From NCBI GenBank assembly GCA_003599275.1, contig QZJG01000004.1, forward strand, positions 87 through 64,086: a stretch of DNA of 64,000 bases, written 5' to 3'. The notes under the pieces are model-generated. The model ran no database searches and was not told the DNA's origin. It saw only the letters and a program-made list of their open reading frames with translations. The position numbers and the translations under genes are program-made. This DNA is from Nitrospiraceae bacterium (lineage in GTDB: Bacteria > Nitrospirota > Thermodesulfovibrionia > UBA6902). This document shows, piece after piece, positions 1-64,000 of the stretch; positions within the stretch are counted from its first letter, which is position 1, and every line of letters starts with the position of its first letter.

Positions 1-52
1 CATATCACCCATGCCGATTGTCAAGAGAAAAATGCAAGGGTGACAAATCTCT

Positions 53-1531
<1,479 letters not shown>

Positions 1532-1539
1532 TTACCGGG

Positions 1540-1571
1540 TTTGTACCCCCTCTTTGACAAAGAGGGGTACA
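1540..1571 (-). terminator. Intercistronic GC-rich hairpin between the PPIase stop and the guaB start (weak terminator or RNA-stability element)
   Basis: TTGTACCCC(C)TCTTTG a CAAAGAGGGGTACAA gives a ~12-15 bp stem with one bulged C. On the minus-strand RNA a U5 run follows only ~10 nt later, so it is not a textbook intrinsic terminator. Confidence 0.35.
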
Positions 1572-1574
1572 ACA

Positions 1575-2540
1575 CTACAATTTTATCTCTATATACGCCT
1601 TTTCTTTCAGTCCGGCCTTCCAGTCAAGATACTTCGATTCAAAGGCCCTTTCAAAAAGCACTTCCTTAATCCTGTCCTTTACCTTATCAAGCACCTCGCC
1701 TTCGACTCTGTCCTCCAGCTTTATAATATGCAGCCCGGCCGGACTCCAGAAAGGGGCGCTGACCTCGCCGGTTTTCAATGAAAAGGCAGCATGTTCAACC
1801 TCTCTCATGGCGACGCCGCGACTGATGTATCCCAGGTCCCCGCCGAACTGTCTGCTCGAATCCTCAGAAAACTCACCGGCCAGTTTTGAGAAATCCTCTC
1901 CATTTTTGATCCTCAGAATTATCTCATTGGCCCTGGCCTCTATGTCCTTTTTCTGAAAATCGTTCCTGGGCGCGGCAAAAAATATCTGTCGCAGTCTGAG
2001 CTTCTCCCTGCCGAACCTGTCTTTATTTGCATTGAAATATTCCTCGATTTCCCTGTCGGCTACGGCGATATTTGCCTTCACCTCGAAATGGACCACCTTT
2101 GACAGAAGTATCTGCTCCCCCAGCCTTGCCCTGTAGTCTTCCGGCGTCATCCCTTCCGCCTCTAAAGAATTCATCAGTGCATCATCCGAAAGATCAAATT
2201 TCTTTTTGATGTCCGCAATGGCGCCCTCTATCTCTGAGTCGCTCACGTTAAGTCCCTTCTTCCGCGCCTCCTGAAGCTGAAGCCTCATGTCAATCAGGGT
2301 GTTTAAAAAATTTCTCTCAAGCCCCTTCACCGCCGCTTCCTTATCACTTTCCGGGACCTTCTCTAAAAAACCCTTGCCATCGAGGGCGACAATGCTCCTT
2401 AGCTCGCTCCACGTTATGACCTCATCATTGACAGTCGCAACGACCCTGTCAAGCAAAACAGCCGCGCCGGCCCGTTCCGGTTCGAACATCAGGACAACCA
2501 GGGCCATCATCATAAGCGTTATGTATAAACCTTTTTTCAT
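1575..2540 (-). CDS. SurA/PpiC (parvulin)-type peptidyl-prolyl isomerase, periplasmic chaperone-like
   Basis: SurA_N-like region followed by a rotamase region (FSEDSSRQFGGDLGYISRG...GLHIIKL). ATG at 2540 gives a signal peptide (MKKGLYITLMMMALVVL). The ORF track extends to a TTG at 2579. Confidence 0.8.
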   Translation of the reverse strand: MKKGLYITLMMMALVVLMFEPERAGAAVLLDRVVATVNDEVITWSELRSIVALDGKGFLEKVPESDKEAAVKGLERNFLNTLIDMRLQLQEARKKGLNVSDSEIEGAIADIKKKFDLSDDALMNSLEAEGMTPEDYRARLGEQILLSKVVHFEVKANIAVADREIEEYFNANKDRFGREKLRLRQIFFAAPRNDFQKKDIEARANEIILRIKNGEDFSKLAGEFSEDSSRQFGGDLGYISRGVAMREVEHAAFSLKTGEVSAPFWSPAGLHIIKLEDRVEGEVLDKVKDRIKEVLFERAFESKYLDWKAGLKEKAYIEIKL

Positions 2541-2649
2541 AACAGTCAAATAGATTTTCCTTGCAGACACTGTCCTCAAGAAGCATGGTTTAAAATAAGT
2601 AAAATTATGACATGGGTTGAAGTTTTAATGCAAGCGCGGCAGAGGCATC

Positions 2650-2678
2650 TTGACAAATCAACCTGAAATCCTTATTGT
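2650..2678 (+). promoter_or_regulatory. Putative sigma70-like promoter of the regulator gene
   Basis: TTGACA (2650-2655), 17-bp spacer, TATTGT (2673-2678). The GTG start at 2688 is only 9 nt downstream, which implies a nearly leaderless transcript. Confidence 0.35.
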
Positions 2679-2687
2679 GTTCATATC

Positions 2688-3275
2688 GTGAACAAGTCCG
2701 GTGCAGGCAGACATAACGATATCTCCCTGAAAATCCTCGACGAGCTGAGCCGCGAATCCCTTGTAACACAGCGGACCCTCTCAAGCAATCTCAACATCGC
2801 GTTAGGCCTGGTCAATGCATACATCAAAAGACTGGCAAAAAAGGGTTACATAAAAATCAACAAAGGCCCCATGAACAGGGTGAAATACGCCCTTACCCGG
2901 AAAGGTTTCACGCATAGAGTCGGCCTGACTTACCATTATATGCAATCTTCAATCGACTATTTCAAAGACGCACGGCAGAGAATTGACAATCTGTACGGGC
3001 AAATGATAAAAAACGGGGTCCAAACCGTCCTGATCTGGGGTGACGGAGAAATTGCGGAATTGTCGTATATTTCCCTGCGCGGCCTGCCGTTGGCCCTTGT
3101 CGGAGTGGTTGACGGCAAAAAGGAAGAAAAAGGGTTCTTCGGTCATCATATTTATTCATATGAAGACGTTTCAGGATTGAATTATGACGCGATATTGCTT
3201 GCGTCATTTAACAATACGGCATTGCAGAAAATAAGAAGCCTCGGTGTCGAGGCCGACAAGATTTATTCGCTGTAA
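2688..3275 (+). CDS. Winged-helix (MarR-like) transcriptional regulator with a C-terminal Rossmann/CoA-binding-like domain
   Basis: The N-terminal wHTH pattern (LSRESLVTQRTLSSNLNIALGLVNAYIKRLAKKGYI) is followed by VLIWGDGEIAE...DAILLASF. It sits directly upstream of the glycan operon. Confidence 0.6.
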   Translation: MNKSGAGRHNDISLKILDELSRESLVTQRTLSSNLNIALGLVNAYIKRLAKKGYIKINKGPMNRVKYALTRKGFTHRVGLTYHYMQSSIDYFKDARQRIDNLYGQMIKNGVQTVLIWGDGEIAELSYISLRGLPLALVGVVDGKKEEKGFFGHHIYSYEDVSGLNYDAILLASFNNTALQKIRSLGVEADKIYSL

Positions 3276-3287
3276 CATCAGAGTATA

Positions 3288-3336
3288 GAGTTGAGTTAAG
3301 CATTGAGTCTTGAATTTTATTCTTAACTCATAACTC
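3288..3336. repeat. Imperfect inverted repeat after the regulator gene (terminator-like or short repeat element)
   Basis: GAGTTGAGTTAAG ... CTTAACTCATAACTC has an 8-bp perfect core (GAGTTAAG/CTTAACTC) with a ~21-nt loop. Confidence 0.3.
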
Positions 3337-3469
3337 TTGACTCCCAACTCCATAGACCGGCAGGTTGCGATAATGTGACCGACACGGCGGAGCAGTGGAA
3401 AAATCATACATTAATACGGATACGGGCTGAAAGAAAATATATTAACCGATCAATAATGGAGAACTGAAC

Positions 3470-4444
3470 ATGATAAACGGAAAGACAGTTTTGATAACCG
3501 GCGGCACCGGTTCTTTTGGAAAGAAATGCACGGAAATAATTCTAAAGGAATACAAGCCGAATAAATTGATCATCTTCAGCCGGGATGAACTGAAACAGTT
3601 TGAAATGTCGCAGGTCTTTTCAGAGAAAAAATACCCCTGCCTTCGGTACTTTCTCGGAGATGTACGAGACAAAGACAGGCTCTACAGAGCGTTTGACCGT
3701 GTAGATTATGTTATTCACGCTGCAGCCCTGAAGCAGGTCCCGGCCGCAGAGCGGAATCCTTTCGAAGTCATAAAAACAAATATTCTCGGGGCAGAGAACA
3801 TTATCAACGCGGCCATAGACAGGGAGGTGAAAAGGGTGGTTGCCCTGAGCACTGACAAGGCAGCAAACCCGATCAACCTCTACGGCGCAACTAAGCTTTG
3901 TTCCGATAAACTTTTTATTGCAGGGAACTCTTATTCGGGAGCTCACGGGACAAGGTTTTCTGTTGTCAGGTACGGAAATGTCGTGGGCAGCAGGGGGAGC
4001 GTTATCCCGTTCTTTAAAAATGTAAGAAAGACAGGGACTATGCCGATCACCGACCCTGAGATGACACGCTTCTGGATAACCCTTGAGCAGGGAGTTGATT
4101 TTGTTCTTAAATGCCTTTCAATGACTGTCGGCGGCGAACTTTTTGTCCCCAAGATACCGAGTATGAACTTAATGGATCTTGCAAAAGCGATCGCCCCTGA
4201 CTGCAAATATGAAACTGTCGGAATAAGGCCGGGTGAGAAAATACATGAGGTCATGATAACTGAAGACGATTCCAGGCATACACTGGAATTTGATGATTTC
4301 TATATCGTTGAGCCAGAGTTCGACTGGTGGTCGAGTGATCGTCATATATCAAATGGCGGGCAGCCTGTTAAAGATGGATTCAGGTACGCAAGCAATACAA
4401 ATGACAGGTGGCTCTCGGTAGACGACCTGAAAAAATTGATTTAG
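3470..4444 (+). CDS. pseB: UDP-N-acetylglucosamine 4,6-dehydratase (inverting), PseB/FlaA1
   Basis: Near-colinear with Helicobacter FlaA1: ITGGTGSFGK, SRDELKQ, HAAALKQVP, STDKAANPINLYGATKLCSDKLF, VVRYGNVVGSRGSVIPFF, IRPGEKIHE. Confidence 0.92.
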   Translation: MINGKTVLITGGTGSFGKKCTEIILKEYKPNKLIIFSRDELKQFEMSQVFSEKKYPCLRYFLGDVRDKDRLYRAFDRVDYVIHAAALKQVPAAERNPFEVIKTNILGAENIINAAIDREVKRVVALSTDKAANPINLYGATKLCSDKLFIAGNSYSGAHGTRFSVVRYGNVVGSRGSVIPFFKNVRKTGTMPITDPEMTRFWITLEQGVDFVLKCLSMTVGGELFVPKIPSMNLMDLAKAIAPDCKYETVGIRPGEKIHEVMITEDDSRHTLEFDDFYIVEPEFDWWSSDRHISNGGQPVKDGFRYASNTNDRWLSVDDLKKLI

Positions 4445-4482
4445 TATTAAAACGAAACATCTTATGCCTTAACACATAACTA

Positions 4483-5691
4483 ATGATACCTTACGGCAGA
4501 CAATGGATAGATGATGATGATATAAAGGCGGTTGTCGATGTCCTGCGCTCAAATTTCATCACTCAGGGGCCGAAAATAGATGAGTTTGAAAGGGTGCTTG
4601 CCGAAAGCTGCGGGGCAAAATACGCAGTAGCGGTAAATTCAGGCACCTCCGCGCTTCACATCGCCTGCCTTGCCGCCGGAACAGGAAAAGGAGATGACGT
4701 CATAACGTCACCCATCACTTTTATAGCTTCAGCCAACTGCGCGGCATACTGCGGTTCAAGGCCTGTTTTTGCCGATATCAATACTCGAACATACAATATA
4801 TCCGTTAGCAAGATAGAGAAGAAAATAACGGACCGCACGAAGATAATCATACCTGTGGATTTCGCAGGCCAGAGCGCTGACATGGAGCCTGTTTATATTC
4901 TGGCAAAAGAGAAGGGCAAGGAATTCAATAAGAAGATATTTGTTATCGAGGACTCATCTCAGGCGCAGGGCTCTTATTATAAAGGCAAGGCTGTAGGCTC
5001 ATGCGCGTTCTCAGATATGACGGTCATGAGCTTTCATCCTGTAAAACATATCACGACCGGCGAAGGCGGTGCTGTGCTGACGAATGATGAAGAACTGTAC
5101 TGGAAGTTGAGGAAGTTTAGAAACCACGGCATAACAAATATCCCCGGAGATTTTGTAAACAGGGAAGAGGCCTTTCAGCATGTCGAAGGGGAATTATCAG
5201 AAGCGCTTAACCCGTGGTACTACGAGCAGATAGACCTCGGATATAACTACAGGATAACAGATATACAGTGCGCACTTGGAATATCGCAGATGAAGAAACT
5301 GAACAGGTTCATAAAGCGGCGTCGCGAGATAGTCAGCATGTATAACGAATTTTTCGGCAGGATTGAAAATATTCAAACCCCTTATGAGTCTCCTGACTGT
5401 GACAGCAACTTTCATCTTTATATCCTTCTGGTTGAGTGGGCGAGGTTCGGCACGACAAGGGCGAAGTTCATGGCCGGGCTGAAGAAGAAAGGGGTGCATA
5501 CGCAGGTACACTACATACCAGTGCACACACAGCCTTTTTACAGGAAGAATTTCGGAACCGGATGGGGCGACTGCCCGAATGCTGAAGAATATTACCGAAA
5601 ATGCCTTTCAATCCCCATATACCCAGCAATGACGGACGATGATATAAAAAACGTCGCTGAAGCAATACGAGGAACTCTGAATGCCGGATAA
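4483..5691 (+). CDS. pseC: UDP-4-amino-4,6-dideoxy-N-acetyl-beta-L-altrosamine transaminase (DegT/DnrJ/EryC1 family)
   Basis: MIPYGRQWIDDDDI start, NSGTSALH, SFHPVKHITTGEGG (PLP-lysine region), and its position directly after pseB. Confidence 0.9.
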   Translation: MIPYGRQWIDDDDIKAVVDVLRSNFITQGPKIDEFERVLAESCGAKYAVAVNSGTSALHIACLAAGTGKGDDVITSPITFIASANCAAYCGSRPVFADINTRTYNISVSKIEKKITDRTKIIIPVDFAGQSADMEPVYILAKEKGKEFNKKIFVIEDSSQAQGSYYKGKAVGSCAFSDMTVMSFHPVKHITTGEGGAVLTNDEELYWKLRKFRNHGITNIPGDFVNREEAFQHVEGELSEALNPWYYEQIDLGYNYRITDIQCALGISQMKKLNRFIKRRREIVSMYNEFFGRIENIQTPYESPDCDSNFHLYILLVEWARFGTTRAKFMAGLKKKGVHTQVHYIPVHTQPFYRKNFGTGWGDCPNAEEYYRKCLSIPIYPAMTDDDIKNVAEAIRGTLNAG

Positions 5692-7201
5692 GATACTTTT
5701 GATAAGGCCGCAGAACGTTTACAACTATAACAATTATCCGCCGTTAAATCTTATCAGCATAGGCTCTGCGCTGAAGACAGCCGGATATGACGTGAAAATA
5801 ATAAATTGCGCCTTTGAGAAAAAGCCCCTGGAAGTCATCGGCAGAGAGCTGAACGGCGCATTGTTTGCGGGCATATCCCTTCTTACATCAGAGGCCCCTG
5901 ACGCCTACCGTATAATGCAATATATCAAAGAGATCTCAGATGTGCCTGTTGTTGTAGGAGGCTGGCACTGCACGTTATTTCCTGAGCAGATGGCAGGATG
6001 CGAATATGTTGACTACGTGGTTGCCGGAGAAGGAGAAGAGCATATCGTCAATGTTGCAGAGATGCTGAAGAACGGAGGAACGCGGGATAATAAAATTTAT
6101 CATAAAATAAACCTGGATCTTGATAGCCTTCCTCTGACCGCCTATGACTTAGACGAACACATAGAGCGGTCTATCGGCAATTATCTGACAGACAAGCTTT
6201 CAGAATATGTCAGCCATCCTATGAGATGGCTTCCTTATGAATCAAGCAGGGGATGCCCCTCGCTCTGCACCTTCTGCATTAATGTTGTGACAGATAACAG
6301 GCGTTACAGAAAGAAGAGCGCGGCAAAGGTTCTCTCAGAGATAGGGCATATAATAAAAAAATATAAGCTCACGCACTTGAAGATAGTAGACGACAATTTC
6401 TTTGTAGATATCAAACGCGTCAGGGAGATATGTCGGGGGATGATCGACATGGGTTTGAATATAACCTGGGACGGGGAATGCCGCTGCGATTATTTCAGGG
6501 ACGGGATGCTTGATGATGAAACACTGAAACTGTGCAGGAGATCGGGGCTTATCCAGTTGACGCTTGGGATCGAATCGGGCTCTCCCCATACTCTTGAGCT
6601 TATGAAGAAAGGCATCACGCCCGAGCAGGCGGAAAATGCCGTACGGAAGTGCGATGAACACAAGATAATAGCGAGGTCATCATTTATACTTGAGATCCCC
6701 GGGGAGTCTCTGGATGACATAAAGCAGACCATATCTTTTGTAAACAAGCTCAGGCGATATAAATATTTTACCTGCGGGGTCGGGACCTTCAGGCCTTATC
6801 CAAAGTGCGAATTGACAGAGAGGCTTTTAAAGGATGGCTATCTTACAGAGCCTTTAAATTTCAAAGAATGGACTGACAGAAATATTATTAATATGTATAC
6901 ATCAGCGGAGTACATCAGGCCCTGGCAGGTCAACGGGAAATATTCTGAAAGCGCCGCATACTATCTGAATATGGAGTCTGCCGTGAGGCTTGGAAACTTT
7001 CAGATTGACAGGAGGCTTGACAGGGTCAAGAACAGCCTCTTTATGTTTTTTGCAAAGTTGCGAAACGGGCTCATGTTTTATTCTTTCCCCTTTGACAAAA
7101 ATTTATACAAGAGATTTCTTTCAGCTTTTTACGAAAGAAGGCAGGAGCTTGAAAAGGGCGGCGCTTATCCGCTGGCTGACAGGAAAGAAGCGCGTCAGTG
7201 A
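5681..7201 (+). CDS. B12-binding domain radical SAM protein (class B)
   Basis: N-terminal cobalamin-binding-like Rossmann region (PVVVGGWHCT), then SRGCPSLCTFC (CxxxCxxC) and LGIESGS. It overlaps the pseC stop by 11 nt and the next gene by 4 nt. Confidence 0.85.
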   Translation: MPDKILLIRPQNVYNYNNYPPLNLISIGSALKTAGYDVKIINCAFEKKPLEVIGRELNGALFAGISLLTSEAPDAYRIMQYIKEISDVPVVVGGWHCTLFPEQMAGCEYVDYVVAGEGEEHIVNVAEMLKNGGTRDNKIYHKINLDLDSLPLTAYDLDEHIERSIGNYLTDKLSEYVSHPMRWLPYESSRGCPSLCTFCINVVTDNRRYRKKSAAKVLSEIGHIIKKYKLTHLKIVDDNFFVDIKRVREICRGMIDMGLNITWDGECRCDYFRDGMLDDETLKLCRRSGLIQLTLGIESGSPHTLELMKKGITPEQAENAVRKCDEHKIIARSSFILEIPGESLDDIKQTISFVNKLRRYKYFTCGVGTFRPYPKCELTERLLKDGYLTEPLNFKEWTDRNIINMYTSAEYIRPWQVNGKYSESAAYYLNMESAVRLGNFQIDRRLDRVKNSLFMFFAKLRNGLMFYSFPFDKNLYKRFLSAFYERRQELEKGGAYPLADRKEARQ

Positions 7202-8178
7202 AGATCCTCGTTGTCGGAACAGGCTCGATCGGGACAAGACATATAAAGAACCTTTATGAACTCGGACACGAGATTTTCGCAGTTGATACAAATGTAGAGA
7301 ACCTTAAGCAGGTTTTGTCACTGACGAAAAACAGCTATAATTCTCTTGAAGAAGCGCTGAAGGGCAAGCCTGACGCGGCATTCATCTGCACATATAGTAA
7401 TGACCATATGAGGCCGGCGCTAAAATGTGCTGAAGCGGGATGCCATCTTTTTATTGAAAAACCGCTTTCGACAAGCCTTGAGGGCATTCAGGAACTCCTG
7501 GATATTGCAGAGAGTAAGAAGTTGATCACAATGGTCGGCTGCAACATGCGGTTTCATCCGGCTGTGTCATATATCCATAAACAAATAAAATCCAATCGCT
7601 ACTTCACAAAACCTCTCTGGGGAAACTTTGAAACAGGCTATTTTCTGCCTTTTGATAAAGAGGACTATCAAAAGAGTTATAAGGCAAACAGGAGTATGGG
7701 CGGTAATCTGATACTTGATGCAATTCATGAGCTTGATTACGCTATATGGTTTCTCGGAGAACCGCAAGAGGTTATATGCAGCAAAGGGATCATATCTTCG
7801 TTGAAGATAGACACGGAAGACCATGTTGAGATGATTGTTAAATTCCGCTCAGGAGCCGTATGCACGATGCACATGGACTATCTGCAGCATGGCTATTCCA
7901 GGAGATGTAAAATTGTTTGCGAGGAAGGCACCGTGGTATGGGATTTTGTCGGAGGCAGCATCGGGAGCGTGACGGTCCAAGATGGGAAATGGGCATGGAA
8001 GGATATGAAGGTTGATATATCTTACAATCAGATGTATATAGATGAGGCCAGGTATTTCATGGACTGTGTTTCGGCAGGCAGGGCTACATTCAATTCAATA
8101 CGCGAGTCTATGCAGTCTTTAAAGCTCGCGCTTGCTGCTGACAGATCCAGCAGCACAAATCAGTGGGAGAAGGTCTGA
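7198..8178 (+). CDS. Gfo/Idh/MocA family NAD(P)-dependent oxidoreductase
   Basis: MKILVVGTGSIGTRH dinucleotide-binding N-terminus, EKPL motif and a C-terminal alpha/beta domain. The GTG start forms a GTGA overlap with the upstream gene. Confidence 0.85.
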   Translation: MKILVVGTGSIGTRHIKNLYELGHEIFAVDTNVENLKQVLSLTKNSYNSLEEALKGKPDAAFICTYSNDHMRPALKCAEAGCHLFIEKPLSTSLEGIQELLDIAESKKLITMVGCNMRFHPAVSYIHKQIKSNRYFTKPLWGNFETGYFLPFDKEDYQKSYKANRSMGGNLILDAIHELDYAIWFLGEPQEVICSKGIISSLKIDTEDHVEMIVKFRSGAVCTMHMDYLQHGYSRRCKIVCEEGTVVWDFVGGSIGSVTVQDGKWAWKDMKVDISYNQMYIDEARYFMDCVSAGRATFNSIRESMQSLKLALAADRSSSTNQWEKV

Positions 8179-8190
8179 AAGGGTTGTCCT

Positions 8191-9057
8191 ATGAGAAAGG
8201 TTATCGGCGTAATAACGGCAAGAATGGCTTCAACAAGGCTTCCCGGCAAGGTTATGCAGAAGATGGCAGGGAAATCCGTATTTGCTCATCATGCTGAAAG
8301 GATGATGCATGTGCGCGGGCTTGACGGCGTTTTTTTAGCGACATCGACAGATCCTTTAAATAAAACGCTACTAGAGGAGGCGGAAAACCTCGGCTGCGGC
8401 TGGTATGCAGGAGCAGAGCAGGATATCGTTGACCGCCATATCAAGCTCTGCGAAAGGGAAAAGGCTGACGCAGTTATACGGGTCACCTGTGATTCGCCGA
8501 TATTTGATATCGGGAGCGCTTCACGATTTATAGAGGAATTCAAAAAAGAATACAGGGATTATATTTATGTATCCAATATGACGATGATCCAGGGGACTCT
8601 CTCGGAGCTTATCTCTCATAATGCCCTCATGGAGGTCCACAAACATTATCGCGGCGCCGGGGTCTCGATGCATATAAAAGAGAATATGGATAAATTCAGG
8701 ACTCTGGGTATAGAGATCGATATTGATCTCTGCCGCCCGGAGTACCGCCTGACCATAGATGAATTAATAGATATAGAGATGATAAGGCATATATATGAGG
8801 CGCTCTATAGAGGACAGCCGCTCAGCCTTCATGAGGTTTACACATGGCTTGATGATAATCCGCATATCGCGAAGATGAATATGCACGTCGGGATAAAGGG
8901 GTGCGAGGTCCAGAGCGCGAATTTAACAGAGAAACCACTCTACTCAATTGTTGCATCAGGCAGCAGATATGTCATACTCGATGAACAGAAACGGCTTGTT
9001 GAGCCGGAATCTTTCTTGCAAAAGATGGCAGAGCTCTTTCCGGGTCTGAAGGCATAG
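8191..9057 (+). CDS. SpsF/acylneuraminate-cytidylyltransferase-like nucleotidyltransferase (candidate CMP-activating enzyme)
   Basis: VIGVITARMASTRLPGKV N-terminus is typical of the CMP-KDO-synthetase-like SpsF group. It lies inside the Pse operon. Confidence 0.75.
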   Translation: MRKVIGVITARMASTRLPGKVMQKMAGKSVFAHHAERMMHVRGLDGVFLATSTDPLNKTLLEEAENLGCGWYAGAEQDIVDRHIKLCEREKADAVIRVTCDSPIFDIGSASRFIEEFKKEYRDYIYVSNMTMIQGTLSELISHNALMEVHKHYRGAGVSMHIKENMDKFRTLGIEIDIDLCRPEYRLTIDELIDIEMIRHIYEALYRGQPLSLHEVYTWLDDNPHIAKMNMHVGIKGCEVQSANLTEKPLYSIVASGSRYVILDEQKRLVEPESFLQKMAELFPGLKA

Positions 9058-9062
9058 GGAAC

Positions 9063-10352
9063 ATGTCATCGCGTTATAAAAGATCAGAAGAACTGCTTGA
9101 AAAGGCATTGAAGATCATTCCCATCGGGTCTCAGACCTTCAGCAAAAGCATTACTCAATATCCTCTCGGAGTTTCTCCGCACTTTATAAAAAAAGGCAAA
9201 GGCTCTCATGTATGGGATGTTGACGGGAACGAGTATATCGATTTTGTAAATGCGCTGTGCGCCATAACTCTCGGCTATAATGACCCTGATGTCACTAATG
9301 CAGTAAAGGCTCAGCTTGAAGACGGCACTATATTCACCCTCCCGCATGAGCTGGAGATAAAGGTCTCTGAAAAGGTCATTGAGATAGTGCCGTGTGCCGA
9401 GATGGTGCGATTCGGCAAGAACGGCTCGGATGTCACTTCCGGCGCAATAAGGCTGGCACGGGCACATACAAAGAGAGACCATGTTGCTGTATGCGGTTAT
9501 CACGGCTGGCAGGACTGGTATATAGGCTCTACAAGCCGCAATCTCGGAGTACCAAAAGCGGTTTCTGATCTGACACATGTCTTTACATATAATGACTTAA
9601 ATTCTTTGCACAGGATCTTCAAGGAGTATTCCGGACAAATAGCCGCTGTTATCATGGAGCCGATGAATGTTAAAGAACCGGTAGATAATTTTCTGGCAAA
9701 AGTTAAGGAATTGACGCATGAGAACCAAGCTGTCTTTATCTTTGACGAGACGATCACCGGTTTCCGTTTTGCAGAAGGCGGCGCTCAGAAATATTTTGGA
9801 GTTATCCCTGACCTCGCAACATTCGGCAAAGGATTGGCAAACGGGTATCCTGTATCAGCAATCGCGGGTAAGGCAGAGATAATGAGGATGATGGAGGAGA
9901 TATTCTTCTCCTTTACCTTTGGCGGCGAGACCTTGTCACTTGCCGCTACGCTTGCTGCAATGACAAAACTGCAGAGAGAGCCTGTGATAAAGACGCTATG
10001 GTCTCAGGGATCAAAAGTTATCAAAGGGACAAATGCCTTGATCGAAAAATATGCGTTGGGAAATGTCTTGTCAACCGCCGGCAAGGACTGCTGGTCATTT
10101 CTGTTGTTCAAAGATACGGACGTTTATTCCCAATGGGAACTGAAGACCCTTTTTTTACAGGAAGTATTTGCCAGAGGAGTTCTGACCGTCGGGACTCATA
10201 ACATGAGCTATGCCCACACAGATGAAGATATCTCAGCACTCTTAAATTGTTACGATGAGGTTTTTGGAATACTCAAGAACGCCATAACAAATAATAGATT
10301 AAAGGAACTATTGAAGACAAAGCCATTAGTTCCTTTGTTTAAGATAAGGTGA
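9063..10352 (+). CDS. Class-III aminotransferase, glutamate-1-semialdehyde 2,1-aminomutase-like
   Basis: GSHVWDVDGNEYIDF, FDETITGFR and the FGKGLANGYP PLP-lysine region. Confidence 0.85.
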   Translation: MSSRYKRSEELLEKALKIIPIGSQTFSKSITQYPLGVSPHFIKKGKGSHVWDVDGNEYIDFVNALCAITLGYNDPDVTNAVKAQLEDGTIFTLPHELEIKVSEKVIEIVPCAEMVRFGKNGSDVTSGAIRLARAHTKRDHVAVCGYHGWQDWYIGSTSRNLGVPKAVSDLTHVFTYNDLNSLHRIFKEYSGQIAAVIMEPMNVKEPVDNFLAKVKELTHENQAVFIFDETITGFRFAEGGAQKYFGVIPDLATFGKGLANGYPVSAIAGKAEIMRMMEEIFFSFTFGGETLSLAATLAAMTKLQREPVIKTLWSQGSKVIKGTNALIEKYALGNVLSTAGKDCWSFLLFKDTDVYSQWELKTLFLQEVFARGVLTVGTHNMSYAHTDEDISALLNCYDEVFGILKNAITNNRLKELLKTKPLVPLFKIR

Positions 10353-11830
10353 ATATCTTTATCCGCACAGATGCATCAATAGCTATCGGCACGGGACATG
10401 TGATGCGCTGTCTCACTCTGGCCGATGAGCTGAGGGAAAAGGGAAATGAAATAAGATTTATCTGTCGCAAAGCGCCGGGTAATTTTATCGAATTTATTGA
10501 AGTTAAAGGATACAGAGTTTATTCTTTGCCTGCGGATATCGATTTGCCAGCCGACAGGGATCTAACTCAGGAAATACTTCAGAAACAGCAGAACTCCATA
10601 GACTGGTTAATAATAGACCATTATGGAATTGATGCCTCATGGGAAACACCTTTACGGGAGTTTGTGAAAAAAATAATAGTCATTGACGATCTTGCCAATA
10701 GAAGGCATGACTGTGATATTCTGCTTGACCAGAATTATAGCAGTGATGTGAAACGCTATCAGGGATTAGTTTCCGAAGAATGTATTCAGCTTTTGGGTGC
10801 TGAATATGCATTGTTAAGGCCGCAATTCCGGAAAGCGCGGGAGAACTTAAAAGAAGATAGCAATGAGGTGAAGAGAATTTTAGTTTTTATGGCAGGTGGA
10901 GACCCGTCAAATGAAACATGGAAAGTATTACAAGCCTTAAAGTTGCTTTGTAGAGACGATGTTGTTCTTGATGTTGTAATCGGATCTTCAAATCCGTTCA
11001 AAAATGAACTTGAAATATTAATTGAACAGATGCCCGGCGCTGCCTGTTATTTCAATGTGAAGAATATGGCAGAACTGATGTCTTCTGCTGATATTGCCAT
11101 AGGCGCCTGCGGCACAAGCACATGGGAAAGGTGCTGCTTGGGTTTACCGGGCATAGTTATGGTGCTTGCAGATAATCAGAAAGAGATAGCGGAAGAACTT
11201 GATAAAGAAGGCGTGGTTGTTAATCTTGGATGGCATGAAAATGTGACGGTAATGGATATTAAGGATGCTGTAGGGAACTTGATGAAAGATCCGGACAAAA
11301 GAAAGAAGATGAGTTCTAAAGGCAGGGAAATGGTTGATGGGAAAGGGGTTGTTCGGGCAGCGCATTATATGAATAGTTCCGTAGATGGCACTGAAAACAT
11401 ATATATTAAAAATGCTGATCATAATGATATGGATGATCTGTTTAGATGGAGGAATGATCCTGAGATAAGCAAGAACTTTTTCAATGCTGATCCTGTTTCG
11501 CGGGAAACCCATGAAAAGTGGTTCAGAGAAAAAGTGAATGATATCGGGTCTGCTATCTATATGGCCTATTACAGGTCAGACAAGATCGGTTCGGTCAGGT
11601 TTGAAAGCAAAGAAGATGTAATAAAGACAAGTGTTATTTTAAGTCCTGAATATATCGGCAAAGGGCTTGGTGCTGAAATCATAAGAATTGCCGCAGACAG
11701 ATTCATAAAAGAAAAAAGCCCGGCAAAACCGATCATTGCTGAGATAAAAAAAGAGAACATAAGGTCTGCGAAGGCCTTCCAAAAGGCCGGCTTTATAGAG
11801 AGTTTTTTTACATATGTTTTCCCTTATTAA
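10349..11830 (+). CDS. pseG: Bifunctional UDP-2,4-diacetamido-2,4,6-trideoxy-beta-L-altropyranose hydrolase (PseG) / GNAT N-acetyltransferase (PseH-like) fusion
   Basis: N-terminus IRTDASIAIGTGHVMRCLTLADEL is PseG-like. The C-terminal ~150 aa form a GNAT fold (LFRWRNDPE...GKGLGAEII...AKAFQKAGF). Confidence 0.85.
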   Translation: MNIFIRTDASIAIGTGHVMRCLTLADELREKGNEIRFICRKAPGNFIEFIEVKGYRVYSLPADIDLPADRDLTQEILQKQQNSIDWLIIDHYGIDASWETPLREFVKKIIVIDDLANRRHDCDILLDQNYSSDVKRYQGLVSEECIQLLGAEYALLRPQFRKARENLKEDSNEVKRILVFMAGGDPSNETWKVLQALKLLCRDDVVLDVVIGSSNPFKNELEILIEQMPGAACYFNVKNMAELMSSADIAIGACGTSTWERCCLGLPGIVMVLADNQKEIAEELDKEGVVVNLGWHENVTVMDIKDAVGNLMKDPDKRKKMSSKGREMVDGKGVVRAAHYMNSSVDGTENIYIKNADHNDMDDLFRWRNDPEISKNFFNADPVSRETHEKWFREKVNDIGSAIYMAYYRSDKIGSVRFESKEDVIKTSVILSPEYIGKGLGAEIIRIAADRFIKEKSPAKPIIAEIKKENIRSAKAFQKAGFIESFFTYVFPY

Positions 11831-11839
11831 AGAGATACT

Positions 11840-12898
11840 ATGAAGATGGAGATAAGAATAGGCAGCAGAACCCTTGGACAGGGGCATCCGGCTTACGTTA
11901 TCGCTGAGGCTGGTTCGAACCACAACCATGACTTTGAAATGGCAAAAGCATTAATTAAGGCTGCGGCTGAAGCAGGCGCGGATGCGGTCAAGTTCCAGGC
12001 TTTCAGGGCTGAGGAACATTATTCCAAACATACACCCGGTTTCACTTATCTGAAAGAACAGGGGCATCAGGAATCGACATATGAATTGATACGTTTCCTG
12101 GAGATCAACAGGGATTGGCACGCCCCTCTCATCGAGTATGCAAAGTCATGCGCCATCACCTTCCTTTCTTCTCCGTGCGATAAAGAGGCTGTTGACCAGC
12201 TTGGGAATCTCAATATGGCAGCTTTTAAAGTGGCATCGTTTGATCTCCCGGATATCTACCTGATAAGGCATATGGCCAAATATGGGAAACCGGTTATCCT
12301 TTCCACTGGAATGGCTGACTATGCGGATATAAAGGCTGCCATACAGGCGTGTCTACATGAGGGGAATGAGAATGTAATATTATTGCAATGCACTTCTCTC
12401 TACCCTGCGCCTGCGTATTTATCCAACTTAGCCGCAATGGAAACAATGCGCAAGGCTTTTGATTGTCCTGTCGGATATTCAGACCATACAACAGGAGATC
12501 ATATCTCGCTTGCTGCCGTGGCATTGGGAGCCTGTATGATTGAAAAACATTTTACCCTTGACCGGAAACTGTCCGGACCGGATCATGGCTTTGCAATCGA
12601 GCCTCCTGAGCTTTCAGAGATGATCCGCAAGATAAGGGAGATAGAAAGCGCGATCGGCGACGGCATTAAAAACGGGCCGCTTAAAGAGGAAAAAGAGATG
12701 TTTGAAAAAGGGAGGCGCAGCCTGCATACAAAGCGTGCAATTAGCGCAGGGGAGTCTATCACAAGGGACGATATATGCATAAAACGGCCGGGGTACGGGA
12801 TCTCTCCTCATTCACTGGAAAGCCTGATCGGGATGACCGTGTGCCGGGATATTCCCGAAGACCACTGGATAACATGGGAGGACATTAAAAGCCGGTGA
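11840..12898 (+). CDS. pseI: Pseudaminic acid synthase (NeuB family, with C-terminal SAF domain)
   Basis: VIAEAGSNHN, GADAVKFQ, KVASFD, ILSTGMA, GYSDHT, IEKHFTLD, plus a SAF-like tail. PseI is assigned from context; PseI versus LegI/NeuB cannot be decided by eye. Confidence 0.85.
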   Translation: MKMEIRIGSRTLGQGHPAYVIAEAGSNHNHDFEMAKALIKAAAEAGADAVKFQAFRAEEHYSKHTPGFTYLKEQGHQESTYELIRFLEINRDWHAPLIEYAKSCAITFLSSPCDKEAVDQLGNLNMAAFKVASFDLPDIYLIRHMAKYGKPVILSTGMADYADIKAAIQACLHEGNENVILLQCTSLYPAPAYLSNLAAMETMRKAFDCPVGYSDHTTGDHISLAAVALGACMIEKHFTLDRKLSGPDHGFAIEPPELSEMIRKIREIESAIGDGIKNGPLKEEKEMFEKGRRSLHTKRAISAGESITRDDICIKRPGYGISPHSLESLIGMTVCRDIPEDHWITWEDIKSR

Positions 12899-13890
12899 AC
12901 ATTTCCAGGCAACATACCATTCTTGTGACCGGTGCTGGAGGGGCTGCGATTCCGGCATTGATAGAATCGTTGCGTAAAAACGGATATCGGGTCCTTGCCG
13001 CTGATATGGATCCAATGGCTGTGGGCCTGTATTATGCGGACCGCGGCTACGTAATTCCTGCCGGGACAAGCCCTGATTTCATACCGGCCCTCCGGGATAT
13101 ATGCAGGAAAGAATCAGTAACCGCGATAGTGCCACTGGTGGATGAGGAATTAGTGTCTGCTCTGGAACTGGAGAGGGACGGCTTGATCGTGCTTTTGCCA
13201 AGGCAGGAGTTTGTGGCATTGTGTTTAGACAAGTATGTTCTTATGCAGAGACTGAAGGAGTCGGGCATAACGATTCCGGAAACACGTCTTGCCTCTGAAG
13301 GCTCTGACGGCATGAGCTTCCCGCTCATTGTTAAGCCGCGGCGCGGCAGAGGAAGCCGCGGATTAAAGATAGTAGGATCAGATCAGGCTTTGCGTTCACA
13401 TATCGAGTCCTGCCCTTATTCACCTGATGAATTGCTGCTTCAGGAATATATAGACGGTCCGGAATATACGATCTCGGCAGTGGTATGGAGGGATGGTGAG
13501 GTTCAGGCCGTAGTGCCGAAGGAGATCATATCAAAGCGCGGCATCACGCGGATGGCTGTTACGCGCAGGAATCCGGCGATAGAATCATTATGCTTCAGCG
13601 TGCAGGAGAGCCTGAAAGCGGACGGGCCTTTTAATGTTCAGCTTCGTTATGACAGTAAAGGCAGGGGGCCGCTGATATTTGAGATCAACCCCCGTTTTTC
13701 CACAAGCATATCATTGACGATGGCAGCCGGGATAGATGAATTGGGCGGGCTGTTGTCACAGGCTATCTTCGGCAGAAAGAGTTTTATGTTCGGAGCCTGG
13801 CGCGAGGGTATTGTGATGATAAGAAAATCACTGGATGAGTTCATGGATGAAAAGGATTTTAATAACCTCAGAAGGAAGATAGCTGATTGA
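12895..13890 (+). CDS. ATP-grasp domain protein (carbamoyl-phosphate-synthase-like ligase)
   Basis: ILVTGAGGAAIP N-terminus, PLIVKPRRGRGSRG and FEINPRFS ATP-grasp signatures. GTGA overlap with pseI. Confidence 0.8.
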   Translation: MNISRQHTILVTGAGGAAIPALIESLRKNGYRVLAADMDPMAVGLYYADRGYVIPAGTSPDFIPALRDICRKESVTAIVPLVDEELVSALELERDGLIVLLPRQEFVALCLDKYVLMQRLKESGITIPETRLASEGSDGMSFPLIVKPRRGRGSRGLKIVGSDQALRSHIESCPYSPDELLLQEYIDGPEYTISAVVWRDGEVQAVVPKEIISKRGITRMAVTRRNPAIESLCFSVQESLKADGPFNVQLRYDSKGRGPLIFEINPRFSTSISLTMAAGIDELGGLLSQAIFGRKSFMFGAWREGIVMIRKSLDEFMDEKDFNNLRRKIAD

Positions 13891-14813
13891 GAAAGACGAT
13901 ACTGCTGACAGGCGCGGGAGGATTTCTCGGCACACATCTCGCTGAGCATCTGGCCTCTATCGGCATGGATGTGATCCCTGTATTCAGGACCGCCGTATAC
14001 AAAGTGGACAGCGGCCGCTGGGAAGCTGACCTTACCCGGCCTGACCACATGCTGCAGCTCCGGGAGGCAGAGGTTATTCCGGATGTGGTCATCCATCTTG
14101 CCGGGCATATAGAGATCGCACTGGAGCCTGACCCTGTTTCTGCTTCAATGCCTCCTGTGCCTGGAAAAGAGAATATCCATGAATTGTATAACTCAAATAT
14201 TATGACCACGGCAAACATCCTGGATTATTGTCTGCATAAAGGCGTAAGGCATATCATATACGCATCATCACAAACAGTCTATGGAATGCCGGCCGGCGCG
14301 AAGATCACTGAGGAATCCCCATGTGTTCCGCTTGAGCATTATGCATCAAGCAAGCTTTGCAGTGAACATCTGCTGAAGGTCGGCACGAGGCAGGGTGTTT
14401 CTGTAACAGTATTGCGTTTCCCAGGCCTGTATGGTGAAAAACGTTCGTCCGGCGTCGTGTATAACTTTTGCAGGTCTGCACTGGCGAAAAAGGAAATACG
14501 GGTTGACATCGCCATGCCTTTGCCATTTGATGTTATTCATGTAGATGATGTTGCAGCCGCCATTGGAAAAGCAGCAGGCTTTCGCGGCAATGGCTGGACA
14601 TGCCTCAATGTGGCTACAGGTGAGCCCTGCAATTTAAATCTCCTCGCAGATGCGGTCGCGGAACTTGTCCCGGGATGCGGGCTGAAATATTCTGCCATAC
14701 CTCAGCCTGTTGTCTGCATGGATTCCTCAAAGGCGCATGCTGTTTTAGGCTGGAAGGCCTTGCCTCGCCGCGAAAGGCTGACCGCCATGATAGATTTCCT
14801 GAGCCGCAAATGA
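13887..14813 (+). CDS. NAD-dependent epimerase/dehydratase (SDR)
   Basis: ILLTGAGGFLGTHL (GxxGxxG) and YASSK (YxxxK). TTGA overlap upstream. Confidence 0.85.
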   Translation: MRKTILLTGAGGFLGTHLAEHLASIGMDVIPVFRTAVYKVDSGRWEADLTRPDHMLQLREAEVIPDVVIHLAGHIEIALEPDPVSASMPPVPGKENIHELYNSNIMTTANILDYCLHKGVRHIIYASSQTVYGMPAGAKITEESPCVPLEHYASSKLCSEHLLKVGTRQGVSVTVLRFPGLYGEKRSSGVVYNFCRSALAKKEIRVDIAMPLPFDVIHVDDVAAAIGKAAGFRGNGWTCLNVATGEPCNLNLLADAVAELVPGCGLKYSAIPQPVVCMDSSKAHAVLGWKALPRRERLTAMIDFLSRK

Positions 14814-15595
14814 TCGCAGGCATGTGTGGAATTGTGAGGGAAGTCGGGGAGCTGCTACTTGAATGGCGGGACTCTGAAATATTTGAAGGAAAATGGGAAG
14901 GCGCGCAGTTCAAGGCAAAGGTTGACCGGATGGCACATAACGCATTGACAGAACGGCTGCATGAATTATCACCGGAGATCCCGGTGATCAGCGAGGAGGA
15001 TGCGTCTCCATTCACTTCGATCCGTCCCGGCTGCTACTGGCTTATTGATCCGATAGACGGCACGGCGAGCTTTGTTAACGGCTACAGCGGTTTTGTTACA
15101 CAGGTGGTCCTCATGAAGAATGATCGTCCTGAATTTGCTGCTATCTATGCTCCTCTTCTCGGCGAGATGTATAGCGCAGAAAAGGGATCCGGATCATTTC
15201 TTAATGATGCAAGGCTTAAGGTTGATTCGGGGAAGAAGCCGGCAATATTGATCGATAATTATCCTGAGCCGAGAGGCGTTGCCGCATCCCTGTATAATGA
15301 GCTGAACTTCAGCCGGTATGTTGAATGCGGCAGCATCTCTCTTAAGATATGCAAGGTAGCGGATGGTACGGCTGATCTATTCTTTAAATCAGTAACAGTG
15401 AGAGATTGGGATATAGCGGCTCCACAGCTCATTCTTGAGGAGGCAGGAGGCTTTCTTAAGGAATGCGATGGGAGTATGGTTAGATATGACGGCAGCTTTG
15501 AGCATGATGGTATTGTGGCTGCTGCGTCTGATGAGGCATGCGCGGGTGCAGTTTCCTGGTATGATAACTTCAAAAAAAGGGAGACAATAAGATGA
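14810..15595 (+). CDS. Inositol monophosphatase / CysQ-family phosphatase
   Basis: ISEED, WLIDPIDGT and RDWDIAAP motifs. I chose the ATG at 14810 (ATGA overlap with the upstream stop) over the track start at 14675, which overlaps the previous gene by 139 nt. Confidence 0.8.
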   Translation: MIAGMCGIVREVGELLLEWRDSEIFEGKWEGAQFKAKVDRMAHNALTERLHELSPEIPVISEEDASPFTSIRPGCYWLIDPIDGTASFVNGYSGFVTQVVLMKNDRPEFAAIYAPLLGEMYSAEKGSGSFLNDARLKVDSGKKPAILIDNYPEPRGVAASLYNELNFSRYVECGSISLKICKVADGTADLFFKSVTVRDWDIAAPQLILEEAGGFLKECDGSMVRYDGSFEHDGIVAAASDEACAGAVSWYDNFKKRETIR

Positions 15596-16275
15596 AGATA
15601 CTTGTCATAGCTGCGCATCCGGATGATGAGGTGCTGGGATGCGGCGGGACCACAGCAAAATTGGCAAAGCAAGGCAACGATGTCCATGTGCTCATACTTG
15701 GTGAGGGGGTTACGTCACGAGACGACAAAAGGAACAGGCCGGCAAGGGGGGAAGAAATCCGGCAGCTTAAGCGTCAGGCTGAGAAGGCGCATAAATTACT
15801 TGGCATCAAGAAGACCTTTCTTTATGATTTTCCCGACAACAGGTTTGACACTGTCCCTTTGCTGGATATAGTGAAAGCTATCGAAAAGGTCAAGAAGGGC
15901 ACTATGCCGGAGATCGTGTTTACTCATCATAGAGGCGATTTAAATATCGATCATCAGATAACGTTCAGAGCTGTCATGACGGCGTTCAGGCCGGTAAAAG
16001 GTGAAAGGGCCAGGGAAATTTATTCCTTTGAGATAGCATCTTCAACAGAGTGGAGTGTTCCTTCAGCGTCTGATCATTTTATGCCGAACTATTTTTCGGA
16101 TATATCAAAGACTATTGCGCAAAAAATAAAGGCCATCAATGAATACAAGTCTGAAATCAGGGCGTTTCCCCATCCCCGCTCTGCGGAATCTGTTAAGGCA
16201 TATGCCGTGCGGCGCGGGATACAGGCCGGGCTTCCGGCAGCAGAGGCTTTCGAGATCATAAGAATAATAAGATAA
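15592..16275 (+). CDS. PIG-L/LmbE family N-acetyl-sugar deacetylase
   Basis: ILVIAAHPDDEVLGCGG and HHRGDLNIDH motifs. ATGA overlap upstream. Confidence 0.85.
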   Translation: MKILVIAAHPDDEVLGCGGTTAKLAKQGNDVHVLILGEGVTSRDDKRNRPARGEEIRQLKRQAEKAHKLLGIKKTFLYDFPDNRFDTVPLLDIVKAIEKVKKGTMPEIVFTHHRGDLNIDHQITFRAVMTAFRPVKGERAREIYSFEIASSTEWSVPSASDHFMPNYFSDISKTIAQKIKAINEYKSEIRAFPHPRSAESVKAYAVRRGIQAGLPAAEAFEIIRIIR

Positions 16276-16286
16276 GGAGACTGATC

Positions 16287-16832
16287 GTGACCCCGGTATT
16301 TTTAGAAGGCAAAGATATATTTCTCGGCCCCTTAACAGGGGAAGCGAAGATGGAGGGCTATGTCAGCTGGTTGAACAATCAGGAGACTACGCTGTTCATG
16401 GGAAGCGGAAGGTTCCCGATGGATGATGAAGACATAAAGAAATACATCGCCGCGTTCAGTAAAAGTAAAGATGGGATGATATTAGGGATCTTCCTGAAAA
16501 AACCAGCGAGGCATATCGGCAATATAACTCTTCATATGATCGATTGGAGAAACAGTAATGCTGAGATCGGAGTGATGATCGGCGACAAGAAGGCACGCGG
16601 AAAAGGATATGCTACGGAAGCAATCCATCTTGTAGCTGACCATGCATTTAACAAGCTTAATCTACATAAACTCTATACCGGCATGATAAAGGGCAATGAG
16701 GCATCAAGGCGGGCTTTTGAAAAGGCTGATTTTAAGATAGAAGGTATATTGAAGGAACATTTTTATCTCAATGGCGAATATCTTGACTGCTACAGGCTTG
16801 GAATTCTAAGAAAGGAGAATATAAAGAAATGA
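16287..16832 (+). CDS. GNAT family N-acetyltransferase (RimJ/RimL-like)
   Basis: ARGKGYATEA acetyl-CoA loop and ASRRAFEKADF. Confidence 0.85.
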   Translation: MTPVFLEGKDIFLGPLTGEAKMEGYVSWLNNQETTLFMGSGRFPMDDEDIKKYIAAFSKSKDGMILGIFLKKPARHIGNITLHMIDWRNSNAEIGVMIGDKKARGKGYATEAIHLVADHAFNKLNLHKLYTGMIKGNEASRRAFEKADFKIEGILKEHFYLNGEYLDCYRLGILRKENIKK

Positions 16833-18763
16833 GCTTTTCACTTGAGATCACAGACAGTAAAAAAATGGACAACGGGCTGAAGACCCTCTTCACATTCAAA
16901 AACGGCAGAAGAATGAATTCAGACCTGAAGGGGCTGAGTTTCAGATTGGAGCTTAATAACAAAGCGACCGTCTATCTGTTTGGGGAGATTTTTTACCACA
17001 TAAGAAGCGACGGGAAGATAAAACTTATCGGTTCAGACAGCGGCAGATATCTGAAAAATATTTTTTCTGAATATTCATTAAAAGATGCGATCTCTTCTCT
17101 GGAAGGGCAGTTCATAGGCATATATGCGGATACTGCCAAAGACAGGGTGCGCCTTTTCAGCGACAGGTATGCAAGGCTGGATTCTTTTTATTCAAGTAAT
17201 GCGAAAGGCTTCTTTTTATCCACGGGTCTTGATTTTATTTTTGAGAATGTGAAGCCGGTATATGACCAGAAGATGCTCTCCCACCTTTTTTCCGTTTACG
17301 GCTGGTACACGCCAAAGGGATACACGATCTACAAGAATGTAAAACAGTTGCGCGTCGGGGAGATCATAACCCTTTCAGGCGCAGGCATGGAATCTGAAAC
17401 GATAAAATTCGAGCCGTTAAATATCAAAGAGTATGGTGAAGATGATCTGGATGTTTACTACAGGATATTAAGAGATTCTGTAATATCAAGGGCGAATCGT
17501 GAAGGAACGACATGGGTCTCAAGCTCAAGCGGGTGGGATTCCTCGATCCTCCTCGGCATGCTCGTTGATGAATTCGGCCCACGGAATGTTGAAATGATAA
17601 GCGGGAGCATGAAATATTCCAAAGGCACCGAGGTCATAAATAAGTTCGAGATGGATAAGATAAAACATATAGGCAACTATTACGGAATAAAACCGAATAT
17701 AGTGGAGCTGGACTTCATGAGCAGCAAAGCGCCTGATTACTGGAAAAAGGTCCTGCCTTATTACAAATCGAAGCATAACTACACTTATGTTACTTACAAT
17801 TTCACGAAGCTTTCTGACGGCATTTCTTTACATGGAGGCAGCGGACAGAAGATATTTAACGGCGACACATCAGATTCGTTTCACAATTTTGGTTTTTCAC
17901 AGTTTGCGACCTTCTTTCATACAAAAAAGACTTTTACAGAGTATGCAGACAAGATGAACTGCTATTTGTACAGTCCGTCTTTTTTCAAAAAAGTGCTTGA
18001 CGGCACATATGAAAAGGACAAGGTCTTTCAGATATTCAAAAAGATGATGGCCGGGGTTGATTTCAGTTCAGGATATAAAAACATGCAGGATCTGATCGAA
18101 AGCTACCTCTTTCCGTTCTTCTACGGCTCGCCGAGGATCCCCTTTGCGAAAACATCTAACGACACGGCATTATCAAAAAAAGGGCAGGAGGCGGTGCATA
18201 GCTTCCCGTTCAGGGAATATATGCCTGAGGTGCTAAGCGGCCTTGATGAAAAGAACCTTTATTCCTGGTTCATATATCTTTACCACAGCTTCCACTCTCA
18301 GGGTTCAACAGTAGACATTCAGAAGGACTCCATGGAGTATAACGGCCACAAATGGAGGATGCCTTTTAATGATCACAGGATGATAGATTTTCTTTCAATG
18401 GCGCCTGAAAGCTGGGGGCGAGGACTTGAGCTTAATAATACAAAATATCCTCTGAAGTGGGTTGCAAAGAATAGGATAAAGTTCCCCTATGAATTGCTTC
18501 AGACAGGCCCGCATTCATATCTATATGATGTTATTGAGGGGTTCAGCCTTTTTGCCGAGATCACCTACAGGTCAGGTGTCACAGAATTCTTCAGGGAGTC
18601 TGTGAAAAATAAGCCTTACCACTCTTTGCTCAGCGACAAGTATTTCAATATCAACTATCTTGACAAGATTGCTTCAGACTTTGTTAACGGCAAAGAGGCC
18701 TCAGGAAAGGACTTTAATAATCTTGTATCTTTAATTACTCTCTGCGTAACAGGCTGGTACTAA
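16829..18763 (+). CDS. Asparagine synthase-like PP-loop amidoligase lacking the N-terminal Cys nucleophile
   Basis: WVSSSSGWDSS resembles the SGGxDS PP-loop, and the overall layout is AsnB-like. The N-terminus MSFSLE has no Cys2, so there is no classical glutaminase active site. Confidence 0.7.
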   Translation: MSFSLEITDSKKMDNGLKTLFTFKNGRRMNSDLKGLSFRLELNNKATVYLFGEIFYHIRSDGKIKLIGSDSGRYLKNIFSEYSLKDAISSLEGQFIGIYADTAKDRVRLFSDRYARLDSFYSSNAKGFFLSTGLDFIFENVKPVYDQKMLSHLFSVYGWYTPKGYTIYKNVKQLRVGEIITLSGAGMESETIKFEPLNIKEYGEDDLDVYYRILRDSVISRANREGTTWVSSSSGWDSSILLGMLVDEFGPRNVEMISGSMKYSKGTEVINKFEMDKIKHIGNYYGIKPNIVELDFMSSKAPDYWKKVLPYYKSKHNYTYVTYNFTKLSDGISLHGGSGQKIFNGDTSDSFHNFGFSQFATFFHTKKTFTEYADKMNCYLYSPSFFKKVLDGTYEKDKVFQIFKKMMAGVDFSSGYKNMQDLIESYLFPFFYGSPRIPFAKTSNDTALSKKGQEAVHSFPFREYMPEVLSGLDEKNLYSWFIYLYHSFHSQGSTVDIQKDSMEYNGHKWRMPFNDHRMIDFLSMAPESWGRGLELNNTKYPLKWVAKNRIKFPYELLQTGPHSYLYDVIEGFSLFAEITYRSGVTEFFRESVKNKPYHSLLSDKYFNINYLDKIASDFVNGKEASGKDFNNLVSLITLCVTGWY

Positions 18764-18792
18764 GAGACAATTAAAAACTTCTTCCGGAGGAA

Positions 18793-20895
18793 GTGTTATG
18801 TATCCTTACGAATATAGAAAAAAGGACCACTGATAAATCCGTGTGCGCTCTTTACATAGACAGGTTGTCGTTTTATTCCCTGATAGCTGTCATTTCATCT
18901 GAGAAGGAATATTCCAGCTTTTTCTATTTCAATTCCGCCCCAGCTTCAGAAAGGTTTGCCTCGTTGCTTTTACGTCTAAGATTATTAAAATGCAGGCCGC
19001 AGCCTGCCGATTTTCAGCTCTCCGATATTCGTGACGAAAAAGGAGAATGCCAGTTCTTTAATATTGAAAATGACATTACCGCTCTTTGCAACCGTATAAC
19101 GGAGACCCGTCTTGCAACTGATCCGCTGATACGGGACATCGGAAGGCATTTCCCGCTTGAAAAAGTTTTGTGTTTCTGCGGGAAGACCGTTGAAAATGAA
19201 ATAAGAGAAACGATGATATTCATTAATGCCGCCAGGTGGCATGCATCTCATAAGCTTGCTTATAAGAACAGGCCGGTTTTTTACCTTCAAAAAGGTCTGT
19301 GGTTTGGGTATTTGTCTGAGTATGCCGCCTCAATCAATTTGGACCACAAGGGCTATAATGCGGTAAACTCCCTTTATACAAATTACTACTTGCCTAAGGT
19401 TATGGATAAAGTAGTTTCAAAAATAAGGTCCATTTTTAAAAGGATATTACCAGTCAGGAAGGCAGAAAAGGCTGGGGTAAGGGACAATCGGAGTAACACT
19501 GCGGCCGATAGCTTCCCCATGATAGCTCACTGGTATTCTAACAAGCTTATTGATTTTGATAAAAAAAAGAGGATTGATCTTATCTGGCTGCTGAACATTG
19601 ATATACCGCATGACCAGATATTGATCTGCTTTGACAGATACCGGGACAAGGAAACCGTTTCGTCAATAAGGGAATTTAAACTTAAGGGTCTGGTATTTAA
19701 TATTCCGGCAGATGATGAGGGGATATTGTCGCCATGGCGTCCTACTGAAAGATACAGTCAGTGCCTGAAGGAAAATATAAAGATAATAACGATGAACTGG
19801 CTCCGGAACTCAGGCAGGATTAATAATTTTACGTTATTTTATTTTTTCATCATGGGATATTTCATTGACAGATATTCATACTGGCATGATTTTTTTAAAA
19901 CAACCGGCATAAAGATAAAAATTGATCAGCAGGACATGGGTAGAGAGCATGTGCCGATGAATATGGCTCTTGAGAGAAATAAAGGCGTCAGCATAACTTA
20001 CCAGTGGTCAAACCATATGCACTTTCCGGTTTTATTAAGCAGATATACCGATATATTGTTTTCTTTCGGCCCTGCGTACGTAAATATATGGAAGGAGACC
20101 AGGATCCAATTAACAAACCTGATATACAGCGGCTACATAACAGACTATGCCTTTAATAATGTTAAAGAGGATGCGATGAGGCTGAGGGAAAAACTTCTTG
20201 GCAACGGCGCTGAATATATAATATGTTTTTTTGATGAGAATTCATCAAATGACAGGATGTCCGTTATAACCGATAATACGACAGCAAGCGTGCACAAGTT
20301 TTTTCTGGAAAAGCTGATTGAGGACAGTTCATTGGGGTTAATCCTCAAGCCAGGTTTCCCCAACACCTTCTACAAAAGGCTGTCTTCTGTTTCCGGTTTG
20401 ATCCAAAAAGCAAAAGCTACGGGCAGATGTATTATCATTGATAAGGGAGAGGCGTTAAAGACGGATATGTATCCGTCGGAGGCCGCTCAGGCTGCAGACA
20501 TAGCCGTAGGGCTCTTATTGAGCGGAACTGCCGCGCTGGAATCATATCTTTCAGGCGCCAGGACTGTTTTTCTTGATCTCGAGAAACTCTATTCAAACCC
20601 TGTTTATGAATGGGGTAAAGGCAAGATTGTTTTTGACAGTATGGATGATATCTTCACGGCAATCAGTCGATACCGTAATGACCCTGAGAGCATGCCTGAA
20701 TTCGGCGATCTTTCTGAATGGGCTAAAGACAAAGACCCTTTCAGGGACGGGAAAGCTTCATTAAGAATAGGTAATTACATAAACTGGCTATTTGATGCAT
20801 TTAAGGAAGGTAAAGGCAGGGATGAGGCCATGGCTTTCGCAAACAGCAAATACGCGGAAGACTGGGGCGCAGAGAATATTGTAAAATTTTCATGA
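18793..20895 (+). CDS. Large uncharacterised protein, C-terminal half GT-B-like (candidate nonulosonate or capsule-type transferase)
   Basis: 700-aa ORF with a GTG start and no TM segments. C-terminal pattern IICFFDENS...LILKPG...ADIAVGLLLSGTAALESYLSGARTVFLD looks like a GT-B donor-binding half. Function is not established. Confidence 0.6.
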   Translation: MLCILTNIEKRTTDKSVCALYIDRLSFYSLIAVISSEKEYSSFFYFNSAPASERFASLLLRLRLLKCRPQPADFQLSDIRDEKGECQFFNIENDITALCNRITETRLATDPLIRDIGRHFPLEKVLCFCGKTVENEIRETMIFINAARWHASHKLAYKNRPVFYLQKGLWFGYLSEYAASINLDHKGYNAVNSLYTNYYLPKVMDKVVSKIRSIFKRILPVRKAEKAGVRDNRSNTAADSFPMIAHWYSNKLIDFDKKKRIDLIWLLNIDIPHDQILICFDRYRDKETVSSIREFKLKGLVFNIPADDEGILSPWRPTERYSQCLKENIKIITMNWLRNSGRINNFTLFYFFIMGYFIDRYSYWHDFFKTTGIKIKIDQQDMGREHVPMNMALERNKGVSITYQWSNHMHFPVLLSRYTDILFSFGPAYVNIWKETRIQLTNLIYSGYITDYAFNNVKEDAMRLREKLLGNGAEYIICFFDENSSNDRMSVITDNTTASVHKFFLEKLIEDSSLGLILKPGFPNTFYKRLSSVSGLIQKAKATGRCIIIDKGEALKTDMYPSEAAQAADIAVGLLLSGTAALESYLSGARTVFLDLEKLYSNPVYEWGKGKIVFDSMDDIFTAISRYRNDPESMPEFGDLSEWAKDKDPFRDGKASLRIGNYINWLFDAFKEGKGRDEAMAFANSKYAEDWGAENIVKFS

Positions 20896-21797
20896 TCTTA
20901 AATTATGAACATATAGGATGCGATCTCTGCGGCTCTGCAAATTATAAGGTCAGGTACAGGAAACCGGATGTCGTACGCTGGATCAATCAGTTTGAGTTCC
21001 CCGTAGTGGAGTGCAGGGATTGCGGCCTGGTATATGTTAATCCCCGGCCGACCCCGGAATCAATGGCAGCCTATTATCCCAAAGGCTATCATTCCAATCG
21101 TGACAAGGAAAGGCACAGGCTGAGATATGAAGTTGAGGTTTCCCATCTTCCTCCTTTAAATAATGAAAGGGTTCTGGATATCGGTTGTGCTGAAGGTGAT
21201 TTCCTGATGCATTTAAAGGATAAGTTCTCCGGCATACAGGCATTCGGCTGTGACTATTATTCTGACAAGGTCAAATCACCGGACATTAAATTTTTCAATA
21301 AGGCCCTGAACGACTGCAATTTTGAGAATTCCTTCTTTGACGTTATAACCGCATGGGCGGTATTTGAACATCTGCATTACCCGGATAAGTACTTTGCGGA
21401 AGTCCACAGGATTCTCAAGAGCGGAGGAAGATTTATCTTCCAGGTAACCAATTCTGAAAGCTTATTCAGTAAGAAATGCTACAGTGAAGATATACCGAGG
21501 CATTTGTTTCACTTCAGTAAAAAAACACTCTCCTCTTACGCGGAAAAACACGGATTTAAATTCAGGAAGATTTTGTATGACAACAGTGTGTTTGACGGAA
21601 GGGGATACGGTGCCTTCCGTATTTTATTCTGGAAATTATTAAATATTACATGGGAGGATTTGTATTATAAAAATATTAATGTCTTTCAGCATGCAGTCCT
21701 GAAGTTTGGCTCTCTGATCGACAGAATAGTTTTTTTTACGGACTGGGAAAGAAGGCTCGGTATGTCCGGTATGATAATTGCTGAATTTCAAAAATAA
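20892..21797 (+). CDS. Class I SAM-dependent methyltransferase with N-terminal zinc ribbon
   Basis: CDLCGS...CRDCG (2x CxxC), VLDIGCAEGDF (SAM motif I), FDVITAWAVFEHL. Confidence 0.85.
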   Translation: MILNYEHIGCDLCGSANYKVRYRKPDVVRWINQFEFPVVECRDCGLVYVNPRPTPESMAAYYPKGYHSNRDKERHRLRYEVEVSHLPPLNNERVLDIGCAEGDFLMHLKDKFSGIQAFGCDYYSDKVKSPDIKFFNKALNDCNFENSFFDVITAWAVFEHLHYPDKYFAEVHRILKSGGRFIFQVTNSESLFSKKCYSEDIPRHLFHFSKKTLSSYAEKHGFKFRKILYDNSVFDGRGYGAFRILFWKLLNITWEDLYYKNINVFQHAVLKFGSLIDRIVFFTDWERRLGMSGMIIAEFQK

Positions 21798-21933
21798 TTT
21801 TATTGACTTGAACCTGACCTGGGACGGGTCGCAATAATTTAACAATACCTTACAGAGAGAGTTTCATATATCTTATGATCCTATGGCTTTCAAGACGTTC
21901 CTGAGTCATGCCTTCTGCTTCATAAGGCGCTAA

Positions 21934-23400
21934 ATGTTACTGACAGACAGGCAGATAAAAAATATTTTCATTTATATCCTGCCCAAATTCCTTGGTTACG
22001 GATTAAACCTCCTAACATTGCCGATACTCACAAGGATCTTGTCCCCCGATGACTTTGGAGTCATAGTACTGGCGCTTGTATTCCCCACTATTGCAGTTGC
22101 CGTTGTCACAGCAGGAATCCCGTTTTCCGTTCCAAGGTATTTTTTTGAATATCATAAGGATGAAACAGCGCTAAACAGACTTTATTTTTCAACACAGCTT
22201 TATCTTTTGATAATGTTTATTGCGTCAACAGCGACTGTTTACTTCGCCAAAGACTTTATTTCAGTGCTGATAACGGGCGCAACTGTTTACGGGATCGCCG
22301 TATTTATTTCCTACATAACTGCCTACCTCGGGCAAGTTAACCAGATTTACCTGAGAATTTATCAGAACATGGAGAAAGCCACGCTTCATTCAGTCTTCGT
22401 GATCTTGCAAATTGTGATAAGTATTGTTATGAGCCTTGGTCTGGTCCTGCATTACAAGATGTCTTATATGGGAATGATATACGGCTCCTTTGCCGGCGCC
22501 CTGATATCGAGCCTTGTCATGGCCTTTCATTTTAACAAAACCGTGAAGGCAGTATTCAGCCGAAAGATTCTTATTGAGAATATAAAATACGGCCTTCAGA
22601 TCGTGCCAAAATCTTTTGCCGGCTTCATAAACAGGTTTTTTGACAAATACATGCTAAATGCCATGCTGTCAATATCGGTAGTCGGTGTATACAGCATCGG
22701 CCAGACAATTACAAATGCCATTGATGTTTTAATGGGTAATGTATGGATGGCCTTCCGACCCGCCATATACAAGGAGGTATTTGATAAAGGCGATAAAGCA
22801 TCCGTAGGTGTCGGACGGCTTTTCTCAGTTTTTTCCTTTGTGACTCTTCTGCCGCTTTTACTGATAATCTTGTTTGCAGAAGAAGTGATTTATATAATAG
22901 CGCCCCCCGCCTATTACGGGGCCGTTAACATTATAGTGATCCTTGCTGCCGGGCTGACCACACAGACATTCGGCATAAGTGTGGGCGTACAGTATGAGTA
23001 CAGCAAAAAGCCATTTTTGATATTTCCGGTTACAGTAGTTTCCACTATTTTAAATGTGCTTTTAAATACCTTTCTAATACCGCGGTACGGCTTGGCGGGC
23101 GCGGGTTTTTCAGCCATGGCAAGCCTTTCGGCCATGAATTTCATCTTTACTTATATAGGGCAAAAACTCTACAGGATCCAATATGAATGGAAAACCGTCA
23201 TATCAATGTATGCGCTTATAGTCTCATCAATGCTGACGGTTTTATATTTCCGGGAGATGGGACACGGCCATCTTTATTTCTACACAGCAAAGTTGATTTA
23301 TATAGCTTTATTCCTTTTGGTGGGCATGAGGGCAAAGATAATAACAAGAGAATCGGTTGCAAAGGTATCCGGAATAATTTTCAAATCTTCCGTGGCATAA
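21934..23400 (+). CDS. Polysaccharide/oligosaccharide flippase (MOP superfamily, Wzx-like)
   Basis: 488 aa with ~12-14 predicted TM helices and a flippase-like N-terminus (IKNIFIYILPKFLGYGLNLLTLPILTRILSPDDFG). Confidence 0.85.
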   Translation: MLLTDRQIKNIFIYILPKFLGYGLNLLTLPILTRILSPDDFGVIVLALVFPTIAVAVVTAGIPFSVPRYFFEYHKDETALNRLYFSTQLYLLIMFIASTATVYFAKDFISVLITGATVYGIAVFISYITAYLGQVNQIYLRIYQNMEKATLHSVFVILQIVISIVMSLGLVLHYKMSYMGMIYGSFAGALISSLVMAFHFNKTVKAVFSRKILIENIKYGLQIVPKSFAGFINRFFDKYMLNAMLSISVVGVYSIGQTITNAIDVLMGNVWMAFRPAIYKEVFDKGDKASVGVGRLFSVFSFVTLLPLLLIILFAEEVIYIIAPPAYYGAVNIIVILAAGLTTQTFGISVGVQYEYSKKPFLIFPVTVVSTILNVLLNTFLIPRYGLAGAGFSAMASLSAMNFIFTYIGQKLYRIQYEWKTVISMYALIVSSMLTVLYFREMGHGHLYFYTAKLIYIALFLLVGMRAKIITRESVAKVSGIIFKSSVA

Positions 23401-23428
23401 TCCGTTAATTTATATTCAGCTCTGTTTA

Positions 23429-24637
23429 ATGAAGATAGCAATATCATCCACAGGAGGCACTCATCGCGCCAATGAACTCGCAAGCGAGCTTTATGCAAGA
23501 GGTTTGCTTGACACTCTATTCATACCCTTTTACAGTCATAAGCATCCATATCTTGCAAATTTATTCGGCAGGGCAGAGGATAAGCTGGATATAGCAATAG
23601 AGAAGATAAAGACAAATCTCTCTTTTTCACTTTTACGCAAGGCGAGAAGCCGTCTTGGCTTTGCATTTAAGAGCCCTCGGTCGTTTTTTTTGAGTGAATC
23701 TTTTGATAAATGGGTTGCAAGCGCGATTGCCGGAAAAAGCGGCAGTGATGCGAACATTGTAATGGCTGAAGGCATCGTTGCGCTTCATACCATAAGAAAG
23801 GCAAAGCAACTGGGCATGGTAACTATGCTCGATACTACGAATACGCACATACTGAATCAGAGCCGGATACTGGAAGAAGAATATGAAAGGCTTGGGATAA
23901 AATACAGCTTTAATCCGTCAAGCATTATTGAAAAGGGACTACGGGAATATGAGGAAGCTGATTATATTACGGTAAGGTCCTCATTTTCAGGCAGGACATT
24001 TTCAGAAAGAGGCATCCCTGATAAAAAGCTCTTTGTAGTGCCTTCGGGTATCAGTATGGAGAATTTCAGGCAGATAAAAAAAGACGATGATATCTTTAGG
24101 GTAATATATTGCGGTTTATCCTGCGTTAAGAAAGGAACTCACTATTTATTGCAGGCGTTTAAGGAATTAAGCCTGAAGAATGCGGAGCTCTGGCTTATAG
24201 GTAATGTCCTTGATGATATTAAGCCTTTGATGAATAAGTTTGAAGGATCCTCTAAATCAATCCCCTTTATTAAGAGAGAGGAGCTATATAAATATTATTC
24301 TCAGGGTTCTGTCTTTGTGATGCCGTCGCTCGAGGAGGGTTTAGCTAAAGTAATTATGGAGGCAATGGCATGCGGTCTGCCGGTAATAGCAACTGCCAAT
24401 ACAGGGGCAGAGGATATCTTCCAGGACAGCAGAGAAGGCTTTATAATATCGGCAGGGGATGTAGAAGCGTTAAAGGAGAAGATGTTGTATATGTATAATA
24501 ATCGGGATGTATGCAGAGAAATGGGGCAGGCCGCGAAGAAACATATTCAGACGGGTTTCACTATAGAGGCCTATGCTGAGAGAATGATTGATACCTTCAA
24601 CATCACATTAAATCAGAAAGGGAAGGTGAGAGCATAA
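23429..24637 (+). CDS. Glycosyltransferase family 4 (GT-B, Glycos_transf_1)
   Basis: VMPSLEEGLAKVIMEAMACGLPVIATANTGAEDI is the EX7E region. Confidence 0.85.
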   Translation: MKIAISSTGGTHRANELASELYARGLLDTLFIPFYSHKHPYLANLFGRAEDKLDIAIEKIKTNLSFSLLRKARSRLGFAFKSPRSFFLSESFDKWVASAIAGKSGSDANIVMAEGIVALHTIRKAKQLGMVTMLDTTNTHILNQSRILEEEYERLGIKYSFNPSSIIEKGLREYEEADYITVRSSFSGRTFSERGIPDKKLFVVPSGISMENFRQIKKDDDIFRVIYCGLSCVKKGTHYLLQAFKELSLKNAELWLIGNVLDDIKPLMNKFEGSSKSIPFIKREELYKYYSQGSVFVMPSLEEGLAKVIMEAMACGLPVIATANTGAEDIFQDSREGFIISAGDVEALKEKMLYMYNNRDVCREMGQAAKKHIQTGFTIEAYAERMIDTFNITLNQKGKVRA

Positions 24638-24641
24638 GGAT

Positions 24642-25571
24642 ATGATACCCAAAAGCAATGAGATCAGGTTTGAAGTATCAACGAGATGCAATTATAACTG
24701 CATTATCTGCCCCAGGGAAAAACTTATCAGAAAGAAAGAGACGATGGGCCTGAAGCTTTTCAAAGAGCTGTTCGACCGGATAAGAGCAGAAACTGGCCAG
24801 TATGATACATTGACATTCCCCGGCATGGGCGAGCCTCTTATGGACAGGTCCCTCGGCAAAAAGATCGAATATACCAAAAAGAAAAACTTTACCGTGCTGA
24901 TGCTGACTAATGCTTTTTTTCTCACGGTTGATAAGTTCAGGGAACTTGAAGCACACGGCCTTGACTCTATAAGGGTGAGCCTTTATGGAGACACACCCGA
25001 GTCTTATAAAAAGGTGCACAGGGTGCTTGCTGCCGGGACTTTCGAGAAGATAAAGAAGAACCTCACAAAGATCTCAAAGATAAAGAGATCAACACAGCTT
25101 CTTCTTACATATAATGTTGTTGAAGGGATCAATGATACTGAAACGCAGCAATGGATAGACTACTGGTCTGATAAGGCTGACCTGCTGGAAGTCTGGCGCC
25201 CGCATAACTGGGCCGGCGGCAGGGGCTACAGGAATGTGCAGGAAAAGAAGCTCAAGACATGCGGCCGCCCTTTCAATACTCCGCTTCAGATCCAAGTGGA
25301 CGGCACTGTGAATATGTGCTGTTTTGATTTTAACGGGGAACTGCTTCTCGGCGACCTCAGGACTCAGTCTCTTAAAGATATATTCAGATCCCCGATGTTC
25401 AAGAAGATAGTTAAAAGCCACACTTCGGGCAATTTCAAAAAGAGCTGCCTCATCTGCGAGGACTGCGACCAGAGGAACTCTGACAAGTCTGATGTGATGG
25501 TATATAACTCAAAGTTCGATATAAAGGAGAGAGTGAAGACCGTATCCACTACCTATCAGAACATAGTTTAG
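24642..25571 (+). CDS. Radical SAM protein with C-terminal SPASM/twitch-like Cys cluster
   Basis: STRCNYNCIICP (CxxxCxxC), GEPLM, and a C-terminal CGRP...MCCFD...CLICEDCDQ. Confidence 0.85.
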   Translation: MIPKSNEIRFEVSTRCNYNCIICPREKLIRKKETMGLKLFKELFDRIRAETGQYDTLTFPGMGEPLMDRSLGKKIEYTKKKNFTVLMLTNAFFLTVDKFRELEAHGLDSIRVSLYGDTPESYKKVHRVLAAGTFEKIKKNLTKISKIKRSTQLLLTYNVVEGINDTETQQWIDYWSDKADLLEVWRPHNWAGGRGYRNVQEKKLKTCGRPFNTPLQIQVDGTVNMCCFDFNGELLLGDLRTQSLKDIFRSPMFKKIVKSHTSGNFKKSCLICEDCDQRNSDKSDVMVYNSKFDIKERVKTVSTTYQNIV

Positions 25572-25579
25572 CAGTGACA

Positions 25580-25619
25580 GGAGGGCAGGTTTAATAAACC
25601 TGCCCTCCCTTATTATTCG
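25580..25619 (+). terminator. Rho-independent terminator
   Basis: Perfect 13-bp stem GGAGGGCAGGTTT / AAACCTGCCCTCC (25580-25592 / 25596-25608) with an AAT loop, followed by the T-rich CTTATTATT. It starts 9 nt after the stop of the radical SAM/SPASM gene. Confidence 0.7.
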
Positions 25620-25634
25620 ACTCAACAATATTTT

Positions 25635-26615
25635 ATGTTATCAAACATATTGAAGGTCATCCTGGGGCATTTCATAATAATACTTATCTATTATCCGTGG
25701 CGCCTTGCTGAAAAGATCAGCCGGATAAATTTAGGTGCATCAGGCAGATCGCATTATCACATCATGAAAGTCTTCAGGGCGTTATTTAATTCATACTTTG
25801 TCGATATAAGCTACAGGAACAGGATATCAAAGACCGACCTTGCTTTAAAACTCAGATTGGATCTCTGCCAGAACAACCAGCAGTGGTTTTTCCGCTTGAG
25901 AGGTGGATACGAAGAGGAATGGCTGAGGTTGATTTCCGCAGGACTTGAAAGCTCGGAGGGCTTTCTGGACATAGGTTCAAATATCGGAGTCTATGCCCTT
26001 ACTATGGCCCAAGCCTATCCGGAGAAGAAGGTCACAGCCATAGAGCCTTTAAGAGACAACTACGATTTACTCAGACATAATGTGTCACTGAATTCATTGA
26101 CCAATGTCACGGCAATTAATGCGGCGGTCTCAAGCCAAAAAAGCCACAAAATTAAATTTTTCCCTAACCCGATACATGACGGAGGCGGGTCAATAATTGA
26201 AAGCACTTCCTATCGGACCGGTGATGTAATCATTAATGCAGGGCAATACATAGCCGGTGACAAGGATTTTATCAGTGAAGTAAGCGTTGATAACGTCAGT
26301 ATTGACGGCCTTATAGAATCAAAGAGTGTTATAAAGATTGATGTTGAGGGCGCCGAGGCTTCTGTTATCGAGTCAGGCATAAATGTTTTCAAGAAAGGGC
26401 TGGTTGATGTCATGGTCGTTGAGGTGCTTCACGAAACAATTGACAAGGTTGTGGCCCTCGCCGATGAATTCGGCTTTGACAGTTTTGCAAAAGGCTCTGA
26501 CATTCCCATTAATGTTGGAGCCAGGCTGGATCATTTTGTCGGCAATATCGCATGCCTGAGGAGAGCGTCACTCGATTATGATAATTACAGAAAAAGAATT
26601 GCACTGCTGCGATGA
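25635..26615 (+). CDS. FkbM family methyltransferase
   Basis: FLDIGSNIGVYALTMA and KIDVEGAE are signatures of the FkbM methyltransferase family. Confidence 0.8.
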   Translation: MLSNILKVILGHFIIILIYYPWRLAEKISRINLGASGRSHYHIMKVFRALFNSYFVDISYRNRISKTDLALKLRLDLCQNNQQWFFRLRGGYEEEWLRLISAGLESSEGFLDIGSNIGVYALTMAQAYPEKKVTAIEPLRDNYDLLRHNVSLNSLTNVTAINAAVSSQKSHKIKFFPNPIHDGGGSIIESTSYRTGDVIINAGQYIAGDKDFISEVSVDNVSIDGLIESKSVIKIDVEGAEASVIESGINVFKKGLVDVMVVEVLHETIDKVVALADEFGFDSFAKGSDIPINVGARLDHFVGNIACLRRASLDYDNYRKRIALLR

Positions 26616-28024
26616 GTGATTTTTCCTTTGAATTATTGTCAGCAAGGTTTATTGCCGCGGCTATACGTTCAGCGCCCGAAAAGCTGGTATCCCCTATCTT
26701 TGCCTCTCCGTTGAGCGCGCGCAGTCCTGACCTCTGCATATTGTGGCATCCGGGCTACAGAAAAAAACATGGCCTTAGGCTTTTTGTAGAATCTACGGCC
26801 TCACTGGTTGAGGCTTTTTTAAGGGGCCTTGTTAAATTGCTGATACACCCGACATCATTTGGCTATGCTCTCTATGGAGCAATAAGGGAGTCAATTTTAG
26901 TTATACCACCTATGTGCGGTTCGGAAGCTCCTGACGGTAAATATAAAACACCATATATTGAAACTGATAAAAATGATGCGTTATTTGTCTTCGGGCTGAA
27001 AAGGGACTTTGGGAAAAAGCCGAAAGATGTTGATGAATTGCCAATTACAGAGAAGGCAGCTTTAATGTTTATTTTGATGAAGCTCGGGATGTCAGCGTTA
27101 CTGAAAATTAAGGGGGGGAGGCTTGAAAAGGGCCTGCTTTTACTGAAATGGTTTTCATGGGTACTGGGCCTTCAATGGCTTCATGATTATTATCTTGAAG
27201 ATACATTATCAAAAATTGTTGTGACTTATGATATAAAAAAGATCGGCTGCATACACGAGATGCATTTTTACGCAAGGGTCGTCTGGAGGGTGGCGGCAAG
27301 ATATAATTGTAAAGGGTACACGATACAGCATGCGGCTTTCAGCCCGGGCAAGAGATGGTATTTTTGTTTCCCGGAAGAGCTTGAAAGCGGGCTGAAACTT
27401 CCCGATGTAATGTACGTTTACAGTAATAGGGTCTCTGACCTCCTGAAACAGTATTATAAGAACACCGCTTTTTATTCAGGCTGCAGCACACGCTACTCGC
27501 ACTGGAAAGAGATTGCAGGGAGCGACAAAAGGGGCGGATATTTTCTCTTTGTGGGTGCGCTTGCCAGGTTTGACAATGATGTGCTGATCTCTGTGCTTCG
27601 GAAGCTTGCCGATACTCTTCATGAAAATGTACTGCTGAGATTAAGGCTGCATCCCTTTGCGGACCTGAGCAGAGGCTCAGAGAGATGGATAAACTCAGGA
27701 CAGAGGAAAGGTGTTATAAGCTTATCAAAAAGCACATCATTGAAGGACGACATAAAGAATGCTTCAGCCGTAATCGGTATGAGCACAACTGTTTTGGAAG
27801 AGGCGCTTATCATGGGCCGGCCCGTGATACAGATAACCCATCCCGACTACCTTGAGTACATTGATATTGACGGGATCGCCGGGGTACAAAAACTGGGTCA
27901 CATGGACGTGACTTTAAAGACACTTGAAGACGCTGCCGGCTCGACGGTTGATGTTGACAAGATGAGAAGCAGGCTTGGCCTTAACAACCCGGTCATTACC
28001 TATAAAAGATTGTTTGAGAAATGA
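26612..28024 (+). CDS. Uncharacterised protein, GT-B-like C-terminal half (candidate surface-carbohydrate transferase)
   Basis: 470 aa with ATGA overlaps at both ends. YFLFVGALARFD...LRLRLHP...ASAVIGMSTTVLEEALIMGRPVIQI resembles a GT-B C-domain. Function unknown. Confidence 0.6.
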   Translation: MSDFSFELLSARFIAAAIRSAPEKLVSPIFASPLSARSPDLCILWHPGYRKKHGLRLFVESTASLVEAFLRGLVKLLIHPTSFGYALYGAIRESILVIPPMCGSEAPDGKYKTPYIETDKNDALFVFGLKRDFGKKPKDVDELPITEKAALMFILMKLGMSALLKIKGGRLEKGLLLLKWFSWVLGLQWLHDYYLEDTLSKIVVTYDIKKIGCIHEMHFYARVVWRVAARYNCKGYTIQHAAFSPGKRWYFCFPEELESGLKLPDVMYVYSNRVSDLLKQYYKNTAFYSGCSTRYSHWKEIAGSDKRGGYFLFVGALARFDNDVLISVLRKLADTLHENVLLRLRLHPFADLSRGSERWINSGQRKGVISLSKSTSLKDDIKNASAVIGMSTTVLEEALIMGRPVIQITHPDYLEYIDIDGIAGVQKLGHMDVTLKTLEDAAGSTVDVDKMRSRLGLNNPVITYKRLFEK

Positions 28025-29010
28025 AGATGTTAAGAGAAGATGAACAGCCAGATAATGGGTTAAGCAGAACATCTCCTTCCGTCAGTATCATTGTGAACTG
28101 TTTAAACGGGGAGCAATACCTGAGGGAGGCTTTAGACAGTATTTTTTCCCAGACATTTAAAGATTGGGAGGTCATTTTCTGGGAGGATAAAGACTCGACA
28201 GACAAAAGCGGGGAGATAGCCAAAAGCTACGGGGGCAAATTAAGGCATTTTAAGGCCAAAGAGAAGCTGCCTTTATATGGTGCAAGAAATCAAGCCATAA
28301 CCAAGGCAAAAGGCAGGTATATAGCGGTCCTTGACTGTGATGATATATGGATGCCGACAAAACTTGAGGAACAGATCCCTCTTTTTGAAGCAGATAAAGA
28401 AGTCGGACTGGTCTACAGCAACTGTATCCTCTTTAACGGGCGGGGCAGGGAAAAGCGGTTCTTTGATGTTGTAAGGCCGGAGAGGGGACGTGTATTTGAA
28501 AAGCTGCTTTTCAGTAATTTTATTAATACCCAGACCGTTGTAATAAGAAGGGACGTTTTAGATGGCATTGGCCTCTTTGACGGGCGACTGCACATGTCCG
28601 GTGATTATGACGCTTATCTCAGAATAGGCTTTAAATGGAAATTAGATTATGTAAATAAGCCGTTGGCAAGGTACAGGGTGCACAGCAGCAGCATGACATT
28701 GACAGACGGCAGGAGATTACTGGCCCGCGAGATCGGCCTCACTATTAAGAACCTGAGAGTGACTGTCCCTGAAATTGATACCAGATACGCTGACGGCATT
28801 AAGTTCCTTGCAAGGCGAAAGGATATCCAGACATCCCTCATGAGCTGGGAGGCTGGTGACAGAAAAAGCGCCCGTCACATGATCAGGCAGTTTATCTTTG
28901 ACAGCATTTACTGTTCAATTTTATATTTTCTGATGTTCTTTTCTTATCGCATCGTCTTTAAACCTCTTCACAGGCTCTATCAGAAGAACCCGGTGTCGGA
29001 TCTGGACTGA
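28021..29010 (+). CDS. Glycosyltransferase family 2 (GT-A)
   Basis: VSIIVNCLNGEQYLREALDSIFSQTFKDWEVIFWEDKDSTD, ARNQAI and LDCDDIW (DxD). Confidence 0.88.
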   Translation: MKMLREDEQPDNGLSRTSPSVSIIVNCLNGEQYLREALDSIFSQTFKDWEVIFWEDKDSTDKSGEIAKSYGGKLRHFKAKEKLPLYGARNQAITKAKGRYIAVLDCDDIWMPTKLEEQIPLFEADKEVGLVYSNCILFNGRGREKRFFDVVRPERGRVFEKLLFSNFINTQTVVIRRDVLDGIGLFDGRLHMSGDYDAYLRIGFKWKLDYVNKPLARYRVHSSSMTLTDGRRLLAREIGLTIKNLRVTVPEIDTRYADGIKFLARRKDIQTSLMSWEAGDRKSARHMIRQFIFDSIYCSILYFLMFFSYRIVFKPLHRLYQKNPVSDLD

Positions 29011-29025
29011 AGCACCACAGGCTTT

Positions 29026-30204
29026 TTGTCAATACTATACTGCGCAGAGAAAGTCTTAAAAGTGAAGAAATACAATATCATCATCTGGGAAACATACAGC
29101 ACAATGGGCGGCGGGCAAAAAGTCAGCCTTGATATTTTAGACGCCCTGAAGGACAAATACCGCTGCATATTTTTCGTGCCTGAGGAAGGAGACTTGACGG
29201 GCAATCTCAGGGCAAGGGGCATTGAATACAAAATACTTCCGATCGGCTCTTACAGCGACGGCCGGAAGGGACTGAAGGATATACTCACAATAGGCCTCTT
29301 CTTCCCCGGCGTCCTTATGACCGCATACCGGCATGTGAAGAAAAACAGGATATCCCTTATCTATTCAAACAGCTCGAGGTCTTTTATCTGGTCCTCAATT
29401 ATCGGGAGACTTCTATCCATTCCCGTTATCTGGCACGTACATAATTTTGTTGCAGACAATAAAACACTATTTATTCTTAACCGCCTTGGGAAAATCGGGA
29501 GTGTAAGAAAGGTCATATTTGTTTCCAGGGCGGTCAAAGAACAGTTCCCTCTTTTGAAGGACAAAGCCGAAATAATTTACAACGGGCTGAACATCGGAAG
29601 GTTTATGAAGGGGGGCTCCGGAGCAGACAATAAAAATAAATTGTCCGTTCCTCCTTCCGTAAAAATAATATCGACCATCTCCTGGATATCAAGGCCCAAG
29701 AAAACAGAGATTTTTCTGAAGGCTGTCCCTTACGTCCTGAATAGATACGGAGGGGCCCATTTCCTGGTGGTGGGCGGCGTGAAAAAAGGACATGAGAATT
29801 ATCATGCCTCCCTGCTCAAACTCGTTCGAAAGCTGGGGATAACTGACCATGTAACTTTCACCGGACAACGCAATGATATCTCGGATTTACTGAAAAGTAT
29901 CCATATAAATTGCGTTACGTCACTTGAGACATATTCATTGACGATACCGGAATCATATTGCTTTGGAGTCCCCGTTATAGGGCCTGATACCGGCGGCCCG
30001 GTTGAGCTTATAAAAGACCGCGAGACAGGACTGATATATAAATTCGGTAATGAAAAAGACCTCGCCGAAAAGATATGCCTTCTCCTCGGGAACAAGGAAC
30101 TGCACGCGGTCATGAGCAGAAACTGCAAAGCTGCTGCAAGAGAGTTCGACGTCGCAAAGTTTGATGACAGTATAAGGGCGGCAGTTTGGCGGATCATAGA
30201 TTAA
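29026..30204 (+). CDS. Glycosyltransferase family 4 (GT-B)
   Basis: GGGQKV N-terminal motif and CVTSLETYSLTIPESYCFGVPVIGPDTGGPVELI (EX7E region). The start is ambiguous: TTG 29026 in the track, or GTG 29062 giving MKKYNIII. Confidence 0.82.
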   Translation: MSILYCAEKVLKVKKYNIIIWETYSTMGGGQKVSLDILDALKDKYRCIFFVPEEGDLTGNLRARGIEYKILPIGSYSDGRKGLKDILTIGLFFPGVLMTAYRHVKKNRISLIYSNSSRSFIWSSIIGRLLSIPVIWHVHNFVADNKTLFILNRLGKIGSVRKVIFVSRAVKEQFPLLKDKAEIIYNGLNIGRFMKGGSGADNKNKLSVPPSVKIISTISWISRPKKTEIFLKAVPYVLNRYGGAHFLVVGGVKKGHENYHASLLKLVRKLGITDHVTFTGQRNDISDLLKSIHINCVTSLETYSLTIPESYCFGVPVIGPDTGGPVELIKDRETGLIYKFGNEKDLAEKICLLLGNKELHAVMSRNCKAAAREFDVAKFDDSIRAAVWRIID

Positions 30205-30414
30205 TGCCTTGAGATACAAAAGAGTACTTCTTGTATTCCCTGGATTACTCGGGCCTTTGGCCATTATAGTAGCCAGGGCTTACGTCAGTGATTGGGTCCA
30301 GGGCAAATTAATGAGAAGCAGCATCTTGCGAAGAAATCTGAAAAAGATTTTTATGCGTATGGCAGGTTAATTCCCGGTCAAATCTGCTGTCCTGTTTCGT
30401 CCATCAAAAAAATT

Positions 30415-31575
30415 TTGAAAACCGCAATCATCCATGAATGGCTCGCAACCTTTGTCGGCTCAGAGAAGGTGTTTGAGCAGATTGCCGGACTCTATCCCGA
30501 TGCGGACCTTTATTGCCTTTTCGATTTCTTTTCGGAAGAGGACAGGCATTTTCTGCGTAACAGAAGGGTCCGTACCTCTTTTATACAACACCTTCCTTTT
30601 GCAAAAACGAAATACCGCTCCTACATGCCCCTCATGCCGTTTGCCGTTGAACGGTTTGACCTTTCCGGTTATGAATTGATCATATCAAGCTCTCATGCCG
30701 TTGCAAAAGGCATAAGGAAAAATCCTGACCAGCTCCACATCTGCTACTGCCATACCCCGATGCGTTATGCATGGGACCTGAGGGAACAATACCTGAAGGA
30801 ATCCGGGCTTGACAGGGGAATAAAGGGCCTTCTCGCACGGGCCGCCCTGGACCGTCTGAAGAAATGGGACATCAAGGCTTCGAAGAGAGTCGATTATTTC
30901 ATCGCCAATTCTCATTACATCAGGGACAGGATAAAAAGGGCCTATGGAAGGGACGCAGACGTGATTTATCCTCCCGTTGATGTAGAGAGTTTTGAATTGT
31001 GCGCAAAGAAGGAAGACTTCTTTCTCGCGGTATCAAGAATGGTGCCCTATAAAAAAGTGGATTTGATAGTCGAAGCCTTTTCGGAATCGGGCCTGCCACT
31101 TGTCGTAATCGGCGACGGACCGGATTTTGAAAAAGTGAAAAGCAGGGCAAAAAAAAATGTCGGGTTTTTAGGCTATCAGGAAGCCAACGTGCTTGTTGAT
31201 TATATGCAAAAAGCCAGGGCATTCATCTTTGCGGCTGAGGAAGACTTCGGCATACTGCCTGTTGAAGCACAGGCGTGCGGAACGCCTGTGATAGCTTACG
31301 GAAAAGGCGGCGTGACCGAAACGGTGATACCCGTAAATCAGGGGTTAGGGGGCAGGGGCCAGGGGTTAGAAATAAAAAATCCCACCGGCGTGTTTTTTTA
31401 TGAGCAGACACCGGCTGCATTAATCGATGCGGTAAAGAGGTTTGAAGCTGTAGAGGACAAATTCAATCCCTATGAGACAAGAAAGAACGCCGAGCGGTTC
31501 GGCATTGAAAGGTTCCAGAGGGAATTTACGGATTTTGTAAGCAGAAAGATCGCCGAGTTCTCCCCCCCATCCTAA
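30415..31575 (+). CDS. Glycosyltransferase family 4 (GT-B) carrying a Gly-rich in-frame insert
   Basis: A TTG at 30415 gives the family-typical MKTAIIHEWL start, whereas the track ORF begins at 30292. AEEDFGILPVEAQACGTPVIAYGKGGVTETV is followed by the extra PVNQGLGGRGQGLEIKN before TGVFFYEQT. Confidence 0.8.
   Translation: MKTAIIHEWLATFVGSEKVFEQIAGLYPDADLYCLFDFFSEEDRHFLRNRRVRTSFIQHLPFAKTKYRSYMPLMPFAVERFDLSGYELIISSSHAVAKGIRKNPDQLHICYCHTPMRYAWDLREQYLKESGLDRGIKGLLARAALDRLKKWDIKASKRVDYFIANSHYIRDRIKRAYGRDADVIYPPVDVESFELCAKKEDFFLAVSRMVPYKKVDLIVEAFSESGLPLVVIGDGPDFEKVKSRAKKNVGFLGYQEANVLVDYMQKARAFIFAAEEDFGILPVEAQACGTPVIAYGKGGVTETVIPVNQGLGGRGQGLEIKNPTGVFFYEQTPAALIDAVKRFEAVEDKFNPYETRKNAERFGIERFQREFTDFVSRKIAEFSPPS
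31339..31380 (+). repeat. In-frame G-rich 21-bp tandem duplication inside the GT4 gene
   Basis: CAGGGGTTAG occurs at 31339-31348 and again at 31360-31369 (21-nt period, 7 codons). It encodes QGLGGRG / QGLEIKN. Confidence 0.7.
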
Positions 31576-31583
31576 TTGCAGTT

Positions 31584-32999
31584 TTATTTCCGTCTTCGGG
31601 CCGCTAACTTCCCCGCAAGCTCAAGGGCCTCTTCACGGCCCCGGATTTTTCCTGCATCCTGTGCATTCCTTATCTCCCCGAGTATGCGACCCATGTCAGG
31701 GCCCGGCATCATGCCGAGGGCTATCAGGTCTTTGCCTGAGACAAAGTCGGGACTTTCAATCTCCATTTTCGTTTTTTCAAAATATTCTCTCACCGTCTGC
31801 TGAGACCATTTAATGTGGCTCTCCCTGATGCTCGCGCTCGAATTGGGACCCAGGCTGCTCATTGTGTCAGCCATGCCCAGGATGAATACCGCGATTGCAT
31901 CATCTCCAGTCTTGCGGAACCATTTCGTTCTGATGTCCGCTTTAACATCCTCCGAGGCAAGATTAAATACCTGCAAATGCTCTTCCGTCAAAAGGACCAT
32001 GAAATCCCTGTCGCGTTTAGACATCTTCAGTCTTTCCGAAATCAGGCCCATGAGTTTTGCCCCCTCTTCGGCATGGCTGTAAAACGTGGTCCGTCCCGTA
32101 TCGGAATTTACATTCTTTGTAGCGGGCTTCCCTGCGTCATGAAACAAGGCAGACAGTTTTAAAAGAGACAACCGGCTGTTTCCTTTGAGATAGTCTGCTG
32201 TCCGGGCGCTCCATTCGCCGAAATAGTCGGAGAGATTATTGATAATGTGTTCGGTATGCTCCATTGTCAGCAAAGAATGCTCCCATACGTCCGTGTGATG
32301 AAACCCGTTCTGAGTGCAGACTTTCATCATGTGAATTTCGGGAAAGATGACCTCAAGGATGCCGAGATCGTCCATCTGTCTGAAATACCGGGCGCTCCGG
32401 GGAGTTTCCAGTATGCGCCGCAGCTCCGCCGTGACGCGTTCCGCTGCAACATCCTTAAGCATGGCCGCCCTGCTTCCCATCTCTTTCAGAGTCTGTTCTT
32501 CGATGGCAAAATCCAGGCCGGCAGAGAGGCGCACGGCACGCAATATTCTCAGCGGGTCTGATAAGATGGACTCGTCACCGGCCAATCTGATTATCTTTCT
32601 TTCAATGTCCGCCGCTCCATTCAACGGGTCAATAACCACTCCGGCAGAGCTACCATCCTTTACCCCGATGGCAATCGCATTAATTGTGAAATCACGCCGG
32701 CTGAGGTCCTCATATATGGTATCGCCCCGCATCTCGGCAATGTCCAGATAATTTTCACTGTCTTCCCTGTCAACGACCCGGTAGCATGGCTCGTCTGGCT
32801 TTTTCTCCATAGGGACAAAAGCGGCTTTCCTGCATTGTGCAAGGTTTTGAGCAAACACCTTAGCGTCCCTGCAGACAAGATCGATGTCCCTGGGGGAACA
32901 ATCAAGCAGTAAATCCCGGACCGTCCCTCCCACAAGATACAACTCCGGGATGTTAATGTCTTTGCAGCTCAGCCAGTTGTTGAGTGAAACGGTCTGCAT
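31584..32999 (-). CDS. CCA-adding tRNA nucleotidyltransferase / poly(A) polymerase family protein with HD domain
   Basis: LVGGTVRDLLL, RDFTINA and HD-domain residues (LFHDAGK). Its stop lies 8 bp from the convergent GT4 stop. Confidence 0.82.
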   Translation of the reverse strand: MQTVSLNNWLSCKDINIPELYLVGGTVRDLLLDCSPRDIDLVCRDAKVFAQNLAQCRKAAFVPMEKKPDEPCYRVVDREDSENYLDIAEMRGDTIYEDLSRRDFTINAIAIGVKDGSSAGVVIDPLNGAADIERKIIRLAGDESILSDPLRILRAVRLSAGLDFAIEEQTLKEMGSRAAMLKDVAAERVTAELRRILETPRSARYFRQMDDLGILEVIFPEIHMMKVCTQNGFHHTDVWEHSLLTMEHTEHIINNLSDYFGEWSARTADYLKGNSRLSLLKLSALFHDAGKPATKNVNSDTGRTTFYSHAEEGAKLMGLISERLKMSKRDRDFMVLLTEEHLQVFNLASEDVKADIRTKWFRKTGDDAIAVFILGMADTMSSLGPNSSASIRESHIKWSQQTVREYFEKTKMEIESPDFVSGKDLIALGMMPGPDMGRILGEIRNAQDAGKIRGREEALELAGKLAARRRK

Positions 33000-33050
33000 A
33001 TTGAATAATAGTTTAGCACAAGGGTCATTGCCTTCAGACCGGCAATAAAT

Positions 33051-33551
33051 CTATAAAATCTCCTTCAACTTCTGCCTCAGCCTCTCCGTGTGAGTGCCCC
33101 TCCAGTAAAACTTCCTGCAGGCCGGACATTGCCTGAATCTGTCCGAAGTGAGATAGACGTATTCGGGCACATGCTCCTTCGCCTGCTCTTTCGGGACCTC
33201 TTCGAGGGGTGTATTGCAGAGAGAACATCTGCTGTAGATGGGATACAAAGGGACACATCCCATATTTCCATTTGAAAATATGGGATGTGTCCCCAACAGG
33301 TCCAACAGGTCAAACGTTTTGATGACCTTTCTTAGCTGCTCAAAGGTATCGTTCTCGTGCAACAAAAGATAACGTCTTAATCCCCTCATCCTTACAAGGC
33401 GGGTATCTCTCGTGAGGAGGGTCCTGTCTTCCTCACCCGCTATCCGGACAAGACGCCTGTCTTCGATATCGGGCCAATAAAGCGTGTCGCAGCCTAACAG
33501 TCTCAACCATCTTGCAAGGCGGCCCAGCATCGAATCGGCAATGAACTTCAT
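33051..33551 (-). CDS. Mut7-C RNase domain (DUF82) protein with C-terminal zinc ribbon
   Basis: FIADSMLGRLARWLRLLGCDTLY is a PIN-like N-domain. RCSLCN...CPACRKFYWRGTH is a zinc ribbon. The gene contains an in-frame hairpin insert. Confidence 0.75.
   Translation of the reverse strand: MKFIADSMLGRLARWLRLLGCDTLYWPDIEDRRLVRIAGEEDRTLLTRDTRLVRMRGLRRYLLLHENDTFEQLRKVIKTFDLLDLLGTHPIFSNGNMGCVPLYPIYSRCSLCNTPLEEVPKEQAKEHVPEYVYLTSDRFRQCPACRKFYWRGTHTERLRQKLKEIL
33250..33293. repeat. Perfect 18-bp inverted repeat embedded in frame in the Mut7-C gene
   Basis: GGGACACATCCCATATTT (33250-33267), 8-nt loop, AAATATGGGATGTGTCCC (33276-33293). It encodes GTHPIFSNGNMGCVP. It is directly followed by the tandem 9-bp repeat CAACAGGTC x2 (33294-33311), which encodes DLLDLL. 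Confidence 0.85.
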
Positions 33552-33589
33552 TTAAAACCTCAAACAGAATGAACAAAAAAAGCATTTAG

Positions 33590-33717
33590 CCACAGATTAA
33601 CGCAGATTAGCACAGATTTATTAAACACTTAATCGGCTTTTTTCTTTCACCTATTGGGTGAATAAATAATTGTACCTATCTTATTTATATCATTGTTTTT
33701 ATCTGTGAAATCTGTGG
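33590..33717. repeat. 128-bp MITE-like intergenic element with 9-bp terminal inverted repeats and CACAGAT sub-repeats
   Basis: CCACAGATT (33590-33598) pairs with AATCTGTGG (33709-33717). The left end has three tandem (C)ACAGATT units; the right end reads ATCTGTGAAATCTGTGG. Confidence 0.5.
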
Positions 33718-33765
33718 ATACAACTGCCGTTTTCAGGTTAAAGCCCACACGGAGAAAGACCATTC

Positions 33766-35742
33766 TTACCCCCTGAAATATTGCAGGGCGCTGTTCATAC
33801 TCTTTCTTTCGCCGGTAAACAATATGATGTCGCCGGTATTGAAAGAGAATTCCGGTCCCGGGTTCGTAAACACCTGCGCGCCCCTTCTTACGGCTATAAC
33901 GGTAACGCCCGTCATCTTCCTGACCTGAAGCCCGGCTATGCTCTGCCCTGCAAGATGCGATCCTTCAGGCACACTGTAGCTTTCTATCTCTATTGCGGGC
34001 AGCCCGTATTTCTCAAAAAGCCTCTTCATGGGAAAATCAATGCTTCTCAATGCGGTATAACTGCCGCTGCGTATCCTGTCCGCCATTTCCAGAATGACAT
34101 TCTGCGGGAAATTGTACCTGTTCAGTGCCCTTGAGCATATCTCTATCGATGTCTCAAACTCCTCGGGAATTACTTCATCTGCGCCGAGGGCCTTCAGGTC
34201 GTCGATCTCCGCGACATACCGCGTCCTCACAATAATGTAAAGGCCGGGATTCTCATGCCTCGCGACCGCAACTATCCTTCGGGTAGAGGAGGGATCGGAT
34301 ATGGCGATAACGAGAAGTCTCGCCTTATAAATTCCCATTTTATATAGTATCTCTTTGCTGGCCCCGTCGCCGTAATATACCGGCTCTCCCTTTTGTTTCA
34401 TTTCTCTGACCGTATCGTTGTTCATTTCAAGAACGACATAAGATATCTCCGCTTCTTTTAATACCCTTGCCAGGTTCCTGCCGTTAAGACCGAAACCGAT
34501 AATTATTACGTGGCCCTCCCTGTTACGCGGGAACCCCTCTCCCTGTGAAACCTTTTGAATTCTTCCAAGCCGTTTTATTATTCGCCGCGAGGTCAGCCAT
34601 ACCGATATGGACGGCGCGATATTCAGCACAAAGGGGGTCATTATCATCGTCATAATGGAAGACGCAAGAAAGAGCTGATAAAACCCTTCAGTTATGAGGC
34701 CGGAGGCCTTTCCTGCGACGGCAAGCACAAATGAAAATTCACCGATCTGCGCAAGACCGAGACCGGTATGGACGGAAGTCCTCAGCGGGCTTCCCGTTAC
34801 AAGGGCCGAGGACATTCCCGTTATCACCTTAAGTCCGAATATCAATGCCACGGCAATCAATATTTCCCGGAAATGGTCAGCCGCATACCCGACATTCATA
34901 AGCATCCCGATGGAGACAAAAAAAAGCCCTATGAAACTGTCCTTGAACGGTAATATGTCCGACGTCGCCTGATGGGCATACTCTGACTCCGATATTACAA
35001 GACCCGCCAGAAATGCCCCTAACGCAAGTGAAAGACCGAACTTCGAGGTGAGAAGGGCAATGCCGAGGCAGAGGAGGATGATTGTCGTTATAAACAGCTC
35101 TCGGCTCCTCGTATGCACAATCTGGTGAAGAAGGTTGGGAACGATCCACCTCGCGCTGAACAGCACCACTGCAACAATGAGGACTGCCTTCCCCATCTTT
35201 ATTACCACATCCGGAATGTTTATTCCTTCTCCGGACAAGGCCGGGGCAAGGAGCATAAGGGGCACTACGCAGAGGTCCTGAAAAATCAGTATCCCGATCA
35301 TTACCCGTCCATGCGGGGTGTCCGTTTCCCCTTTTTCGGCTAACATTTTCATAACGATCGCCGTGCTGCTCAATGCAATCAGGAACCCGGTAAAAATGGA
35401 CTTATTGATGTTTCCGGTCGCGAGATAAGCGGCAATGGCGGACAAGCCTATAGTCGATAAAACCTGTGCCCCTCCGCTGCCGACAACGGCCTTCTTCATC
35501 CTGAGGAGCCTTGTCATCGAGAATTCAATGCCGATAGTAAAAAGAAGCAGTATGACGCCGATCTCCGCCATCAGCTCTATCGAGTGGGTATCTTTTATAA
35601 TCCCGATACCATAAGGGCCGATTGCTACGCCGGCAACAAGAAAGCCGACAAGGGAGGGTATCTTAATCCTGTGAAATAAAAACACCACAAGCGCAGACGC
35701 GCCGAAAATGATCACAAGTGATTTCAGAAATTCGGATTCCAT
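33766..35742 (-). CDS. Monovalent cation:proton antiporter-2 (CPA2) family protein, KefB/KefC-like, with TrkA-N and TrkA-C domains
   Basis: ~12-TM Na_H_exchanger core, IIIGFGLNGRNLA (GxGxxG) RCK domain and a C-terminal TrkA-C region. Confidence 0.9.
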   Translation of the reverse strand: MESEFLKSLVIIFGASALVVFLFHRIKIPSLVGFLVAGVAIGPYGIGIIKDTHSIELMAEIGVILLLFTIGIEFSMTRLLRMKKAVVGSGGAQVLSTIGLSAIAAYLATGNINKSIFTGFLIALSSTAIVMKMLAEKGETDTPHGRVMIGILIFQDLCVVPLMLLAPALSGEGINIPDVVIKMGKAVLIVAVVLFSARWIVPNLLHQIVHTRSRELFITTIILLCLGIALLTSKFGLSLALGAFLAGLVISESEYAHQATSDILPFKDSFIGLFFVSIGMLMNVGYAADHFREILIAVALIFGLKVITGMSSALVTGSPLRTSVHTGLGLAQIGEFSFVLAVAGKASGLITEGFYQLFLASSIMTMIMTPFVLNIAPSISVWLTSRRIIKRLGRIQKVSQGEGFPRNREGHVIIIGFGLNGRNLARVLKEAEISYVVLEMNNDTVREMKQKGEPVYYGDGASKEILYKMGIYKARLLVIAISDPSSTRRIVAVARHENPGLYIIVRTRYVAEIDDLKALGADEVIPEEFETSIEICSRALNRYNFPQNVILEMADRIRSGSYTALRSIDFPMKRLFEKYGLPAIEIESYSVPEGSHLAGQSIAGLQVRKMTGVTVIAVRRGAQVFTNPGPEFSFNTGDIILFTGERKSMNSALQYFRG

Positions 35743-35783
35743 GTTTTTATGGTAGCATAAAATTCAGGCCCTTCGTTCTGTCA

Positions 35784-36479
35784 CTACAAATGACTTATCT
35801 CATCTTTTTTCTCTTCACATCTTATCTTCTTCTCAAGATAGTCCTTTGCAATGTCCCTTCCCCCAAGCCCGAAGGCGATTGCCAAAGCAAGGACCACCCC
35901 GCCGAAGACTATCGCAAAGGCGATAACGACGGTCTCCTTCCCAATTCCTAATTGTTCCAGCGCCATTGTGGCAGAGAATATGAATATCGTGTACTTAACA
36001 AATCTCCCTATGAGGCTGGAAAGCATGGCCCCCGCATTTACAGAGGCGATAAGCGCTGTCCTGCCGAAAAAGTTGCTCAGCAAATAGCCGAACAGGAGGG
36101 TCAGTCCGGCCACAAATATATTGGGGAGATAAAGGAAAAACCTCTCAAAAAGTCTCTCAAATGCCGGAACATTGAGGGCGCTCATTGAAATGACTGCAAA
36201 TATGACGACCGTAATCCATCCGATCAGTCTTGCAAGCAAAACAGAAAGGGTGTCCTTAAACCCTCCCTTTTTCAACAGCTCTGCGGCCCCCGATCTCTCC
36301 GAGACCCTGTCGAGACCGACGGCCCTGAACAGTCTCGACAGCAGGCCCTTCAACAAAAATCCGGCAGCAATGCCTCCGATCAGTATAAATACGGAAGTGA
36401 GAAGGTTTGGAAGAAATTGAATGACCTTTTCATAAAATTTCTGAAATGGCTCTGTTATTGCCGACTCGTATATATTCAT
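35784..36479 (-). CDS. Membrane protein with repeated conserved TM-helix motif (mechanosensitive-channel-associated TM_helix family)
   Basis: 231 aa with 4-5 TM segments and internally repeated segments (LPNLLTSVFILIGG... / LPNIFVAGLTLLFG... ). Confidence 0.65.
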   Translation of the reverse strand: MNIYESAITEPFQKFYEKVIQFLPNLLTSVFILIGGIAAGFLLKGLLSRLFRAVGLDRVSERSGAAELLKKGGFKDTLSVLLARLIGWITVVIFAVISMSALNVPAFERLFERFFLYLPNIFVAGLTLLFGYLLSNFFGRTALIASVNAGAMLSSLIGRFVKYTIFIFSATMALEQLGIGKETVVIAFAIVFGGVVLALAIAFGLGGRDIAKDYLEKKIRCEEKKDEISHL

Positions 36480-36527
36480 TTAAATACCTCCTTTCGTTTT
36501 TTAATTAATGTGGTATTGTCATTTAAA

Positions 36528-36588
36528 GTCATACCCGCGAAAGCGGGAATCCAGAAAGAACTGGATTCCCGATCAAGTCGGGAATGAC
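36528..36588. repeat. Compound palindromic repeat element (GGAATCCAG/CTGGATTCC family), copy A
   Basis: GTCATaCCCGCgaaaGCGGGaATCCAGaaagaaCTGGATtCCCGAtcaagTCGGGaATGAC. Outer, middle and two inner stems give a cloverleaf-like fold. Related copies lie at 53134-53231 and, partially, at 58381-58428. Confidence 0.65.
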
Positions 36589-36618
36589 AAACACAACAAT
36601 CCAATAGGCAAACAAACA

Positions 36619-37878
36619 TCACTCCCATTTCTCCGCGAGAACACCTTTTTTCTCCTCAAATACCCTGCACAACCTCTCGATCTTCTCTTCCACTTCCTGC
36701 GCGCCGCTGTCCCATGCCTCTATGACAAATGACGCGGTCCTGCCTATGTAAAGCGGGGTCAGCGATTTCAGGAGGTGCTCCCTGTTCATTATCTTTTTAT
36801 GGGCCGCAACGGCAAAACTGTAGATGATCTCAACCCATACTTCTTCGGGCATATTGAATTCTTCCTTTTTCAGGTCTCCCGCTTTATCCAGAAAAGCGAT
36901 TATCTCCTGCGGAAGAAATTCCTTCCATATGTCCTTCAATTCCCTGACACCGAGACTGAACCTCTCCAGCATCCTTTCGATATTGACGGATACAGGCTCA
37001 AGCCCTACCGCGTATTGAAAGCCGAAGACCGGCACCGGCCCAGAGACTTTTATGTTTTTCCATGAATGCGCATATGTCTCCATAAGATCAAATGTCGCAC
37101 TCACCACCTGATACAACATTGCGCTCAGGTCTGCGCCGGGGTCTTTCGGGTCGTGTATCTTTGCGCCTAAGAATGACTGGCAGACCCTGAAATTATTTGC
37201 AATAGCCGTAGTCGTCATCCAGATGTCGATACCGTATCTTGCAACGTCTGTTTCCCAGACGTCTTTGGTCAGATAAAATTTTGCGAGCCTGCCTGAAAAA
37301 CCGAAATCCCCGCCAATAGGCTGACGTATTCTTTTGCCGTACAGCGCGCGGCTCAACGGATAGACAATGCTGTTGGTTATGGTCCCGTCGTACTTGTGCC
37401 TGTGGTACAGAGGGGCAACGTAATCAAAATCGCCTTCGATCACCGGCTTGATGAGAAGTTCTATCCACTCCGGCGTAATGCTCCTCAGGTCGGAATCCAC
37501 CACGGCGCACGCCTTTGCATTGACCGCATCCGCTATCTCAAATATGGTCCTGAAGGCGCTGCCTTTACCGGGTATACCGTGATACGGCGTTGCTAATTTA
37601 AAAAAAGGCGACACACTGTGTGAAAGGAGAACGGACTGAAAATCTTCCACTGTCGTATTCTGAACAATGTCCATTGTTCCGTCTGTCGAGCCGCCGTCGG
37701 AATTGACGAGCACACACTTTTTATCAGGAAAATATTTTGCAAACCCGGCCTGCACAGCCCTTACCACGTGACCGATAGTGCGGGCATTGTTGTAGCTGGG
37801 GATGCCGACGATAATGTCCGCTTCCTTTATCTCATCAATCCGTTCCTGGATCTCTTTTCTGAAATTGAAATTCGCCAT
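36619..37878 (-). CDS. GT-A fold glycosyltransferase, distantly GpgS/GT81-like (possible compatible-solute synthase)
   Basis: IIVGIPSYNNARTIGHVVRAV, NSDGGSTDGT, VVDSDL (DxD) and QPIGGDFGFSG (compare PLAGEF in GpgS-type enzymes). It lies immediately downstream of treY. Confidence 0.72.
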   Translation of the reverse strand: MANFNFRKEIQERIDEIKEADIIVGIPSYNNARTIGHVVRAVQAGFAKYFPDKKCVLVNSDGGSTDGTMDIVQNTTVEDFQSVLLSHSVSPFFKLATPYHGIPGKGSAFRTIFEIADAVNAKACAVVDSDLRSITPEWIELLIKPVIEGDFDYVAPLYHRHKYDGTITNSIVYPLSRALYGKRIRQPIGGDFGFSGRLAKFYLTKDVWETDVARYGIDIWMTTTAIANNFRVCQSFLGAKIHDPKDPGADLSAMLYQVVSATFDLMETYAHSWKNIKVSGPVPVFGFQYAVGLEPVSVNIERMLERFSLGVRELKDIWKEFLPQEIIAFLDKAGDLKKEEFNMPEEVWVEIIYSFAVAAHKKIMNREHLLKSLTPLYIGRTASFVIEAWDSGAQEVEEKIERLCRVFEEKKGVLAEKWE

Positions 37879-37917
37879 GAGTTTGTCAGCTTATCCGGAC
37901 TTGCTCCAAATAATACT

Positions 37918-40911
37918 TTATGAATAAACTGGAATAATCCTCTCCAGCAATGCGACGGGAAAATTTGCAAAAACCTCTGAGAAGAACAAAACATCCGTCC
38001 CGTCCTGTTTCCGGACCGCCACACTCTCTCCCGTAAAAATGTTTCTGTATCCCGATCCGGCCTCGTCAGGCGGAACAATCAGAAAGGAATCTGCCCATAC
38101 TTCTGCACCAAACGGAAGGCCCTCAGGCTGTATAAGCCCTGTGAGGAATCTGGGTACGGCGACCAGCGCAGTTGAGGCCCCGGCCTTTCTCGCGAAGGCG
38201 CAGACATGTTCGCTCTTTTCGCCCCTTACTTCAAGCGGTATGTATTCACCTGCGTCAAAGAGCATACGGTTGTCCCTGCGGAAGTTCAGGGCTTTGTATG
38301 TCAGATAAAGTTTTATCCTCCCGTCTTCCTTATTCGCCGTCAGTTCCCTTGCGAATTCCGTAGGCGTTTTTTCGGACCCGTCCTTTTTGATCTCTTCAAG
38401 CATCCTTGTCCTATCGTTGTAATCGACGGGTCTCCGGTTGTCCGGATCGACAAGGCTGAAATCCCATATCTCCGTCCCCTGATAAAAATCCGGAACGCCG
38501 GGAGATGTTATCTTCAGGAGCGTCTGTGAGAGCGAATTAAACATCCCGTAATGCGAGATCACCTTTTGAAAGGGAAGGAAGTCTTTCAGAAACTCATTGT
38601 CATGCATGCCCGACATTACGGACTCTATAAAAGTAATGAGGGCATCTTCATAAGCGGCATGCGGGCTTATCCAGCTCGTGTTTATCTTGGCCTCTCTTGC
38701 CGCCTTTAACATGTAATCTCCGGTCCTCTTTTTTAAGATTTCGTAGTGCCCCTCCCCTTCAATTCCCCCCTTCCCAAGGGGGGATGCAGGGGGGTCAACA
38801 GGCCACGCGCCGGCAAGTGTCTGGTACAAAAGATACTCTTCATTGCGGTCCGGGGCCATCCGGCCTTCAACGACGATCTTCTTTTTTTTATTCAGCCTGC
38901 TCCAGCGGTTGAGATGTCCCTTCCATTTTTCCGGAAGCTCGGAAAGGACGTCGAGCCTCGCCCTCACGTCCTCGCTCCGCTTTGAATCATGTGTTGAAGT
39001 GGCTATCATGGCGTGAGGCCAGAACTTGCTTCGCTCTATATTCTGCCCGTGGAATGTCTCTAATTGAGTGCCGAACCTGTCGGGACTTCCGCCTACTTCA
39101 TTGAGGCAGACAAAGCGGTTGTAAACATAAAAAACGGTGTCCTCAACCCCCTTTGCCATGACCGGGCCGGTGAGCTGCTGGAACCTCATGACAAAATCAA
39201 GCCGCTCCTTTTTGTCATTATCATCAAATTGATCGAGGGAGTTAAGCAGGAGCACGTCCCTGAGGAAATCAAAAATGGACCCGCTGATGGCGGGGTTCGT
39301 CCGTTTCGCCTTTGATACTGCAAGCTCAATATATTTCCTGTCCTTGTCGTTGACGCCCGAAGGATTTATGTAGGTCCTGTATACCGGGAAGAGGGCTATA
39401 ACTTCGACAATGGCGTTTACGAGGCTGTTCAGGGTAAAATCCCTCGTGTGCCTGTCCTTCTCCGAGATGCGGTTAAGATAGTGCCCGAGGGTGTTGATCT
39501 CGCTCGCCATCGCAACATTCATTATTAATTTCTTTTTTTCATACACAAGGTCCTGGTAATTTATCTTCTGTTTAATGAATCTGGTATAGATGTCGTCAAA
39601 CTCCTTTGCGCTCCCGGTCCGGATAAAGATGCCGTTTACCGAATTCAGGAAGACATAGCCCGTGGTGCTGAAGATGGGCCAGTCTTCAGGCATCCTCTCC
39701 CCCCTGATCAGGATTTTTTCGCCGACGATGTAGAAAGGTTTGTACTGCGGGTCTTTCAATAACTCATCCCAGTAAAGCCTTAATGCCTCCTCCGGGAGCT
39801 CTTTGAGTCTCTTTTGCACAAAGCAGTCCCGCTGCAGGCAACTGAGGTACTCGGACGGTTTGTAAAGGCCGTCGGGATGATCGACCCTCAGTCCGGTGAC
39901 CTTTTCTTCCCTGACCAGTTTGAATATCAGCCTGTGGGCCTCTCCGTAAACCGCCGGTTCTTCCATCCTGATCGCAGCGAGCTCGTTGATATCGAAAAAC
40001 CTCCTGTAATTAATTTCGTCGGTCGCAACCCGCCAGTGAGAGAGCCTGTATATCTGCTCGGTAAGGAGCTTGTCAAGGAGGTCGAAGCTTTTATGGTCGC
40101 CTCTGACGCCGTTAAAAATGCGGACATTTTCATCGATGAAATTTTTTACCTCCGCGCTTTCACTGTACAGGTCCAGCAGTCTCTTTTTTATGATCTCCTT
40201 TTCGCGGTATCTCTCCGTGACTTTTTCATGGTCCCTTTCGGTGAAATGGGGCAAATGATTGATAGCGGTCATAATGCTCAACAATTCCGCCAAATAAGGA
40301 CCGTAGCCCGGCAGCAACTGCTCCAGCTCTTCGAGGCGGAATTGAAGCACGTTCGCATACGTTTGCGGGCTGACCGGGAACTTATGGTCGTAATATTGTA
40401 TAAAAAAAGACCCTTCCTCAAAAGCCAGTTGGAGCTCCCCGTTGTCGAGGACGTTCCCGTACTGGTCGCCCAAAAAAGGAAGAAGGACCCTGTATCTGAG
40501 CTCATCCTTCACCGGCGTCCAGTCGATGTCAAAGAAGCCCGCATATACGGAGCACGGCCCGTTTTCGAGCACATCCATCCACCACGCATTCTCCCTGCTC
40601 GCGATGCACATGTGGTTTGGGACGATATCGAGGACCTGTCCCATTCCATGCCTGCCGAGCTCCCTTACAAGCTCATCGTATTCTTCTTCCGTCCCTACTT
40701 CCGGATTCAATTCATTGTGATTTACAATATCGTATCCATGAAGACTCCCCTCTTTTGCCCGGAAATACGGGGACGCGTAGATGTCCGAAATGCCCAGGTC
40801 GCTGAGGTAGGGAACAATCCGTTTCGCTTCGGCGAACGTGAAAATCCCGTTGAACTGGAGCCGGTATGTTGAGACCGGAATTCTTGCTGCTGGAATATCA
40901 TTAGTCGGCAT
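37918..40911 (-). CDS. treY: Malto-oligosyltrehalose synthase
   Basis: 997 aa. N-terminus STYRLQF...DLGISDIYASPYF..GSLHGYD, DIVPNH and RVDHPDG are typical of TreY (GH13). Confidence 0.92.
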   Translation of the reverse strand: MPTNDIPAARIPVSTYRLQFNGIFTFAEAKRIVPYLSDLGISDIYASPYFRAKEGSLHGYDIVNHNELNPEVGTEEEYDELVRELGRHGMGQVLDIVPNHMCIASRENAWWMDVLENGPCSVYAGFFDIDWTPVKDELRYRVLLPFLGDQYGNVLDNGELQLAFEEGSFFIQYYDHKFPVSPQTYANVLQFRLEELEQLLPGYGPYLAELLSIMTAINHLPHFTERDHEKVTERYREKEIIKKRLLDLYSESAEVKNFIDENVRIFNGVRGDHKSFDLLDKLLTEQIYRLSHWRVATDEINYRRFFDINELAAIRMEEPAVYGEAHRLIFKLVREEKVTGLRVDHPDGLYKPSEYLSCLQRDCFVQKRLKELPEEALRLYWDELLKDPQYKPFYIVGEKILIRGERMPEDWPIFSTTGYVFLNSVNGIFIRTGSAKEFDDIYTRFIKQKINYQDLVYEKKKLIMNVAMASEINTLGHYLNRISEKDRHTRDFTLNSLVNAIVEVIALFPVYRTYINPSGVNDKDRKYIELAVSKAKRTNPAISGSIFDFLRDVLLLNSLDQFDDNDKKERLDFVMRFQQLTGPVMAKGVEDTVFYVYNRFVCLNEVGGSPDRFGTQLETFHGQNIERSKFWPHAMIATSTHDSKRSEDVRARLDVLSELPEKWKGHLNRWSRLNKKKKIVVEGRMAPDRNEEYLLYQTLAGAWPVDPPASPLGKGGIEGEGHYEILKKRTGDYMLKAAREAKINTSWISPHAAYEDALITFIESVMSGMHDNEFLKDFLPFQKVISHYGMFNSLSQTLLKITSPGVPDFYQGTEIWDFSLVDPDNRRPVDYNDRTRMLEEIKKDGSEKTPTEFARELTANKEDGRIKLYLTYKALNFRRDNRMLFDAGEYIPLEVRGEKSEHVCAFARKAGASTALVAVPRFLTGLIQPEGLPFGAEVWADSFLIVPPDEAGSGYRNIFTGESVAVRKQDGTDVLFFSEVFANFPVALLERIIPVYS
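38764..38784. repeat. GC-rich hairpin inside treY (core of a 48-bp C/G-rich insert, 38749-38796)
   Basis: TCCCCCCTT ccc AAGGGGGGA (9-bp stem), flanked by CCCCTCCCC and CAGGGGGG. It encodes PPASPLGKGGIEGEG. Confidence 0.6.
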
Positions 40912-40922
40912 TTAATATCACC

Positions 40923-42872
40923 CTAACCCTCTCTCGGTACGAGTCGTTTCCGACCAGTCAAGGGAGAGGGAAATCCTGACCTGTACAAAACCAAGCTGTG
41001 ACCTTTTATATTCAATGAGACTTCCGGGCTGTTCGGTTCTATTTCTCTGACAGATACGCCCCCTTCTCCTCCCCATTCCTTTGAAGAGGAGTCGAGTATC
41101 TTCTCCCGGACGCCTTCGACCTTCAATTTGATATTGACCCGGCTCTCACTAAAATTATATACGCAAAATATCTCATCTCCTTCAAACCATCTCCTGACAA
41201 ATAGAACTTTCTCTCCCGATTCCCCTCTATTACACACCCCTGCACCCCTCTCAAGAGGGGAATGGGGCAGGGGTGTGTTTTCTCCAATCCTCATAACCTC
41301 CATGTTATCTTTACTTGAATTTGAAAGCGCGGGGATTTCTTTTCTCATCCTTATAAGCTCTCTGTAAAATCGAAAGAGGACATTGTGTTTGCCTTCATGA
41401 TGAAGGCCGATGTTTATCTTCGAATTTAAAAACGTCTGCTCGGCCTGCGGGTCGGGGACTTCTCCTTCCCATCCGAAGGATGCAAACTCTTCCCTCCTAC
41501 CTTTCCTCACAGCCTCGATGAGATGCTCGTCGGAATGACTTACGAAATACTGGAACGGCGCAGTCTCGCCGTATTCTTCACCCATGAAGATAAGCGGTAT
41601 GAATGGAGAAAGTATTACAACTCCCGCAGCGAGTTTGAGTTTTTCAAATGACCGGGTTTGACTAAGTCTGTCCCCTGTCATCCTGTTTCCAACCTGATCG
41701 TGATTTTGTGAAAACACGACAAACTGCGACGCAGGTCTGTCCTTTGTAGAACTGCCGTGCCTCCTTTTCCTGTATTTGGAATATTCGCCTGAATAGACAA
41801 AACCTTCTCTGAATGCCTTCTCAAGATGCTTTATGCTTCCGAAGTCCTGATAATAACCTTTGCCTTCACCCGTCAAAAGCGTATGTAAGGCGTGATGGAA
41901 ATCGTCATTCCACTGGGCATCAAGGCCATGTCCGCCGGTCTCTGCGGGATTTATTGCTCTCACATCGTTGAGATCGCTTTCGGCGATGACATATACTTTT
42001 CTCTTCAATGCCTCTGACTGTTTGTGCACTGCATCGGCCAATTCCTGTAAAAAATGCCTTGCGCTGAAATCATATATCCCGTGAATGGCGTCTATTCTCA
42101 GTGCATCGACATGATATTCAGTTGTCCAGTAAAGGGCATTGCTGATGAAATATTTTCTCACTTCATTACTGTAAGGTCCGTCAAAATTGACCGCGTCGCC
42201 CCATGGGGTTTTGTATCTGTCCGTAAAATAGAATCCGAAATTGTTCGTGTAATTCCCCTCCGGACCCAAGTGGTTGTAAACGACGTCGAGTATGACCGCA
42301 ATCCCTTTTTTATGGCACTCATTTACAAGACGTTTAAGACCGTCAGGCCCGCCGTAGGAGTTTTGGACGGCAAAAGGACATGCGCCGTCATATCCCCAGT
42401 TCCTCTCTCCCGGAAACTGGGCGACAGGCATGAGTTCAACTGCTGTGATTCCGAGTTCTTTCAGGTAATCAAGATGCGTAACGGCAGACACAAAAGTGCC
42501 CTCTCCTGTAAATGTCCCGACGTGCAGCTCATAGATCATGTAATCGTGAAGCGGGATGCCTTTCCAGTCGCCGTCTTCCCACTGAAATGAGATGTGGTCA
42601 ACTACCTGTGAAGGGCCGTGTACGCCGTCAGGTTGAAAATGAGACGCGGGGTCGGGTCTTTCAGTCCCGCCATCGAGCCTGTATAAATAACGCGCTCCGG
42701 GGAACACGCCGTCAACTTCCGACCTCCAGTACCCGCAGCCGTCACTCTCCGGAGAGACCAGTCGTTCATCAGGAGACATGATCTTTACCTTCAATTCTTT
42801 TATAAAGGGGGCCCAGACAACAAATTCACATTTCCCGTTTCCATGATACCAAGCGCCTATTCTCATTTTCAT
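40923..42872 (-). CDS. treZ: Malto-oligosyltrehalose trehalohydrolase
   Basis: 649 aa. CBM48-like N-terminus, YELHVGTFT, WGYDG, LDVVYNH, ALRIDA, VIAESD and FSQNHDQ are typical of TreZ (GH13). Confidence 0.92.
   Translation of the reverse strand: MKMRIGAWYHGNGKCEFVVWAPFIKELKVKIMSPDERLVSPESDGCGYWRSEVDGVFPGARYLYRLDGGTERPDPASHFQPDGVHGPSQVVDHISFQWEDGDWKGIPLHDYMIYELHVGTFTGEGTFVSAVTHLDYLKELGITAVELMPVAQFPGERNWGYDGACPFAVQNSYGGPDGLKRLVNECHKKGIAVILDVVYNHLGPEGNYTNNFGFYFTDRYKTPWGDAVNFDGPYSNEVRKYFISNALYWTTEYHVDALRIDAIHGIYDFSARHFLQELADAVHKQSEALKRKVYVIAESDLNDVRAINPAETGGHGLDAQWNDDFHHALHTLLTGEGKGYYQDFGSIKHLEKAFREGFVYSGEYSKYRKRRHGSSTKDRPASQFVVFSQNHDQVGNRMTGDRLSQTRSFEKLKLAAGVVILSPFIPLIFMGEEYGETAPFQYFVSHSDEHLIEAVRKGRREEFASFGWEGEVPDPQAEQTFLNSKINIGLHHEGKHNVLFRFYRELIRMRKEIPALSNSSKDNMEVMRIGENTPLPHSPLERGAGVCNRGESGEKVLFVRRWFEGDEIFCVYNFSESRVNIKLKVEGVREKILDSSSKEWGGEGGVSVREIEPNSPEVSLNIKGHSLVLYRSGFPSPLTGRKRLVPREG
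41242..41288. repeat. 47-bp GC-rich palindromic element embedded in frame in treZ
   Basis: ACACACCCCTGC...GCAGGGGTGTGT is a perfect 12-bp outer stem, with an inner CCCCTC/GAGGGG stem. It encodes NTPLPHSPLERGAGVC. Confidence 0.8.
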
Positions 42873-42884
42873 TTACCTGTGAAA

Positions 42885-42913
42885 AAGATAAACCACATGC
42901 TGAATTATGTCAA
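42885..42913 (-). promoter_or_regulatory. Putative sigma70-like promoter upstream of treZ-treY
   Basis: Minus strand: TTGACA (42913-42908), 17-bp spacer, TATCTT (42890-42885). The ATG at 42872 is only 12 nt from the -10 box, so the leader would be very short. Confidence 0.3.
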
Positions 42914-43001
42914 CTTTAATTTAGCTGAAACAGTCCATGTGCAATTCTGTTTGCAATTCCCCCATGACTTAATACCATGAAGCCGGCTTTATCTTCCCGT
43001 A

Positions 43002-44474
43002 TTATTCAGATTGCACAGCCTGCGTATTGACGATGGAACGCACTTTATTAAAAGCGTCTCTATCAGCGAGCACGAGCATGTTGTCCCCTTCCCTGAGGAC
43101 CGTTCCCCCGCCTGGAACAAAAAACTCGTCATCCCTTTTGATTAACACAACCAATGCGCCATCCGGAAGACCGAGCTCTAAAATCCGTTTATTGCTTGCC
43201 GCTGAATTGTCAGGGACCACGATTTCTGTTAAATCACACTTCATCTTTCCCGTCGGCTCGCACTCAAGAGGATACGTTGGTTTTACAGGAAGCGGAGCCT
43301 CTACGCCGAGCCATTTAGCAATTAGAGGAATTGTGCTTCCCTGAAGCAGCGCAGAGCTCAACACGATAAAGAAGACCATATTAAATATCATATCCGCCTT
43401 TGGAATGCCCGCAAGGAGTGGAAATGTAGCGAGGATAATCGGAACAGCGCCCCGCAATCCGACCCACGAGACCATAGTCTTTTCTCTGACGGTCATACCG
43501 GAAAAGACTGTGTTCAAAAAAACTCCTGCAGGACGAGCCACCAACATCAAGAATAAGGAAATCGCCAGCCCTGCGCCAATGACCGGGACAAGACGGGAAG
43601 GGAAGACAAGAAGCCCCAACACCAAAAACATGGAAATTTGCATAAGCCATGCAAGGCCGTCATGAAACCTCTTCAGGCTGTTCTTATGGATGAAATTACG
43701 GTGGCCCAGAACCAGCCCTGCGATATAAACCGCGAGAAAGCCGTTTCCCCCGGCTGTGGCTGTAACTCCATAGGTTAGAAGGACTGAAGACAGGCTCAAC
43801 ACCGGATAGAGTCCTTCATACTCCAGTTTCAGATTATTAACAAGATACACCATTCCACGGCCCATAAAGTAGCCCAGAAGAGCGCCGAGAACCATCTGTT
43901 GGATGAACATCGGTATTAAGCTAAGAACGGATTCTCCCGGATGAAGCAGAAGACTGACGAAGCCAATCGTAAGCAGGACGGCCATAGGGTCATTGCTGCC
44001 GGACTCAAGTTCAAGCAATGGCTTTAACCTTCCAGTGAGACTCACTTTCCTGGATCTGAGCACTGAAAATACTGCGGCAGCATCAGTTGATGATATAATG
44101 GCCCCAAGCAGAAGGCCTTCAAGCAAAGAAAAATTCAGAACAGCTGTTGCAAACCAGCCAACCAGCAGCGCTGTAATGAACACGCCAACTGTAGAAAGCG
44201 CCGCTGCAGTCCACAGGACTGGTCTGACACTTGTCCACTCAGTATCCATGCCTCCCGCAAAGAGTATGAATGACAGGGCCATCACACCAAGAAACTGCGC
44301 GAGGTAGGGGTCATCGAAATGTATTCCGCCCGGGCCGTCCGAGCCAGCAAGCATCCCCACAACAAGAAACAGGAGCAGTGCCGGAATGCCCAGTTTATCC
44401 GAGGCCTTGCTCGCAATGATGCTCAGGAGCAAAAGGACCGCTGCGCCTGCAAGTATGTATTCAATGGAGATCAT
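43002..44474 (-). CDS. K+(Na+)/H+ antiporter, CPA1 NhaP2-type, with C-terminal TrkA-C domain
   Basis: 490 aa with ~12 TM segments, [10 protein letters not shown] motif and a C-terminal TrkA-C-like region ([49 protein letters not shown]). Confidence 0.85.
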
Positions 44475-44555
44475 ACCTCAGTTCCTCAACAATGCTGAGT
44501 TCCCTCATACAGCCGAGATAAATTCAATCATGAATGTTTTCCGCCGTGGTTCTGG

Positions 44556-44789
44556 TCATGCCTCTGCTTTCATCTGAGCGTAGAGACGCTCGGTGTCGTA
44601 CCGTCTGCACAGTTCTGTACCAGGCGTCATAACTGCTGCTGTGCCGGCAGCGATGCCAAAACGGACGGCATCCCGCTGGGACATACCCCTTGCCAAACTC
44701 AGAACAATACCAGCCACCATACTGTCCCCAGCCCCGACTTTACTGATAATCGGAACTGTGGCGGCGTCCTTTGATTTTTCATCATTTAC
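44556..44789 (-). pseudogene. C-terminal remnant (77 codons) of a PfkB-family sugar kinase (1-phosphofructokinase-like)
   Basis: My translation of the minus strand is VNDEKSKDAATVPIISKVGAGDSMVAGIVLSLARGMSQRDAVRFGIAAGTAAVMTPGTELCRRYDTERLYAQMKAEA*. GAGDSMVAG is the PfkB/FruK C-terminal signature. There is no start codon and no N-terminal ~230 aa. The frame opens directly after, and in frame with, the TGA of the upstream protease gene. Confidence 0.6.
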
Positions 44790-45899
44790 TCATCTCCCCC
44801 TTATTTGGACATATTTGGCGATGCCGTTCCGGGTAATGAGTCCCTGTATAATGTCCCCTTCCTTCACAACCAACCTCCCTGTATCTTCCCGTATCATCTT
44901 TTCAAGGGCCTTTATTACCTCATCTTCTGTGGATATTTCCCACTGCTTTTTATGTTGCAGATAAACTTCTTTGACCCTTGTGTCTTCAAAAGCGTTTTTC
45001 GGGATATCCTTTATTTCTTTAAGTGTTATCATGCCGAGGTACTTTCCATCAGAGACCACGGGAAAGCCTCCGTAACCATATCGTAAGAAGTAGTTATTCA
45101 CCGCTTCATCAATAGTAATGGACGGGCTGATTGTCACCATATCTTTCGTCATTATGTCTTTGACCTTAATCCCCGATAGAGATTCCTGGAGTGTCGATTG
45201 CTGATAGCTCGCCTGTGCCGCCGAATAAAGGAACCAGCCAATCAGCATCAGCCATAACCCGCCGGGCATCCTTGTGAATAAAGTGAATATCCCGAAAAAT
45301 ATAAAGAAGAGGGCTATCTTCTGACCAATGCTTGAAGCCTTCTGTGTTGCGTAGAAAAAGTTCTTTTTCTTTTCCCATATAATAGACCTCAGGACCCTTC
45401 CGCCATCCATCGGAAAACCGGGGATGAGATTGAAGATACCCAGTATTAGGTTGATCTGGGCAAGATAGGAAAAAAGGGCCTTCACGCTGCCGCCGGTATT
45501 TGCAGACAGGGAAAAGAAGACCAGCGCAAGAAAGAAGCTCGATAAGGGGCCTGCGATGGCTATCCTGAACTCCGCCTTTGGATGAGGCGGTTCGCCTTTC
45601 ATCTGTGCCACGCCACCGAAAATGAAGAGCGTAATGCTTTCTATGGAGATTTTGTATTTCTTTGCCACAAAAGAATGGGCAAGCTCGTGAAAGGCAACAG
45701 AGCCAAAAAGCAAAAGCGCTGCGAGAACGCCCTTAATCCAGTAAGAGACAGCCGGAAGGTCAGGCGCAGCCTTGGGAAAGTAAAAAGTGGAGAGTGACCA
45801 TGTAATTAAACCAAAGACAACAAACCATGTAAAATGCACCCTGATGGGTATCCCCATAAGCGTCCCTATTTTCCATGCACCCTGAAATAATCCGTTCAC
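44790..45899 (-). CDS. Site-2 protease family (M50) zinc metalloprotease with C-terminal CBS pair
   Basis: HELAHS (HExxH), LIPGFPMDGGR, multiple TM segments, then two CBS motifs (VKDIMTKDMVTI... / ...VVKEGDIIQGLITRNGI). Confidence 0.88.
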   Translation of the reverse strand: MNGLFQGAWKIGTLMGIPIRVHFTWFVVFGLITWSLSTFYFPKAAPDLPAVSYWIKGVLAALLLFGSVAFHELAHSFVAKKYKISIESITLFIFGGVAQMKGEPPHPKAEFRIAIAGPLSSFFLALVFFSLSANTGGSVKALFSYLAQINLILGIFNLIPGFPMDGGRVLRSIIWEKKKNFFYATQKASSIGQKIALFFIFFGIFTLFTRMPGGLWLMLIGWFLYSAAQASYQQSTLQESLSGIKVKDIMTKDMVTISPSITIDEAVNNYFLRYGYGGFPVVSDGKYLGMITLKEIKDIPKNAFEDTRVKEVYLQHKKQWEISTEDEVIKALEKMIREDTGRLVVKEGDIIQGLITRNGIAKYVQIRGR

Positions 45900-45928
45900 C
45901 TTTTCCTCCTTTATCTTTTATGGTTTTC

Positions 45929-46261
45929 TCAGTCAGCACACTTGAGCGTTATTACTTTCAAAGAGTCGATCACATCCGGCTGCTCTGGGGATGTCATCTC
46001 CGTCAATACCACTTTGGCGCCCTTTTGGCACAGACCTTCATCAGCAATGAATCGTACTACAGCATCATTCCCCATGCCGGCTTCATATTCCAGCAATATA
46101 GGTAAAACACCATATGACAGCGCCAGAAAGTTTCGGGCTTTTGCATCACTGCAAAGAGCGAGTATCCAGCAATCCATGGGCCGCGCTACATTCATGCCGT
46201 TTCTCAAGAGCTCCTCAAGGACTGCTTCCGATCGGGATGCCGGGTCCGATGGTGCATACAA
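45929..46261 (-). CDS. Pyruvate kinase C-terminal (alpha/beta) domain-like protein, possibly a remnant
   Basis: 110 aa with a TTG start. ...CWILALCSDAKARNFLALSYGVLPILLE... resembles the PK C-domain (xIVxLTxSGxTAR...WGVxPxL) but is shorter and degenerate. There are no PK barrel domains upstream. Confidence 0.45.
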   Translation of the reverse strand: MYAPSDPASRSEAVLEELLRNGMNVARPMDCWILALCSDAKARNFLALSYGVLPILLEYEAGMGNDAVVRFIADEGLCQKGAKVVLTEMTSPEQPDVIDSLKVITLKCAD

Positions 46262-46525
46262 TCTTTGTTTTATGGTCAGACAGTTTTATCACTTTTCATC
46301 TTCTCTCTTTGTAATCTCTTAATATAACTTCACACGCTTCCTCTGCTGTTTCGACATATTTGAATAAATCAAGGTCTGAGGCGTCGGTATATATAATTCA
46401 GATGCCTGAGCATCTTCTGATGCCGAAGGGTATATCTCTTTTTTTCCATCCATAACTTACTCTCCTCTTTATCAGATTCGTTTATATCGATCATCCGTCT
46501 CAGTTCAAACTTTGATTGAAAGCAC

Positions 46526-49000
46526 TTAAAATACCACTCCTTCAGGACCGGCCTTCCCGCTCAATACAGAGAGTTCATCTATGGTAAGCAACTCCTCTTT
46601 GTTCATACCCAGTACCCTGGCAGTCTCCTGAAGGATATGGCTCCAGTTGCATTTATTGATAAAGAGCATCCCCGGAACATTCAATGTGCCTCCATGATTT
46701 ATAAAACCGAGCGCAGAAGTCTGATAAGAACCTGTATTAAGCGGCTGCAAGACACCTAACAACGTCTCCGGTCTTGTATGGGTAACAAAGACCCTGGCTG
46801 GCACAGAATCGGGATATAATTTATCTTTAAGATGAGTCGGTATTGTGTGGGCATTTTCCCGTTCACTTCGTGGAGACCTGAATCTCCCGGGTTCAAGCAT
46901 ATATATAACGGAGTGAGGAACATCCCTGTCTCTTAACTTTTCTGATGCCTTCAATACCTCTTCCAGCTGGTAAGCCCCGATAGCAGTAAGGATTATCTTC
47001 TGCCGCCCAGGATCATGGCAAGTCCAGTCCAGCCTTATCGCGCCCTCCTCAAAGAGAAGAGAAGCCTCTTCAAGTGTGAACAGATCAGCGATCACATCCG
47101 TCTTTGAAACTACCAGTGTCCATATCTGACCATGAGTCCGGTAGATATTATGCATGACTGAAGCAGCGGTGTTGTAATCAGGCACAAAAAGGACGCGGGA
47201 TACATCGGAAGGTTCACCTAACATCGCCTCAGCCATAGACGGATCCTGATGGGACCTTTCATTTTTTGCGTTTTCCCATGTATGAGAGGTAAGTATCAGA
47301 GGGATGGAAAGCCATCCCTGTCTGCGGCCGACCTCATTGCAGTGATCAGTAAAAATGACCTCCTGCCGAATGACGCCGTGCATCTTGGCCCCGAAGGCCT
47401 CGTATGTATGAATGAGGTTGATGCCTCCCTTATTGGCAAGTGCGACCGAGGCGACCGCTTCTTCATTGAGGGCTGTGATGACTGCCCCATGGATATCCTC
47501 CGGAATGCCTGGCTCAGGATCTGTCACGCGGAATTTTAAATATTCCAGTGTCTGGTTCAACCTGTTGGAGCGCATTTCGTCCGGATTCCCCACCCTCGGT
47601 CGAAGATGCGGATTCGCTTTGACTATGTTAAGGAACATCGTATCTACAGCATGCATGGGGGATGTCCTGCTCCAAGCAGATATGTCCTGCCGATTCTCAG
47701 ACACATGCCGCAGCACAGGAGGCGGGACATGGTTTAATTTCACATCACGGTGCGCCAATGGATGATCGCGCTCTCTTTGACGGTTGGACGCCTTATGGAA
47801 CTGAAACTTATTGATACTCTCATTCAGCTCTGTCAGCGGCAACCATAATCGTCTGGCGCTCTCATTGAACCGCTCTACTGATGCAGGGTCGGTATGGGGA
47901 TTTGACATGAGAGGGAGATTGTGGGCAAGGTTTGTTCCCTCGCCATAGAAGCCTGCGCCTTTTGGCGCCACTGCTATACCATAAGGCAGAGGCACAGGAT
48001 ATTGAATAGCGCCCTGACGGACCGCCTCCGCTGCAGCCTCCAGACGGCATTCCATTTCAAATATTGCCCATACAAAGGCAGCAGGGTCTCTTCCATCAAA
48101 AACAATAGGGTCAAAACCGTTAATCCTTAGATGTTCAACAAACCAGTCCGCTCCGCCCTGCTGGGACATTGTAGTTCGCTGGTCAATGCGACGGCCATTC
48201 TTAATCATAATAGGTGTTACAATCCCGGTATCCTTAGCCCGCCACCATCTTGGCACCCAGTCGCTTCCTCTTTGCTCCTCAAAAGCGCCGTCGCTCAGAA
48301 AGGCAACCAGCCGTTCACCGGGCAGAGGCATATGCACATATTGAAGTTCTGTAAACCCGAGGTATCCGCCCTCGGCGATCCCCCCTGCAGTATAGACATT
48401 CACATGACTACCCAGAGGGGAATCCTGTTTACCATCTGACCGCAGCTTGTAAGAGTAAAAGTCTCTTACATAACGAGTAAGCCCCTCATCTGTAAGGGAG
48501 TATCTTTCAGCGTGTGCAGGTGTCATGTTGTTAAGCAAAAGATTTACTGTGTCTATTGCAGCCACACAGTGCCCCTGCCCCATAATCCATGAGCGTGTAA
48601 TCCCTGTGATGGCATTAATGACCATGTATCCTGCGTAGGCAGGCACCATGTTAAGGGCGCCTCCTGTATGCCCATCTGGATAAGACTTGAAGTCCTCTGG
48701 AAGAAGATCACGTCCGTCAAGGTAGACATTTCTTGCATAGGTCTCGTGAACCACAAGCCACATGGCAGCGCTTACCACCCGATCAACTGCATGTAACAAA
48801 TCAAAGAACGAGACCCCGTCTCCATGGATGCTGCGAGAGGCTAAAAGTTCTGCCATAGAAAAGACCCTTGCCTGTGTCTCCACGCTGTGATTGATTACAC
48901 CAAATCCCTCCGCCCACCGGTCAGCCTCCGGATTTTTCTTGCGATAGAGATCTGCCCATTCTTCTTTTCTGATATTTTCGATAGCGTTACTGTCAAACAT
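46526..49000 (-). CDS. Phosphoketolase (XFP) family protein, divergent
   Basis: 824 aa, colinear with XFP. Matching motifs are EGGYLGF (vs EGGELGY), SDGAFEE (vs GDGEAET), GQGHC (vs GPGHG) and SHTWENAKNERSHQDP (vs SHVWRQDHNGFSHQDP). Confidence 0.78.
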   Translation of the reverse strand: MFDSNAIENIRKEEWADLYRKKNPEADRWAEGFGVINHSVETQARVFSMAELLASRSIHGDGVSFFDLLHAVDRVVSAAMWLVVHETYARNVYLDGRDLLPEDFKSYPDGHTGGALNMVPAYAGYMVINAITGITRSWIMGQGHCVAAIDTVNLLLNNMTPAHAERYSLTDEGLTRYVRDFYSYKLRSDGKQDSPLGSHVNVYTAGGIAEGGYLGFTELQYVHMPLPGERLVAFLSDGAFEEQRGSDWVPRWWRAKDTGIVTPIMIKNGRRIDQRTTMSQQGGADWFVEHLRINGFDPIVFDGRDPAAFVWAIFEMECRLEAAAEAVRQGAIQYPVPLPYGIAVAPKGAGFYGEGTNLAHNLPLMSNPHTDPASVERFNESARRLWLPLTELNESINKFQFHKASNRQRERDHPLAHRDVKLNHVPPPVLRHVSENRQDISAWSRTSPMHAVDTMFLNIVKANPHLRPRVGNPDEMRSNRLNQTLEYLKFRVTDPEPGIPEDIHGAVITALNEEAVASVALANKGGINLIHTYEAFGAKMHGVIRQEVIFTDHCNEVGRRQGWLSIPLILTSHTWENAKNERSHQDPSMAEAMLGEPSDVSRVLFVPDYNTAASVMHNIYRTHGQIWTLVVSKTDVIADLFTLEEASLLFEEGAIRLDWTCHDPGRQKIILTAIGAYQLEEVLKASEKLRDRDVPHSVIYMLEPGRFRSPRSERENAHTIPTHLKDKLYPDSVPARVFVTHTRPETLLGVLQPLNTGSYQTSALGFINHGGTLNVPGMLFINKCNWSHILQETARVLGMNKEELLTIDELSVLSGKAGPEGVVF

Positions 49001-49078
49001 CTCAACCTCCTTGTGATGTGGTTCTCAATGATGATCAGTTTTATTCAAGAGAGAAACTAAAAATATTGTGAATTACTT

Positions 49079-50092
49079 TTATAACTTATGTCCCGCAGAT
49101 CTCACAGGCAATCCTATCAATACTTCCGTACCCTTTCCTGTCTGACTCTTTATAATAATCCTGCCTTGATGTCCATCAATAATCTTCTTCGCTATCGCCA
49201 TTCCGAGGCCCGTGCCGCTGCTCTTCTTTGAGTAAAAAGGAAAGAAGATGTTTTCGACAGTTTCGCTGTCCATTCCTGAACCATAATCCTTTACCGTAAT
49301 AGCAACAAGTCTTTTCCTGGCCACCAGCGCAATCCTTACATGCTGTCCTTTGCCGGAGGCTTCGATAGCGTTATTGATAGGGTTGATAAGCGCCCTTTGC
49401 ATATTGAAGCTGTCTGTTGCTACAGTTATTGGGAGATCAGGGATGTCAACTGACAAGTTTACCCCTTTCTCTTCTGCCTTTGCCATACAAGATCCAGATG
49501 CCTGTCTGATAACGTTTCTCAAGTCTTCATCTTTTAATTCCTGCTGAACAGGCTTTGAAAAATCCAGTACGTTATAGACTACCTTTTGCATATTTTGTGC
49601 TGATTCAGTTATCGCCTCTGCGGCGGTATCGATGTTTCCTTTTCCCTCCCGGATTCTTCGTGCGAATCCTAAAATGGTGATCAAGGGGTTTTTTAAATCA
49701 TGCACAATAGTCGCGGCAACATGGCCGAGATTTGCAAGATAGCGGTTCCTTTCCAATTCCTTCTGCTGCCGCTTCACACGTTCTACAAATAGACCGGCAA
49801 GGAACGCAAATAAAGCCGAGAATAATAAGTGAAGCGCCCTGTCAACCAAATCCAGATACGTCAATGACCATGTACCGAAAAAGAACGGCATATATAGCAG
49901 CGACGCAAACAGGTAAGTTAAAAGGGCGCCCTTCAGACCGAAACGAAGCGCGCCCCAAAAAATAGGTATGTAGTACAGTTCTTCAAGGACGACGCGGGGA
50001 GAAAGTTGCTGCAAAATCAGGACATGCGCCAATGTGAGCAGTGTCAGAAACGCTCCGAGGGCAATTATATGGTTGTTCTTTTTGAAAATCAT
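49079..50092 (-). CDS. Sensor histidine kinase (membrane-anchored, HisKA + HATPase_c)
   Basis: 3-4 N-terminal TM segments, H-box LGHVAATIVHDLKNPL, N-box NPINNAIEA and G-boxes DYGSGM / GTGLGMAIAKKI. No response regulator is adjacent. Confidence 0.87.
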   Translation of the reverse strand: MIFKKNNHIIALGAFLTLLTLAHVLILQQLSPRVVLEELYYIPIFWGALRFGLKGALLTYLFASLLYMPFFFGTWSLTYLDLVDRALHLLFSALFAFLAGLFVERVKRQQKELERNRYLANLGHVAATIVHDLKNPLITILGFARRIREGKGNIDTAAEAITESAQNMQKVVYNVLDFSKPVQQELKDEDLRNVIRQASGSCMAKAEEKGVNLSVDIPDLPITVATDSFNMQRALINPINNAIEASGKGQHVRIALVARKRLVAITVKDYGSGMDSETVENIFFPFYSKKSSGTGLGMAIAKKIIDGHQGRIIIKSQTGKGTEVLIGLPVRSAGHKL

Positions 50093-50107
50093 TGCGTTAT
50101 TCAGACC

Positions 50108-50365
50108 TTATTCATTCTCTTTTGCATTCCGCTTATGTTTTATAAGAAAGTATCCAATCGACAAGGCAAATATAATGCTTCCTATGCCTATCAAAGTAAT
50201 GCCCGACACCTCCTTTACGTCGAGGATTATAACCTTGCGGGCTATGGCGATAATCGCAACTGAAATTACAATCTCGGCGTGATTCACACCTTCCGTGAGG
50301 AAGGGGTCTCCAAAGGTGAGAGACGAAATCAGAATCTTTTTGAATTTCCTGAGATATTCAAACAT
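50108..50365 (-). CDS. Short PsiE-family-like membrane protein
   Basis: 85 aa. EIVISVAIIAIARKVIILD...LIGIGSIIFALSIGYFLI resembles the C-terminal half of phosphate-starvation-inducible PsiE. Its start overlaps the ATPase stop by 8 nt. Confidence 0.5.
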   Translation of the reverse strand: MFEYLRKFKKILISSLTFGDPFLTEGVNHAEIVISVAIIAIARKVIILDVKEVSGITLIGIGSIIFALSIGYFLIKHKRNAKENE

Positions 50366-53027
50366 GTGTACTCACCAGCTTTCTTCTTCTCACCCATTTA
50401 TCAATCTCCACGGCTAACACAACCGTAGCAGAAACCATCAGTATCCGCAACCACTCACCCATAGTTATTGGCTCTGTCCTGAATACCCACTGGAGCGCAG
50501 GCACATAGATCACGGAAAGCTGGGCAAGAAACGCGGCAATCAAACTGAAAAACAGGAAGGGATTGCTTAAAAGCTTTATGCGGAATATGGAATGAAGTTC
50601 GGAGCGGCTGTTCCATGCCTGGAAGAACTGGAAAAAGACCATTGTTGTCACAGCCACTGTCCGGGCCTTCTCAAGGGAAACGCCTTCAGCTAAGGCAGTC
50701 ATGAAATTATACACAACTCCAGCGGCAATCAAGACACCGACGAGTATTGTCCTCTCTATGAGGAGTCTTGACATGATGCCTTCTTTAGGGTCTCTGGGCG
50801 GCCTTTCAATTATTCCTTTTTCCCCGGGTTCAAAGGCAAGGGCGACGTCCTGCAGCCCGTTTGTGACAAGGTTAATCCAGAGGAGTTGTGCTGGCACATA
50901 CGGTATCGGAACACCCATGGCAACGGTGCCCAGTATGGACAGGATGGCGGCGACGCCCGTGGGAATGAGGAAGAAGGTGACCTTGCGGATATTGTCAAAC
51001 ACGATCCTGCCTTCTTTCACTGCATTAAAAATACTTGCAAAGTTATCATCCGTCAAGACCATATCAGACGCCTCCTTTGCCACATCCGTGCCGCTCCTGC
51101 CCATAGCGACTCCTATATGGGCCGTCTTGAGCGCGGGCGCATCATTGACCCCGTCACCGGTGATAGCAACTATTTCACCATGGTTTTTCAACTGCTGTGT
51201 TATCCGCAATTTGTGCTGCGGAGATACCCTCGCATAAACAGATACAGACTGGACTTTTTCAAAAAGCGCAGAATCATCCATGTCTTCTATCTCTTTGCCT
51301 TCAAGGACTTTTCCCTTCTCGTCCAAGCCCAGTTTCCTGGCAATGGCACTTGCTGTAACAGCATGGTCCCCTGTTATCATCACAACCCTTATTCCCGCTC
51401 TCTTGCACCCCATGATCGCCTCGATAGCTTCTGGCCTGGGAGGATCAATCATGCCCTGAAGACCGGCAAAAACCAACCCTGATTCCGCATCCTGATGTGC
51501 AAGTTCTTCCATATCATGAGGCGCCTCCTTATATGCAAAAGCAAGGACACGCAGTCCTTCTTTGGCAAAATCCGTTGCAACGTGCAAAATATCCTTTTTC
51601 CCCGGTTCCTTGTCATCAACGGACTCAACGCACATATCTATAATTCTTTCAGGAGCGCCCTTGACGAATATCAACTTCTTTCCCTGATGCTTATGAAGCG
51701 TTGCCATGAAACCCCGGTCAGACTCAAAGGGGACAATCGCTATTTGCTGATATTTCTCCTTTTCCGCTTCAGTCTCTAATCCAGCCTTTATTGCTGAAAC
51801 AATAAGAGCGCCCTCCGTCGGGTCGCCGTCAACCTTGTACCGACCCTCTTCTTCGTAGACATATGACTCATTGCATAAAAGCCCTATGCGCAAAACGTGC
51901 ATCATCTGCTTCCTGTCGTGCGCTTCCACAGAGATGCCTTCATGAAGAATCTCACCTTCCGGCAGATACCCGCTTCCCATGACCTCATAGGTATGTGTGC
52001 CGTCGTAAATCAGTTTTACCGTCATCTCATTCTTCGTGAGGGTCCCCGTCTTATCAGAGCCGATGACCGTGGTGCTTCCCAGTGTCTCCACAGCAGGGAG
52101 TTTTCTTACAATGGCATTCAGCTTAGCCATCCTCGCCACTCCAACGGCCATTGCTATGGTTACGACTATGGGGAGCCCCTCCGGTATTGTGGCAACGGCG
52201 GCAGCCACTGCCGTCATGAACATATCCTTGGCGCTTTCGCCGATCAGCAATCCGACGACAAACAGCACTGTTGATGCGCCAAGAACTATAAGGCCTATGG
52301 CCTTCGCAAAACCGTCTATCTTTTCCTGAAGGGGGGCCCTGACAATGCCCACTTCCCTGACCTCTCTGGCAATGTTTCCCAGTACCGTAGTCCCCCCGGT
52401 CTCTACCACAAGGCCCTTCGCCCTTCCGTTGACCACGACTGTCCCCATGAACGCAATATTCCTCTGGTCGCCGGGGGTCAGGTTTTCTTCTTTTATAGTC
52501 CCTGTGGTTTTCTCGGCAGGGACAGACTCGCCGGTAAGCATTGCCTCCTCGATCTTAAGCTCGATGGTGTGTATCAGCCGGAGGTCGGCAGGGACCATGC
52601 CTCCGGATGTAAGCAGTACAATATCGCCGGGCACAAGCTCTTCGCTGTTTATCTCCCTTTCCTTCCCCCCCCGAAGGACCTTCGCCTTCGGCACCAGCAT
52701 CTTCTTCAGCGCCCGGACGCTTTCTTCAGCTTTGAACTCCTGTATATAGCCGATAATCGCATTGAGGACCACCACGGCAAAAATGACGCCGGAGTCTATG
52801 TATTCCTCAAGCAGTATGGTCACGACTCCGGCTATCAGAAGGATATAGATAAGCGGGCTTGTGAACTGATGGAGGAGTATTTTAAACCTGCTTATCTTTT
52901 CTTCTTCAGCAAGCTTGTTCGATCCGTATTGAACAATGCGCTCTTTCGCCTCCGCGTCAGTCAAGCCGTTCTCTGAAGAGCCTAACTTATGCAATACTTC
53001 TTTGACATTAAGCTGATACCAGTCCAC
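50358..53027 (-). CDS. Cation-transporting P-type ATPase (type II, Ca2+-ATPase-like)
   Basis: TGES actuator motif (MLTGESVP), DKTGTLT phosphorylation site, MITGDH, TGDGVNDAPALK, and a Cation_ATPase_N-type N-terminus (GLTDAEAKERIVQYGSNKL). Confidence 0.93.
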   Translation of the reverse strand: MDWYQLNVKEVLHKLGSSENGLTDAEAKERIVQYGSNKLAEEEKISRFKILLHQFTSPLIYILLIAGVVTILLEEYIDSGVIFAVVVLNAIIGYIQEFKAEESVRALKKMLVPKAKVLRGGKEREINSEELVPGDIVLLTSGGMVPADLRLIHTIELKIEEAMLTGESVPAEKTTGTIKEENLTPGDQRNIAFMGTVVVNGRAKGLVVETGGTTVLGNIAREVREVGIVRAPLQEKIDGFAKAIGLIVLGASTVLFVVGLLIGESAKDMFMTAVAAAVATIPEGLPIVVTIAMAVGVARMAKLNAIVRKLPAVETLGSTTVIGSDKTGTLTKNEMTVKLIYDGTHTYEVMGSGYLPEGEILHEGISVEAHDRKQMMHVLRIGLLCNESYVYEEEGRYKVDGDPTEGALIVSAIKAGLETEAEKEKYQQIAIVPFESDRGFMATLHKHQGKKLIFVKGAPERIIDMCVESVDDKEPGKKDILHVATDFAKEGLRVLAFAYKEAPHDMEELAHQDAESGLVFAGLQGMIDPPRPEAIEAIMGCKRAGIRVVMITGDHAVTASAIARKLGLDEKGKVLEGKEIEDMDDSALFEKVQSVSVYARVSPQHKLRITQQLKNHGEIVAITGDGVNDAPALKTAHIGVAMGRSGTDVAKEASDMVLTDDNFASIFNAVKEGRIVFDNIRKVTFFLIPTGVAAILSILGTVAMGVPIPYVPAQLLWINLVTNGLQDVALAFEPGEKGIIERPPRDPKEGIMSRLLIERTILVGVLIAAGVVYNFMTALAEGVSLEKARTVAVTTMVFFQFFQAWNSRSELHSIFRIKLLSNPFLFFSLIAAFLAQLSVIYVPALQWVFRTEPITMGEWLRILMVSATVVLAVEIDKWVRRRKLVSTHV

Positions 53028-53133
53028 GTTTTACCTCGGGCAATCAATTTATCAGTATGACCTCTTGAAAGTGCTATAAAGATTATTTCACAGATGCCGT
53101 TACTAAGAACTACATTATGAAAGCCACGTTGGT

Positions 53134-53231
53134 TGTCATTCCCGCCCCCGACTACTACATTCGAGGGCAAGCTCCGGCGGGAATCCAGAAACATCGAGGA
53201 AGCACTGGATTCCGGGTCAAGCCCGGAATGA
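53134..53231. repeat. Compound palindromic repeat element (GGAATCCAG/CTGGATTCC family), copy B, with an expanded first arm
   Basis: GTCATTCCCGCC...(30-nt insert)...GGCGGGAATCCAG aaacatcgaggaagca CTGGATTCCGGGtcaagCCCGGAATGA. The architecture matches 36528-36588. Confidence 0.65.
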
Positions 53232-53357
53232 TGCTATGAGGCTTTATTAACGTATGTCTTAGTAATTGCTTCTTTGGTAGTAATAATTTTATCAGAGTGG
53301 TCCTCATAGTCAAGAATAAAAATACTCTGTTGGAATTGTACTTCCGCTTACAACTAT

Positions 53358-53496
53358 CAGGTTGCTGAAAAAGTATTTTGCTGTCATTGCGAACAAAGTG
53401 AAGCAATCCGCTTCTATATTAATCAATATGTTTGAGATTGCTTCGTTACTAACGTTTCTCGCAATGACACTGAAAACCGACTTTTTCAGCAACCTG
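53358..53496. repeat. ~139-bp long imperfect palindrome (second repeat family: GAAGCAATC / CGCAATGAC motifs)
   Basis: CAGGTTGCTGAAAAAGT...CTGTCATTGCGA...GAAGCAATC // GAGATTGCTTC...TCTCGCAATGACAC...ACTTTTTCAGCAACCTG. Three nested arm pairs. Confidence 0.6.
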
Positions 53497-53558
53497 CTAA
53501 ATTTCTGTCGTTTTGTGTTAAATTTTAGAGAAACTTTCAGGCAGAGAGGCCAAATATT

Positions 53559-53708
53559 ATGACAGGATTTATCGAATCGCTGAACATTTCTGAGTCACCC
53601 CCCAACTCAATTATCGCAAGCACGAAGATAATAAATGAGAGCACGCCGGTGCCGAATTTCAGGGTGAGGATACCCGTGTCTGTCGCCTATGGCAGCGACA
53701 TAGACAAG
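53559..53708 (+). pseudogene. Internal fragment (~50 codons) of an MscS-family mechanosensitive channel gene
   Basis: PPNSIIASTKIINESTPVPNFRVRIPVSVAYGSDIDK parallels E. coli MscS [36 protein letters not shown]. No TM domains lie upstream. Similarity ends at ~53708, and the open frame then runs antisense into the ClC gene. Confidence 0.6.
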
Positions 53709-53734
53709 CGCAGCAAAAAAAAGCGCGTCGGCCC

Positions 53735-55099
53735 TCACCGCTGCTCCTTGTCCTTTTTCATTTTCTCCAACCCTTTTAAAATGCCTCCGGTTACGCTCTT
53801 GTCCCTGATCTCGACTTCAACGTCTTCTATATCTCTCATCTCCTTCCCTTTTTTCGCCCCGGTAAACGAAGATGATTTGATAATAGCAAGCACCTGGCTC
53901 GGATATACGCTCCTGTGCCCGGTCATGAGAAAACTGATAACACACGCCACCGCCGCGTAAGGGCCTACCTGCGGGCCGAAAAGCTCCACAGCCATTATGC
54001 TTGCGGATATCGGCGTATTCGCCGCGCCTGCAAGGAGGCTCACCATCCCTATTGCCGCAAATATGTCCCTGCTTAAACCGAAGACGCTCGCGAATGCATT
54101 GCCGGACGCCGCTCCGACAAAAAATATCGGCGTCACTATGCCTCCGCTGCCTCCGAAACCGAGAGTTACGGATGTGGACAACATCTTTAGAAGAAATGCC
54201 GCCATGGGGACATCCCCTCCTTCAAGCGCTGTTTTGATAGTGTCAAGTCCCAGTCCAAGGTAACGTGTTGAGAAAACAAACGCAAGGATTATTAAAACAG
54301 TCCCTCCGAGGACCGCCTTATACAAATCGCTCCAGTTTATCTTTTTATTCAACCAGCCAAAGAAGCGCAGCATTTCCACAAAAATAAGGGAGCACAATCC
54401 GAAGAATATGCCGCTCAGACACACCCTTATGAAATATACGCTTGAGAAGTCCGGAATAAAATTCAGGGGTCCGTGGAAATAACTCACTCCGAGCGCCGAC
54501 GACACCTGATGGCCGACAATGCCCGCTACAAAGGAAGGCAGGAGCACTTCATACATGAGGCCTCCGACAAATAAGACCTCAACGCCGAATATCGCGCCCG
54601 CTATGGGTGTCCCGAAAACAGTTGAGAAGCCCGCACTGATGCCGCATATGACGAGTTTTTTTCGGTCATTGTCGTCGAACCTGAAAATATCAGCGAGCAT
54701 GGACGAAAGCCCTGCTCCTATCTGGGCGCAGGGGCCTTCTTTCCCTGCCGAGCCGCCTGAGGCAATCGTTATGACCGTTGCGACAAGCTTCACCGGGACC
54801 ACAAGGATATTTATTTTGCCGGAGCGTTTATGGACCGCCTCGATGACCTTTTCCGTGCCGTGACCTTTCGCGTCAGGAGCAAGATATTTGATAATGAGGG
54901 TACTCAGCAGAAACGAGACCGGGAGCAGGAGAAAATAATATTTGTAGCCCGAGGCTATCCCGATTGCCCCCTCAAGGGCTTTGAGAAATACAGTTGTTGA
55001 AAGACCTACGATGACGCCGACACAGGATGCAAGAAAAAGCCATTTCACAACGCTGATAAACAGCACTGAGCTTTCGAGCAGTTTTTTTCTCACAATCAC
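53735..55099 (-). CDS. Voltage-gated chloride channel (ClC) family protein
   Basis: GSAGKEGP, GTPIAGAIFGVE and GGSGGIVTPIFFVG are ClC selectivity-filter motifs. ~10-12 TM segments. Confidence 0.9.
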   Translation of the reverse strand: MIVRKKLLESSVLFISVVKWLFLASCVGVIVGLSTTVFLKALEGAIGIASGYKYYFLLLPVSFLLSTLIIKYLAPDAKGHGTEKVIEAVHKRSGKINILVVPVKLVATVITIASGGSAGKEGPCAQIGAGLSSMLADIFRFDDNDRKKLVICGISAGFSTVFGTPIAGAIFGVEVLFVGGLMYEVLLPSFVAGIVGHQVSSALGVSYFHGPLNFIPDFSSVYFIRVCLSGIFFGLCSLIFVEMLRFFGWLNKKINWSDLYKAVLGGTVLIILAFVFSTRYLGLGLDTIKTALEGGDVPMAAFLLKMLSTSVTLGFGGSGGIVTPIFFVGAASGNAFASVFGLSRDIFAAIGMVSLLAGAANTPISASIMAVELFGPQVGPYAAVACVISFLMTGHRSVYPSQVLAIIKSSSFTGAKKGKEMRDIEDVEVEIRDKSVTGGILKGLEKMKKDKEQR

Positions 55100-55286
55100 A
55101 GTTCCATGACGCTCTTTCCCTTATTTTCAATCGAATACCATACGGACAATCCCGGCAGCCTCGTACGGAAGTTATTCCTGATGTCCGGTGCGCGAAGTAA
55201 TTGGTGTATTAAGGAACATGCCCTTCGGAAAATGCCGGTATCGTTAAGCACGTCACCTGGATCAATGGGCACTCTTAATTCATCGA

Positions 55287-56144
55287 TTATCTCTTGGGTA
55301 TATCGCCTACACCGATAAACGGCACTGCTCCGCCTCCCGTAACCTGGGGCAGGATACCGTTCCATTTATCTATGGCCTTCAGGTTTGCCTCTATTTTTCT
55401 AAGCTCTATAAGATCTTCTGAAATATTTGCTTTCTGCAGCCTCAGGGACTCTGCCTCCGCCCTGGCTGCTGTAACCGTCTGCTCTGCCTCTATCTTTATC
55501 CTGTCGAGGTCTCTCTTTGCCTTTAGCGCAAGCTGCTCTGCCGTCTGCTTTGACTCAATGGCTTCCATAAATATCTTGGAGAAGCTGAAACCTACGATAG
55601 AAAATGCATCAACTGCTATGTTGTGCGCCAAAAGTCTGTCAGCAAGGTTTGCCCTCATTGCCTCGCTTACCGCCGGTCTCTTTGTGATAAGCTCTTCCGC
55701 CGTATATTTGGCTGTCACGGCCTTTACCACCTCCTGCACCGCAGGGTCTATGATCCGCTCTTTAAATTCCATGCCGATAGACTGATAGACGATATTGGCC
55801 TTATCCGGAATTATATGATAGTTAAGCGCAACCTCTGAGCTCACCTCCTGAAGGTCGGACGATGAAGCAGCGGCATTTGTTAAAGATTTCTGGACCTTAA
55901 CATCCATTATTGCAACTTTCTGCATTACAGGCGTCCTGAAATGCAGCCCCTCTCCAAGCACGTTCTCCTGGACCGCGCCGAAATTAAGGACTACTCCCCT
56001 TTCGCCTGCCCCGATCTGGACCCATGGATTCAGAAACAGGAAAAACACAAGAACTGCCATAATAATCAGCGCCAGCCTCATGGGCCCCTTCTTCATCGCA
56101 GAATGCATGGCCTCTTTTGCCATATAAATATCTCTTTCATCCAT
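55287..56144 (-). CDS. SPFH/band-7 (prohibitin-like) membrane protein
   Basis: N-terminal TM segment, PHB-domain pattern (GERGVVLNFGAV...GLHFRTPVMQKV...), and a coiled-coil C-terminus. AAGGAGG lies 6 nt upstream of the ATG. Confidence 0.9.
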   Translation of the reverse strand: MDERDIYMAKEAMHSAMKKGPMRLALIIMAVLVFFLFLNPWVQIGAGERGVVLNFGAVQENVLGEGLHFRTPVMQKVAIMDVKVQKSLTNAAASSSDLQEVSSEVALNYHIIPDKANIVYQSIGMEFKERIIDPAVQEVVKAVTAKYTAEELITKRPAVSEAMRANLADRLLAHNIAVDAFSIVGFSFSKIFMEAIESKQTAEQLALKAKRDLDRIKIEAEQTVTAARAEAESLRLQKANISEDLIELRKIEANLKAIDKWNGILPQVTGGGAVPFIGVGDIPKR

Positions 56145-56308
56145 TTACTTCCTCCTTTACTGGACCCGTGACCGTTGTCCATGTCCGTACTTTTTTACGG
56201 GCACGTTAACCGGACACGATTCACGTCTAATTGTTTATTACTTCTTCAATTCCTTCTCTCACGAATATAAACCGTCCTTGAGAAGGACAAAGGCCTTCTA
56301 TCTGCGTG

Positions 56309-57559
56309 TTACAGCTCATCCCTACGTCCATTATCCATCATTCTTTCCGCTAATGCAAAAGCCACGGGATTGATCGATGCAAGCTGATTGTCCATTCTGC
56401 TTTTTAATTTCCTGAAGCTGACCATAAGAGATTTCGGTATAGGGTCGCCTTTCGGCCATTTTACGGCAAGTGGATTAACAGGCTTATTATTGACCCTGAC
56501 CTCAAAGTGGAGATGCGGGCCGGTTGAGAGTCCCGAGTTGCCCACATTGCCGATGACCTGCCCCTGATCGACATTTCTCCCTGTCCTGATATTTTTTGCA
56601 ATCTTGGCCAGGTGGCCGTAATACGTTTCATATCCGTTTCGATGCCTTATCACTATAAGTTTGCCGTATCCCCCCTTATACCCGGTAAATACGACCTCCC
56701 CGTCTCCGATGGCTGATACCGGCGTCCATACCGGGGCCGAATAATCAAGGCCGTGGTGCGGCCTGTAGACCTTCAGTATCGGGTGGAGCCTCCTTCCGGA
56801 ATAATAAGAGCTTATCCGCCTGAAGTTTAACGGCGCTTTCAAAAAGGCCTTTTTCAATGACTTGCCGTCAGCGTCATAATATCCTGCCTTACCGTTATTT
56901 TCGAACCGGTAGGCGAGAAATACTTTATCATTATTATTAAATTCGGCAGAGAGTATATTGCCGAACTTTTTGAGCTCCCCGGCAAGATAAAGCCCCTCGA
57001 CGACGACTTTGAAAGCGTCATCCGTTCTCAGGTCTGTCGAGAAATCAATGTCCCATGCAAAGATGTCTGAAAGCCGGAGCGCCAGCATGAGATTTTCCCT
57101 GCCTTCGCCGACAGAGGAAATGAGATTGTCTTTTATTGTCCCGCCTATGTGCTCAACTCTTGTTTCATACTCAATGGGGACTTTTTCAGCGGCGAATCCC
57201 GTATCTTTACGGGTGACTTCAAGTACGCCCTCATCATCGATCCAGTAGGACAGGGAGTTAACGCGATTGTCCGTGTCTACGGAGATTTTATATTGCTTCC
57301 CGGGTCGCACCTTTCTCAAACGGTGAACGTCGGCGGCAGCCTCTCTGATTTCAAACAGCTCGGCGAGATCAAGCCCGTACTGCTTGAAGACCTCAAAAAA
57401 TGTCTCCCCCCTTTTTATAGTCCCGTTTATCTCCCGTGATGTTTCTGTTTTCGCAGGCTCTCTATTTATTTCCTTTTTGACATCTTTCACGTCGCGAAAG
57501 TGGACAAGCATTAATGTTGCTGCAATCAAGAAAATGGCGGCCGCAAACAGTTTCTTCAT
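56309..57559 (-). CDS. M23 family metallopeptidase (murein DD-endopeptidase-like)
   Basis: HHGLDYSAP (HxxxD) and GPHLHFEV (HxH). I preferred the ATG at 57559, which has AAGGAGG 5 nt upstream, over the TTG at 57577 in the track. Confidence 0.87.
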   Translation of the reverse strand: MKKLFAAAIFLIAATLMLVHFRDVKDVKKEINREPAKTETSREINGTIKRGETFFEVFKQYGLDLAELFEIREAAADVHRLRKVRPGKQYKISVDTDNRVNSLSYWIDDEGVLEVTRKDTGFAAEKVPIEYETRVEHIGGTIKDNLISSVGEGRENLMLALRLSDIFAWDIDFSTDLRTDDAFKVVVEGLYLAGELKKFGNILSAEFNNNDKVFLAYRFENNGKAGYYDADGKSLKKAFLKAPLNFRRISSYYSGRRLHPILKVYRPHHGLDYSAPVWTPVSAIGDGEVVFTGYKGGYGKLIVIRHRNGYETYYGHLAKIAKNIRTGRNVDQGQVIGNVGNSGLSTGPHLHFEVRVNNKPVNPLAVKWPKGDPIPKSLMVSFRKLKSRMDNQLASINPVAFALAERMMDNGRRDEL

Positions 57560-57586
57560 GATACCTCCTTCAAGCAAAAATACTTC

Positions 57587-57703
57587 TTACAGCTTTTTCA
57601 GCTTTCTTCTCAGGATTGCCGATTCAACGTAATGTTTAATCAATATGAACATGGCTGAAATCAGTATGCTGATTATCCTGGCTATCTTCCTGACTGTATT
57701 CAT
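57587..57703 (-). CDS. Possible 38-aa single-TM small protein
   Basis: My translation is MNTVRKIARIISILISAMFILIKHYVESAILRRKLKKL*. GGAGAGAG lies 6 nt upstream, and the stop is 27 nt before the M23 start. It is below the ORF-track size cutoff. Confidence 0.3.
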   Translation of the reverse strand: MNTVRKIARIISILISAMFILIKHYVESAILRRKLKKL

Positions 57704-57762
57704 GATGGACTCTCTCCAATGGTCTCCGGGAAGTCTGTGGCCTTCATTTCAGCCAAAAAATC

Positions 57763-58329
57763 TTACTTATTAACGACAAAATGCGCCCTTCTGTTCTTCT
57801 GCCGGCAGGATTCATTCTGTTCGGTGCAAAGAGGTTTTTCTTCACCGTAAGTCACAAAACTCATTCTCCCGGAAGAGATGCCGAGGGAGGAGAGATAATC
57901 CCTCACTGCCTTTGCCCTTCTATCGCCGAGCGCAAGGTTGTATTCATTTGTCCCCCTTTCATCACAGTGCCCTTCGATTACGACATTGATATTTTTGTTC
58001 TTTTTAAGCCATTCGGCAGTTGAGTCAAGCGCTGTCCCGGCATCCTGCCTTATGTTGTATTTGTCGTAATCAAACAGGACGTCTTTAAATTCAAAAGTGT
58101 CCTTTTTTTCTGCCTGGGCCGGAATATCCATTGCCTTTACGTCTGATGCCGGCACTTGCCTGTCTTCCGGCATTTTCGTTTCTTCTGTTTTTGACAGGGC
58201 AGTATCTTTTTGTTCTGCAGAAGACTTCACGGGCTGTGACGGTTCCACACGTGTCATCTTCTTTTGTGAACAGGCGGCAAATATAAGTACGCCCGTCAGC
58301 AGCAGTATCAGTATCAATGCTTTTTTCAT
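57763..58329 (-). CDS. pal: Peptidoglycan-associated lipoprotein (OmpA-family C-terminal domain)
   Basis: Lipobox LIFAAC after MKKALILILLLTG (ATG at 58329), and OmpA_C signature FDYDKYNIRQDA...NEYNLALGDRRA. The track ORF extends to 58428 across a repeat copy. Confidence 0.85.
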   Translation of the reverse strand: MKKALILILLLTGVLIFAACSQKKMTRVEPSQPVKSSAEQKDTALSKTEETKMPEDRQVPASDVKAMDIPAQAEKKDTFEFKDVLFDYDKYNIRQDAGTALDSTAEWLKKNKNINVVIEGHCDERGTNEYNLALGDRRAKAVRDYLSSLGISSGRMSFVTYGEEKPLCTEQNESCRQKNRRAHFVVNK

Positions 58330-58380
58330 ATAACCCTCCTGAATATTTCTTGTGATTTTCATAAATTCAGATTTTGCGCC

Positions 58381-58428
58381 GTCATTCATTTTATAAAACC
58401 TGGATGCCCGCCTGCGCGAGCATGACAC
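58381..58428. repeat. Partial/degenerate copy C of the GGAATCCAG-family element
   Basis: GTCATTCA...CCTGGATGCCCGCctgcGCGaGCATGAC keeps the GTCAT/ATGAC ends and one CTGGAT-hairpin arm. Confidence 0.35.
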
Positions 58429-58470
58429 CGCTTAGTATAGAAGCAAACTTGTCCGTAAGGGATTATTGGA

Positions 58471-58935
58471 TCAGGAAAGAAACGGCGGTGAGATGCCCGA
58501 AACCGAGAGATAAGAGCCTGTCCGGCACTCAGGTTTTGTGTCCTGGTATGACAAGGTGAAGAAGTTCTGAGGAAAGGTATTGTCGTTGTAATCGAATTCA
58601 GCGGGTTTCGACGGTGTCGGTTTAACAATGTTGTTTGAGCTAACTAAAGCACGCGCCTTCTTTATCAGAAGCTGAACATTGGGCTGGTTGCTCCCGGCGT
58701 CTTCAGGGGTGAGATGTTTTGAAAGTATTAATTCCCATATAACGCGGACACTTTTTGTATTGAGATTCGCCTGATAAACACTCGCGCCGGGTAGTCCGTC
58801 TTCCGTGTAACAAATGGGCGACAGGAGATAGAGAAGAAAATAGACCGAAAACAGAGATGCGATGATACGTCTTCTGTAAAACAACATTGTTGTTTTTAGC
58901 ATATGTAAGACGTAGAATGCAACCCTGATGGTCAT
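58471..58935 (-). CDS. Hypothetical membrane-anchored protein, translationally coupled to the GpgS-like gene
   Basis: The ATG at 58935 forms an ATGA overlap with the upstream stop. It has one N-terminal TM segment (IIASLFSVYFLLYLLSPI). No family recognised. Confidence 0.5.
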   Translation of the reverse strand: MTIRVAFYVLHMLKTTMLFYRRRIIASLFSVYFLLYLLSPICYTEDGLPGASVYQANLNTKSVRVIWELILSKHLTPEDAGSNQPNVQLLIKKARALVSSNNIVKPTPSKPAEFDYNDNTFPQNFFTLSYQDTKPECRTGSYLSVSGISPPFLS

Positions 58936-60140
58936 TTGTTGTCCTCTTCCACCGCCTTCTTCAACATGCCGAGGATATCCGGTATCGCCGAGGTCACTCT
59001 GTCCCAACTGGCAATAAGCGGCACACCGAGCGGGTCCTCTGTAATTATCTCAGCGGCTTTTTTTATCCCTTTAGTGAATGTGTCTACCGCAAGGCTCTCC
59101 TCGTGCCGGTCAAAAAGCAACCCATTGATCGCGGCATCGTCCTCATATCGTTTGAGCATGTCCTGCGCCGTCCTCACATAGGTTGCAACCAGTGTCTTAA
59201 AGAAGCCTTCCGAGAACACTATGCCTTCAGACGCAAGTGTTCTGAAGATGGATTTGCATATATCCACACACATCTTGTTAAGTCCTTTTGTAGCATCTTC
59301 CGGAGACAGGACCTGATGCTTATGTTCATAATTTTCAGCTATATCAACCTGGCAGACCCTTCTCAATGAAGTGTTTCTATACACCTCTGCAAGAACTCCG
59401 ACTTCAAGCCCCCAATCACCCGGTATCTTATTCACCCTTGCCATATCAATATCCATAGAAAATTCCCCGGCGAGCGGATATCGGAAACTGTCAAAGAATG
59501 CAAGAAGCGGGTGATAACCGATGATCTTGTGTATTGACCTAATCAGGGGTGTAACAAGGAGTCTTGTCGCACGTCCATGAAGCCTGTCTGAGACCCTGCT
59601 GTAGAACCCTTTGCAGAAATCATAGTCGAGGTTCGGATTTGTGACCGGATAACAAAGACGCGCAAGCAGGTCTCTGGTATAAGTAGTAATATCACAATCA
59701 TGAAGCGCAATAACATGAAAATCCTGCTGAGCAAGAACATATCCGTAAGCCATCCATGCAGACCTTCCTTTACCCGGTTCGCCTGTAGGCAATCCTGCTT
59801 CTTCAATCGCTTTGTACACGGAGCTCATGTTATCACCCGAATTCCAGATAATGGATGTCTTCTGTGGAAGTCCCGCAAAAAATTTCTTTGCGTACTTGAA
59901 TTCTGCATCTGAGGCAGGCCCAAGGGCCACGACAATCTCGCGGACATACTTTGCCTCTTTCAGCTCACGCACGATACCTTTTAATGCGTCTCCCTCAAGC
60001 TCGCTGTAAAGGGACGGAAGAACAAGGGCGATCGGCCGTTCGTGCGCATACCATGTCAGCTCGGATTCGATCTTCTCAAGATTCAGCATGCCCAGTCTGT
60101 GAAAAGTGGCGACTACGCCTGTTTGATAAAAGTCGGACAT
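58932..60140 (-). CDS. gpgS: Glucosyl-3-phosphoglycerate synthase-like glycosyltransferase (GT81-type)
   Basis: MSDFYQTGVVATFHRL N-terminus, GKGRSAWMAYGY, ALHDCD (DxD), RATRLLVTPL and YPLAGEF, matching the GpgS/MpgS-type signature. AGGAGG lies upstream of the ATG. Confidence 0.72.
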   Translation of the reverse strand: MSDFYQTGVVATFHRLGMLNLEKIESELTWYAHERPIALVLPSLYSELEGDALKGIVRELKEAKYVREIVVALGPASDAEFKYAKKFFAGLPQKTSIIWNSGDNMSSVYKAIEEAGLPTGEPGKGRSAWMAYGYVLAQQDFHVIALHDCDITTYTRDLLARLCYPVTNPNLDYDFCKGFYSRVSDRLHGRATRLLVTPLIRSIHKIIGYHPLLAFFDSFRYPLAGEFSMDIDMARVNKIPGDWGLEVGVLAEVYRNTSLRRVCQVDIAENYEHKHQVLSPEDATKGLNKMCVDICKSIFRTLASEGIVFSEGFFKTLVATYVRTAQDMLKRYEDDAAINGLLFDRHEESLAVDTFTKGIKKAAEIITEDPLGVPLIASWDRVTSAIPDILGMLKKAVEEDNK

Positions 60141-60220
60141 CTTGCACCTCCTGAAAAATTAAATTTAAACACAGAAATTACAGAGGAGAAATCGGGCTGT
60201 AGATTTATAATGGTAGTAAC

Positions 60221-60249
60221 AGTATAAATGCTGAAGCGTTTACGGTCAA
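60221..60249 (-). promoter_or_regulatory. Near-consensus sigma70-type promoter upstream of the GpgS-like gene
   Basis: Minus strand: TTGACC (60249-60244), 17-bp spacer, TATACT (60226-60221), ~80 nt upstream of the ATG at 60140. Confidence 0.5.
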
Positions 60250-60301
60250 GAAAAATTCCTCATCAGCTTATGCCGCATGTTTAACAACCTCATCAAACAC
60301 C

Positions 60302-62413
60302 TCAATGCGTATGCCTCGCCGACATGGGCTGGCCGAGAATGAATACATTTACGATCATAAGAATGACCGCAAGCGCCGCCATAGGCAGAAATGCTTTTAA
60401 GGCCTTCTCGTTGTAATACCGAACAGCTATCCTGTAACCGGCATAGAGAGAGAAAATATTCAGTACTATAAACGTGGCCATCTGGAGCCAGAATATGGAT
60501 TCATCTCCCAAAAGCGGCGTCACGCTCCAGTCAGGTTCGCCCAGATCCATGCCGGTATATTCATTCAGCGTTCGCTGAACAGCAGGCACGATTTGCGGGC
60601 CTTCCTTGAAAAGATGACTGATGTTGTGAGCAAGGTGCATTGAAAGCCCGACTGGAATAAACATGTATGCGAACTGCACAAATGTTTCTTTGAAGCTCAG
60701 GGGCGGTCCGGGCGCTGTGGCCCTTCTCACAATCATTGCGGTCACGGCAAGAAGCAAAGACGGGACAATCAACGAGCCGATTGTAAGCGCGGTCAATGAG
60801 GTTATCTTCTCGATGCTCGCATGTGACGCAATGCCCAGGGCGCTAAACGGTAGCAATCCGCCAAGTGCATCCATCCACCTGTGCCAGGGCCCCACCATTT
60901 CACCTGTAAGGACAATGGTTATTCCCACAAGCGTCATCGCAAGATAGGCCTCATCCATGTAGCCTTTAGCGGCAAACCACAGGTCTTTTGCAAAGCTCCT
61001 GAAACGGATGACGATGTTGTCCTGGGAGCAGGACTTTATGCATTCGCTGCAGAAGTTGCAGTAGTTGTTCCTGTCGAGCGTCATAGGCGTCTGAAACATA
61101 GGGCACGGATAGCTGTGTTCCGTCCCTTTGATGCATTCCCTGACCTTATGCCGTCTGCACACGTCAAGACATTTGTTCCTGAGTTCAACAGGACTGAACA
61201 TGGAGTAAATTCCTATCAGCCCGCCGATGGGGCATACATACCGGCAGAAGGCCCTCCCTTTATAAATAACTGCAATGCCGACGGCTGTGACGAAGAGGCC
61301 GAGAAGGATGTACGCCGTAAGAGCCGGTTTGTTCACGATGCCGCTGTAACTGTCCCACCATGTAAGACCGAAGAACAGGAAACTGGACAGCCAGACATTT
61401 CTTACTGGTTTCGGGAAGTCTTTATTGAAAGTGAATACCCTCTGTATCCAGTCCTGCAGCGCGCCGTAAGGGCACATCATACACCATATCCTGCCGAAAA
61501 ATACAAAGGTGAAGATGATCCCGGCCCACCAGACGGTCCACATCAGGAGTGTGGCGATATTCCTGTCGCCCATTTGGACATCAAAAAGTCCGGCGATGAT
61601 AATGATAATGAAAAACACAAGCATCGGTATCTGGAATAAAGGCTGAAACCACGATGACTTCAGAAACCGCTTTACCGAAGGGATGTCGAGGATGTTCATC
61701 TTCTGCCCGATGCTGATATTCAGCGCTTTTCGTTTTGCGAGTATCCATGCGCCTGTCAATCCGCTGAACAAAATGATCCCCATGATAAAGAGCATGTTAT
61801 ACTGACGCGCCTTTGAAGCCTTTTTATAAACGAAGCTCCCACCGTATACGAGAGGCTCCGCAAACTTCCTTCCGTCAAGCGCTTTCAAGGCAATCGTGAA
61901 TGCATACTCTCCTTTATCCGGCAGAGGATAACTCACCGCATAAGTCCCTGCCTTCTGCTGCGGTTGAAGCTTTTTGAACATGCCTAAGTCGGTCCCCGTC
62001 GTCATCTGCGGGGATTCGCCGAAATCAAGCCCGTCATCGGCGGCAATATTCTCAGTTGACGGCTTGGGCATTGTATGGCCTGTATGCGCTGAATGGATGT
62101 CCTCCTTCCCTGTTCGCTCAAGGAGAATATAAATCTCCGCATCAAGCACGGGAGTTCCGGTCATATAATTTGTCAGCTCCAGCGTGACATCCGGCGCTTT
62201 CCCTTTGACATAAGTAGCAGGGGCGACTTCCATTATTACATTTGCAATGTCGAGGCGGAATTGAAGGGATGCATGTCCGGATTCATGGGCTCCGGAGGCG
62301 AAAGATGAAGTGACGGTCAACAGCACGCAGAATACAAACAGAAATATAAGGGCGAATTTATGCCGAAACCCATGACCCAGCCCTTGCCCCCTATTTTTTC
62401 TTGAACATCTCAT
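60302..62413 (-). CDS. Polyferredoxin-type integral membrane protein (NapH/NosR/CcoG-like 4Fe-4S) with an N-terminal His-rich periplasmic Ig-like domain
   Basis: CMMCPYG, CRYVCPIGG, CLDVC...C...CP and CNFCSECIKSC cysteine motifs, with more than 10 TM segments. The N-terminal domain after the signal has HESGH and HSAHTGH. Confidence 0.8.
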   Translation of the reverse strand: MRCSRKNRGQGLGHGFRHKFALIFLFVFCVLLTVTSSFASGAHESGHASLQFRLDIANVIMEVAPATYVKGKAPDVTLELTNYMTGTPVLDAEIYILLERTGKEDIHSAHTGHTMPKPSTENIAADDGLDFGESPQMTTGTDLGMFKKLQPQQKAGTYAVSYPLPDKGEYAFTIALKALDGRKFAEPLVYGGSFVYKKASKARQYNMLFIMGIILFSGLTGAWILAKRKALNISIGQKMNILDIPSVKRFLKSSWFQPLFQIPMLVFFIIIIIAGLFDVQMGDRNIATLLMWTVWWAGIIFTFVFFGRIWCMMCPYGALQDWIQRVFTFNKDFPKPVRNVWLSSFLFFGLTWWDSYSGIVNKPALTAYILLGLFVTAVGIAVIYKGRAFCRYVCPIGGLIGIYSMFSPVELRNKCLDVCRRHKVRECIKGTEHSYPCPMFQTPMTLDRNNYCNFCSECIKSCSQDNIVIRFRSFAKDLWFAAKGYMDEAYLAMTLVGITIVLTGEMVGPWHRWMDALGGLLPFSALGIASHASIEKITSLTALTIGSLIVPSLLLAVTAMIVRRATAPGPPLSFKETFVQFAYMFIPVGLSMHLAHNISHLFKEGPQIVPAVQRTLNEYTGMDLGEPDWSVTPLLGDESIFWLQMATFIVLNIFSLYAGYRIAVRYYNEKALKAFLPMAALAVILMIVNVFILGQPMSARHTH

Positions 62414-62954
62414 TGATGATCAGCAACCCCCTCTTTGCGCCCGAGGCTATGGCCTGTGCGGTTTTCTCTTCAGGCGCAGGGAATGAAATGTCCCTGCCCG
62501 TTTTAAAAGGGTCATCGCCCTTTTTCCCCGCAAACTGTTCAAAAAATACCGGTTGTCTTATGCTCTCCGCCTCGTAGTTCTCAAATATCAGGACTTTTCC
62601 AAGAATTCCCTTCCCGCTTACGACAAGCCCCATCTCGATCTTTCCGCCTTTGCCGTATGCGTCAATGAACATTATAGCAGCCGCCTTTTTGAGAGGCGCG
62701 CCAGAACCACTTCTCATTATTGCAAGATAAATTGAGGGCTGGAGATCTTCTTCAGGAAGCTTGCTTCCCAGCGCATCTTCAATATTTTTGCGCTGCGCAT
62801 CGGAAACATACAGGTTTTTCTGCTCGAAGCTTTCAGCCGCCGGGAACAAGGCCTTGAGTTTTTCCCCCGGCCATTCGAGGTCATGCCCGTAATTTTCAGA
62901 GGGACATAAAATTATCATCCCTAATATGAGAATGAGTGATTTCAACGTCCTCAT
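62391..62954 (-). CDS. Periplasmic FMN-binding (FMN_bind, NosR/RnfG-like) domain protein
   Basis: Signal peptide MRTLKSLILILGMIILC from the ATG at 62954 (the track starts at GTG 63005). AYGKGGKIEMGLVVSGKGILGKVLIF...FEQFAGK follows the FMN_bind pattern. Its stop overlaps the downstream polyferredoxin gene by 23 nt. Confidence 0.7.
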   Translation of the reverse strand: MRTLKSLILILGMIILCPSENYGHDLEWPGEKLKALFPAAESFEQKNLYVSDAQRKNIEDALGSKLPEEDLQPSIYLAIMRSGSGAPLKKAAAIMFIDAYGKGGKIEMGLVVSGKGILGKVLIFENYEAESIRQPVFFEQFAGKKGDDPFKTGRDISFPAPEEKTAQAIASGAKRGLLIINEMFKKK

Positions 62955-63017
62955 ACTATATATGATAGCGGAGCTATTTGAATATCTTGTGAATCCGTAC
63001 CGCACTTCTCCTTTCTC

Positions 63018-63045
63018 TTGACGAACAGCTTATGTTTGCTACACT
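63018..63045 (+). promoter_or_regulatory. Putative promoter for the DUF72 gene
   Basis: TTGACG (63018-63023), 16-bp spacer, TACACT (63040-63045). It is followed by an 8-bp hairpin CCCTGCGG/CCGCAGGG (63070-63091) in the leader. Confidence 0.3.
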
Positions 63046-63140
63046 TTAAAATGAACAGCGAGCGTATTCCCCTGCGGGCTCTGCCGCAGGGAAGATCAAT
63101 GACTCTTAAGGAAGGCAACAGTTGTAATGGACCGTAAAAC

Positions 63141-63899
63141 ATGAAAATCCATGTCGGTACAAGCGGGTATGGTTACAAGGAATGGAAAGGGAAATTCTAT
63201 CCTGAGAAGATATCTCCGAAAGAAATGCTTCGCTTCTATTCGGAACGCCTCAGAACGGTAGAGATCAATAATACCTTTTACCACATGCCAACAGAGGGGG
63301 TCCTCTCTTCATGGTCGGAACAGGTCCCCGGTGATTTCATTTTCGCATTCAAAGCGCCCCAGGTCATAACGCACCTGAAGCGGTTGAGAAATGCGGACGT
63401 GGAAACGGAGTACCTCTTCAGGACGCTGTCGGTCCTCGGAGGGAAATTGGGGCCGGTCCTCTTTCAGTTCCCCGGGAGTTTTCATGCGGACTACCCTGCG
63501 CTGAAAGAGTTTATCGATCTGATTCCCGATATGTCCTGCGCATTCGAGTTCCGCCACCCATCATGGCAAGATGCTGCAATCCTTGAGCTCCTTCGTGAAA
63601 GAGGACACAGCCTGTGCATCGCGGACACTGATGAGAATCCGGCAAGCGGGATCATCAGTACGGCGGTATGGGGATACCTGCGACTGCGCCGTTCCGATTA
63701 TACGGATGCCGGTCTGTCGCAATGGATGGAAAAGATCCTTTCGCAAAAATGGAAGAAGGCCTTCGTTTTCTTTAAACACGAGGAAGAGGCCAAAGGGCCG
63801 GAAATGGCGATGCGTTTCCGTGAGCTTGCCGGTCCGAAGGCGAAGAACATTAAAGGTGATATTCCGGGACCATATTCAGGGGGAGACAAGGAACAATGA
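63141..63899 (+). CDS. DUF72 (YecE/UPF0759) family protein
   Basis: IHVGTSGYGYKEWKGKFYP...FYSERLRTVEINNTFY and FEFRHPSW are characteristic of DUF72. Confidence 0.85.
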   Translation: MKIHVGTSGYGYKEWKGKFYPEKISPKEMLRFYSERLRTVEINNTFYHMPTEGVLSSWSEQVPGDFIFAFKAPQVITHLKRLRNADVETEYLFRTLSVLGGKLGPVLFQFPGSFHADYPALKEFIDLIPDMSCAFEFRHPSWQDAAILELLRERGHSLCIADTDENPASGIISTAVWGYLRLRRSDYTDAGLSQWMEKILSQKWKKAFVFFKHEEEAKGPEMAMRFRELAGPKAKNIKGDIPGPYSGGDKEQ

Positions 63900-64000
63900 G
63901 AAGGTATGATGTTATCGTGATCGGTGCGGGAGACGTCGGCCTGTCAGTTGCCTTCAAGGCATCTTCAGCGGGCTTAAGGGTAGCTCTCGTTGAGAAGGGG
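63896..64000 (+). CDS. FAD-dependent pyridine nucleotide-disulfide oxidoreductase, N-terminal fragment (runs off the window)
   Basis: MRRYDVIVIGAGDVGLSVAFKASSAGLRVALVEKG is a GxGxxG FAD-binding fold. ATGA overlap with the DUF72 stop. Confidence 0.7.
   Translation, partial: MRRYDVIVIGAGDVGLSVAFKASSAGLRVALVEKG

Follow-up and report, generated by a model that had tools for sequence, protein, structure and literature searches.

[quoted passage not shown] Further decoration of such nonulosonic acids (NulOs) is known from Ca. Kuenenia stuttgartiensis, where N-acyl exchange and methylation have been shown at the CMP-sugar stage, with a deacetylase and a formyltransferase acting at the CMP-NulO level (bioRxiv 10.64898/2026.04.20.719630). 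Amide formation has been described for the C. jejuni HS:2 capsule, for which the PLP aminotransferase Cj1437 makes the phosphorylated partner, the ATP-grasp amide ligase Cj1438 uses this phospho-amine, and the phosphatase Cj1435 acts afterwards (PMC11800379).

The window analysed here, a 64,000-nt stretch from the metagenome-assembled genome of an uncultured Nitrospiraceae bacterium, contains a 29-kb, single-strand island of 24 co-directional + strand ORFs (3470-31575) downstream of a winged-helix (wHTH) regulator gene (Table 1). The ORF list agrees exactly with the original prediction on this point, and every overlapping junction that it had named was reproduced: ten 4-nt overlaps (7198, 10349, 12895, 13887, 14810, 15592, 16829, 20892, 26612 and 28021) and one of 11 nt (5681), a total of 11 that indicates tight coupling. 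The overlap at 14810 requires an internal ATG (the longest-ORF start is at 14675), which is also where the JGI gene call for this IMPase starts (261 aa; JGI gene calls and Pfam lists are those of the 114.7-kb contig Ga0104756_1000066, metagenome 3300007352). One clear terminator and one sizeable gap had been predicted and were found: the hairpin at 25580-25608 is the sole strong + strand terminator-like site within the island, and the widest spacing between neighbouring genes inside it spans 136 nt (21798-21933). The remaining terminator-like matches in the island have stems of 5-8 bp, and such weaker matches were not in excess of shuffles (19 vs 13.2±3.3; 21 vs 17.4±4.3). The island probably comprises two transcription units divided by the hairpin at 25580-25608. 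Compositionally, the A/T-richness suggested for 16.8-30 kb holds in part, with GC lowest at 16.3-24.6 kb (0.41-0.42) and island genes below the other 21 window genes in mean GC (0.451 vs 0.491; Mann-Whitney p = 6.5e-5) and GC3 (0.50 vs 0.56; p = 1.3e-4). The PseG fusion gene shares this minimum with a GC of 0.406, and the NeuB-to-PIG-L segment (11.8-16.3 kb) is host-like (0.47-0.52).

Table 1 Features of the island and its upstream region (positions in the window)
Feature	Position	Strand	Evidence
Promoter-like site	2650-2678		5' of winged-helix regulator gene
Winged-helix (MarR/EPS-like) regulator, 195 aa	2688..3275	+	PF13412 HTH_24 42.6 bits; TIGR04176 MarR_EPS 50 bits (below cut-off 88)
PseB, inverting UDP-GlcNAc 4,6-dehydratase	3470..4444	+	TIGR03589 534.7 bits (cut-off 407.75)
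PseC-type aminotransferase	4483..5691	+	TIGR03588 498.9 bits (cut-off 423.5); Schiff-base motif SFHPVK
B12-binding radical SAM enzyme, probably C-methyltransferase (module B)	5681..7201	+	PF02310 + PF04055; motif CPSLCTFC
Gfo/Idh/MocA sugar oxidoreductase (module B)	7198..8178	+	PF01408, PF22725; L042 orthologue 59% identical
Divergent CTP_transf_3 cytidylyltransferase, presumed CMP-NulO synthetase (module B)	8191..9057	+	PF02348 61 bits
Class-III (HemL-like) aminotransferase (module B)	9063..10352	+	PF00202 170.8 bits; PRK06209 441.9 bits (below cut-off 486)
PseG (UDP-sugar hydrolase) with C-terminal GNAT fusion, PseH-equivalent	10349..11830	+	
NeuB-family nonulosonate synthase, third clade	11840..12898	+	Fails PseI and NeuB cut-offs
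ATP-grasp ligase (cassette C)	12895..13890	+	PF15632, PF02655, PF21360
Extended SDR, epimerase/reductase type (cassette C)	13887..14813	+	PF01370 106 bits; present in most cassette loci
IMPase/CysQ-family phosphatase (cassette C)	14810..15595	+	PF00459 139 bits; motifs DPIDGT, WDIAA
PIG-L/LmbE-family de-N-acetylase (cassette C)	15592..16275	+	PF02585 99 bits; motif AHPDDE
Second GNAT N-acetyltransferase	16287..16832	+	PF13302 86.7 bits
P644, putative AsnB/beta-lactam-synthetase-fold adenylating amide/amidine synthetase without Cys1 nucleophile	16829..18763	+	
P700, rare GT-B-fold protein, candidate nonulosonate transferase	18793..20895	+	Predicted structure, Foldseek
Class I SAM methyltransferase	20892..21797	+	PF13489 78 bits
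Wzx-type flippase	21934..23400	+	PF01943 86.5 bits
GT4 glycosyltransferase	23429..24637	+	PF00534 100.9 bits
Radical SAM/SPASM enzyme	24642..25571	+	PF04055 + PF13186; motif CNYNCIIC; L042 orthologue 56% identical
Intrinsic terminator-like hairpin	25580..25608	+	13-bp stem, 8 G-C pairs, then T-rich tail
FkbM-family methyltransferase	25635..26615	+	TIGR01444 96 bits (cut-off 37.7)
P470, soluble, perhaps GT-B-like	26612..28024	+	120 representative homologues
GT2 glycosyltransferase	28021..29010	+	PF00535 95.8 bits
GT4 glycosyltransferase	29026..30204	+	PF00534 84.8 bits
GT4 glycosyltransferase	30292..31575	+	PF00534 82 bits

Functionally, PseB, PseC and PseG passed the curated NCBI equivalog cut-offs. 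The dehydratase scored 397.6 bits against H. pylori PseB (2GN4), vs 220-229 against CapE/Pen and 121-130 against PglF, and it carries the motif TDK and the Tyr-type catalytic motif YGATK; we assign it as an inverting enzyme, not the retaining type that would have spoken against the original prediction. In the fusion protein, the PseG half (residues 1-284) reached 316 bits (TIGR03590, cut-off 153.55), and the GNAT half (PF13302, residues 353-482) only 36 bits with the PseH model; in the related locus L005 a formyltransferase gene takes the place of this GNAT, which agrees with its position being the N4-acylation step. Compared with the H. pylori/C. jejuni pathway, three steps are thus covered by orthologues above cut-off, and the remaining three are filled by the GNAT, the NeuB-family synthase and the CTP_transf_3 enzyme. 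The window differs in that its PseH-equivalent is fused to PseG, its synthase falls outside the PseI clade, and its cytidylyltransferase gave no match to the PseF model (TIGR03584; closest PDB match 6OEW, 52 bits; 66% identity to an orthologue in the Planctomycetaceae locus L042), and in being non-flagellar, with Wzx, several glycosyltransferases and ~12 further enzymes. The "complete pseudaminic-acid pathway" originally claimed therefore stands at the family level and fails for the synthase clade and the PseF match. Every enzyme family named in that prediction was retrieved via Pfam/NCBIfam or fold search, and the presence of PseB, PseC, PseG-GNAT, a NeuB-family synthase, a cytidylyltransferase, ~12 tailoring enzymes, Wzx and glycosyltransferases supports, at the sequence level, its assignment as a nonulosonic-acid glycan locus.

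Evolutionarily, the window NeuB scored below both cut-offs (NeuB_NnaB, 372.7 vs 399.65 bits; PseI, 314.7 vs 340.25 bits) and, in a NeuB-family tree in which no characterised LegI was placed, fell into a clade of 100% support (clade 3) apart from canonical PseI. In the phylogeny that had been proposed as a test of PseI identity, the synthase thus does not group with PseI, and it has SpsE as its nearest characterised relative and best PDB match (242 bits, 40% identity; C. jejuni PseI, 180 bits, 34%), which bears on one of the refuting conditions of the original prediction. Against this, clade 3 is paired with an inverting PseB. A clade-3 NeuB and a cut-off-passing inverting PseB occur together in three loci, namely the window, L003 (486 bits) and Geomonas propionica (537 bits), the last a cultured organism. 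In L007, L009, L010 and L019, canonical PseI (391-503 bits) adjoins cassette C orthologues (45-62% identity), and in L042 canonical PseI (449 bits) lies beside module B, a GNAT and P644, with gene order as in the window. Because of this pairing, and because the tailoring modules stand beside canonical PseI elsewhere, Pse-type chemistry stays the best reading, and we consider Pse-type stereochemistry likely, though unproven.

The stronger of two alternatives, which we nevertheless regard as rather unlikely, is that an sps-like UDP-linked route, with the clade-3 NeuB as a Leg-type synthase, yields a different stereoisomer, either legionaminic acid or one such as 8-epi-Leg or an Aci-type sugar. 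It would explain why the window NeuB is nearer to SpsE than to C. jejuni PseI, why it gains a higher score with the NeuB_NnaB model than with that of PseI, and why JGI automated annotation calls two clade members LegI ("N,N'-diacetyllegionaminate synthase"); the locus also has an epimerase-type SDR, and the B. subtilis sps genes, although of Pse-like families, yield Leg (PMC7439481). However, stereochemistry in B. subtilis tracks the retaining, Met-triad dehydratase SpsM, for which pseB was at best a partial substitute, whereas the window has a PseB with a Tyr triad that clears the inverting-dehydratase cut-off by a wide margin; SpsE is just 40% identical and itself falls outside clade 3; and elsewhere the same tailoring modules accompany canonical PseI.

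The tailoring complement had been called unusually large: the ~12 extra enzymes are indeed present, but their assembly is not unique, as modules of it recur across phyla. Module B consists of B12-radical-SAM, Gfo/Idh/MocA, cytidylyltransferase and class-III aminotransferase genes; its radical SAM enzyme is 63% identical to the L042 orthologue, in conserved position, and its aminotransferase has orthologues in L005 (77%) and Oceanobacillus L045 (61%). Cassette C consists of ATP-grasp, SDR, IMPase and PIG-L genes plus a GNAT, and ATP-grasp orthologues (50-71%) were found in at least 33 loci, nearly always with an adjacent IMPase gene. The AsnB/beta-lactam-synthetase-fold protein and the rare GT-B-fold protein are further recurrent parts. 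Catalytic motifs were intact in every tailoring enzyme checked; no characterised locus matched this one, and no literature on these modules was found. In mycothiol and bacillithiol synthesis, a PIG-L deacetylase (MshB or BshB) is followed by an ATP-dependent ligase and the GNAT MshD, a succession on an N-acetylated amino sugar that cassette C resembles by analogy of chemistry only, its ligase being ATP-grasp rather than Cys-tRNA-synthetase-like and its substrate a presumed nonulosonate (the top NCBIfam matches of the window PIG-L protein, BshB1 and BshB2, are both below cut-off). The Ca. Kuenenia cluster likewise has a deacetylase among its NulO genes, the same logic as the proposed deacetylation and re-acylation, but it has a LegB/LegC/LegG core, a formyltransferase instead of the ATP-grasp ligase, and no IMPase, module B or P644. 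The HS:2 system shares the ATP-grasp, aminotransferase and phosphatase classes, but its ATP-grasp is TupA-like (PylC-like/ATPgrasp_Ter in the window), its phosphatase is not of the IMPase family, and its substrate is the glucuronate carboxylate of the growing polymer. From the sps system, as described in PMC7439481, genes of the ATP-grasp/IMPase/PIG-L, module B and AsnB-like kinds are all absent.

Outside the Actinobacteria, wherever the contig was long enough, cassette C always lay in a locus carrying a NeuB-family gene (L003, L005-L010, L013, L019, L036, L044 and L045), in most cases directly abutting it; PseG was not detectable near the cassette in Geomonas. Around 20 Nocardiopsis-group genomes carry the ATP-grasp and IMPase pair without glycan genes, adjoining PEBP protein and PucR regulator genes in the two loci examined, so this chemistry need not be NulO-specific. 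Such independence would suit the less probable of the two alternatives, in our view improbable, that the extra enzymes make one or more building blocks apart from the nonulosonate (an amino sugar or aminocyclitol as a second activated unit, or an amide group, not a sugar, for another glycan residue) or that cassette C works at an earlier stage, on the precursor hexose; consistent with it, a Halorussus glycan locus has ATP-grasp and PIG-L and no NeuB gene was seen there, the best models for the Gfo/Idh/MocA enzyme, both below cut-off, are inositol 2-dehydrogenase (114 bits) and UDP-GlcNAc 3-dehydrogenase (92.7 bits), and L003 and L006 have a second, very divergent NeuB adjacent to their CTP_transf_3, which implies that module-B-like genes can serve a second ulosonate pathway. 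Against this stand the company that cassette C keeps with NeuB outside the Actinobacteria, the translational coupling of tailoring and core genes, and the single NeuB and single cytidylyltransferase of the window, so that the module B CTP_transf_3 is needed for the nonulosonate itself.

Structurally, the P644 model (AF2 pLDDT 92) matched TsnB9 (2.8e-17), beta-LS, CarA and AsnB in Foldseek; the protein carries the PP-loop SSGWDS, and its ~158 homologues are all annotated "hypothetical". The second GNAT gene stands before P644 or a transferase gene in L003, L005, L041 and L042. P700 and P470 had no name in the original prediction. The P700 model (AF2 pLDDT 81; the JGI call has 684 aa, from an internal start) matched GT-B glycosyltransferases and 2-epimerases (E down to 5.6e-7); its homologues number only 14, hhalign gave 92.5% probability of remote homology to PF27878 proteins, and its slot in related loci is filled by PF27878 or KpsS/KpsC-like Capsule_synth proteins; by fold, remote homology and slot it is probably a nonulosonate transferase. 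For P470, family searches matched nothing, and faint Epimerase_2, Glyco_transf_4 and DUF6716 matches among family members point to a possible GT-B-like transferase. Wzx, with 12 partly overlapping hydrophobic stretches in a crude hydropathy scan, is the lone multi-TM protein of the island. As had been predicted, genes for Wzy, Wzz, a PGT or flagellar proteins were not found in the window (TM scan of the island; JGI Pfam lists for the remainder, in which Maf was likewise missing), and the window thus gives no information on acceptor or polymerase.

We posit that this locus makes, decorates and exports a sugar of the cell surface that resembles sialic acid and is most likely derived from pseudaminic acid. 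[quoted passage not shown] What each tailoring enzyme does, at which point and on which substrate, is in every case inferred from sequence. In module B, Gfo/Idh/MocA oxidation and class-III transamination could introduce an extra amino group, and the B12-radical-SAM enzyme a C-methyl group. Following the mycothiol-like logic, PIG-L would strip an N-acetyl group, the ATP-grasp ligase would re-acylate the freed amine, or otherwise make an amide, using an acid that may carry a phosphate, IMPase would take off this phosphate, and the SDR would alter either a stereocentre or an oxidation state. A free amine may be capped by the second GNAT, P644, lacking the glutaminase nucleophile, may form a further amide or amidine, and the two SAM methyltransferases may methylate. 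P700 is the candidate CMP-nonulosonate transferase, while the GT4 and GT2 enzymes and P470 would build the rest of the oligosaccharide on a lipid carrier for Wzx to flip, with genes elsewhere providing the acceptor, the initiating step and either polymerisation or ligation. The locus type is well known, and about half of its tailoring enzymes are conserved families without a characterised member, within a complement that, judged from these comparisons, is pieced together from three or more modules that recur across phyla.

The gene cluster spanning this part of the window (hereafter the island) is a nonulosonate glycan locus, that is, a system of an already known kind and not a categorically new one, and its sequence relationships suggest that the product is probably of pseudaminic (Pse)-type configuration. 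Judged by NCBI curated equivalog cut-offs, three core enzymes pass: PseB (TIGR03589, 534.7 bits versus a cut-off of 407.75), the aminotransferase PseC (TIGR03588, 498.9 versus 423.5), and the UDP-sugar hydrolase PseG (TIGR03590, 316 versus 153.55). PseB is, as originally predicted, an inverting UDP-GlcNAc 4,6-dehydratase/5-epimerase and not a retaining enzyme, since besides its equivalog match it aligns over its full length with H. pylori PseB (2GN4) at 397.6 bits and carries a Tyr-type YGATK motif. It also retains the TDK motif, scores far under the cut-off of the FnlA/CapE-type model (240 versus 730), and gave 220–229 bits against CapE/Pen-type and 121–130 bits against retaining PglF enzymes. 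The original prediction of a complete pseudaminic-acid pathway thus stands for PseB, PseC, and PseG, but not for the synthase, which falls outside the PseI clade, nor for the sole cytidylyltransferase of the locus, a divergent 288-aa CTP_transf_3 protein (PF02348, 61 bits, plus weak KdsB-subfamily matches) that gave no match to the PseF model TIGR03584 at E ≤ 0.01. Two Acetyltransf_3 GNATs are encoded in the island, one fused C-terminally to PseG, with 36 and 43 bits on the PseH model TIGR03585 (cut-off 93.1); because a formyltransferase gene takes the place of the GNAT after PseG in the related locus L005, the fused GNAT would correspond to the N4-acylation (PseH-equivalent) step. Catalytic motifs were intact in all proteins checked.

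The synthase, a NeuB homologue, scored under the cut-offs of both the NeuB_NnaB model (372.7 bits) and the PseI model TIGR03586 (314.7 bits, cut-off 340.25), and among solved structures it matched Bacillus subtilis SpsE at 242 bits, Campylobacter jejuni PseI at 180, and Neisseria meningitidis NeuB at 157. In a bootstrapped neighbor-joining tree of the NeuB family, built without any experimentally characterised LegI, it fell in a 100%-supported clade (clade 3) with metagenomic, Geomonas, and Oceanobacillus proteins, apart from the canonical PseI clade (96% support). Its grouping therefore bears out the original prediction only in part: the nearest characterised relative is a legionaminic acid (Leg) synthase, SpsE (40% identical), but clade 3 is separate, with SpsE as a weak sister (44% bootstrap), and the window's synthase may still equal PseI in function. 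This match with SpsE is what would favor a product that is Leg or another isomer, as SpsE yields Leg via a UDP-linked pathway of Pse-like families in B. subtilis (PMC7439481). In that pathway, however, a retaining, Met-triad dehydratase decides the outcome, and pseB in its mutant restored Leg not at all or only partly (PMC7439481); with its Tyr-type motif and its match to the PseB equivalog model, the window's enzyme does not have this SpsM-like character, so we consider a Leg-type product unlikely. A Pse-type product is still the best reading, because clade-3 synthases pair with an inverting PseB over the cut-off (in the window, in L003, and in the cultured Geomonas propionica), because orthologues of the ATP-grasp/SDR/IMPase/PIG-L genes (cassette C) adjoin canonical PseI in L007, L009, L010, and L019, and because the Planctomycetaceae locus L042, without cassette C, has the window's order of PseC, B12-rSAM, Gfo/Idh/MocA, CTP_transf_3, class-III aminotransferase, PseG-GNAT, synthase, GNAT, P644, transferase, and Wzx around a canonical PseI (449 bits). 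Since the same modules and gene order occur with either synthase, clade-3 and PseI enzymes are interchangeable in one genetic context. As this locus also shows, assigning PseI versus LegI by homology alone is unsafe. L003 (5700–7432) and L006 (1019–2742) each carry another NeuB-family gene, a very divergent one (329 aa, 26–27% identity with the window's homologue, clustering with PDB 6NCS), directly beside a CTP_transf_3 gene, so these two loci may make two different ulosonic acids.

Neither the literature nor the collections searched yielded a characterised locus with the same gene set, in keeping with the original prediction, and the supposedly unusual tailoring complement proved not to be a one-off, its extra genes being modules that recur in other loci and phyla. 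In module B (B12-rSAM, Gfo/Idh/MocA, CTP_transf_3, and class-III aminotransferase genes), the first three products are 59–66% identical to their L042 counterparts, and parts of the module recur in L003, L005, and Oceanobacillus. Cassette C lies in NeuB-containing loci, mostly directly adjoining the NeuB gene, in metagenome-assembled genomes of Desulfobacteraceae, Syntrophomonas, Bacteriovoracaceae, Opitutia, Verrucomicrobiae, and Methanomicrobiales, and it occurs with a clade-3 synthase in the cultured Geomonas propionica and Oceanobacillus profundus; partial cassettes on short Kiritimatiellae, Planctomycetota, and Methanoregulaceae contigs had no NeuB within view. The cluster of G. propionica (GCA_016458235.1; L044, 5530–14911) encodes PseB, PseC, CTP_transf_3, GNAT, ATP-grasp, clade-3 NeuB, SDR, IMPase, PIG-L, and a KpsS/KpsC-like Capsule_synth protein within an LPS-core-like region (heptosyltransferase and HldE-like genes), and no PseG homologue was detectable near it. 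In ~20 Nocardiopsis, Streptomonospora, and Glycomyces genomes (L012–L038), the ATP-grasp and IMPase genes stand alone as a pair, with nonulosonate and glycan genes absent within 10 kb, an arrangement that suggests a portable two-enzyme unit with a putative small-molecule role. In the two such loci examined, L025 (7822–11922) and L037 (6854–11738), genes for a PucR-type regulator and a PEBP/YbhB-family protein lie upstream of the pair, and these sole neighbors gave no clue to function. Searching the plasmid collection yielded neither a close copy of cassette C (best match 40%, on a Halorussus plasmid) nor a characterised locus. Nothing on these modules turned up in the literature either, where pseudaminic or nonulosonic acid was paired with ATP-grasp or deacetylase and where triamino nonulosonates and "PFTS" were covered too.

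Further downstream, the island encodes P644 and P700. The predicted structure of P644 (pLDDT 92) has the two-domain AsnB/beta-lactam-synthetase/TsnB9 architecture (Foldseek E-values of 2.8e-17 for TsnB9, 1e-16 for beta-lactam synthetase, and 4.7e-13 for AsnB) with the PP-loop SSGWDS. Its N-terminus, MSFSLEI, has no Cys at position 2 and thus no Cys1 nucleophile for glutamine hydrolysis, a feature that resembles beta-lactam and carbapenam synthetases. Approximately 158 homologues, mostly 50–70% identical and nearly all unnamed or labelled "hypothetical", were found in Scalindua, Omnitrophota, Elusimicrobia, Saganbacteria, and Planctomycetes. The P644 orthologues do not include the 650-aa PF27878 ("PFTS_polysacc") proteins that L003 and L005 encode (20–23% identity by MAFFT, BLASTP E = 0.33); instead, these are remote homologues of P700. 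For P700, a search of 5.8 billion proteins returned just 14 homologues, and its predicted GT-B fold, its remote PF27878 kinship, and its slot, which in related loci holds PF27878 or KpsS/KpsC-type Capsule_synth proteins, make it the strongest candidate for transferring the nonulosonate. P470 matched no known family, although its relatives give faint GT-B-like signals; compared with P700, it reached an hhalign probability of 24%. In L041 (1–21938), a trio of genes for a GNAT, P644 (65% identical to the window's), and P700 (41%) lies in a different locus with FkbH-like, ACP, KS-III, MaoC/KR, and DHQ-synthase-like genes and two B12-rSAM genes, a recurrence that argues for mobility of the trio between glycan- and lipid-like biosynthetic contexts. 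One GT4 gene of the window is followed after 4 nt by a radical SAM/SPASM gene (56% identical to its L042 orthologue), like the TIGR04157 "glycosyltransferase with radical SAM partner" pairing, although the GT4 scores 76.8 bits on that model, far under the cut-off of 400. Apart from the flippase Wzx (PF01943, 86.5 bits), no island protein is multi-TM. As originally predicted, Pfam revealed no Wzy, Wzz, initiating phosphoglycosyltransferase, or flagellar genes among the called genes of the window, nor was any flagellin or Maf/PseE-type transferase found in these 64 kb; genes for Wzy, Wzz, and the initiating transferase may lie in another part of the genome.

Positions of the island, its modules, and neighboring features in the window
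Feature	Position	Strand	Remark
Winged-helix protein gene	2688–3275		195 aa; upstream of the ORF run
Island	3470–31575	+	
Module B	5681–10352	+	
PseG-GNAT fusion gene	10349–11830	+	
NeuB homologue gene	11840–12898	+	
Cassette C	12895–16275	+	
P644 gene	16829–18763	+	
P700 gene	18793–20895	+	
Sizeable gap	21798–21933		136 nt
Wzx gene	21934–23400	+	
GT4 and radical SAM/SPASM genes	23429–25571	+	
Terminator-like hairpin	25580–25608	+	13-bp stem, 8 G-C pairs
P470 gene	26612–28024	+	
Mut7-C RNase-domain gene	33051–33551	−	
Inverted repeat	33250–33293		20-bp stem, near-perfect
Alpha-amylase-family region	36619–42872	−	two large genes

The window lies on contig Ga0104756_1000066 of JGI metagenome 3300007352, listed by NCBI as a metagenome-assembled genome of a Nitrospiraceae bacterium. 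ORF calling placed exactly 24 forward-strand ORFs in the island, and all junctions claimed in the original prediction were confirmed (ten 4-nt overlaps, one 11-nt overlap, and the one gap), with the 4-nt overlap at 14810 depending on an internal ATG that the JGI gene call also picks. The single clear terminator claimed was likewise recovered as the sole strong forward-strand site, the remaining terminator-like matches being short and not more numerous than in shuffled sequence. Mean GC is 0.451 in the island genes versus 0.491 in the other 21 genes of the window (p = 6.5e-5), a modest but significant depression with a mosaic profile: 0.41–0.42 in the PseG fusion gene and from 16.3 to 24.6 kb, and host-like from NeuB to PIG-L. 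Rfam and tRNA scans of the window gave no match. Beyond the island, the Mut7-C RNase-domain gene contains in its coding sequence an inverted repeat that occurs nowhere else in the window (2 arms observed versus 0.02 expected by chance), and the alpha-amylase-family genes, which adjoin a weak GT2-like 419-aa gene and are flanked by ion transporters, suggest compatible-solute or glucan metabolism unrelated to the island.

Mechanistically, we infer a route in which the core would convert UDP-GlcNAc to a CMP-activated 5,7-diamino-tetradeoxynonulosonate, with module B adding an amino group via oxidation and transamination and a methyl group via radical C-methylation. Cassette C could then remove an N-acetyl group, form an amide through its ATP-grasp enzyme with a possibly phosphorylated partner, and dephosphorylate the product, while a GNAT would cap the free amine, P644 would form an additional amide or amidine, and the two methyltransferases would methylate. 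The oligosaccharide would be assembled by P700, GT4, GT2, and P470 and flipped by Wzx. For cassette C and the GNAT, a precedent is the mycothiol pathway, in which deacetylase, ligase, and GNAT act in this order. The logic of cassette C also has a precedent in the deacetylation and re-acylation on CMP-nonulosonate in Ca. Kuenenia (bioRxiv 10.64898/2026.04.20.719630), and that of its ATP-grasp and IMPase in C. jejuni Cj1438/Cj1435, where ATP-grasp amidation using a phospho-amine is followed by a phosphatase (PMC11800379). Tentatively, the product might be an undescribed Pse-type nonulosonic acid with an extra acetylated amino group and/or a B12-rSAM-derived C-methyl group ("higher-carbon"), and with one native N-acetyl group exchanged for a ligase-installed acyl or aminoacyl group.

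Nonulosonic acids influence the surfaces of bacteria, recognition by phages and the immune system, and the matrix of biofilms, and to our knowledge the enzymes that diversify and, especially, transfer them are largely unknown. The value of this locus lies in its catalogue of tailoring and transfer modules, since it unites recurrent uncharacterised modules with a recognisable Pse-type core, and offers concrete candidates both for novel chemistry of N-acyl exchange and for a family of nonulosonate transferases that would be new. Being cultured and carrying both cassette C and a clade-3 synthase, G. propionica and O. profundus provide a route to testing these ideas. If they are true, P700/PF27878 would be a new CMP-nonulosonate transferase family, and cassette C, whose deacetylase, ATP-grasp, and phosphatase genes range from Nitrospirota to Methanomicrobiales, would join the AsnB-fold P644 and the P700/PF27878 GT-B proteins as new families diversifying sialic-acid-like sugars, common to bacteria and methanogenic archaea.

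Follow-up and report, generated by a model that had tools for sequence, protein, structure and literature searches.

A class-B-type radical SAM gene paired with a cytidylyltransferase gene in pseudaminic acid-type loci of anaerobes

Background

The nonulosonic acids, among them sialic, pseudaminic and legionaminic acids, influence bacterial surfaces, recognition by phages and the immune system, and the matrices of biofilms. To our knowledge, all described steps in their biosynthesis are two-electron chemistry, and the canonical six-enzyme pseudaminic acid (Pse) pathway has no radical step. The 64,000-nucleotide stretch of DNA analyzed here (the window), which belongs to a Nitrospiraceae MAG, contains a radical SAM (rSAM) gene inside a Pse-type locus, which raises the question of what a radical enzyme does there and on which intermediate it acts. 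The initial annotation had stated that the described pathway lacks a radical step; this agrees with established knowledge. Searches of open-access literature gave no paper on this enzyme and none in which radical SAM chemistry is tied to the making of nonulosonic acids.

Results

The radical SAM gene and its product

All coordinates are window positions, and all genes discussed are on the + strand. The gene (5681..7201) encodes a class-B-type radical SAM protein of 506 aa, identified from the ORF, Pfam, an AF2 model, Foldseek and homologs. Its ATG start at 5681 is preceded by GAGGA and lies upstream of the pseC stop codon (TAA, 5689-5691), giving an 11-nt overlap; its other end overlaps the following Gfo/Idh/MocA gene by 4 nt (GTGA at 7198-7201), the product of which opens with (M)KILVVGTGSIG. 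Both overlaps had been described at the outset, and both junctions were seen in the sequence. Homologs were 63-93% identical. Compared with five orthologs, dN was 0.13-0.21 and synonymous sites were saturated, so no dN/dS ratio could be computed and dN alone measures the constraint. These data confirmed that the ORF is a real gene under strong purifying selection rather than a chance ORF.

The protein has an N-terminal B12-binding (flavodoxin/Rossmann-like) domain at residues 17-125 (5729..6055; PF02310, 56.0 bits, Pfam cutoff 32.1) and a radical SAM core at residues 187-354 (6239..6742; PF04055, 65.5 bits, Pfam cutoff 29.5). In the AF2 model (mean pLDDT 88.8) there were five strand-helix units at residues 4-130 and six at residues 183-369. 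The B12-binding domain carries the motifs GG (93-94) and GEGE (116-119), and G93, G94, H96 and G118 were conserved family-wide in this region. The histidine of a DxHxxG motif was absent from the domain, as is usual in class-B radical SAM enzymes. In a family profile, the region was aligned with the domains by which OxsB, TsrM and TokK bind cobalamin, and AprD4 was aligned over the radical SAM core only; AprD4 shows that a B12-type N-terminal domain can lack cobalamin. Cobalamin binding by the domain is putative.

In the core, the sequence SRGCPSLCTFC (residues 189-199) holds the CxxxCxxC motif as C192-x3-C196-x2-C199 (codons at 6254-6277), and these three cysteines were invariant in close and distant relatives alike. 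LGIESGS was found at residues 295-301 (GIESGS at 296-301), with G296, E298, S299 and S301 conserved. The ORF call, translation and Pfam therefore agreed with the 506-aa ORF, B12-binding-like N-domain and motifs first annotated. Beyond CxxxCxxC the only cysteine conserved family-wide was C267, in E266-C267-R268, so no auxiliary Fe-S cluster is indicated, and such a cluster was rejected.

The best Foldseek matches were OxsB (5UL3), TsrM (6WTE), AprD4 (6FD2), MgmA/QCMT (9CCB), CysS (9N1D) and TokK (7KDY), with E-values from 1e-19 to 3e-12. They share with the window protein a three-part architecture of N-terminal Rossmann-like domain, partial TIM-barrel radical SAM core and C-terminal helical domain. 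OxsB was the top match by both fold and profile, and AprD4 was within the top five. No nonulosonate enzyme is among these characterized proteins, and the reactions that they catalyze extend from methylation to ring contraction and dehydration; because identity was 15-20%, with methylases and non-methylases equally far, function is not transferable from them. Every NCBIfam model scored far under its cutoff. The highest scores were those of BchE (139.7 bits, cutoff 481.35) and HpnJ (123.2, cutoff 577.6); the other models included the methylases PhpK (104.6, cutoff 600), RiPP C-MT (93.4, cutoff 281.85), MgmA (91.1, cutoff 360) and KedN5 (23.7, cutoff 700), and AprD4 (42.6, cutoff 500). PDB sequence, PDB profile, NCBIfam and Foldseek searches for the closest characterized enzyme thus returned generic class-B similarity only. 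The class-B-type assignment made in the initial annotation held, with B12-binding and radical SAM domains recognized by sequence and fold matches in agreement. Of the enzymes it had named for comparison, CysS appeared among the fold matches, but the BchE model stayed under cutoff.

A Pse locus with substitutions and additions

Three proteins of the locus scored above the equivalog cutoffs expected of a pseudaminic acid locus: PseB, the inverting UDP-GlcNAc 4,6-dehydratase (3470..4444; TIGR03589, 534.7 bits, cutoff 407.75), PseC, the UDP-4-amino-4,6-dideoxy-AltNAc transaminase (4483..5691; TIGR03588, 498.9 bits, cutoff 423.5), and the UDP-sugar hydrolase PseG, which is fused to a C-terminal GNAT (10349..11830; TIGR03590, 316.1 bits, cutoff 153.55). 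The GNAT of the fusion (residues 359-483) was PseH-like at 36.2 bits, and the GNATs of the window reached 36-43 bits only against the canonical PseH cutoff of 93.1. The NeuB-family nonulosonate synthase (11840..12898) fell between the NeuB and PseI models by score and under both cutoffs (NeuB 372.7 bits, cutoff 399.65; PseI 314.7 bits, cutoff 340.25), and so is not a canonical PseI; in most related loci, such as L006, L012, L101 and L102, canonical PseI was found at 470-500 bits. Non-orthologous or divergent proteins probably stand in for the canonical PseF and PseH.

A Gfo/Idh/MocA NAD-dependent oxidoreductase gene (7198..8178; Pfam) lies between the rSAM and cytidylyltransferase genes, and its product showed weak similarity to UDP-GlcNAc 3-dehydrogenase and inositol 2-dehydrogenase. 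Beyond the cytidylyltransferase is a class-III (glutamate-1-semialdehyde aminomutase-like) aminotransferase (9063..10352; PF00202), which scored 441.9 bits against PRK06209 (cutoff 486) and matched GSA aminomutases and class-III transaminases, including C-6' aminotransferases, in the PDB. Across loci this aminotransferase was accessory and was mostly found together with the Gfo gene; in L036 and L022 it was present and the Gfo gene absent. The synthase gene is followed by an accessory block (12895..16832) encoding an ATP-grasp ligase, an SDR, a CysQ/IMPase-like phosphatase, a PIG-L de-N-acetylase and a second GNAT, which recurred in loci L009, L055, L060 and L102 and is probably devoted to N-acyl remodelling. 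A formyltransferase was also among the acyl-remodelling genes of related loci. Upstream of pseB, a winged-helix (HTH_24) protein (2688..3275; Pfam) is a candidate regulator of the locus, and homologs were found upstream of pseB in L009, L010, L012, L014 and L022.

Compared with the PseB-PseC-PseH-PseG-PseI-PseF pathway of Campylobacter and Helicobacter, the window has the PseB, PseC and PseG equivalogs, a GNAT and a NeuB-family synthase in common, but it has an SpsF/KdsB-like enzyme for PseF, a synthase under the PseI cutoff, and as extras the radical SAM protein, the oxidoreductase, the class-III transaminase and the N-acyl remodelling block. The best explanation is a Pse-type 5,7-diamino-nonulosonate route that feeds a Wzx-type polysaccharide.

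The SpsF/KdsB-like cytidylyltransferase

An SpsF/KdsB-like cytidylyltransferase of 288 aa (8191..9057; PF02348, 61.2 bits, cutoff 22.6) takes the place of canonical PseF, the model of which scored 12.1 bits on it (cutoff 205.7). It contains the motifs ARMASTRLPGK, which aligns with ARYGSSRLPGK of KdsB, and CDSP. The best fold match of its AF2 model (pLDDT 85.6) was the Leptospira cytidylyltransferase 6OEW (Foldseek; TM 0.88, rmsd 2.0 A, 22% identity), followed by CMP-Kdo, CMP-Neu5Ac and CMP-Kdn synthetases; compared with 6OEW, the window protein is extended at its C-terminus by about 60 residues (beta-hairpin and helix). With the CTP_transf_3 domain, R/K-rich N-terminal CTP loop and fold of a CMP-ulosonate synthetase, it is best explained as a predicted enzyme of that class, of the KdsB/NeuA/SpsF type. 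It was the only CTP_transf_3 protein found in the window, and a scan of ORFs in the remainder of the window gave no second cytidylyltransferase. The JGI name for the partner cytidylyltransferase is SpsF, a name shared with SpsF (COG1861) of the Bacillus subtilis sps legionaminic-acid pathway, for which we know of no radical SAM partner. A literature search on the code 6OEW was a dead end, as was a lead to PmdC, which is a lignin-pathway dehydrogenase.

Linkage and distribution

Linkage was surveyed in 72 distinct related loci, 47 of which were testable for a cytidylyltransferase neighbor. Hosts were Nitrospirota, Thermodesulfobacteriota, anammox Planctomycetota, Omnitrophota, Saganbacteria and Actinomycetota, with one Flavobacteria MAG and one ANME-2 archaeon; all of the host lineages are anaerobes. 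An SpsF-like cytidylyltransferase was next after the rSAM gene in 45 of the 47 testable loci, either directly (18) or after an intervening Gfo/Idh/MocA gene as in the window (27), the latter being an accessory to the pair. This linkage spanned at least 8 phyla, including the archaeon, in which the order was DegT-rSAM-Gfo-CMPtr-ATIII. The association was also seen from the other side: all three cytidylyltransferase homologs that were chosen independently on long contigs adjoined an rSAM gene. Identity covaried with that of the rSAM protein for the cytidylyltransferase (r=0.85) and for pseB (r=0.81).

The initial annotation had described the rSAM gene as hard-wired into the Pse locus next to pseC. 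The order pseB-pseC-rSAM did recur, across phyla and also in an archaeon, and the minimal locus (L037) was pseB-pseC-rSAM-CMPtr-pseG-GNAT-pseI, its overlaps of 11 nt and 4 nt being those of the window. Linkage to pseC itself was looser: in 26 of 43 loci the rSAM gene came right after pseC, and in L008 and L024 it directly followed pseB; the tightest partner was the cytidylyltransferase. The pair also accompanied NeuB/LegI-type synthases and a LegC-like transaminase, and it was present where DegT or PseG was absent. These data indicate that the rSAM gene is horizontally mobile and strongly conserved, and the best explanation is that it forms a two-gene module with the cytidylyltransferase inside a nonulosonate pathway. 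Proteins of about 645 aa downstream in different loci were considered as a further shared partner and rejected, having no BLAST-level homology to each other.

Discussion

A proposed late tailoring step

The rSAM protein is very probably a class-B-type tailoring enzyme of the nonulosonate pathway, and its linkage points to an undescribed radical tailoring step. Because the pair occurs with both PseI-type and NeuB/LegI-type synthases, late action is favored: the enzyme would act on the nonulosonate or its CMP ester and not on the UDP-4-amino sugar. The equivalog-level scores of PseB, PseC and PseG, the canonical PseI of most related loci and the replacement of PseF also speak for late action. 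Of the two substrates first proposed, the nonulosonate thus gained from the NeuB/LegI-type loci and the loci without DegT or PseG, and the UDP-4-amino-hexose lost ground. It does count against late action that the covariation with pseB nearly equals that with the cytidylyltransferase.

PseB, PseC, PseH/GNAT, PseG and the synthase would make a nonulosonate by the usual route, and the rSAM enzyme would then act on the free sugar, or on the CMP ester following the precedent of the Fom1 cytidylyltransferase and Fom3. A 5'-deoxyadenosyl radical would take a hydrogen from the substrate, and the methyl of methylcobalamin would most likely pass to an unactivated or carbinol carbon, for instance C8, C9 or C4. 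Where the locus is of the window type, a hydroxyl may further be oxidized and transaminated by the Gfo oxidoreductase and class-III aminotransferase, and the extra amino group so formed could be acylated by the second GNAT or by the ATP-grasp ligase.

Two known systems resemble this scheme. In fosfomycin synthesis a class-B radical SAM enzyme is coupled genetically and functionally to a cytidylyltransferase, and Fom3 methylates the carbinol carbon of a cytidylylated substrate, which by analogy would be a precedent for the proposed mechanism. The likeness is one of analogy rather than of sequence membership; Fom1 differs in belonging to another nucleotidyltransferase family and in acting on a phosphonate, not an ulosonic acid. 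In gentamicin synthesis, GenD2/GenS2/GenD1 and GenK bring a Gfo/Idh/MocA dehydrogenase, a PLP transaminase and class-B radical SAM enzymes to bear on one sugar, and both routes tailor amino sugars. This likeness is one of enzyme types; the gentamicin substrates are pseudo-oligosaccharides rather than nucleotide- or CMP-sugars, and GenS2 is a DegT-type transaminase whereas that of the window is class III.

Alternative chemistries and substrates

C-methylation, as first suggested, is the likeliest though unproven chemistry. Methyl transfer is what most characterized class-B radical SAM enzymes catalyze, and for GenK, GenD1 and Fom3 the methylated position is a carbinol carbon of a sugar or of a CMP-linked substrate. 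The fold matches do not set C-methylation apart from other class-B chemistries: methylases are among them, but OxsB, which catalyzes a ring contraction, and AprD4, a dehydratase without cobalamin, are equally distant. The complete proposal of a functional class-B enzyme that acts late on a (CMP-)nonulosonate by C-methylation is held tentatively. We are more hesitant about the product, which may be a nonulosonic acid whose carbon skeleton has been altered, by C-methylation for example (giving a branched or ten-carbon sugar), through cobalamin-dependent radical chemistry on a CMP-sugar. We know of no C-methylated nonulosonic acid described to date.

Late radical chemistry on the (CMP-)nonulosonate other than methyl transfer is rather unlikely, but it has the most to recommend it among the alternatives. 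BchE-like O2-independent hydroxylation or oxidation, AprD4-like dehydration of a diol or amino alcohol, OxsB/HpnJ-like rearrangement of the carbon skeleton, and epimerization would all belong here; the conserved C267 would fit a hydrogen-donor role in the last of these, as in radical epimerases. OxsB as the top fold and profile match, AprD4 in the top five, and BchE and HpnJ as the best NCBIfam scores are consistent with it, but the score gaps among matches are small and none is near cutoff. AprD4 aligns over the core only, whereas the B12 domain of the rSAM protein aligns with proteins that do bind cobalamin. A carbonyl or hydroxyl product would, in window-type loci, feed the Gfo oxidoreductase and class-III aminotransferase; class-III enzymes typically use aldehydes or ketones, one of them follows in many loci, and L036 and L022, which lack Gfo, suit a carbonyl made by the rSAM enzyme. 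Most loci with the pair, such as L037, nevertheless lack any transaminase or reductase for a carbonyl. All hosts are anaerobes, in which oxygenases give way to radical enzymes, but methylation is the commonest class-B outcome.

Early action is unlikely. The target would then be the nucleotide-linked 4-keto or 4-amino-4,6-dideoxy-hexose that PseB and PseC produce, and the change would be C-methylation or a DesII-like radical deamination or rearrangement; all enzymes further down the route, the special cytidylyltransferase among them, would be fitted to the new skeleton. The gene order argues for this, through the 11-nt pseC overlap in the window and L037, the frequent position after pseC, the position after pseB in L008 and L024, and the parallel to desosamine, in which a 4,6-dehydratase and DegT transaminase are followed by the radical SAM enzyme DesII and a second transaminase. 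The invariant neighbor is the cytidylyltransferase and not pseC, however, and the pair is portable, being present in NeuB/LegI-type loci and where DegT or PseG is missing. The atypical window synthase, under both cutoffs, would suit an altered substrate, but canonical PseG in the window and canonical PseI in most relatives would then be unexpected.

It is improbable that the pair leaves the nonulosonate skeleton alone and makes or tailors a separate CMP-activated or N-acyl substituent (such as a methylated N-acyl side chain) or another CMP-linked acid joined later to the glycan. In favor of this, the cytidylyltransferase is far from PseF and has its C-terminal extension, acyl-remodelling genes (ATP-grasp, PIG-L, GNATs, formyltransferase) are abundant, and in L011 a second CTP_transf_3 domain forms a fusion with a GT2 glycosyltransferase. 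Against it, the enzyme has the fold of a CMP-ulosonate synthetase and is the only cytidylyltransferase in the window locus and in minimal loci like L037; if it served another acid, the nonulosonate there would have no enzyme for CMP activation. No PEP mutase or other gene supplying an alternative acid was found.

Implications

If late modification of the skeleton is correct, the product would open a new structural class among the sialic-acid-like sugars, with the enzyme catalyzing the first radical step in nonulosonate biosynthesis, at the cell surfaces of anaerobes from at least 8 phyla. The wiring of the gene implies a structural modification missing from present glycan catalogues and mass-spectrometry libraries, in environmentally important, hard-to-culture anaerobes (Nitrospirota, anammox bacteria, Omnitrophota and ANME archaea), and the rSAM and SpsF-like pair offers a genomic marker that predicts the modified sugar. 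For enzymologists there are defined candidate substrates (UDP-4-amino sugar, Pse and CMP-Pse) and a minimal seven-gene cassette for heterologous reconstitution; the list of class-B radical SAM substrates is short, and a CMP-sugar would be an addition to it.

Undescribed nonulosonates with oxonium ions of 261/275/289 (CH2 steps) and a free amine have been reported in Ca. Kuenenia stuttgartiensis (Pabst et al., bioRxiv 10.1101/2020.12.03.409086). With a Brocadiaceae ortholog as query, no homolog named as Kuenenia was among the matches, and these sugars are only a lead to a glycan of the rSAM locus.

Cytidylyltransferase and radical SAM genes were paired recurrently, which favors the main reading: in L011, L076 and L078 a triad of B12-rSAM, CMPtr and rSAM-SPASM genes was found, and in L048 another gene separates the cytidylyltransferase from the SPASM gene. 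Two window proteins weakly matched the fused 'spiro-SPASM' model TIGR04321, the cytidylyltransferase over its N-terminal part and the SPASM protein over its C-terminal part.

Linkage of the radical SAM gene to a cytidylyltransferase gene

The main new result for the class-B-type radical SAM protein encoded at window 5681-7201 (+) was its genomic context, that is, its linkage to an SpsF-like cytidylyltransferase (window 8191..9057, +). GTDB genomes, metagenomes, and searches for identical proteins supplied 103 related loci, designated here by L numbers, onto which the window proteins were mapped. Counts were made on 72 non-redundant loci with a radical SAM homolog of at least 43% identity. The cytidylyltransferase was encoded next to the radical SAM protein in 45 of the 47 loci with sufficient downstream sequence (exceptions: L058 and L075), directly after it in 18 and after a Gfo/Idh/MocA oxidoreductase gene in 27, the arrangement found in the window. 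The identities of the two proteins to the window copies covaried (Pearson 0.85, Spearman 0.90), and three cytidylyltransferase homologs from contigs distinct from the listed radical SAM matches all adjoined a radical SAM gene (3/3). The real unit is a module of the radical SAM protein and a dedicated cytidylyltransferase, to which the window locus adds an oxidoreductase and a transaminase.

The gene directly upstream of the radical SAM gene was pseC in 26 of 43 loci and either pseB or pseC in 31 of 43; the association with pseB and pseC proposed in the initial annotation was found across genomes. Hosts included Nitrospirota, Thermodesulfobacteriota and 'Deltaproteobacteria', Scalindua and Brocadiaceae, Omnitrophota, Saganbacteria, Actinomycetota, a Flavobacteria MAG, and an ANME-2 archaeon. 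The minimal locus, L037, had the order pseB-pseC-radical SAM-cytidylyltransferase-pseG-GNAT-pseI, with the same 11-nt and 4-nt overlaps as the window; compared to a canonical Pse operon, PseF was exchanged for the pair. Because many loci with the pair carried Wza, Wzz, Wzx, or Wzy genes, its product is expected to go into a surface polysaccharide.

Canonical PseF was absent from the window: the PseF model gave the sole cytidylyltransferase 12.1 bits (cutoff 205.7), and none of the other ORFs scanned over the rest of the window encoded a second one. An identical protein (100%) of a Nitrospiraceae MAG is annotated in NCBI as hypothetical (C4560_00430). The window cytidylyltransferase carried the CTP loop ARMASTRLPGK, and its predicted fold resembled CMP-Kdo, CMP-Neu5Ac, and CMP-Kdn synthetases (top match Leptospira 6OEW, TM 0.88), with an extra C-terminal hairpin and helix.

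The radical SAM gene and its enzyme class

The 506-aa ORF, its motifs, and its overlaps were all confirmed. The ATG start, preceded by GAGGA, lies 11 nt within pseC (TAA at 5689-5691), and the stop codon lies in a GTGA junction with the next gene. The translation contained SRGCPSLCTFC (C192/C196/C199, CxxxCxxC) and LGIESGS, and Pfam identified a B12-binding domain (residues 17-125, 56.0 bits, cutoff 32.1) and a Radical_SAM domain (residues 187-354, 65.5 bits, cutoff 29.5). Homologs across phyla were 63-93% identical; dN against five orthologs was 0.13-0.21 with synonymous sites saturated, and these comparisons show the gene to be strongly constrained.

In the AlphaFold2 model (mean pLDDT 88.8, pTM 0.87), a Rossmann-like N-domain of five strands is followed by a partial TIM barrel of six units and then by a helical C-domain. 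Foldseek matches in the PDB were OxsB (E 1e-19), TsrM, AprD4, MgmA, CysS, and TokK, each at 15-20% identity, while MiaB/RimO scored below the solved class-B enzymes. In alignments made with a profile of 36 family members, the N-domain matched the domains that bind cobalamin in OxsB, TsrM, and TokK; with AprD4 the alignment covered the radical SAM core only. GG (93-94) and GEGE (116-119) were conserved in the family, and the DxHxxG histidine was absent from the N-domain, as is usual for class B. Domains, fold, and structural matches thus bear out the class-B type that had been claimed, and from sequence and model the protein is assigned to this architecture with predicted cobalamin binding. No NCBIfam model came near its cutoff: BchE 139.7/481, HpnJ 123.2/578, ladderane-lipid enzyme 122.3/360, P-methyltransferases about 105-110/575-600, and AprD4 42.6/500. 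Besides the cluster cysteines, only C267 (E266-C267-R268) was conserved family-wide, and therefore no auxiliary cluster is expected.

In a set of 1.84 billion representatives clustered at 50% identity, a single cluster (970 bits) took in the core family. About nine sister clusters (41-46% identity, 380-488 bits) came next, and beyond them generic class-B proteins formed a continuum, with 1,763 representatives at E<1e-30. Clustering at 90% gave at least 265 clusters with E<1e-100.

Proposed position of the radical SAM step in the pathway

Three observations lead us to favor a late step, in which the enzyme would act on the nonulosonate or CMP-nonulosonate. First, PseB, PseC, and PseG are canonical, as is PseI in most relatives (an equivalog at 470-500 bits, cutoff 340), and PseF is the enzyme that was replaced. 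Second, the pair is portable to other synthase types and to loci without DegT and PseG: it was found beside NeuB/LegI-type synthases in L056 (410 bits, above the NeuB cutoff), L058, L068, L076, L079, L022, L024, and L035, with a LegC-like transaminase in L076, and without DegT and PseG in L022 and L024. Third, radical SAM genes are repeatedly accompanied by a cytidylyltransferase gene. Triads of the B12-type radical SAM, cytidylyltransferase, and radical SAM-SPASM genes were present in L011, L076, and L078; L048 had an extra gene between the cytidylyltransferase and SPASM genes. In the fused 'spiro-SPASM' model TIGR04321, the N-terminal part was weakly matched by the cytidylyltransferase (E 0.002) and the C-terminal part by the window SPASM protein (53 bits). 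Fom3 offers a precedent, since the substrate on which it really acts has been cytidylylated by Fom1. A DesI/DesII-like early step on the UDP-4-amino sugar would be in keeping with the conserved overlap of pseC and the radical SAM gene and is considered unlikely. The initial interpretation, in which the enzyme modifies that sugar or the nonulosonate, for example by C-methylation, is partly supported: the protein is of class B and embedded in a Pse-type pathway, and its substrate level and methylation chemistry are proposals.

L022 and L024/L025 (also L008) had the pair together with a PseB-like dehydratase, a NeuB-like synthase, and two GNATs, and neither a DegT transaminase nor PseG was encoded within 17-21 kb; in L022 an aldo-keto reductase took the place of the Gfo gene. 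L011 encoded a GT2 glycosyltransferase fused to a CTP_transf_3 domain (2873-4261), immediately upstream of a 48%-identical B12-type radical SAM gene, a cytidylyltransferase, and the SPASM gene, and therefore has two cytidylyltransferase domains.

Predicted chemistry and accessory genes

Methyl transfer is the activity of most class-B enzymes characterized so far, with carbinol carbons as the targets of GenK, GenD1, and Fom3. For these reasons C-methylation of the nonulosonate, with C8, C9, or C4 as candidates, is put first by analogy. Hydroxylation, dehydration, or rearrangement would be alternatives, with precedents in OxsB, AprD4, BchE, and HpnJ, and the conserved C267 would suit an epimerase.

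The Gfo oxidoreductase and class-III aminotransferase are accessory and accompanied 27 of the 45 pairs. They probably turn a hydroxyl into an extra amine, with WbpB/WbpE, KdnB/KdnA, and GenD2/GenS2 as analogies. A second N-acyltransferase tended to accompany them (window, L024, L101, and L102), while minimal L037 had only one; in this small sample the two features may be linked.

A full-text literature search found no radical SAM or B12-binding enzyme described for pseudaminic, legionaminic, nonulosonic, or ulosonic acid, and the words sugar, glycos-, cytidyl-, and aminoglycoside were absent from a 2026 review of B12-dependent radical SAM enzymes. Undescribed nonulosonates with oxonium ions 261/275/289 and a free amine were reported in the anammox bacterium Kuenenia (Pabst et al., bioRxiv 10.1101/2020.12.03.409086); Kuenenia was not connected to the cassette in the homolog search, and these sugars are a lead only.

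The window polysaccharide locus

The window from 2.7 to 31.6 kb, in which every gene is on the + strand, forms one polysaccharide locus. It opens with a winged-helix (HTH_24) protein (2688-3275) upstream of pseB, a candidate dedicated regulator with homologs at the matching position in L009, L010, L011, L012, L014, and L022. After pseB (534.7 bits, cutoff 407.75) and pseC (498.9 bits, cutoff 423.5) come the radical SAM, Gfo/Idh/MocA oxidoreductase (7198..8178), CTP_transf_3 cytidylyltransferase, and class-III (GSA-aminomutase-like) aminotransferase genes. PseG (10349-11830; 316.1 bits, cutoff 153.55) is fused to a C-terminal GNAT, a PseG-PseH-like fusion whose parts are separate genes in L101 and L037. 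Despite the canonical pseB, pseC, and pseG, the NeuB-family synthase (11840-12898) scored higher with the NeuB model (372.7 bits) than with PseI (314.7 bits), just below both cutoffs. A close ortholog (78%) was found only in L030, and the canonical PseI of most relatives was only about 35% identical.

A block encoding an ATP-grasp ligase, an SDR, a CysQ/IMPase-like phosphatase, and a PIG-L de-N-acetylase (12895-16275), followed by a second GNAT, recurs as a unit in L009, L055, L060, and L102, the last with a metallophosphatase instead of the IMPase-like gene. It is independent of the Gfo/transaminase pair and probably swaps N-acetyl for another N-acyl group on the nonulosonate or a precursor. 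The IMPase-like ORF (14675-15595, +) overlaps the SDR ORF (13887-14813, +) by 139 nt and its Pfam match begins only at residue 46; translation probably begins later than listed, near 14.8 kb.

Two large proteins without a significant Pfam match follow (644 aa, 16829-18763; 700 aa, 18793-20895), candidates for an amidotransferase or for the transferase of the nonulosonate. The first has a weak asparagine-synthase-like region (NCBIfam), orthologs in L005, L006, and L022 (55-63% identity), and, in L103, what is probably its counterpart (645 aa, weak Asn_synthase match); a similar-sized protein in L037 had no BLAST-level relation to it. The rest of the locus encodes methyltransferases, Wzx, glycosyltransferases, and a second radical SAM protein of the SPASM type (309 aa, 24642-25571, +; C-terminal part of TIGR04321, 53 bits), which adjoins an FkbM methyltransferase (25635-26615). 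Besides the loci named above, L052 had a related SPASM gene near the pair. Orientation flips from + to - at a convergent junction (31575/31584), and the cumulative GC skew peak that coincides with it at about 31.5 kb is probably an effect of transcription strand and not a replication landmark.

Follow-up and report, generated by a model that had tools for sequence, protein, structure and literature searches.

A perfect in-frame hairpin in a Mut7-C RNase-like gene is probably a REPIN-like repeat with a Y1 transposase partner

How does a perfect 18-bp palindrome come to lie in frame inside an intact protein-coding gene? The question is raised by a Mut7-C RNase-like gene of a Nitrospiraceae bacterium that belongs to the Thermodesulfovibrionia (Nitrospirota). 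The gene is located in a window of 64,000 nucleotides, which is the whole stretch of DNA analysed here, on contig QZJG01000004.1. A 9-bp tandem duplication abuts the hairpin, and both are translated as part of the protein. We propose that the hairpin is very probably a REPIN-like dimer of a dispersed repeat, called REP-A here, which belongs to a TIR/TIRYT variant of the REP/RAYT systems and rides in the linker of the protein as a tolerated passenger, and that the duplication was produced by slippage. The hairpin is assigned to this class because its arm is the end repeat of a Y1 transposase, is dispersed and brackets the transposase gene. REP-A denotes the arm unit (G)GGGACACATCCCATATTT(T). 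Genomes are coded G (G000 is the present one), loci L, contigs of the present genome C and protein-only homologues P, and WIN stands for the window.

The hairpin and its host gene

The host of the insert is a 166-aa protein that consists of a PIN-like domain (residues ~1-87), a linker and a CxxC...CxxC zinc ribbon (~108-150). The Pfam match to PF01927 (Mut7-C, E 4.9e-42) is split in two stretches, the first of which stops at residue 82. A protein search for Mut7-C, limited to hosts near the query length and with much longer hosts outside its reach, returned 1041 homologues of 150-183 aa. The catalytic (acidic) and Cys columns are invariant in an alignment of 22 sequences, these residues are intact in the window protein, and the only unconserved stretch is the linker, from F80-x-L82 to R108-C109. 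The AlphaFold2 model (mean pLDDT 78) assigns values below 50 to residues 88-92 and 94-105, the peptide encoded by the repeat, between two confidently modelled domains, and the REP-A-encoded peptide is predicted to form a disordered linker loop. A gene for a CCA-adding enzyme is located downstream of the Mut7-C gene. The features of the locus are as follows.

33051..33551, minus strand: Mut7-C (DUF82) RNase-like gene, 166 aa, host of the insert (open reading frame and Pfam PF01927)
33232..33249, minus strand: linker codons from the hairpin to the zinc ribbon (L-Y-P-I-Y-S), ending ...CTACAGC (DNA alignment of linkers)
33250..33293, no strand assigned: 44-bp hairpin read as a REP-A dimer (REPIN-like), two inverted copies of GGGACACATCCCATATTT with an 8-nt gap (sequence)
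33250..33267, plus strand: left arm GGGACACATCCCATATTT, the 3' arm on the coding strand, encoding NMGCVP
33268..33275: loop CCATTTGA, 8 nt
33276..33293, minus strand: right arm AAATATGGGATGTGTCCC; on the coding strand it is the 5' arm, reads (G)GGGACACATCCCATATTT and specifies GTHPIF
33294..33311, no strand assigned: tandem duplication, two copies of CAACAGGTC abutting the hairpin; coding strand GACCTGTTG twice, encoding DLLDLL

The stem is complementary at 18/18 bp around an 8-nt loop, lies wholly inside the coding sequence and is followed by two copies of CAACAGGTC, exactly as the original prediction had described from the letters of the sequence. The peptide given there is also correct, as hairpin and duplication together encode ...FDLLDLLGTHPIFSNGNMGCVPLYPIYSRC... 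in the protein. The hairpin itself encodes GTHPIFSNGNMGCV(P) on the coding strand, and the surrounding translation runs ...FDL LDL L GTHPIFSNGNMGCVP LYPIYSRC.... When one mismatch is allowed in a repeat search, the arms lengthen to 21 nt at 95%. The right arm, taken with the preceding G, fits the GGGGWSAS motif. The 44-bp element is free of stop codons in five of the six frames, and the REP-A core is stop-free in all six.

A chance origin, judged very unlikely at the outset, is also very unlikely by the numbers. The arm pattern with at most three mismatches is expected 0.1 times in the window, and a perfect 18-bp stem with a loop of 3-12 nt is expected by chance at a level of ~1e-5 in 64 kb by our own arithmetic. 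Perfect hairpins with a stem of at least 14 bp number 38 in the whole 3.05-Mb genome, and only two of these 38 are found deep inside long open reading frames, namely the Mut7-C copy and a sister copy in a kinase gene.

A dispersed repeat and its transposase

The original prediction inferred the in-frame arrival of a small palindromic mobile or repeat element in the linker that joins the PIN-like domain to the zinc ribbon. This idea is supported by the distribution of the arm, which is dispersed and tied to a Y1 transposase. A search of the rest of the genome, as had been suggested for the 44-bp unit, locates the arm on four other contigs.

C3:84139-84197: REP-A dimer, a 25-bp perfect hairpin, in frame in a gene for a 1545-aa kinase/AAA/GAF protein
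C13:45301-45337: REP-A hairpin variant, GGGACACATCCCGATT..AATCGGGATGTGTCCC, intergenic, just downstream of a gene
C21:75-92: single REP-A unit
C29:4395-4412: single REP-A unit

The genome thus contains three hairpin dimers and two single units, which is a low number for a REP family. Across the order, the 14-mer GGGACACATCCCAT is present in 27 of 64 genomes, spread over 12 of 35 genera and five families, with 1-12 copies in each; the reversed control pattern has no match in any of the 64. We count ~14 REP-A dimers across the order. Those inspected elsewhere in the order are intergenic and have loops of ~20-36 nt, and intragenic copies are the exception. REP-A copies begin with (A/G)GGGACAC and have A/T-rich flanks, and the copies inspected lack a GTAG or CGTC tag. 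The end GGGGACAC fits GGGGWSAS in ~40% of the copies by our count, among them the two copies that flank the transposase in L102 and, in Mut7-C, the 5' arm of the hairpin on the coding strand. A single unit is barely palindromic (only GGGA/TCCC).

The kinase gene on C3 provides a clear pair of filled and empty sites for REP-A. The copy encodes KNRDTSHFGETKMGCVPIF, and a protein database search returned 11 kinase homologues of 64-83% identity without exactly the 12 extra residues. Such a filled copy, set against 11 empty homologues, argues that REP-A has been mobile. The search for kinase orthologues within the genus as empty sites gave none, only paralogues of 29-30% identity.

Which enzyme could move REP-A? 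Inverted copies spaced 620-780 bp apart bracket an open reading frame of 224-233 aa in five genomes, G047 (L100), G049 (L102), G006 (L114), G026 (L131) and G013 (L136). The two bracketed frames that were scanned match Pfam Y1_Tnp with E values of 1e-18 to 1e-19 (66.7 and 71 bits; cut-off 23). Among the NCBIfam models, REP_Tyr_transpos fits both best, with scores of 72.7 and 78.5 bits, just below its cut-off of 80. An HUH motif (NHVHLL) and a YIEQNP motif can be recognized by eye in the translations, and a sequence search of the REP-A-linked transposase against PDB chains gave no match. Each of the transposase genes beside REP-A in L100 and L102 starts and stops with codons of its own, and that of L100 is located between genes. 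In G047, one flanking copy reads ..CCCATATTTTC.. and the other ..CCCATTTTTG.., and the two types of arm seen in the Mut7-C hairpins, described below, resemble these two different ends of the transposase unit.

The present assembly, which is 88.6% complete, contains no full REP-A transposase gene. However, contig C21 starts with the last 19 codons of such a transposase (MENKFQRRFFLKSPGRPRK, 79% identical), followed by the REP-A unit at 75-92. A transposase fragment with an adjacent REP-A unit indicates that the partner is present in this genome and was broken by the assembly. A second Y1 transposase of the genome (C74:2989-3621, 31% identical) was considered as a partner of REP-A or REP-B, a second repeat described below, and was rejected, as neither repeat stands alongside it in the flanks that were read (~290 bp on one side and 330 bp on the other).

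The linker site in related species

DNA was retrieved for 80 orthologous Mut7-C loci. Two further species of the genus have perfect REP-A hairpins at the same position in the linker, 22 bp long in L007 (GGGACACATCCCATTTTTTTTG aat ...) and 23 bp long in L008 (AGGGACACATCCCATATTTTCTG ata ...). L137 also has REP-A at this site, with an intact 5' arm and a decayed 3' arm. A different palindrome, REP-B, occupies the linker as GGGCGGGG aaa CCCCGCCC in L009 and as GGGCGGGTT tga AACCCGCCC in L010, with the variant GTAGAGACAGGTT tga AACCTGTCTCTAC in L016 and L023; in L019 there is no more than one half, which resembles the right arm of REP-B. With the consensus GTAGGGGCGGGTTTGAAACCCGCCCCTAC, REP-B is a dispersed GTAG-type REP that is found in 1-30 copies each in seven of the eight related genomes searched and also in the present genome, and the L016/L023 variant of REP-B has 1-3 copies in its two genomes. 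Several more homologues, available as proteins only, such as P0007, P0008 and P0011, have at the linker the GGFET-type peptide that corresponds to the REP-B palindrome.

More distant orthologues have short linkers, such as FNLKDFSLMSRC, with neither the peptide nor an above-chance hairpin. The orthologue alignment proposed with the original prediction therefore places the segment among the parts that distant orthologues lack, and the same peptide written in non-palindromic codons, named there as the contrary finding, was not encountered in distant taxa. Conservation of the hairpin across the Mut7-C family was considered and rejected, as a perfect linker stem of at least 8 bp occurs in only 7 of 40 orthologues; in the remaining ones the stems are 5-9 bp long, no more than chance would give, and almost all of them lie in other parts of the gene.

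An alignment of the linker DNA reveals a common backbone, TTTAACCTG ... CTACAGCAGATG. The sequence CGCCTCTAC, which follows the hairpin in L007 and L008, aligns with the right-arm end of REP-B. The ...CTACAGC end of the window linker codons (33232..33249) likewise aligns with the REP-B right-arm end (CCCGCCCCTAC), to which it probably corresponds. Relative to the REP-B-bearing orthologues, some linker sequence has been replaced and bases have not merely been added. We infer from the alignment that REP-B may have occupied the site first and that REP-A later landed in REP-B and replaced part of it. In a gene tree of 144 columns, WIN, L007, L009 and L010 group together (SH-aLRT 92), with L008 just outside; most forks of this tree are open, which makes it too weak to count REP-A insertions, and a single origin of the REP-A insertion at the linker would be compatible with it.

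The REP-A core at the linker is conserved to an unexpected degree. Its 2 x 14 nt are identical (28/28) in three species (WIN, L007 and L008), and each stem is perfect. Outside the linker, the same three Mut7-C genes share 72-76% nucleotide identity and 48-58% identity at third codon positions. The apical stem differs, reading ..CATATTTTC.. in the present genome and in L008 and ..CATTTTTTTTG in L007. Neutral descent from one old insertion would not explain the perfect core. Renewal, gene conversion, repeated site-specific insertion, template-switch palindrome correction or selection are possible explanations, and the decayed arm of L137 suggests that perfect arms are not maintained universally. 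A more far-reaching reading takes the Mut7-C linker for a fixed landing site whose small hairpin repeats undergo active renewal or exchange, instead of being passively inherited from one old insertion; the GTAG-type REP that many relatives have there would have been displaced by REP-A in one sublineage. We regard this reading as rather unlikely. If it were true, the locus would preserve a natural record of how REPIN-like elements at one orthologous position are maintained by the transposase or by gene conversion, and the hairpin might also tune the expression of the Mut7-C and CCA-adding-enzyme pair.

The 9-bp duplication appears to have a separate and later history. On the coding strand of the present genome, the hairpin is preceded by TTT GAC CTG TTG GAC CTG TTG and then begins with GGG ACA. 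Before the same GGG ACA, L008 has TTT AAC CTG TTA, a single copy, L007 has TTT GAT CTG and L137 has TTC AAT TTA. The duplication is missing in these three loci, which share the insert, and it therefore appears to be specific to the present lineage and younger than the REP-A insertion. L008 has an independent 9-bp tandem duplication, TCGCCTCTC TCGCCTCTA, which encodes RLS RLY and abuts the opposite end of its hairpin. That in-frame 9-bp duplications arose twice right beside this hairpin, once here and once in L008, suggests that the hairpin promotes slippage, and the duplication in the window probably arose by later replication slippage beside the hairpin. The suggestion that the duplication is an insertion scar is not supported, since it is a one-sided tandem and is absent from relatives with the same insert. 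A target-site duplication is rejected on the same grounds, as the two copies do not flank the element. Transposition of the IS200/IS605 Y1 type is not known to leave a target duplication.

These observations are consistent with the following course of events. The Mut7-C hairpin would be a non-autonomous element composed of the same two inverted units that, in relatives, lie on either side of a Y1 (HUH) tyrosine transposase present in single copy. If it acts like IS200/IS605 enzymes and E. coli TnpA-REP, the transposase would recognize and cut the folded single-stranded repeat, which would then be moved or copied without a target duplication. REP-A would have settled in the Mut7-C linker, at the site of an older GTAG-type REP palindrome in relatives. 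The insert probably persists because it keeps the frame, contains no in-frame stop and adds ~15 residues to a disordered loop between domains, to which slippage beside the hairpin would later have added three more. The insert is likely to be neutral, tolerated rather than used by the Mut7-C protein.

Competing explanations and known systems

The main alternative is that the hairpin is a selected cis-acting structure whose palindromy is kept by selection on pairing. It could act as an mRNA pause, attenuation or RNase-entry site before the zinc-ribbon codons and the CCA-adding-enzyme gene or as an autoregulatory target of the Mut7-C RNase itself. As RNA, the hairpin region has a strong fold (-38.4 kcal/mol; z = -7.0 relative to shuffled sequences), the core has stayed identical though synonymous sites are near saturation, and the differing perfect palindromes at the same position (WIN/L007/L008; L010; L016/L023) resemble covariation. 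However, every one of these palindromes is a dispersed repeat of its own genome that also stands at unrelated loci, most orthologues of the same clade lack an above-chance hairpin at the linker site, and one arm has decayed in L137. On the coding strand, a scan picks out a stem and tail that resemble a terminator, but the tail is weak (TTTGTATCCC) and is confined to this species; L007 and L008 lack the T-rich tail and have TCGCCTC after the stem, and the hairpin does not qualify as an intrinsic terminator. Rfam 15 yields no family match, only generic hairpin matches to miRNA models with 19-24 bits against cut-offs of 45-100. We consider a selected RNA structure to be improbable. The original prediction also raised a regulatory or processing role in the mRNA, which the hairpin may have. 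An artefact, in which a chimeric or fold-back read made the palindrome, is scarcely credible. Palindromes can indeed come from library or assembly errors, but the Mut7-C open reading frame is intact, and three other metagenome-derived sequences from other species have the element at the same site. In addition, a 114.7-kb contig of a JGI metagenome record carries an identical 1301 bp, although this contig may share its assembly origin with the window.

The other explanations grant the palindrome a real history and differ in how it was made. A templated insertion in situ, the second origin offered by the original prediction, would mean that template switching (snap-back synthesis) built the palindrome on the spot from the native codons of the linker, and its likeness to other REP-A copies would be secondary. 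The same 14-18 nt arm is, however, found in 27 genomes of five families, brackets a transposase gene in five relatives and is also present in an unrelated kinase gene of the present genome whose homologues are empty. These order-wide copies and the kinase copy cannot be explained by a local origin, which leaves template switching on the native codons very improbable as the source of the hairpin. It would account for apical stems that differ between species and are perfectly complementary within each, as quasi-palindrome correction would give, for the resemblance of the ancestral codons (..CATCCATTTGA.., HPF) to the arm (..CATCCCATATTT.., HPIF) and for the single right-arm-like REP-B half in L019. 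Template switching may help to keep the arms perfect after insertion. Quasi-palindrome template-switch mutagenesis (the Ripley model) is a mutational process and not an element; it would explain perfect stems despite differing apices as well as small tandem duplications beside the hairpin, but neither the dispersed REP-A copies nor the transposase link. The dimer could also be the scar of an in-frame repeat-transposase-repeat cassette from which the transposase was deleted between the repeats. In its favour, the dimer is made up of precisely those two inverted units between which the transposase gene lies in other genomes. However, all 80 retrieved Mut7-C loci are gene matches of normal length (~405-520 nt) without a cassette, in a search that was limited by length, and the transposases of L100 and L102 have their own starts and stops, the former between genes. 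A cassette scar is accordingly quite improbable.

The preferred reading, a REPIN-like REP-A dimer, is best judged against the systems to which it is compared. Classical REPINs occur in tens to hundreds of copies. REP-A resembles the REP/REPIN-RAYT systems in that it is dispersed as single units and hairpin-forming inverted dimers, in that inverted copies bracket a Y1/HUH transposase that is usually single-copy and in that the system persists across a whole bacterial order. It differs in its very low copy number (1-12 per genome), in the lack of a GTAG/CGTC tag, in a unit that is barely palindromic, in a transposase of 224-233 aa that scores just below the NCBIfam RAYT cut-off and in the intragenic position of the Mut7-C copy. 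Its end GGGGACAC fits GGGGWSAS, as in TIRYT repeats. The REP/REPIN-RAYT systems have been described in several studies (Nunvar 2010; Bertels & Rainey 2011, PMC3116915; Di Nocera et al. 2013, PMC3733652). Y1 transposases are flanked by REPs or TIRs (REPtron/TIRtron), many TIRs share GGGGWSAS, and TIR repeats are also found as dimers (PMC3733652).

In-frame intragenic hairpin repeats are already described from other bacteria. Intragenic in-frame REPs and REP dimers that encode 20-30 residues are known from several phyla (Di Nocera et al. 2013, PMC3733652), and Rickettsia palindromic elements (RPEs) are found in frame in open reading frames (Ogata 2000, summarised in PMC3733652 and PMC10969869). 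REP-A shares with both a palindromic repeat that is read through in frame in an intact gene and dimers that encode ~15-30 extra residues where the fold tolerates them. RPEs are ~100-150 bp long and specific to Rickettsia, whereas the REP-A element is 44 bp long, unrelated in sequence and hosted by a member of Nitrospirota. Thus, REP-A appears to work like an RPE, and by its sequence it is not a member of that family. The published intragenic REPs are GTAG- or CGTC-tagged and come from other phyla, whereas the host here is a metagenome-assembled genome of Thermodesulfovibrionia and the repeat family at the Mut7-C linker varies from species to species. The family itself sets this case apart, being low-copy, untagged, TIRYT-like and conserved across a Thermodesulfovibrionia order. 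It is also unusual that different repeats have succeeded one another at a single linker site.

The perfect palindrome in the Mut7-C gene can be understood as ordinary selfish repeat DNA with an identifiable transposase partner. If the hairpin is such a selfish repeat, annotating it as a frameshift site or as a regulatory RNA would be a mistake. The low-copy pair of repeat and transposase, of which the literature searched contains no mention, would be an addition to the REP/RAYT-TIRYT collection. The orthologous sites form a series, with REP-A perfect in three species, decayed in a fourth and a different REP in its place in others, which could be used to test how REPIN-like elements stay sequence-perfect over long times. 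In-frame read-through of palindromes also recurs in the present genome. In addition to the REP-A copies in the Mut7-C and kinase genes, REP-B is read through in frame in three further genes.

C45: NTP_transferase domain of a fusion enzyme, encoding SGFETRPY
C41: MmeI_C domain of an MmeI-type enzyme, encoding GAGFKPAPT
C27: near the C-terminus of a type III methylase, encoding VGAGLKPAPT

REP-A copies in the Mut7-C linker and a kinase gene

REP-A, the repeat that forms both arms of the in-frame hairpin (window 33250-33293) between the PIN-like domain and the zinc ribbon of Mut7-C, is accompanied by a 9-bp tandem duplication in a relative as well. At locus L008, the duplication (TCGCCTCTC TCGCCTCTA, encoding RLS RLY) lies just 3' of the hairpin on the coding strand; it is independent of the duplication in the window and adjoins the other flank of the hairpin. 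P0004 (L137 853-900) is a fourth Mut7-C relative; here the 5' arm of REP-A is intact and the 3' arm is changed at approximately 10 of 22 positions, and the element has thus decayed asymmetrically. A REP-A arm (..ACATCCCATATTT.., HPIF; window 33276-33293) also resembles the linker codons (..CATCCATTTGA.., HPF) of the REP-A-free orthologues at L010, L016 and L023. This likeness could be insertion-site microhomology or a coincidence.

A dimer of two inverted REP-A copies is read in frame in a second protein family.

G000:C3:84139-84197 (L005 1493-1551; also L128): REP-A dimer, in frame in a Ser/Thr-kinase/AAA/GAF gene of 1545 aa

At 25 bp, this dimer is the longest perfect hairpin in the genome, and its insertion site is empty in 11 homologues that share 64-83% identity.

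REP-B read-through and a second transposase-like gene

REP-B, the dispersed GTAG-type REP palindrome that occupies the Mut7-C linker site in other orthologues, is likewise translated in frame.

G000:C45:2817-2835: REP-B palindrome inside an NTP_transferase Pfam domain, encoding SGFETRPY
G000:C41:8625-8643: REP-B palindrome inside an MmeI_C Pfam domain, encoding GAGFKPAPT
G000:C27:21888-24222: type III-like DNA methylase ORF with REP-B encoding VGAGLKPAPT, 70 codons ahead of the stop

The methylase ORF additionally contains a complete in-frame DUF559 endonuclease-like module (Pfam E 3.7e-36), which is flanked by stretches encoding PAPLLKERGEE and PSPSGEGAGGEV; we suspect that these bracketing stretches are another repeat.

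G000:C74:2989-3621: second Y1 transposase-like gene, 31% identical to the REP-A-associated transposase

Neither REP-A nor REP-B was found in the stretches read beside this gene (about 290 bp on one side and 330 bp on the other).

Surroundings of the Mut7-C gene

Window 31584-33551: Mut7-C gene and a CCA-adding-enzyme / poly(A)-polymerase-like gene, same direction

The downstream gene, which begins 51 bp beyond the end of the Mut7-C gene, encodes a 471-aa protein with PolyA_pol, PolyA_pol_RNAbd and HD domains, and the two may constitute an RNA-processing gene pair. On the upstream side of Mut7-C, the spacer harbors a further dispersed repeat.

Window 33585-33722: (C/G)ACAGATT in three units with a spacing of 10 nt (CCACAGATTAACGCAGATTAGCACAGATTTATTAAACACTTAATC...), followed by an inverted ATCTGTGAAATCTGTGGAT ~100 nt on

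By our own count, a long consensus of this repeat is common to ~17 genome loci, and a regular expression for it matched 24 times in the genome, compared with 0 for the reversed control.
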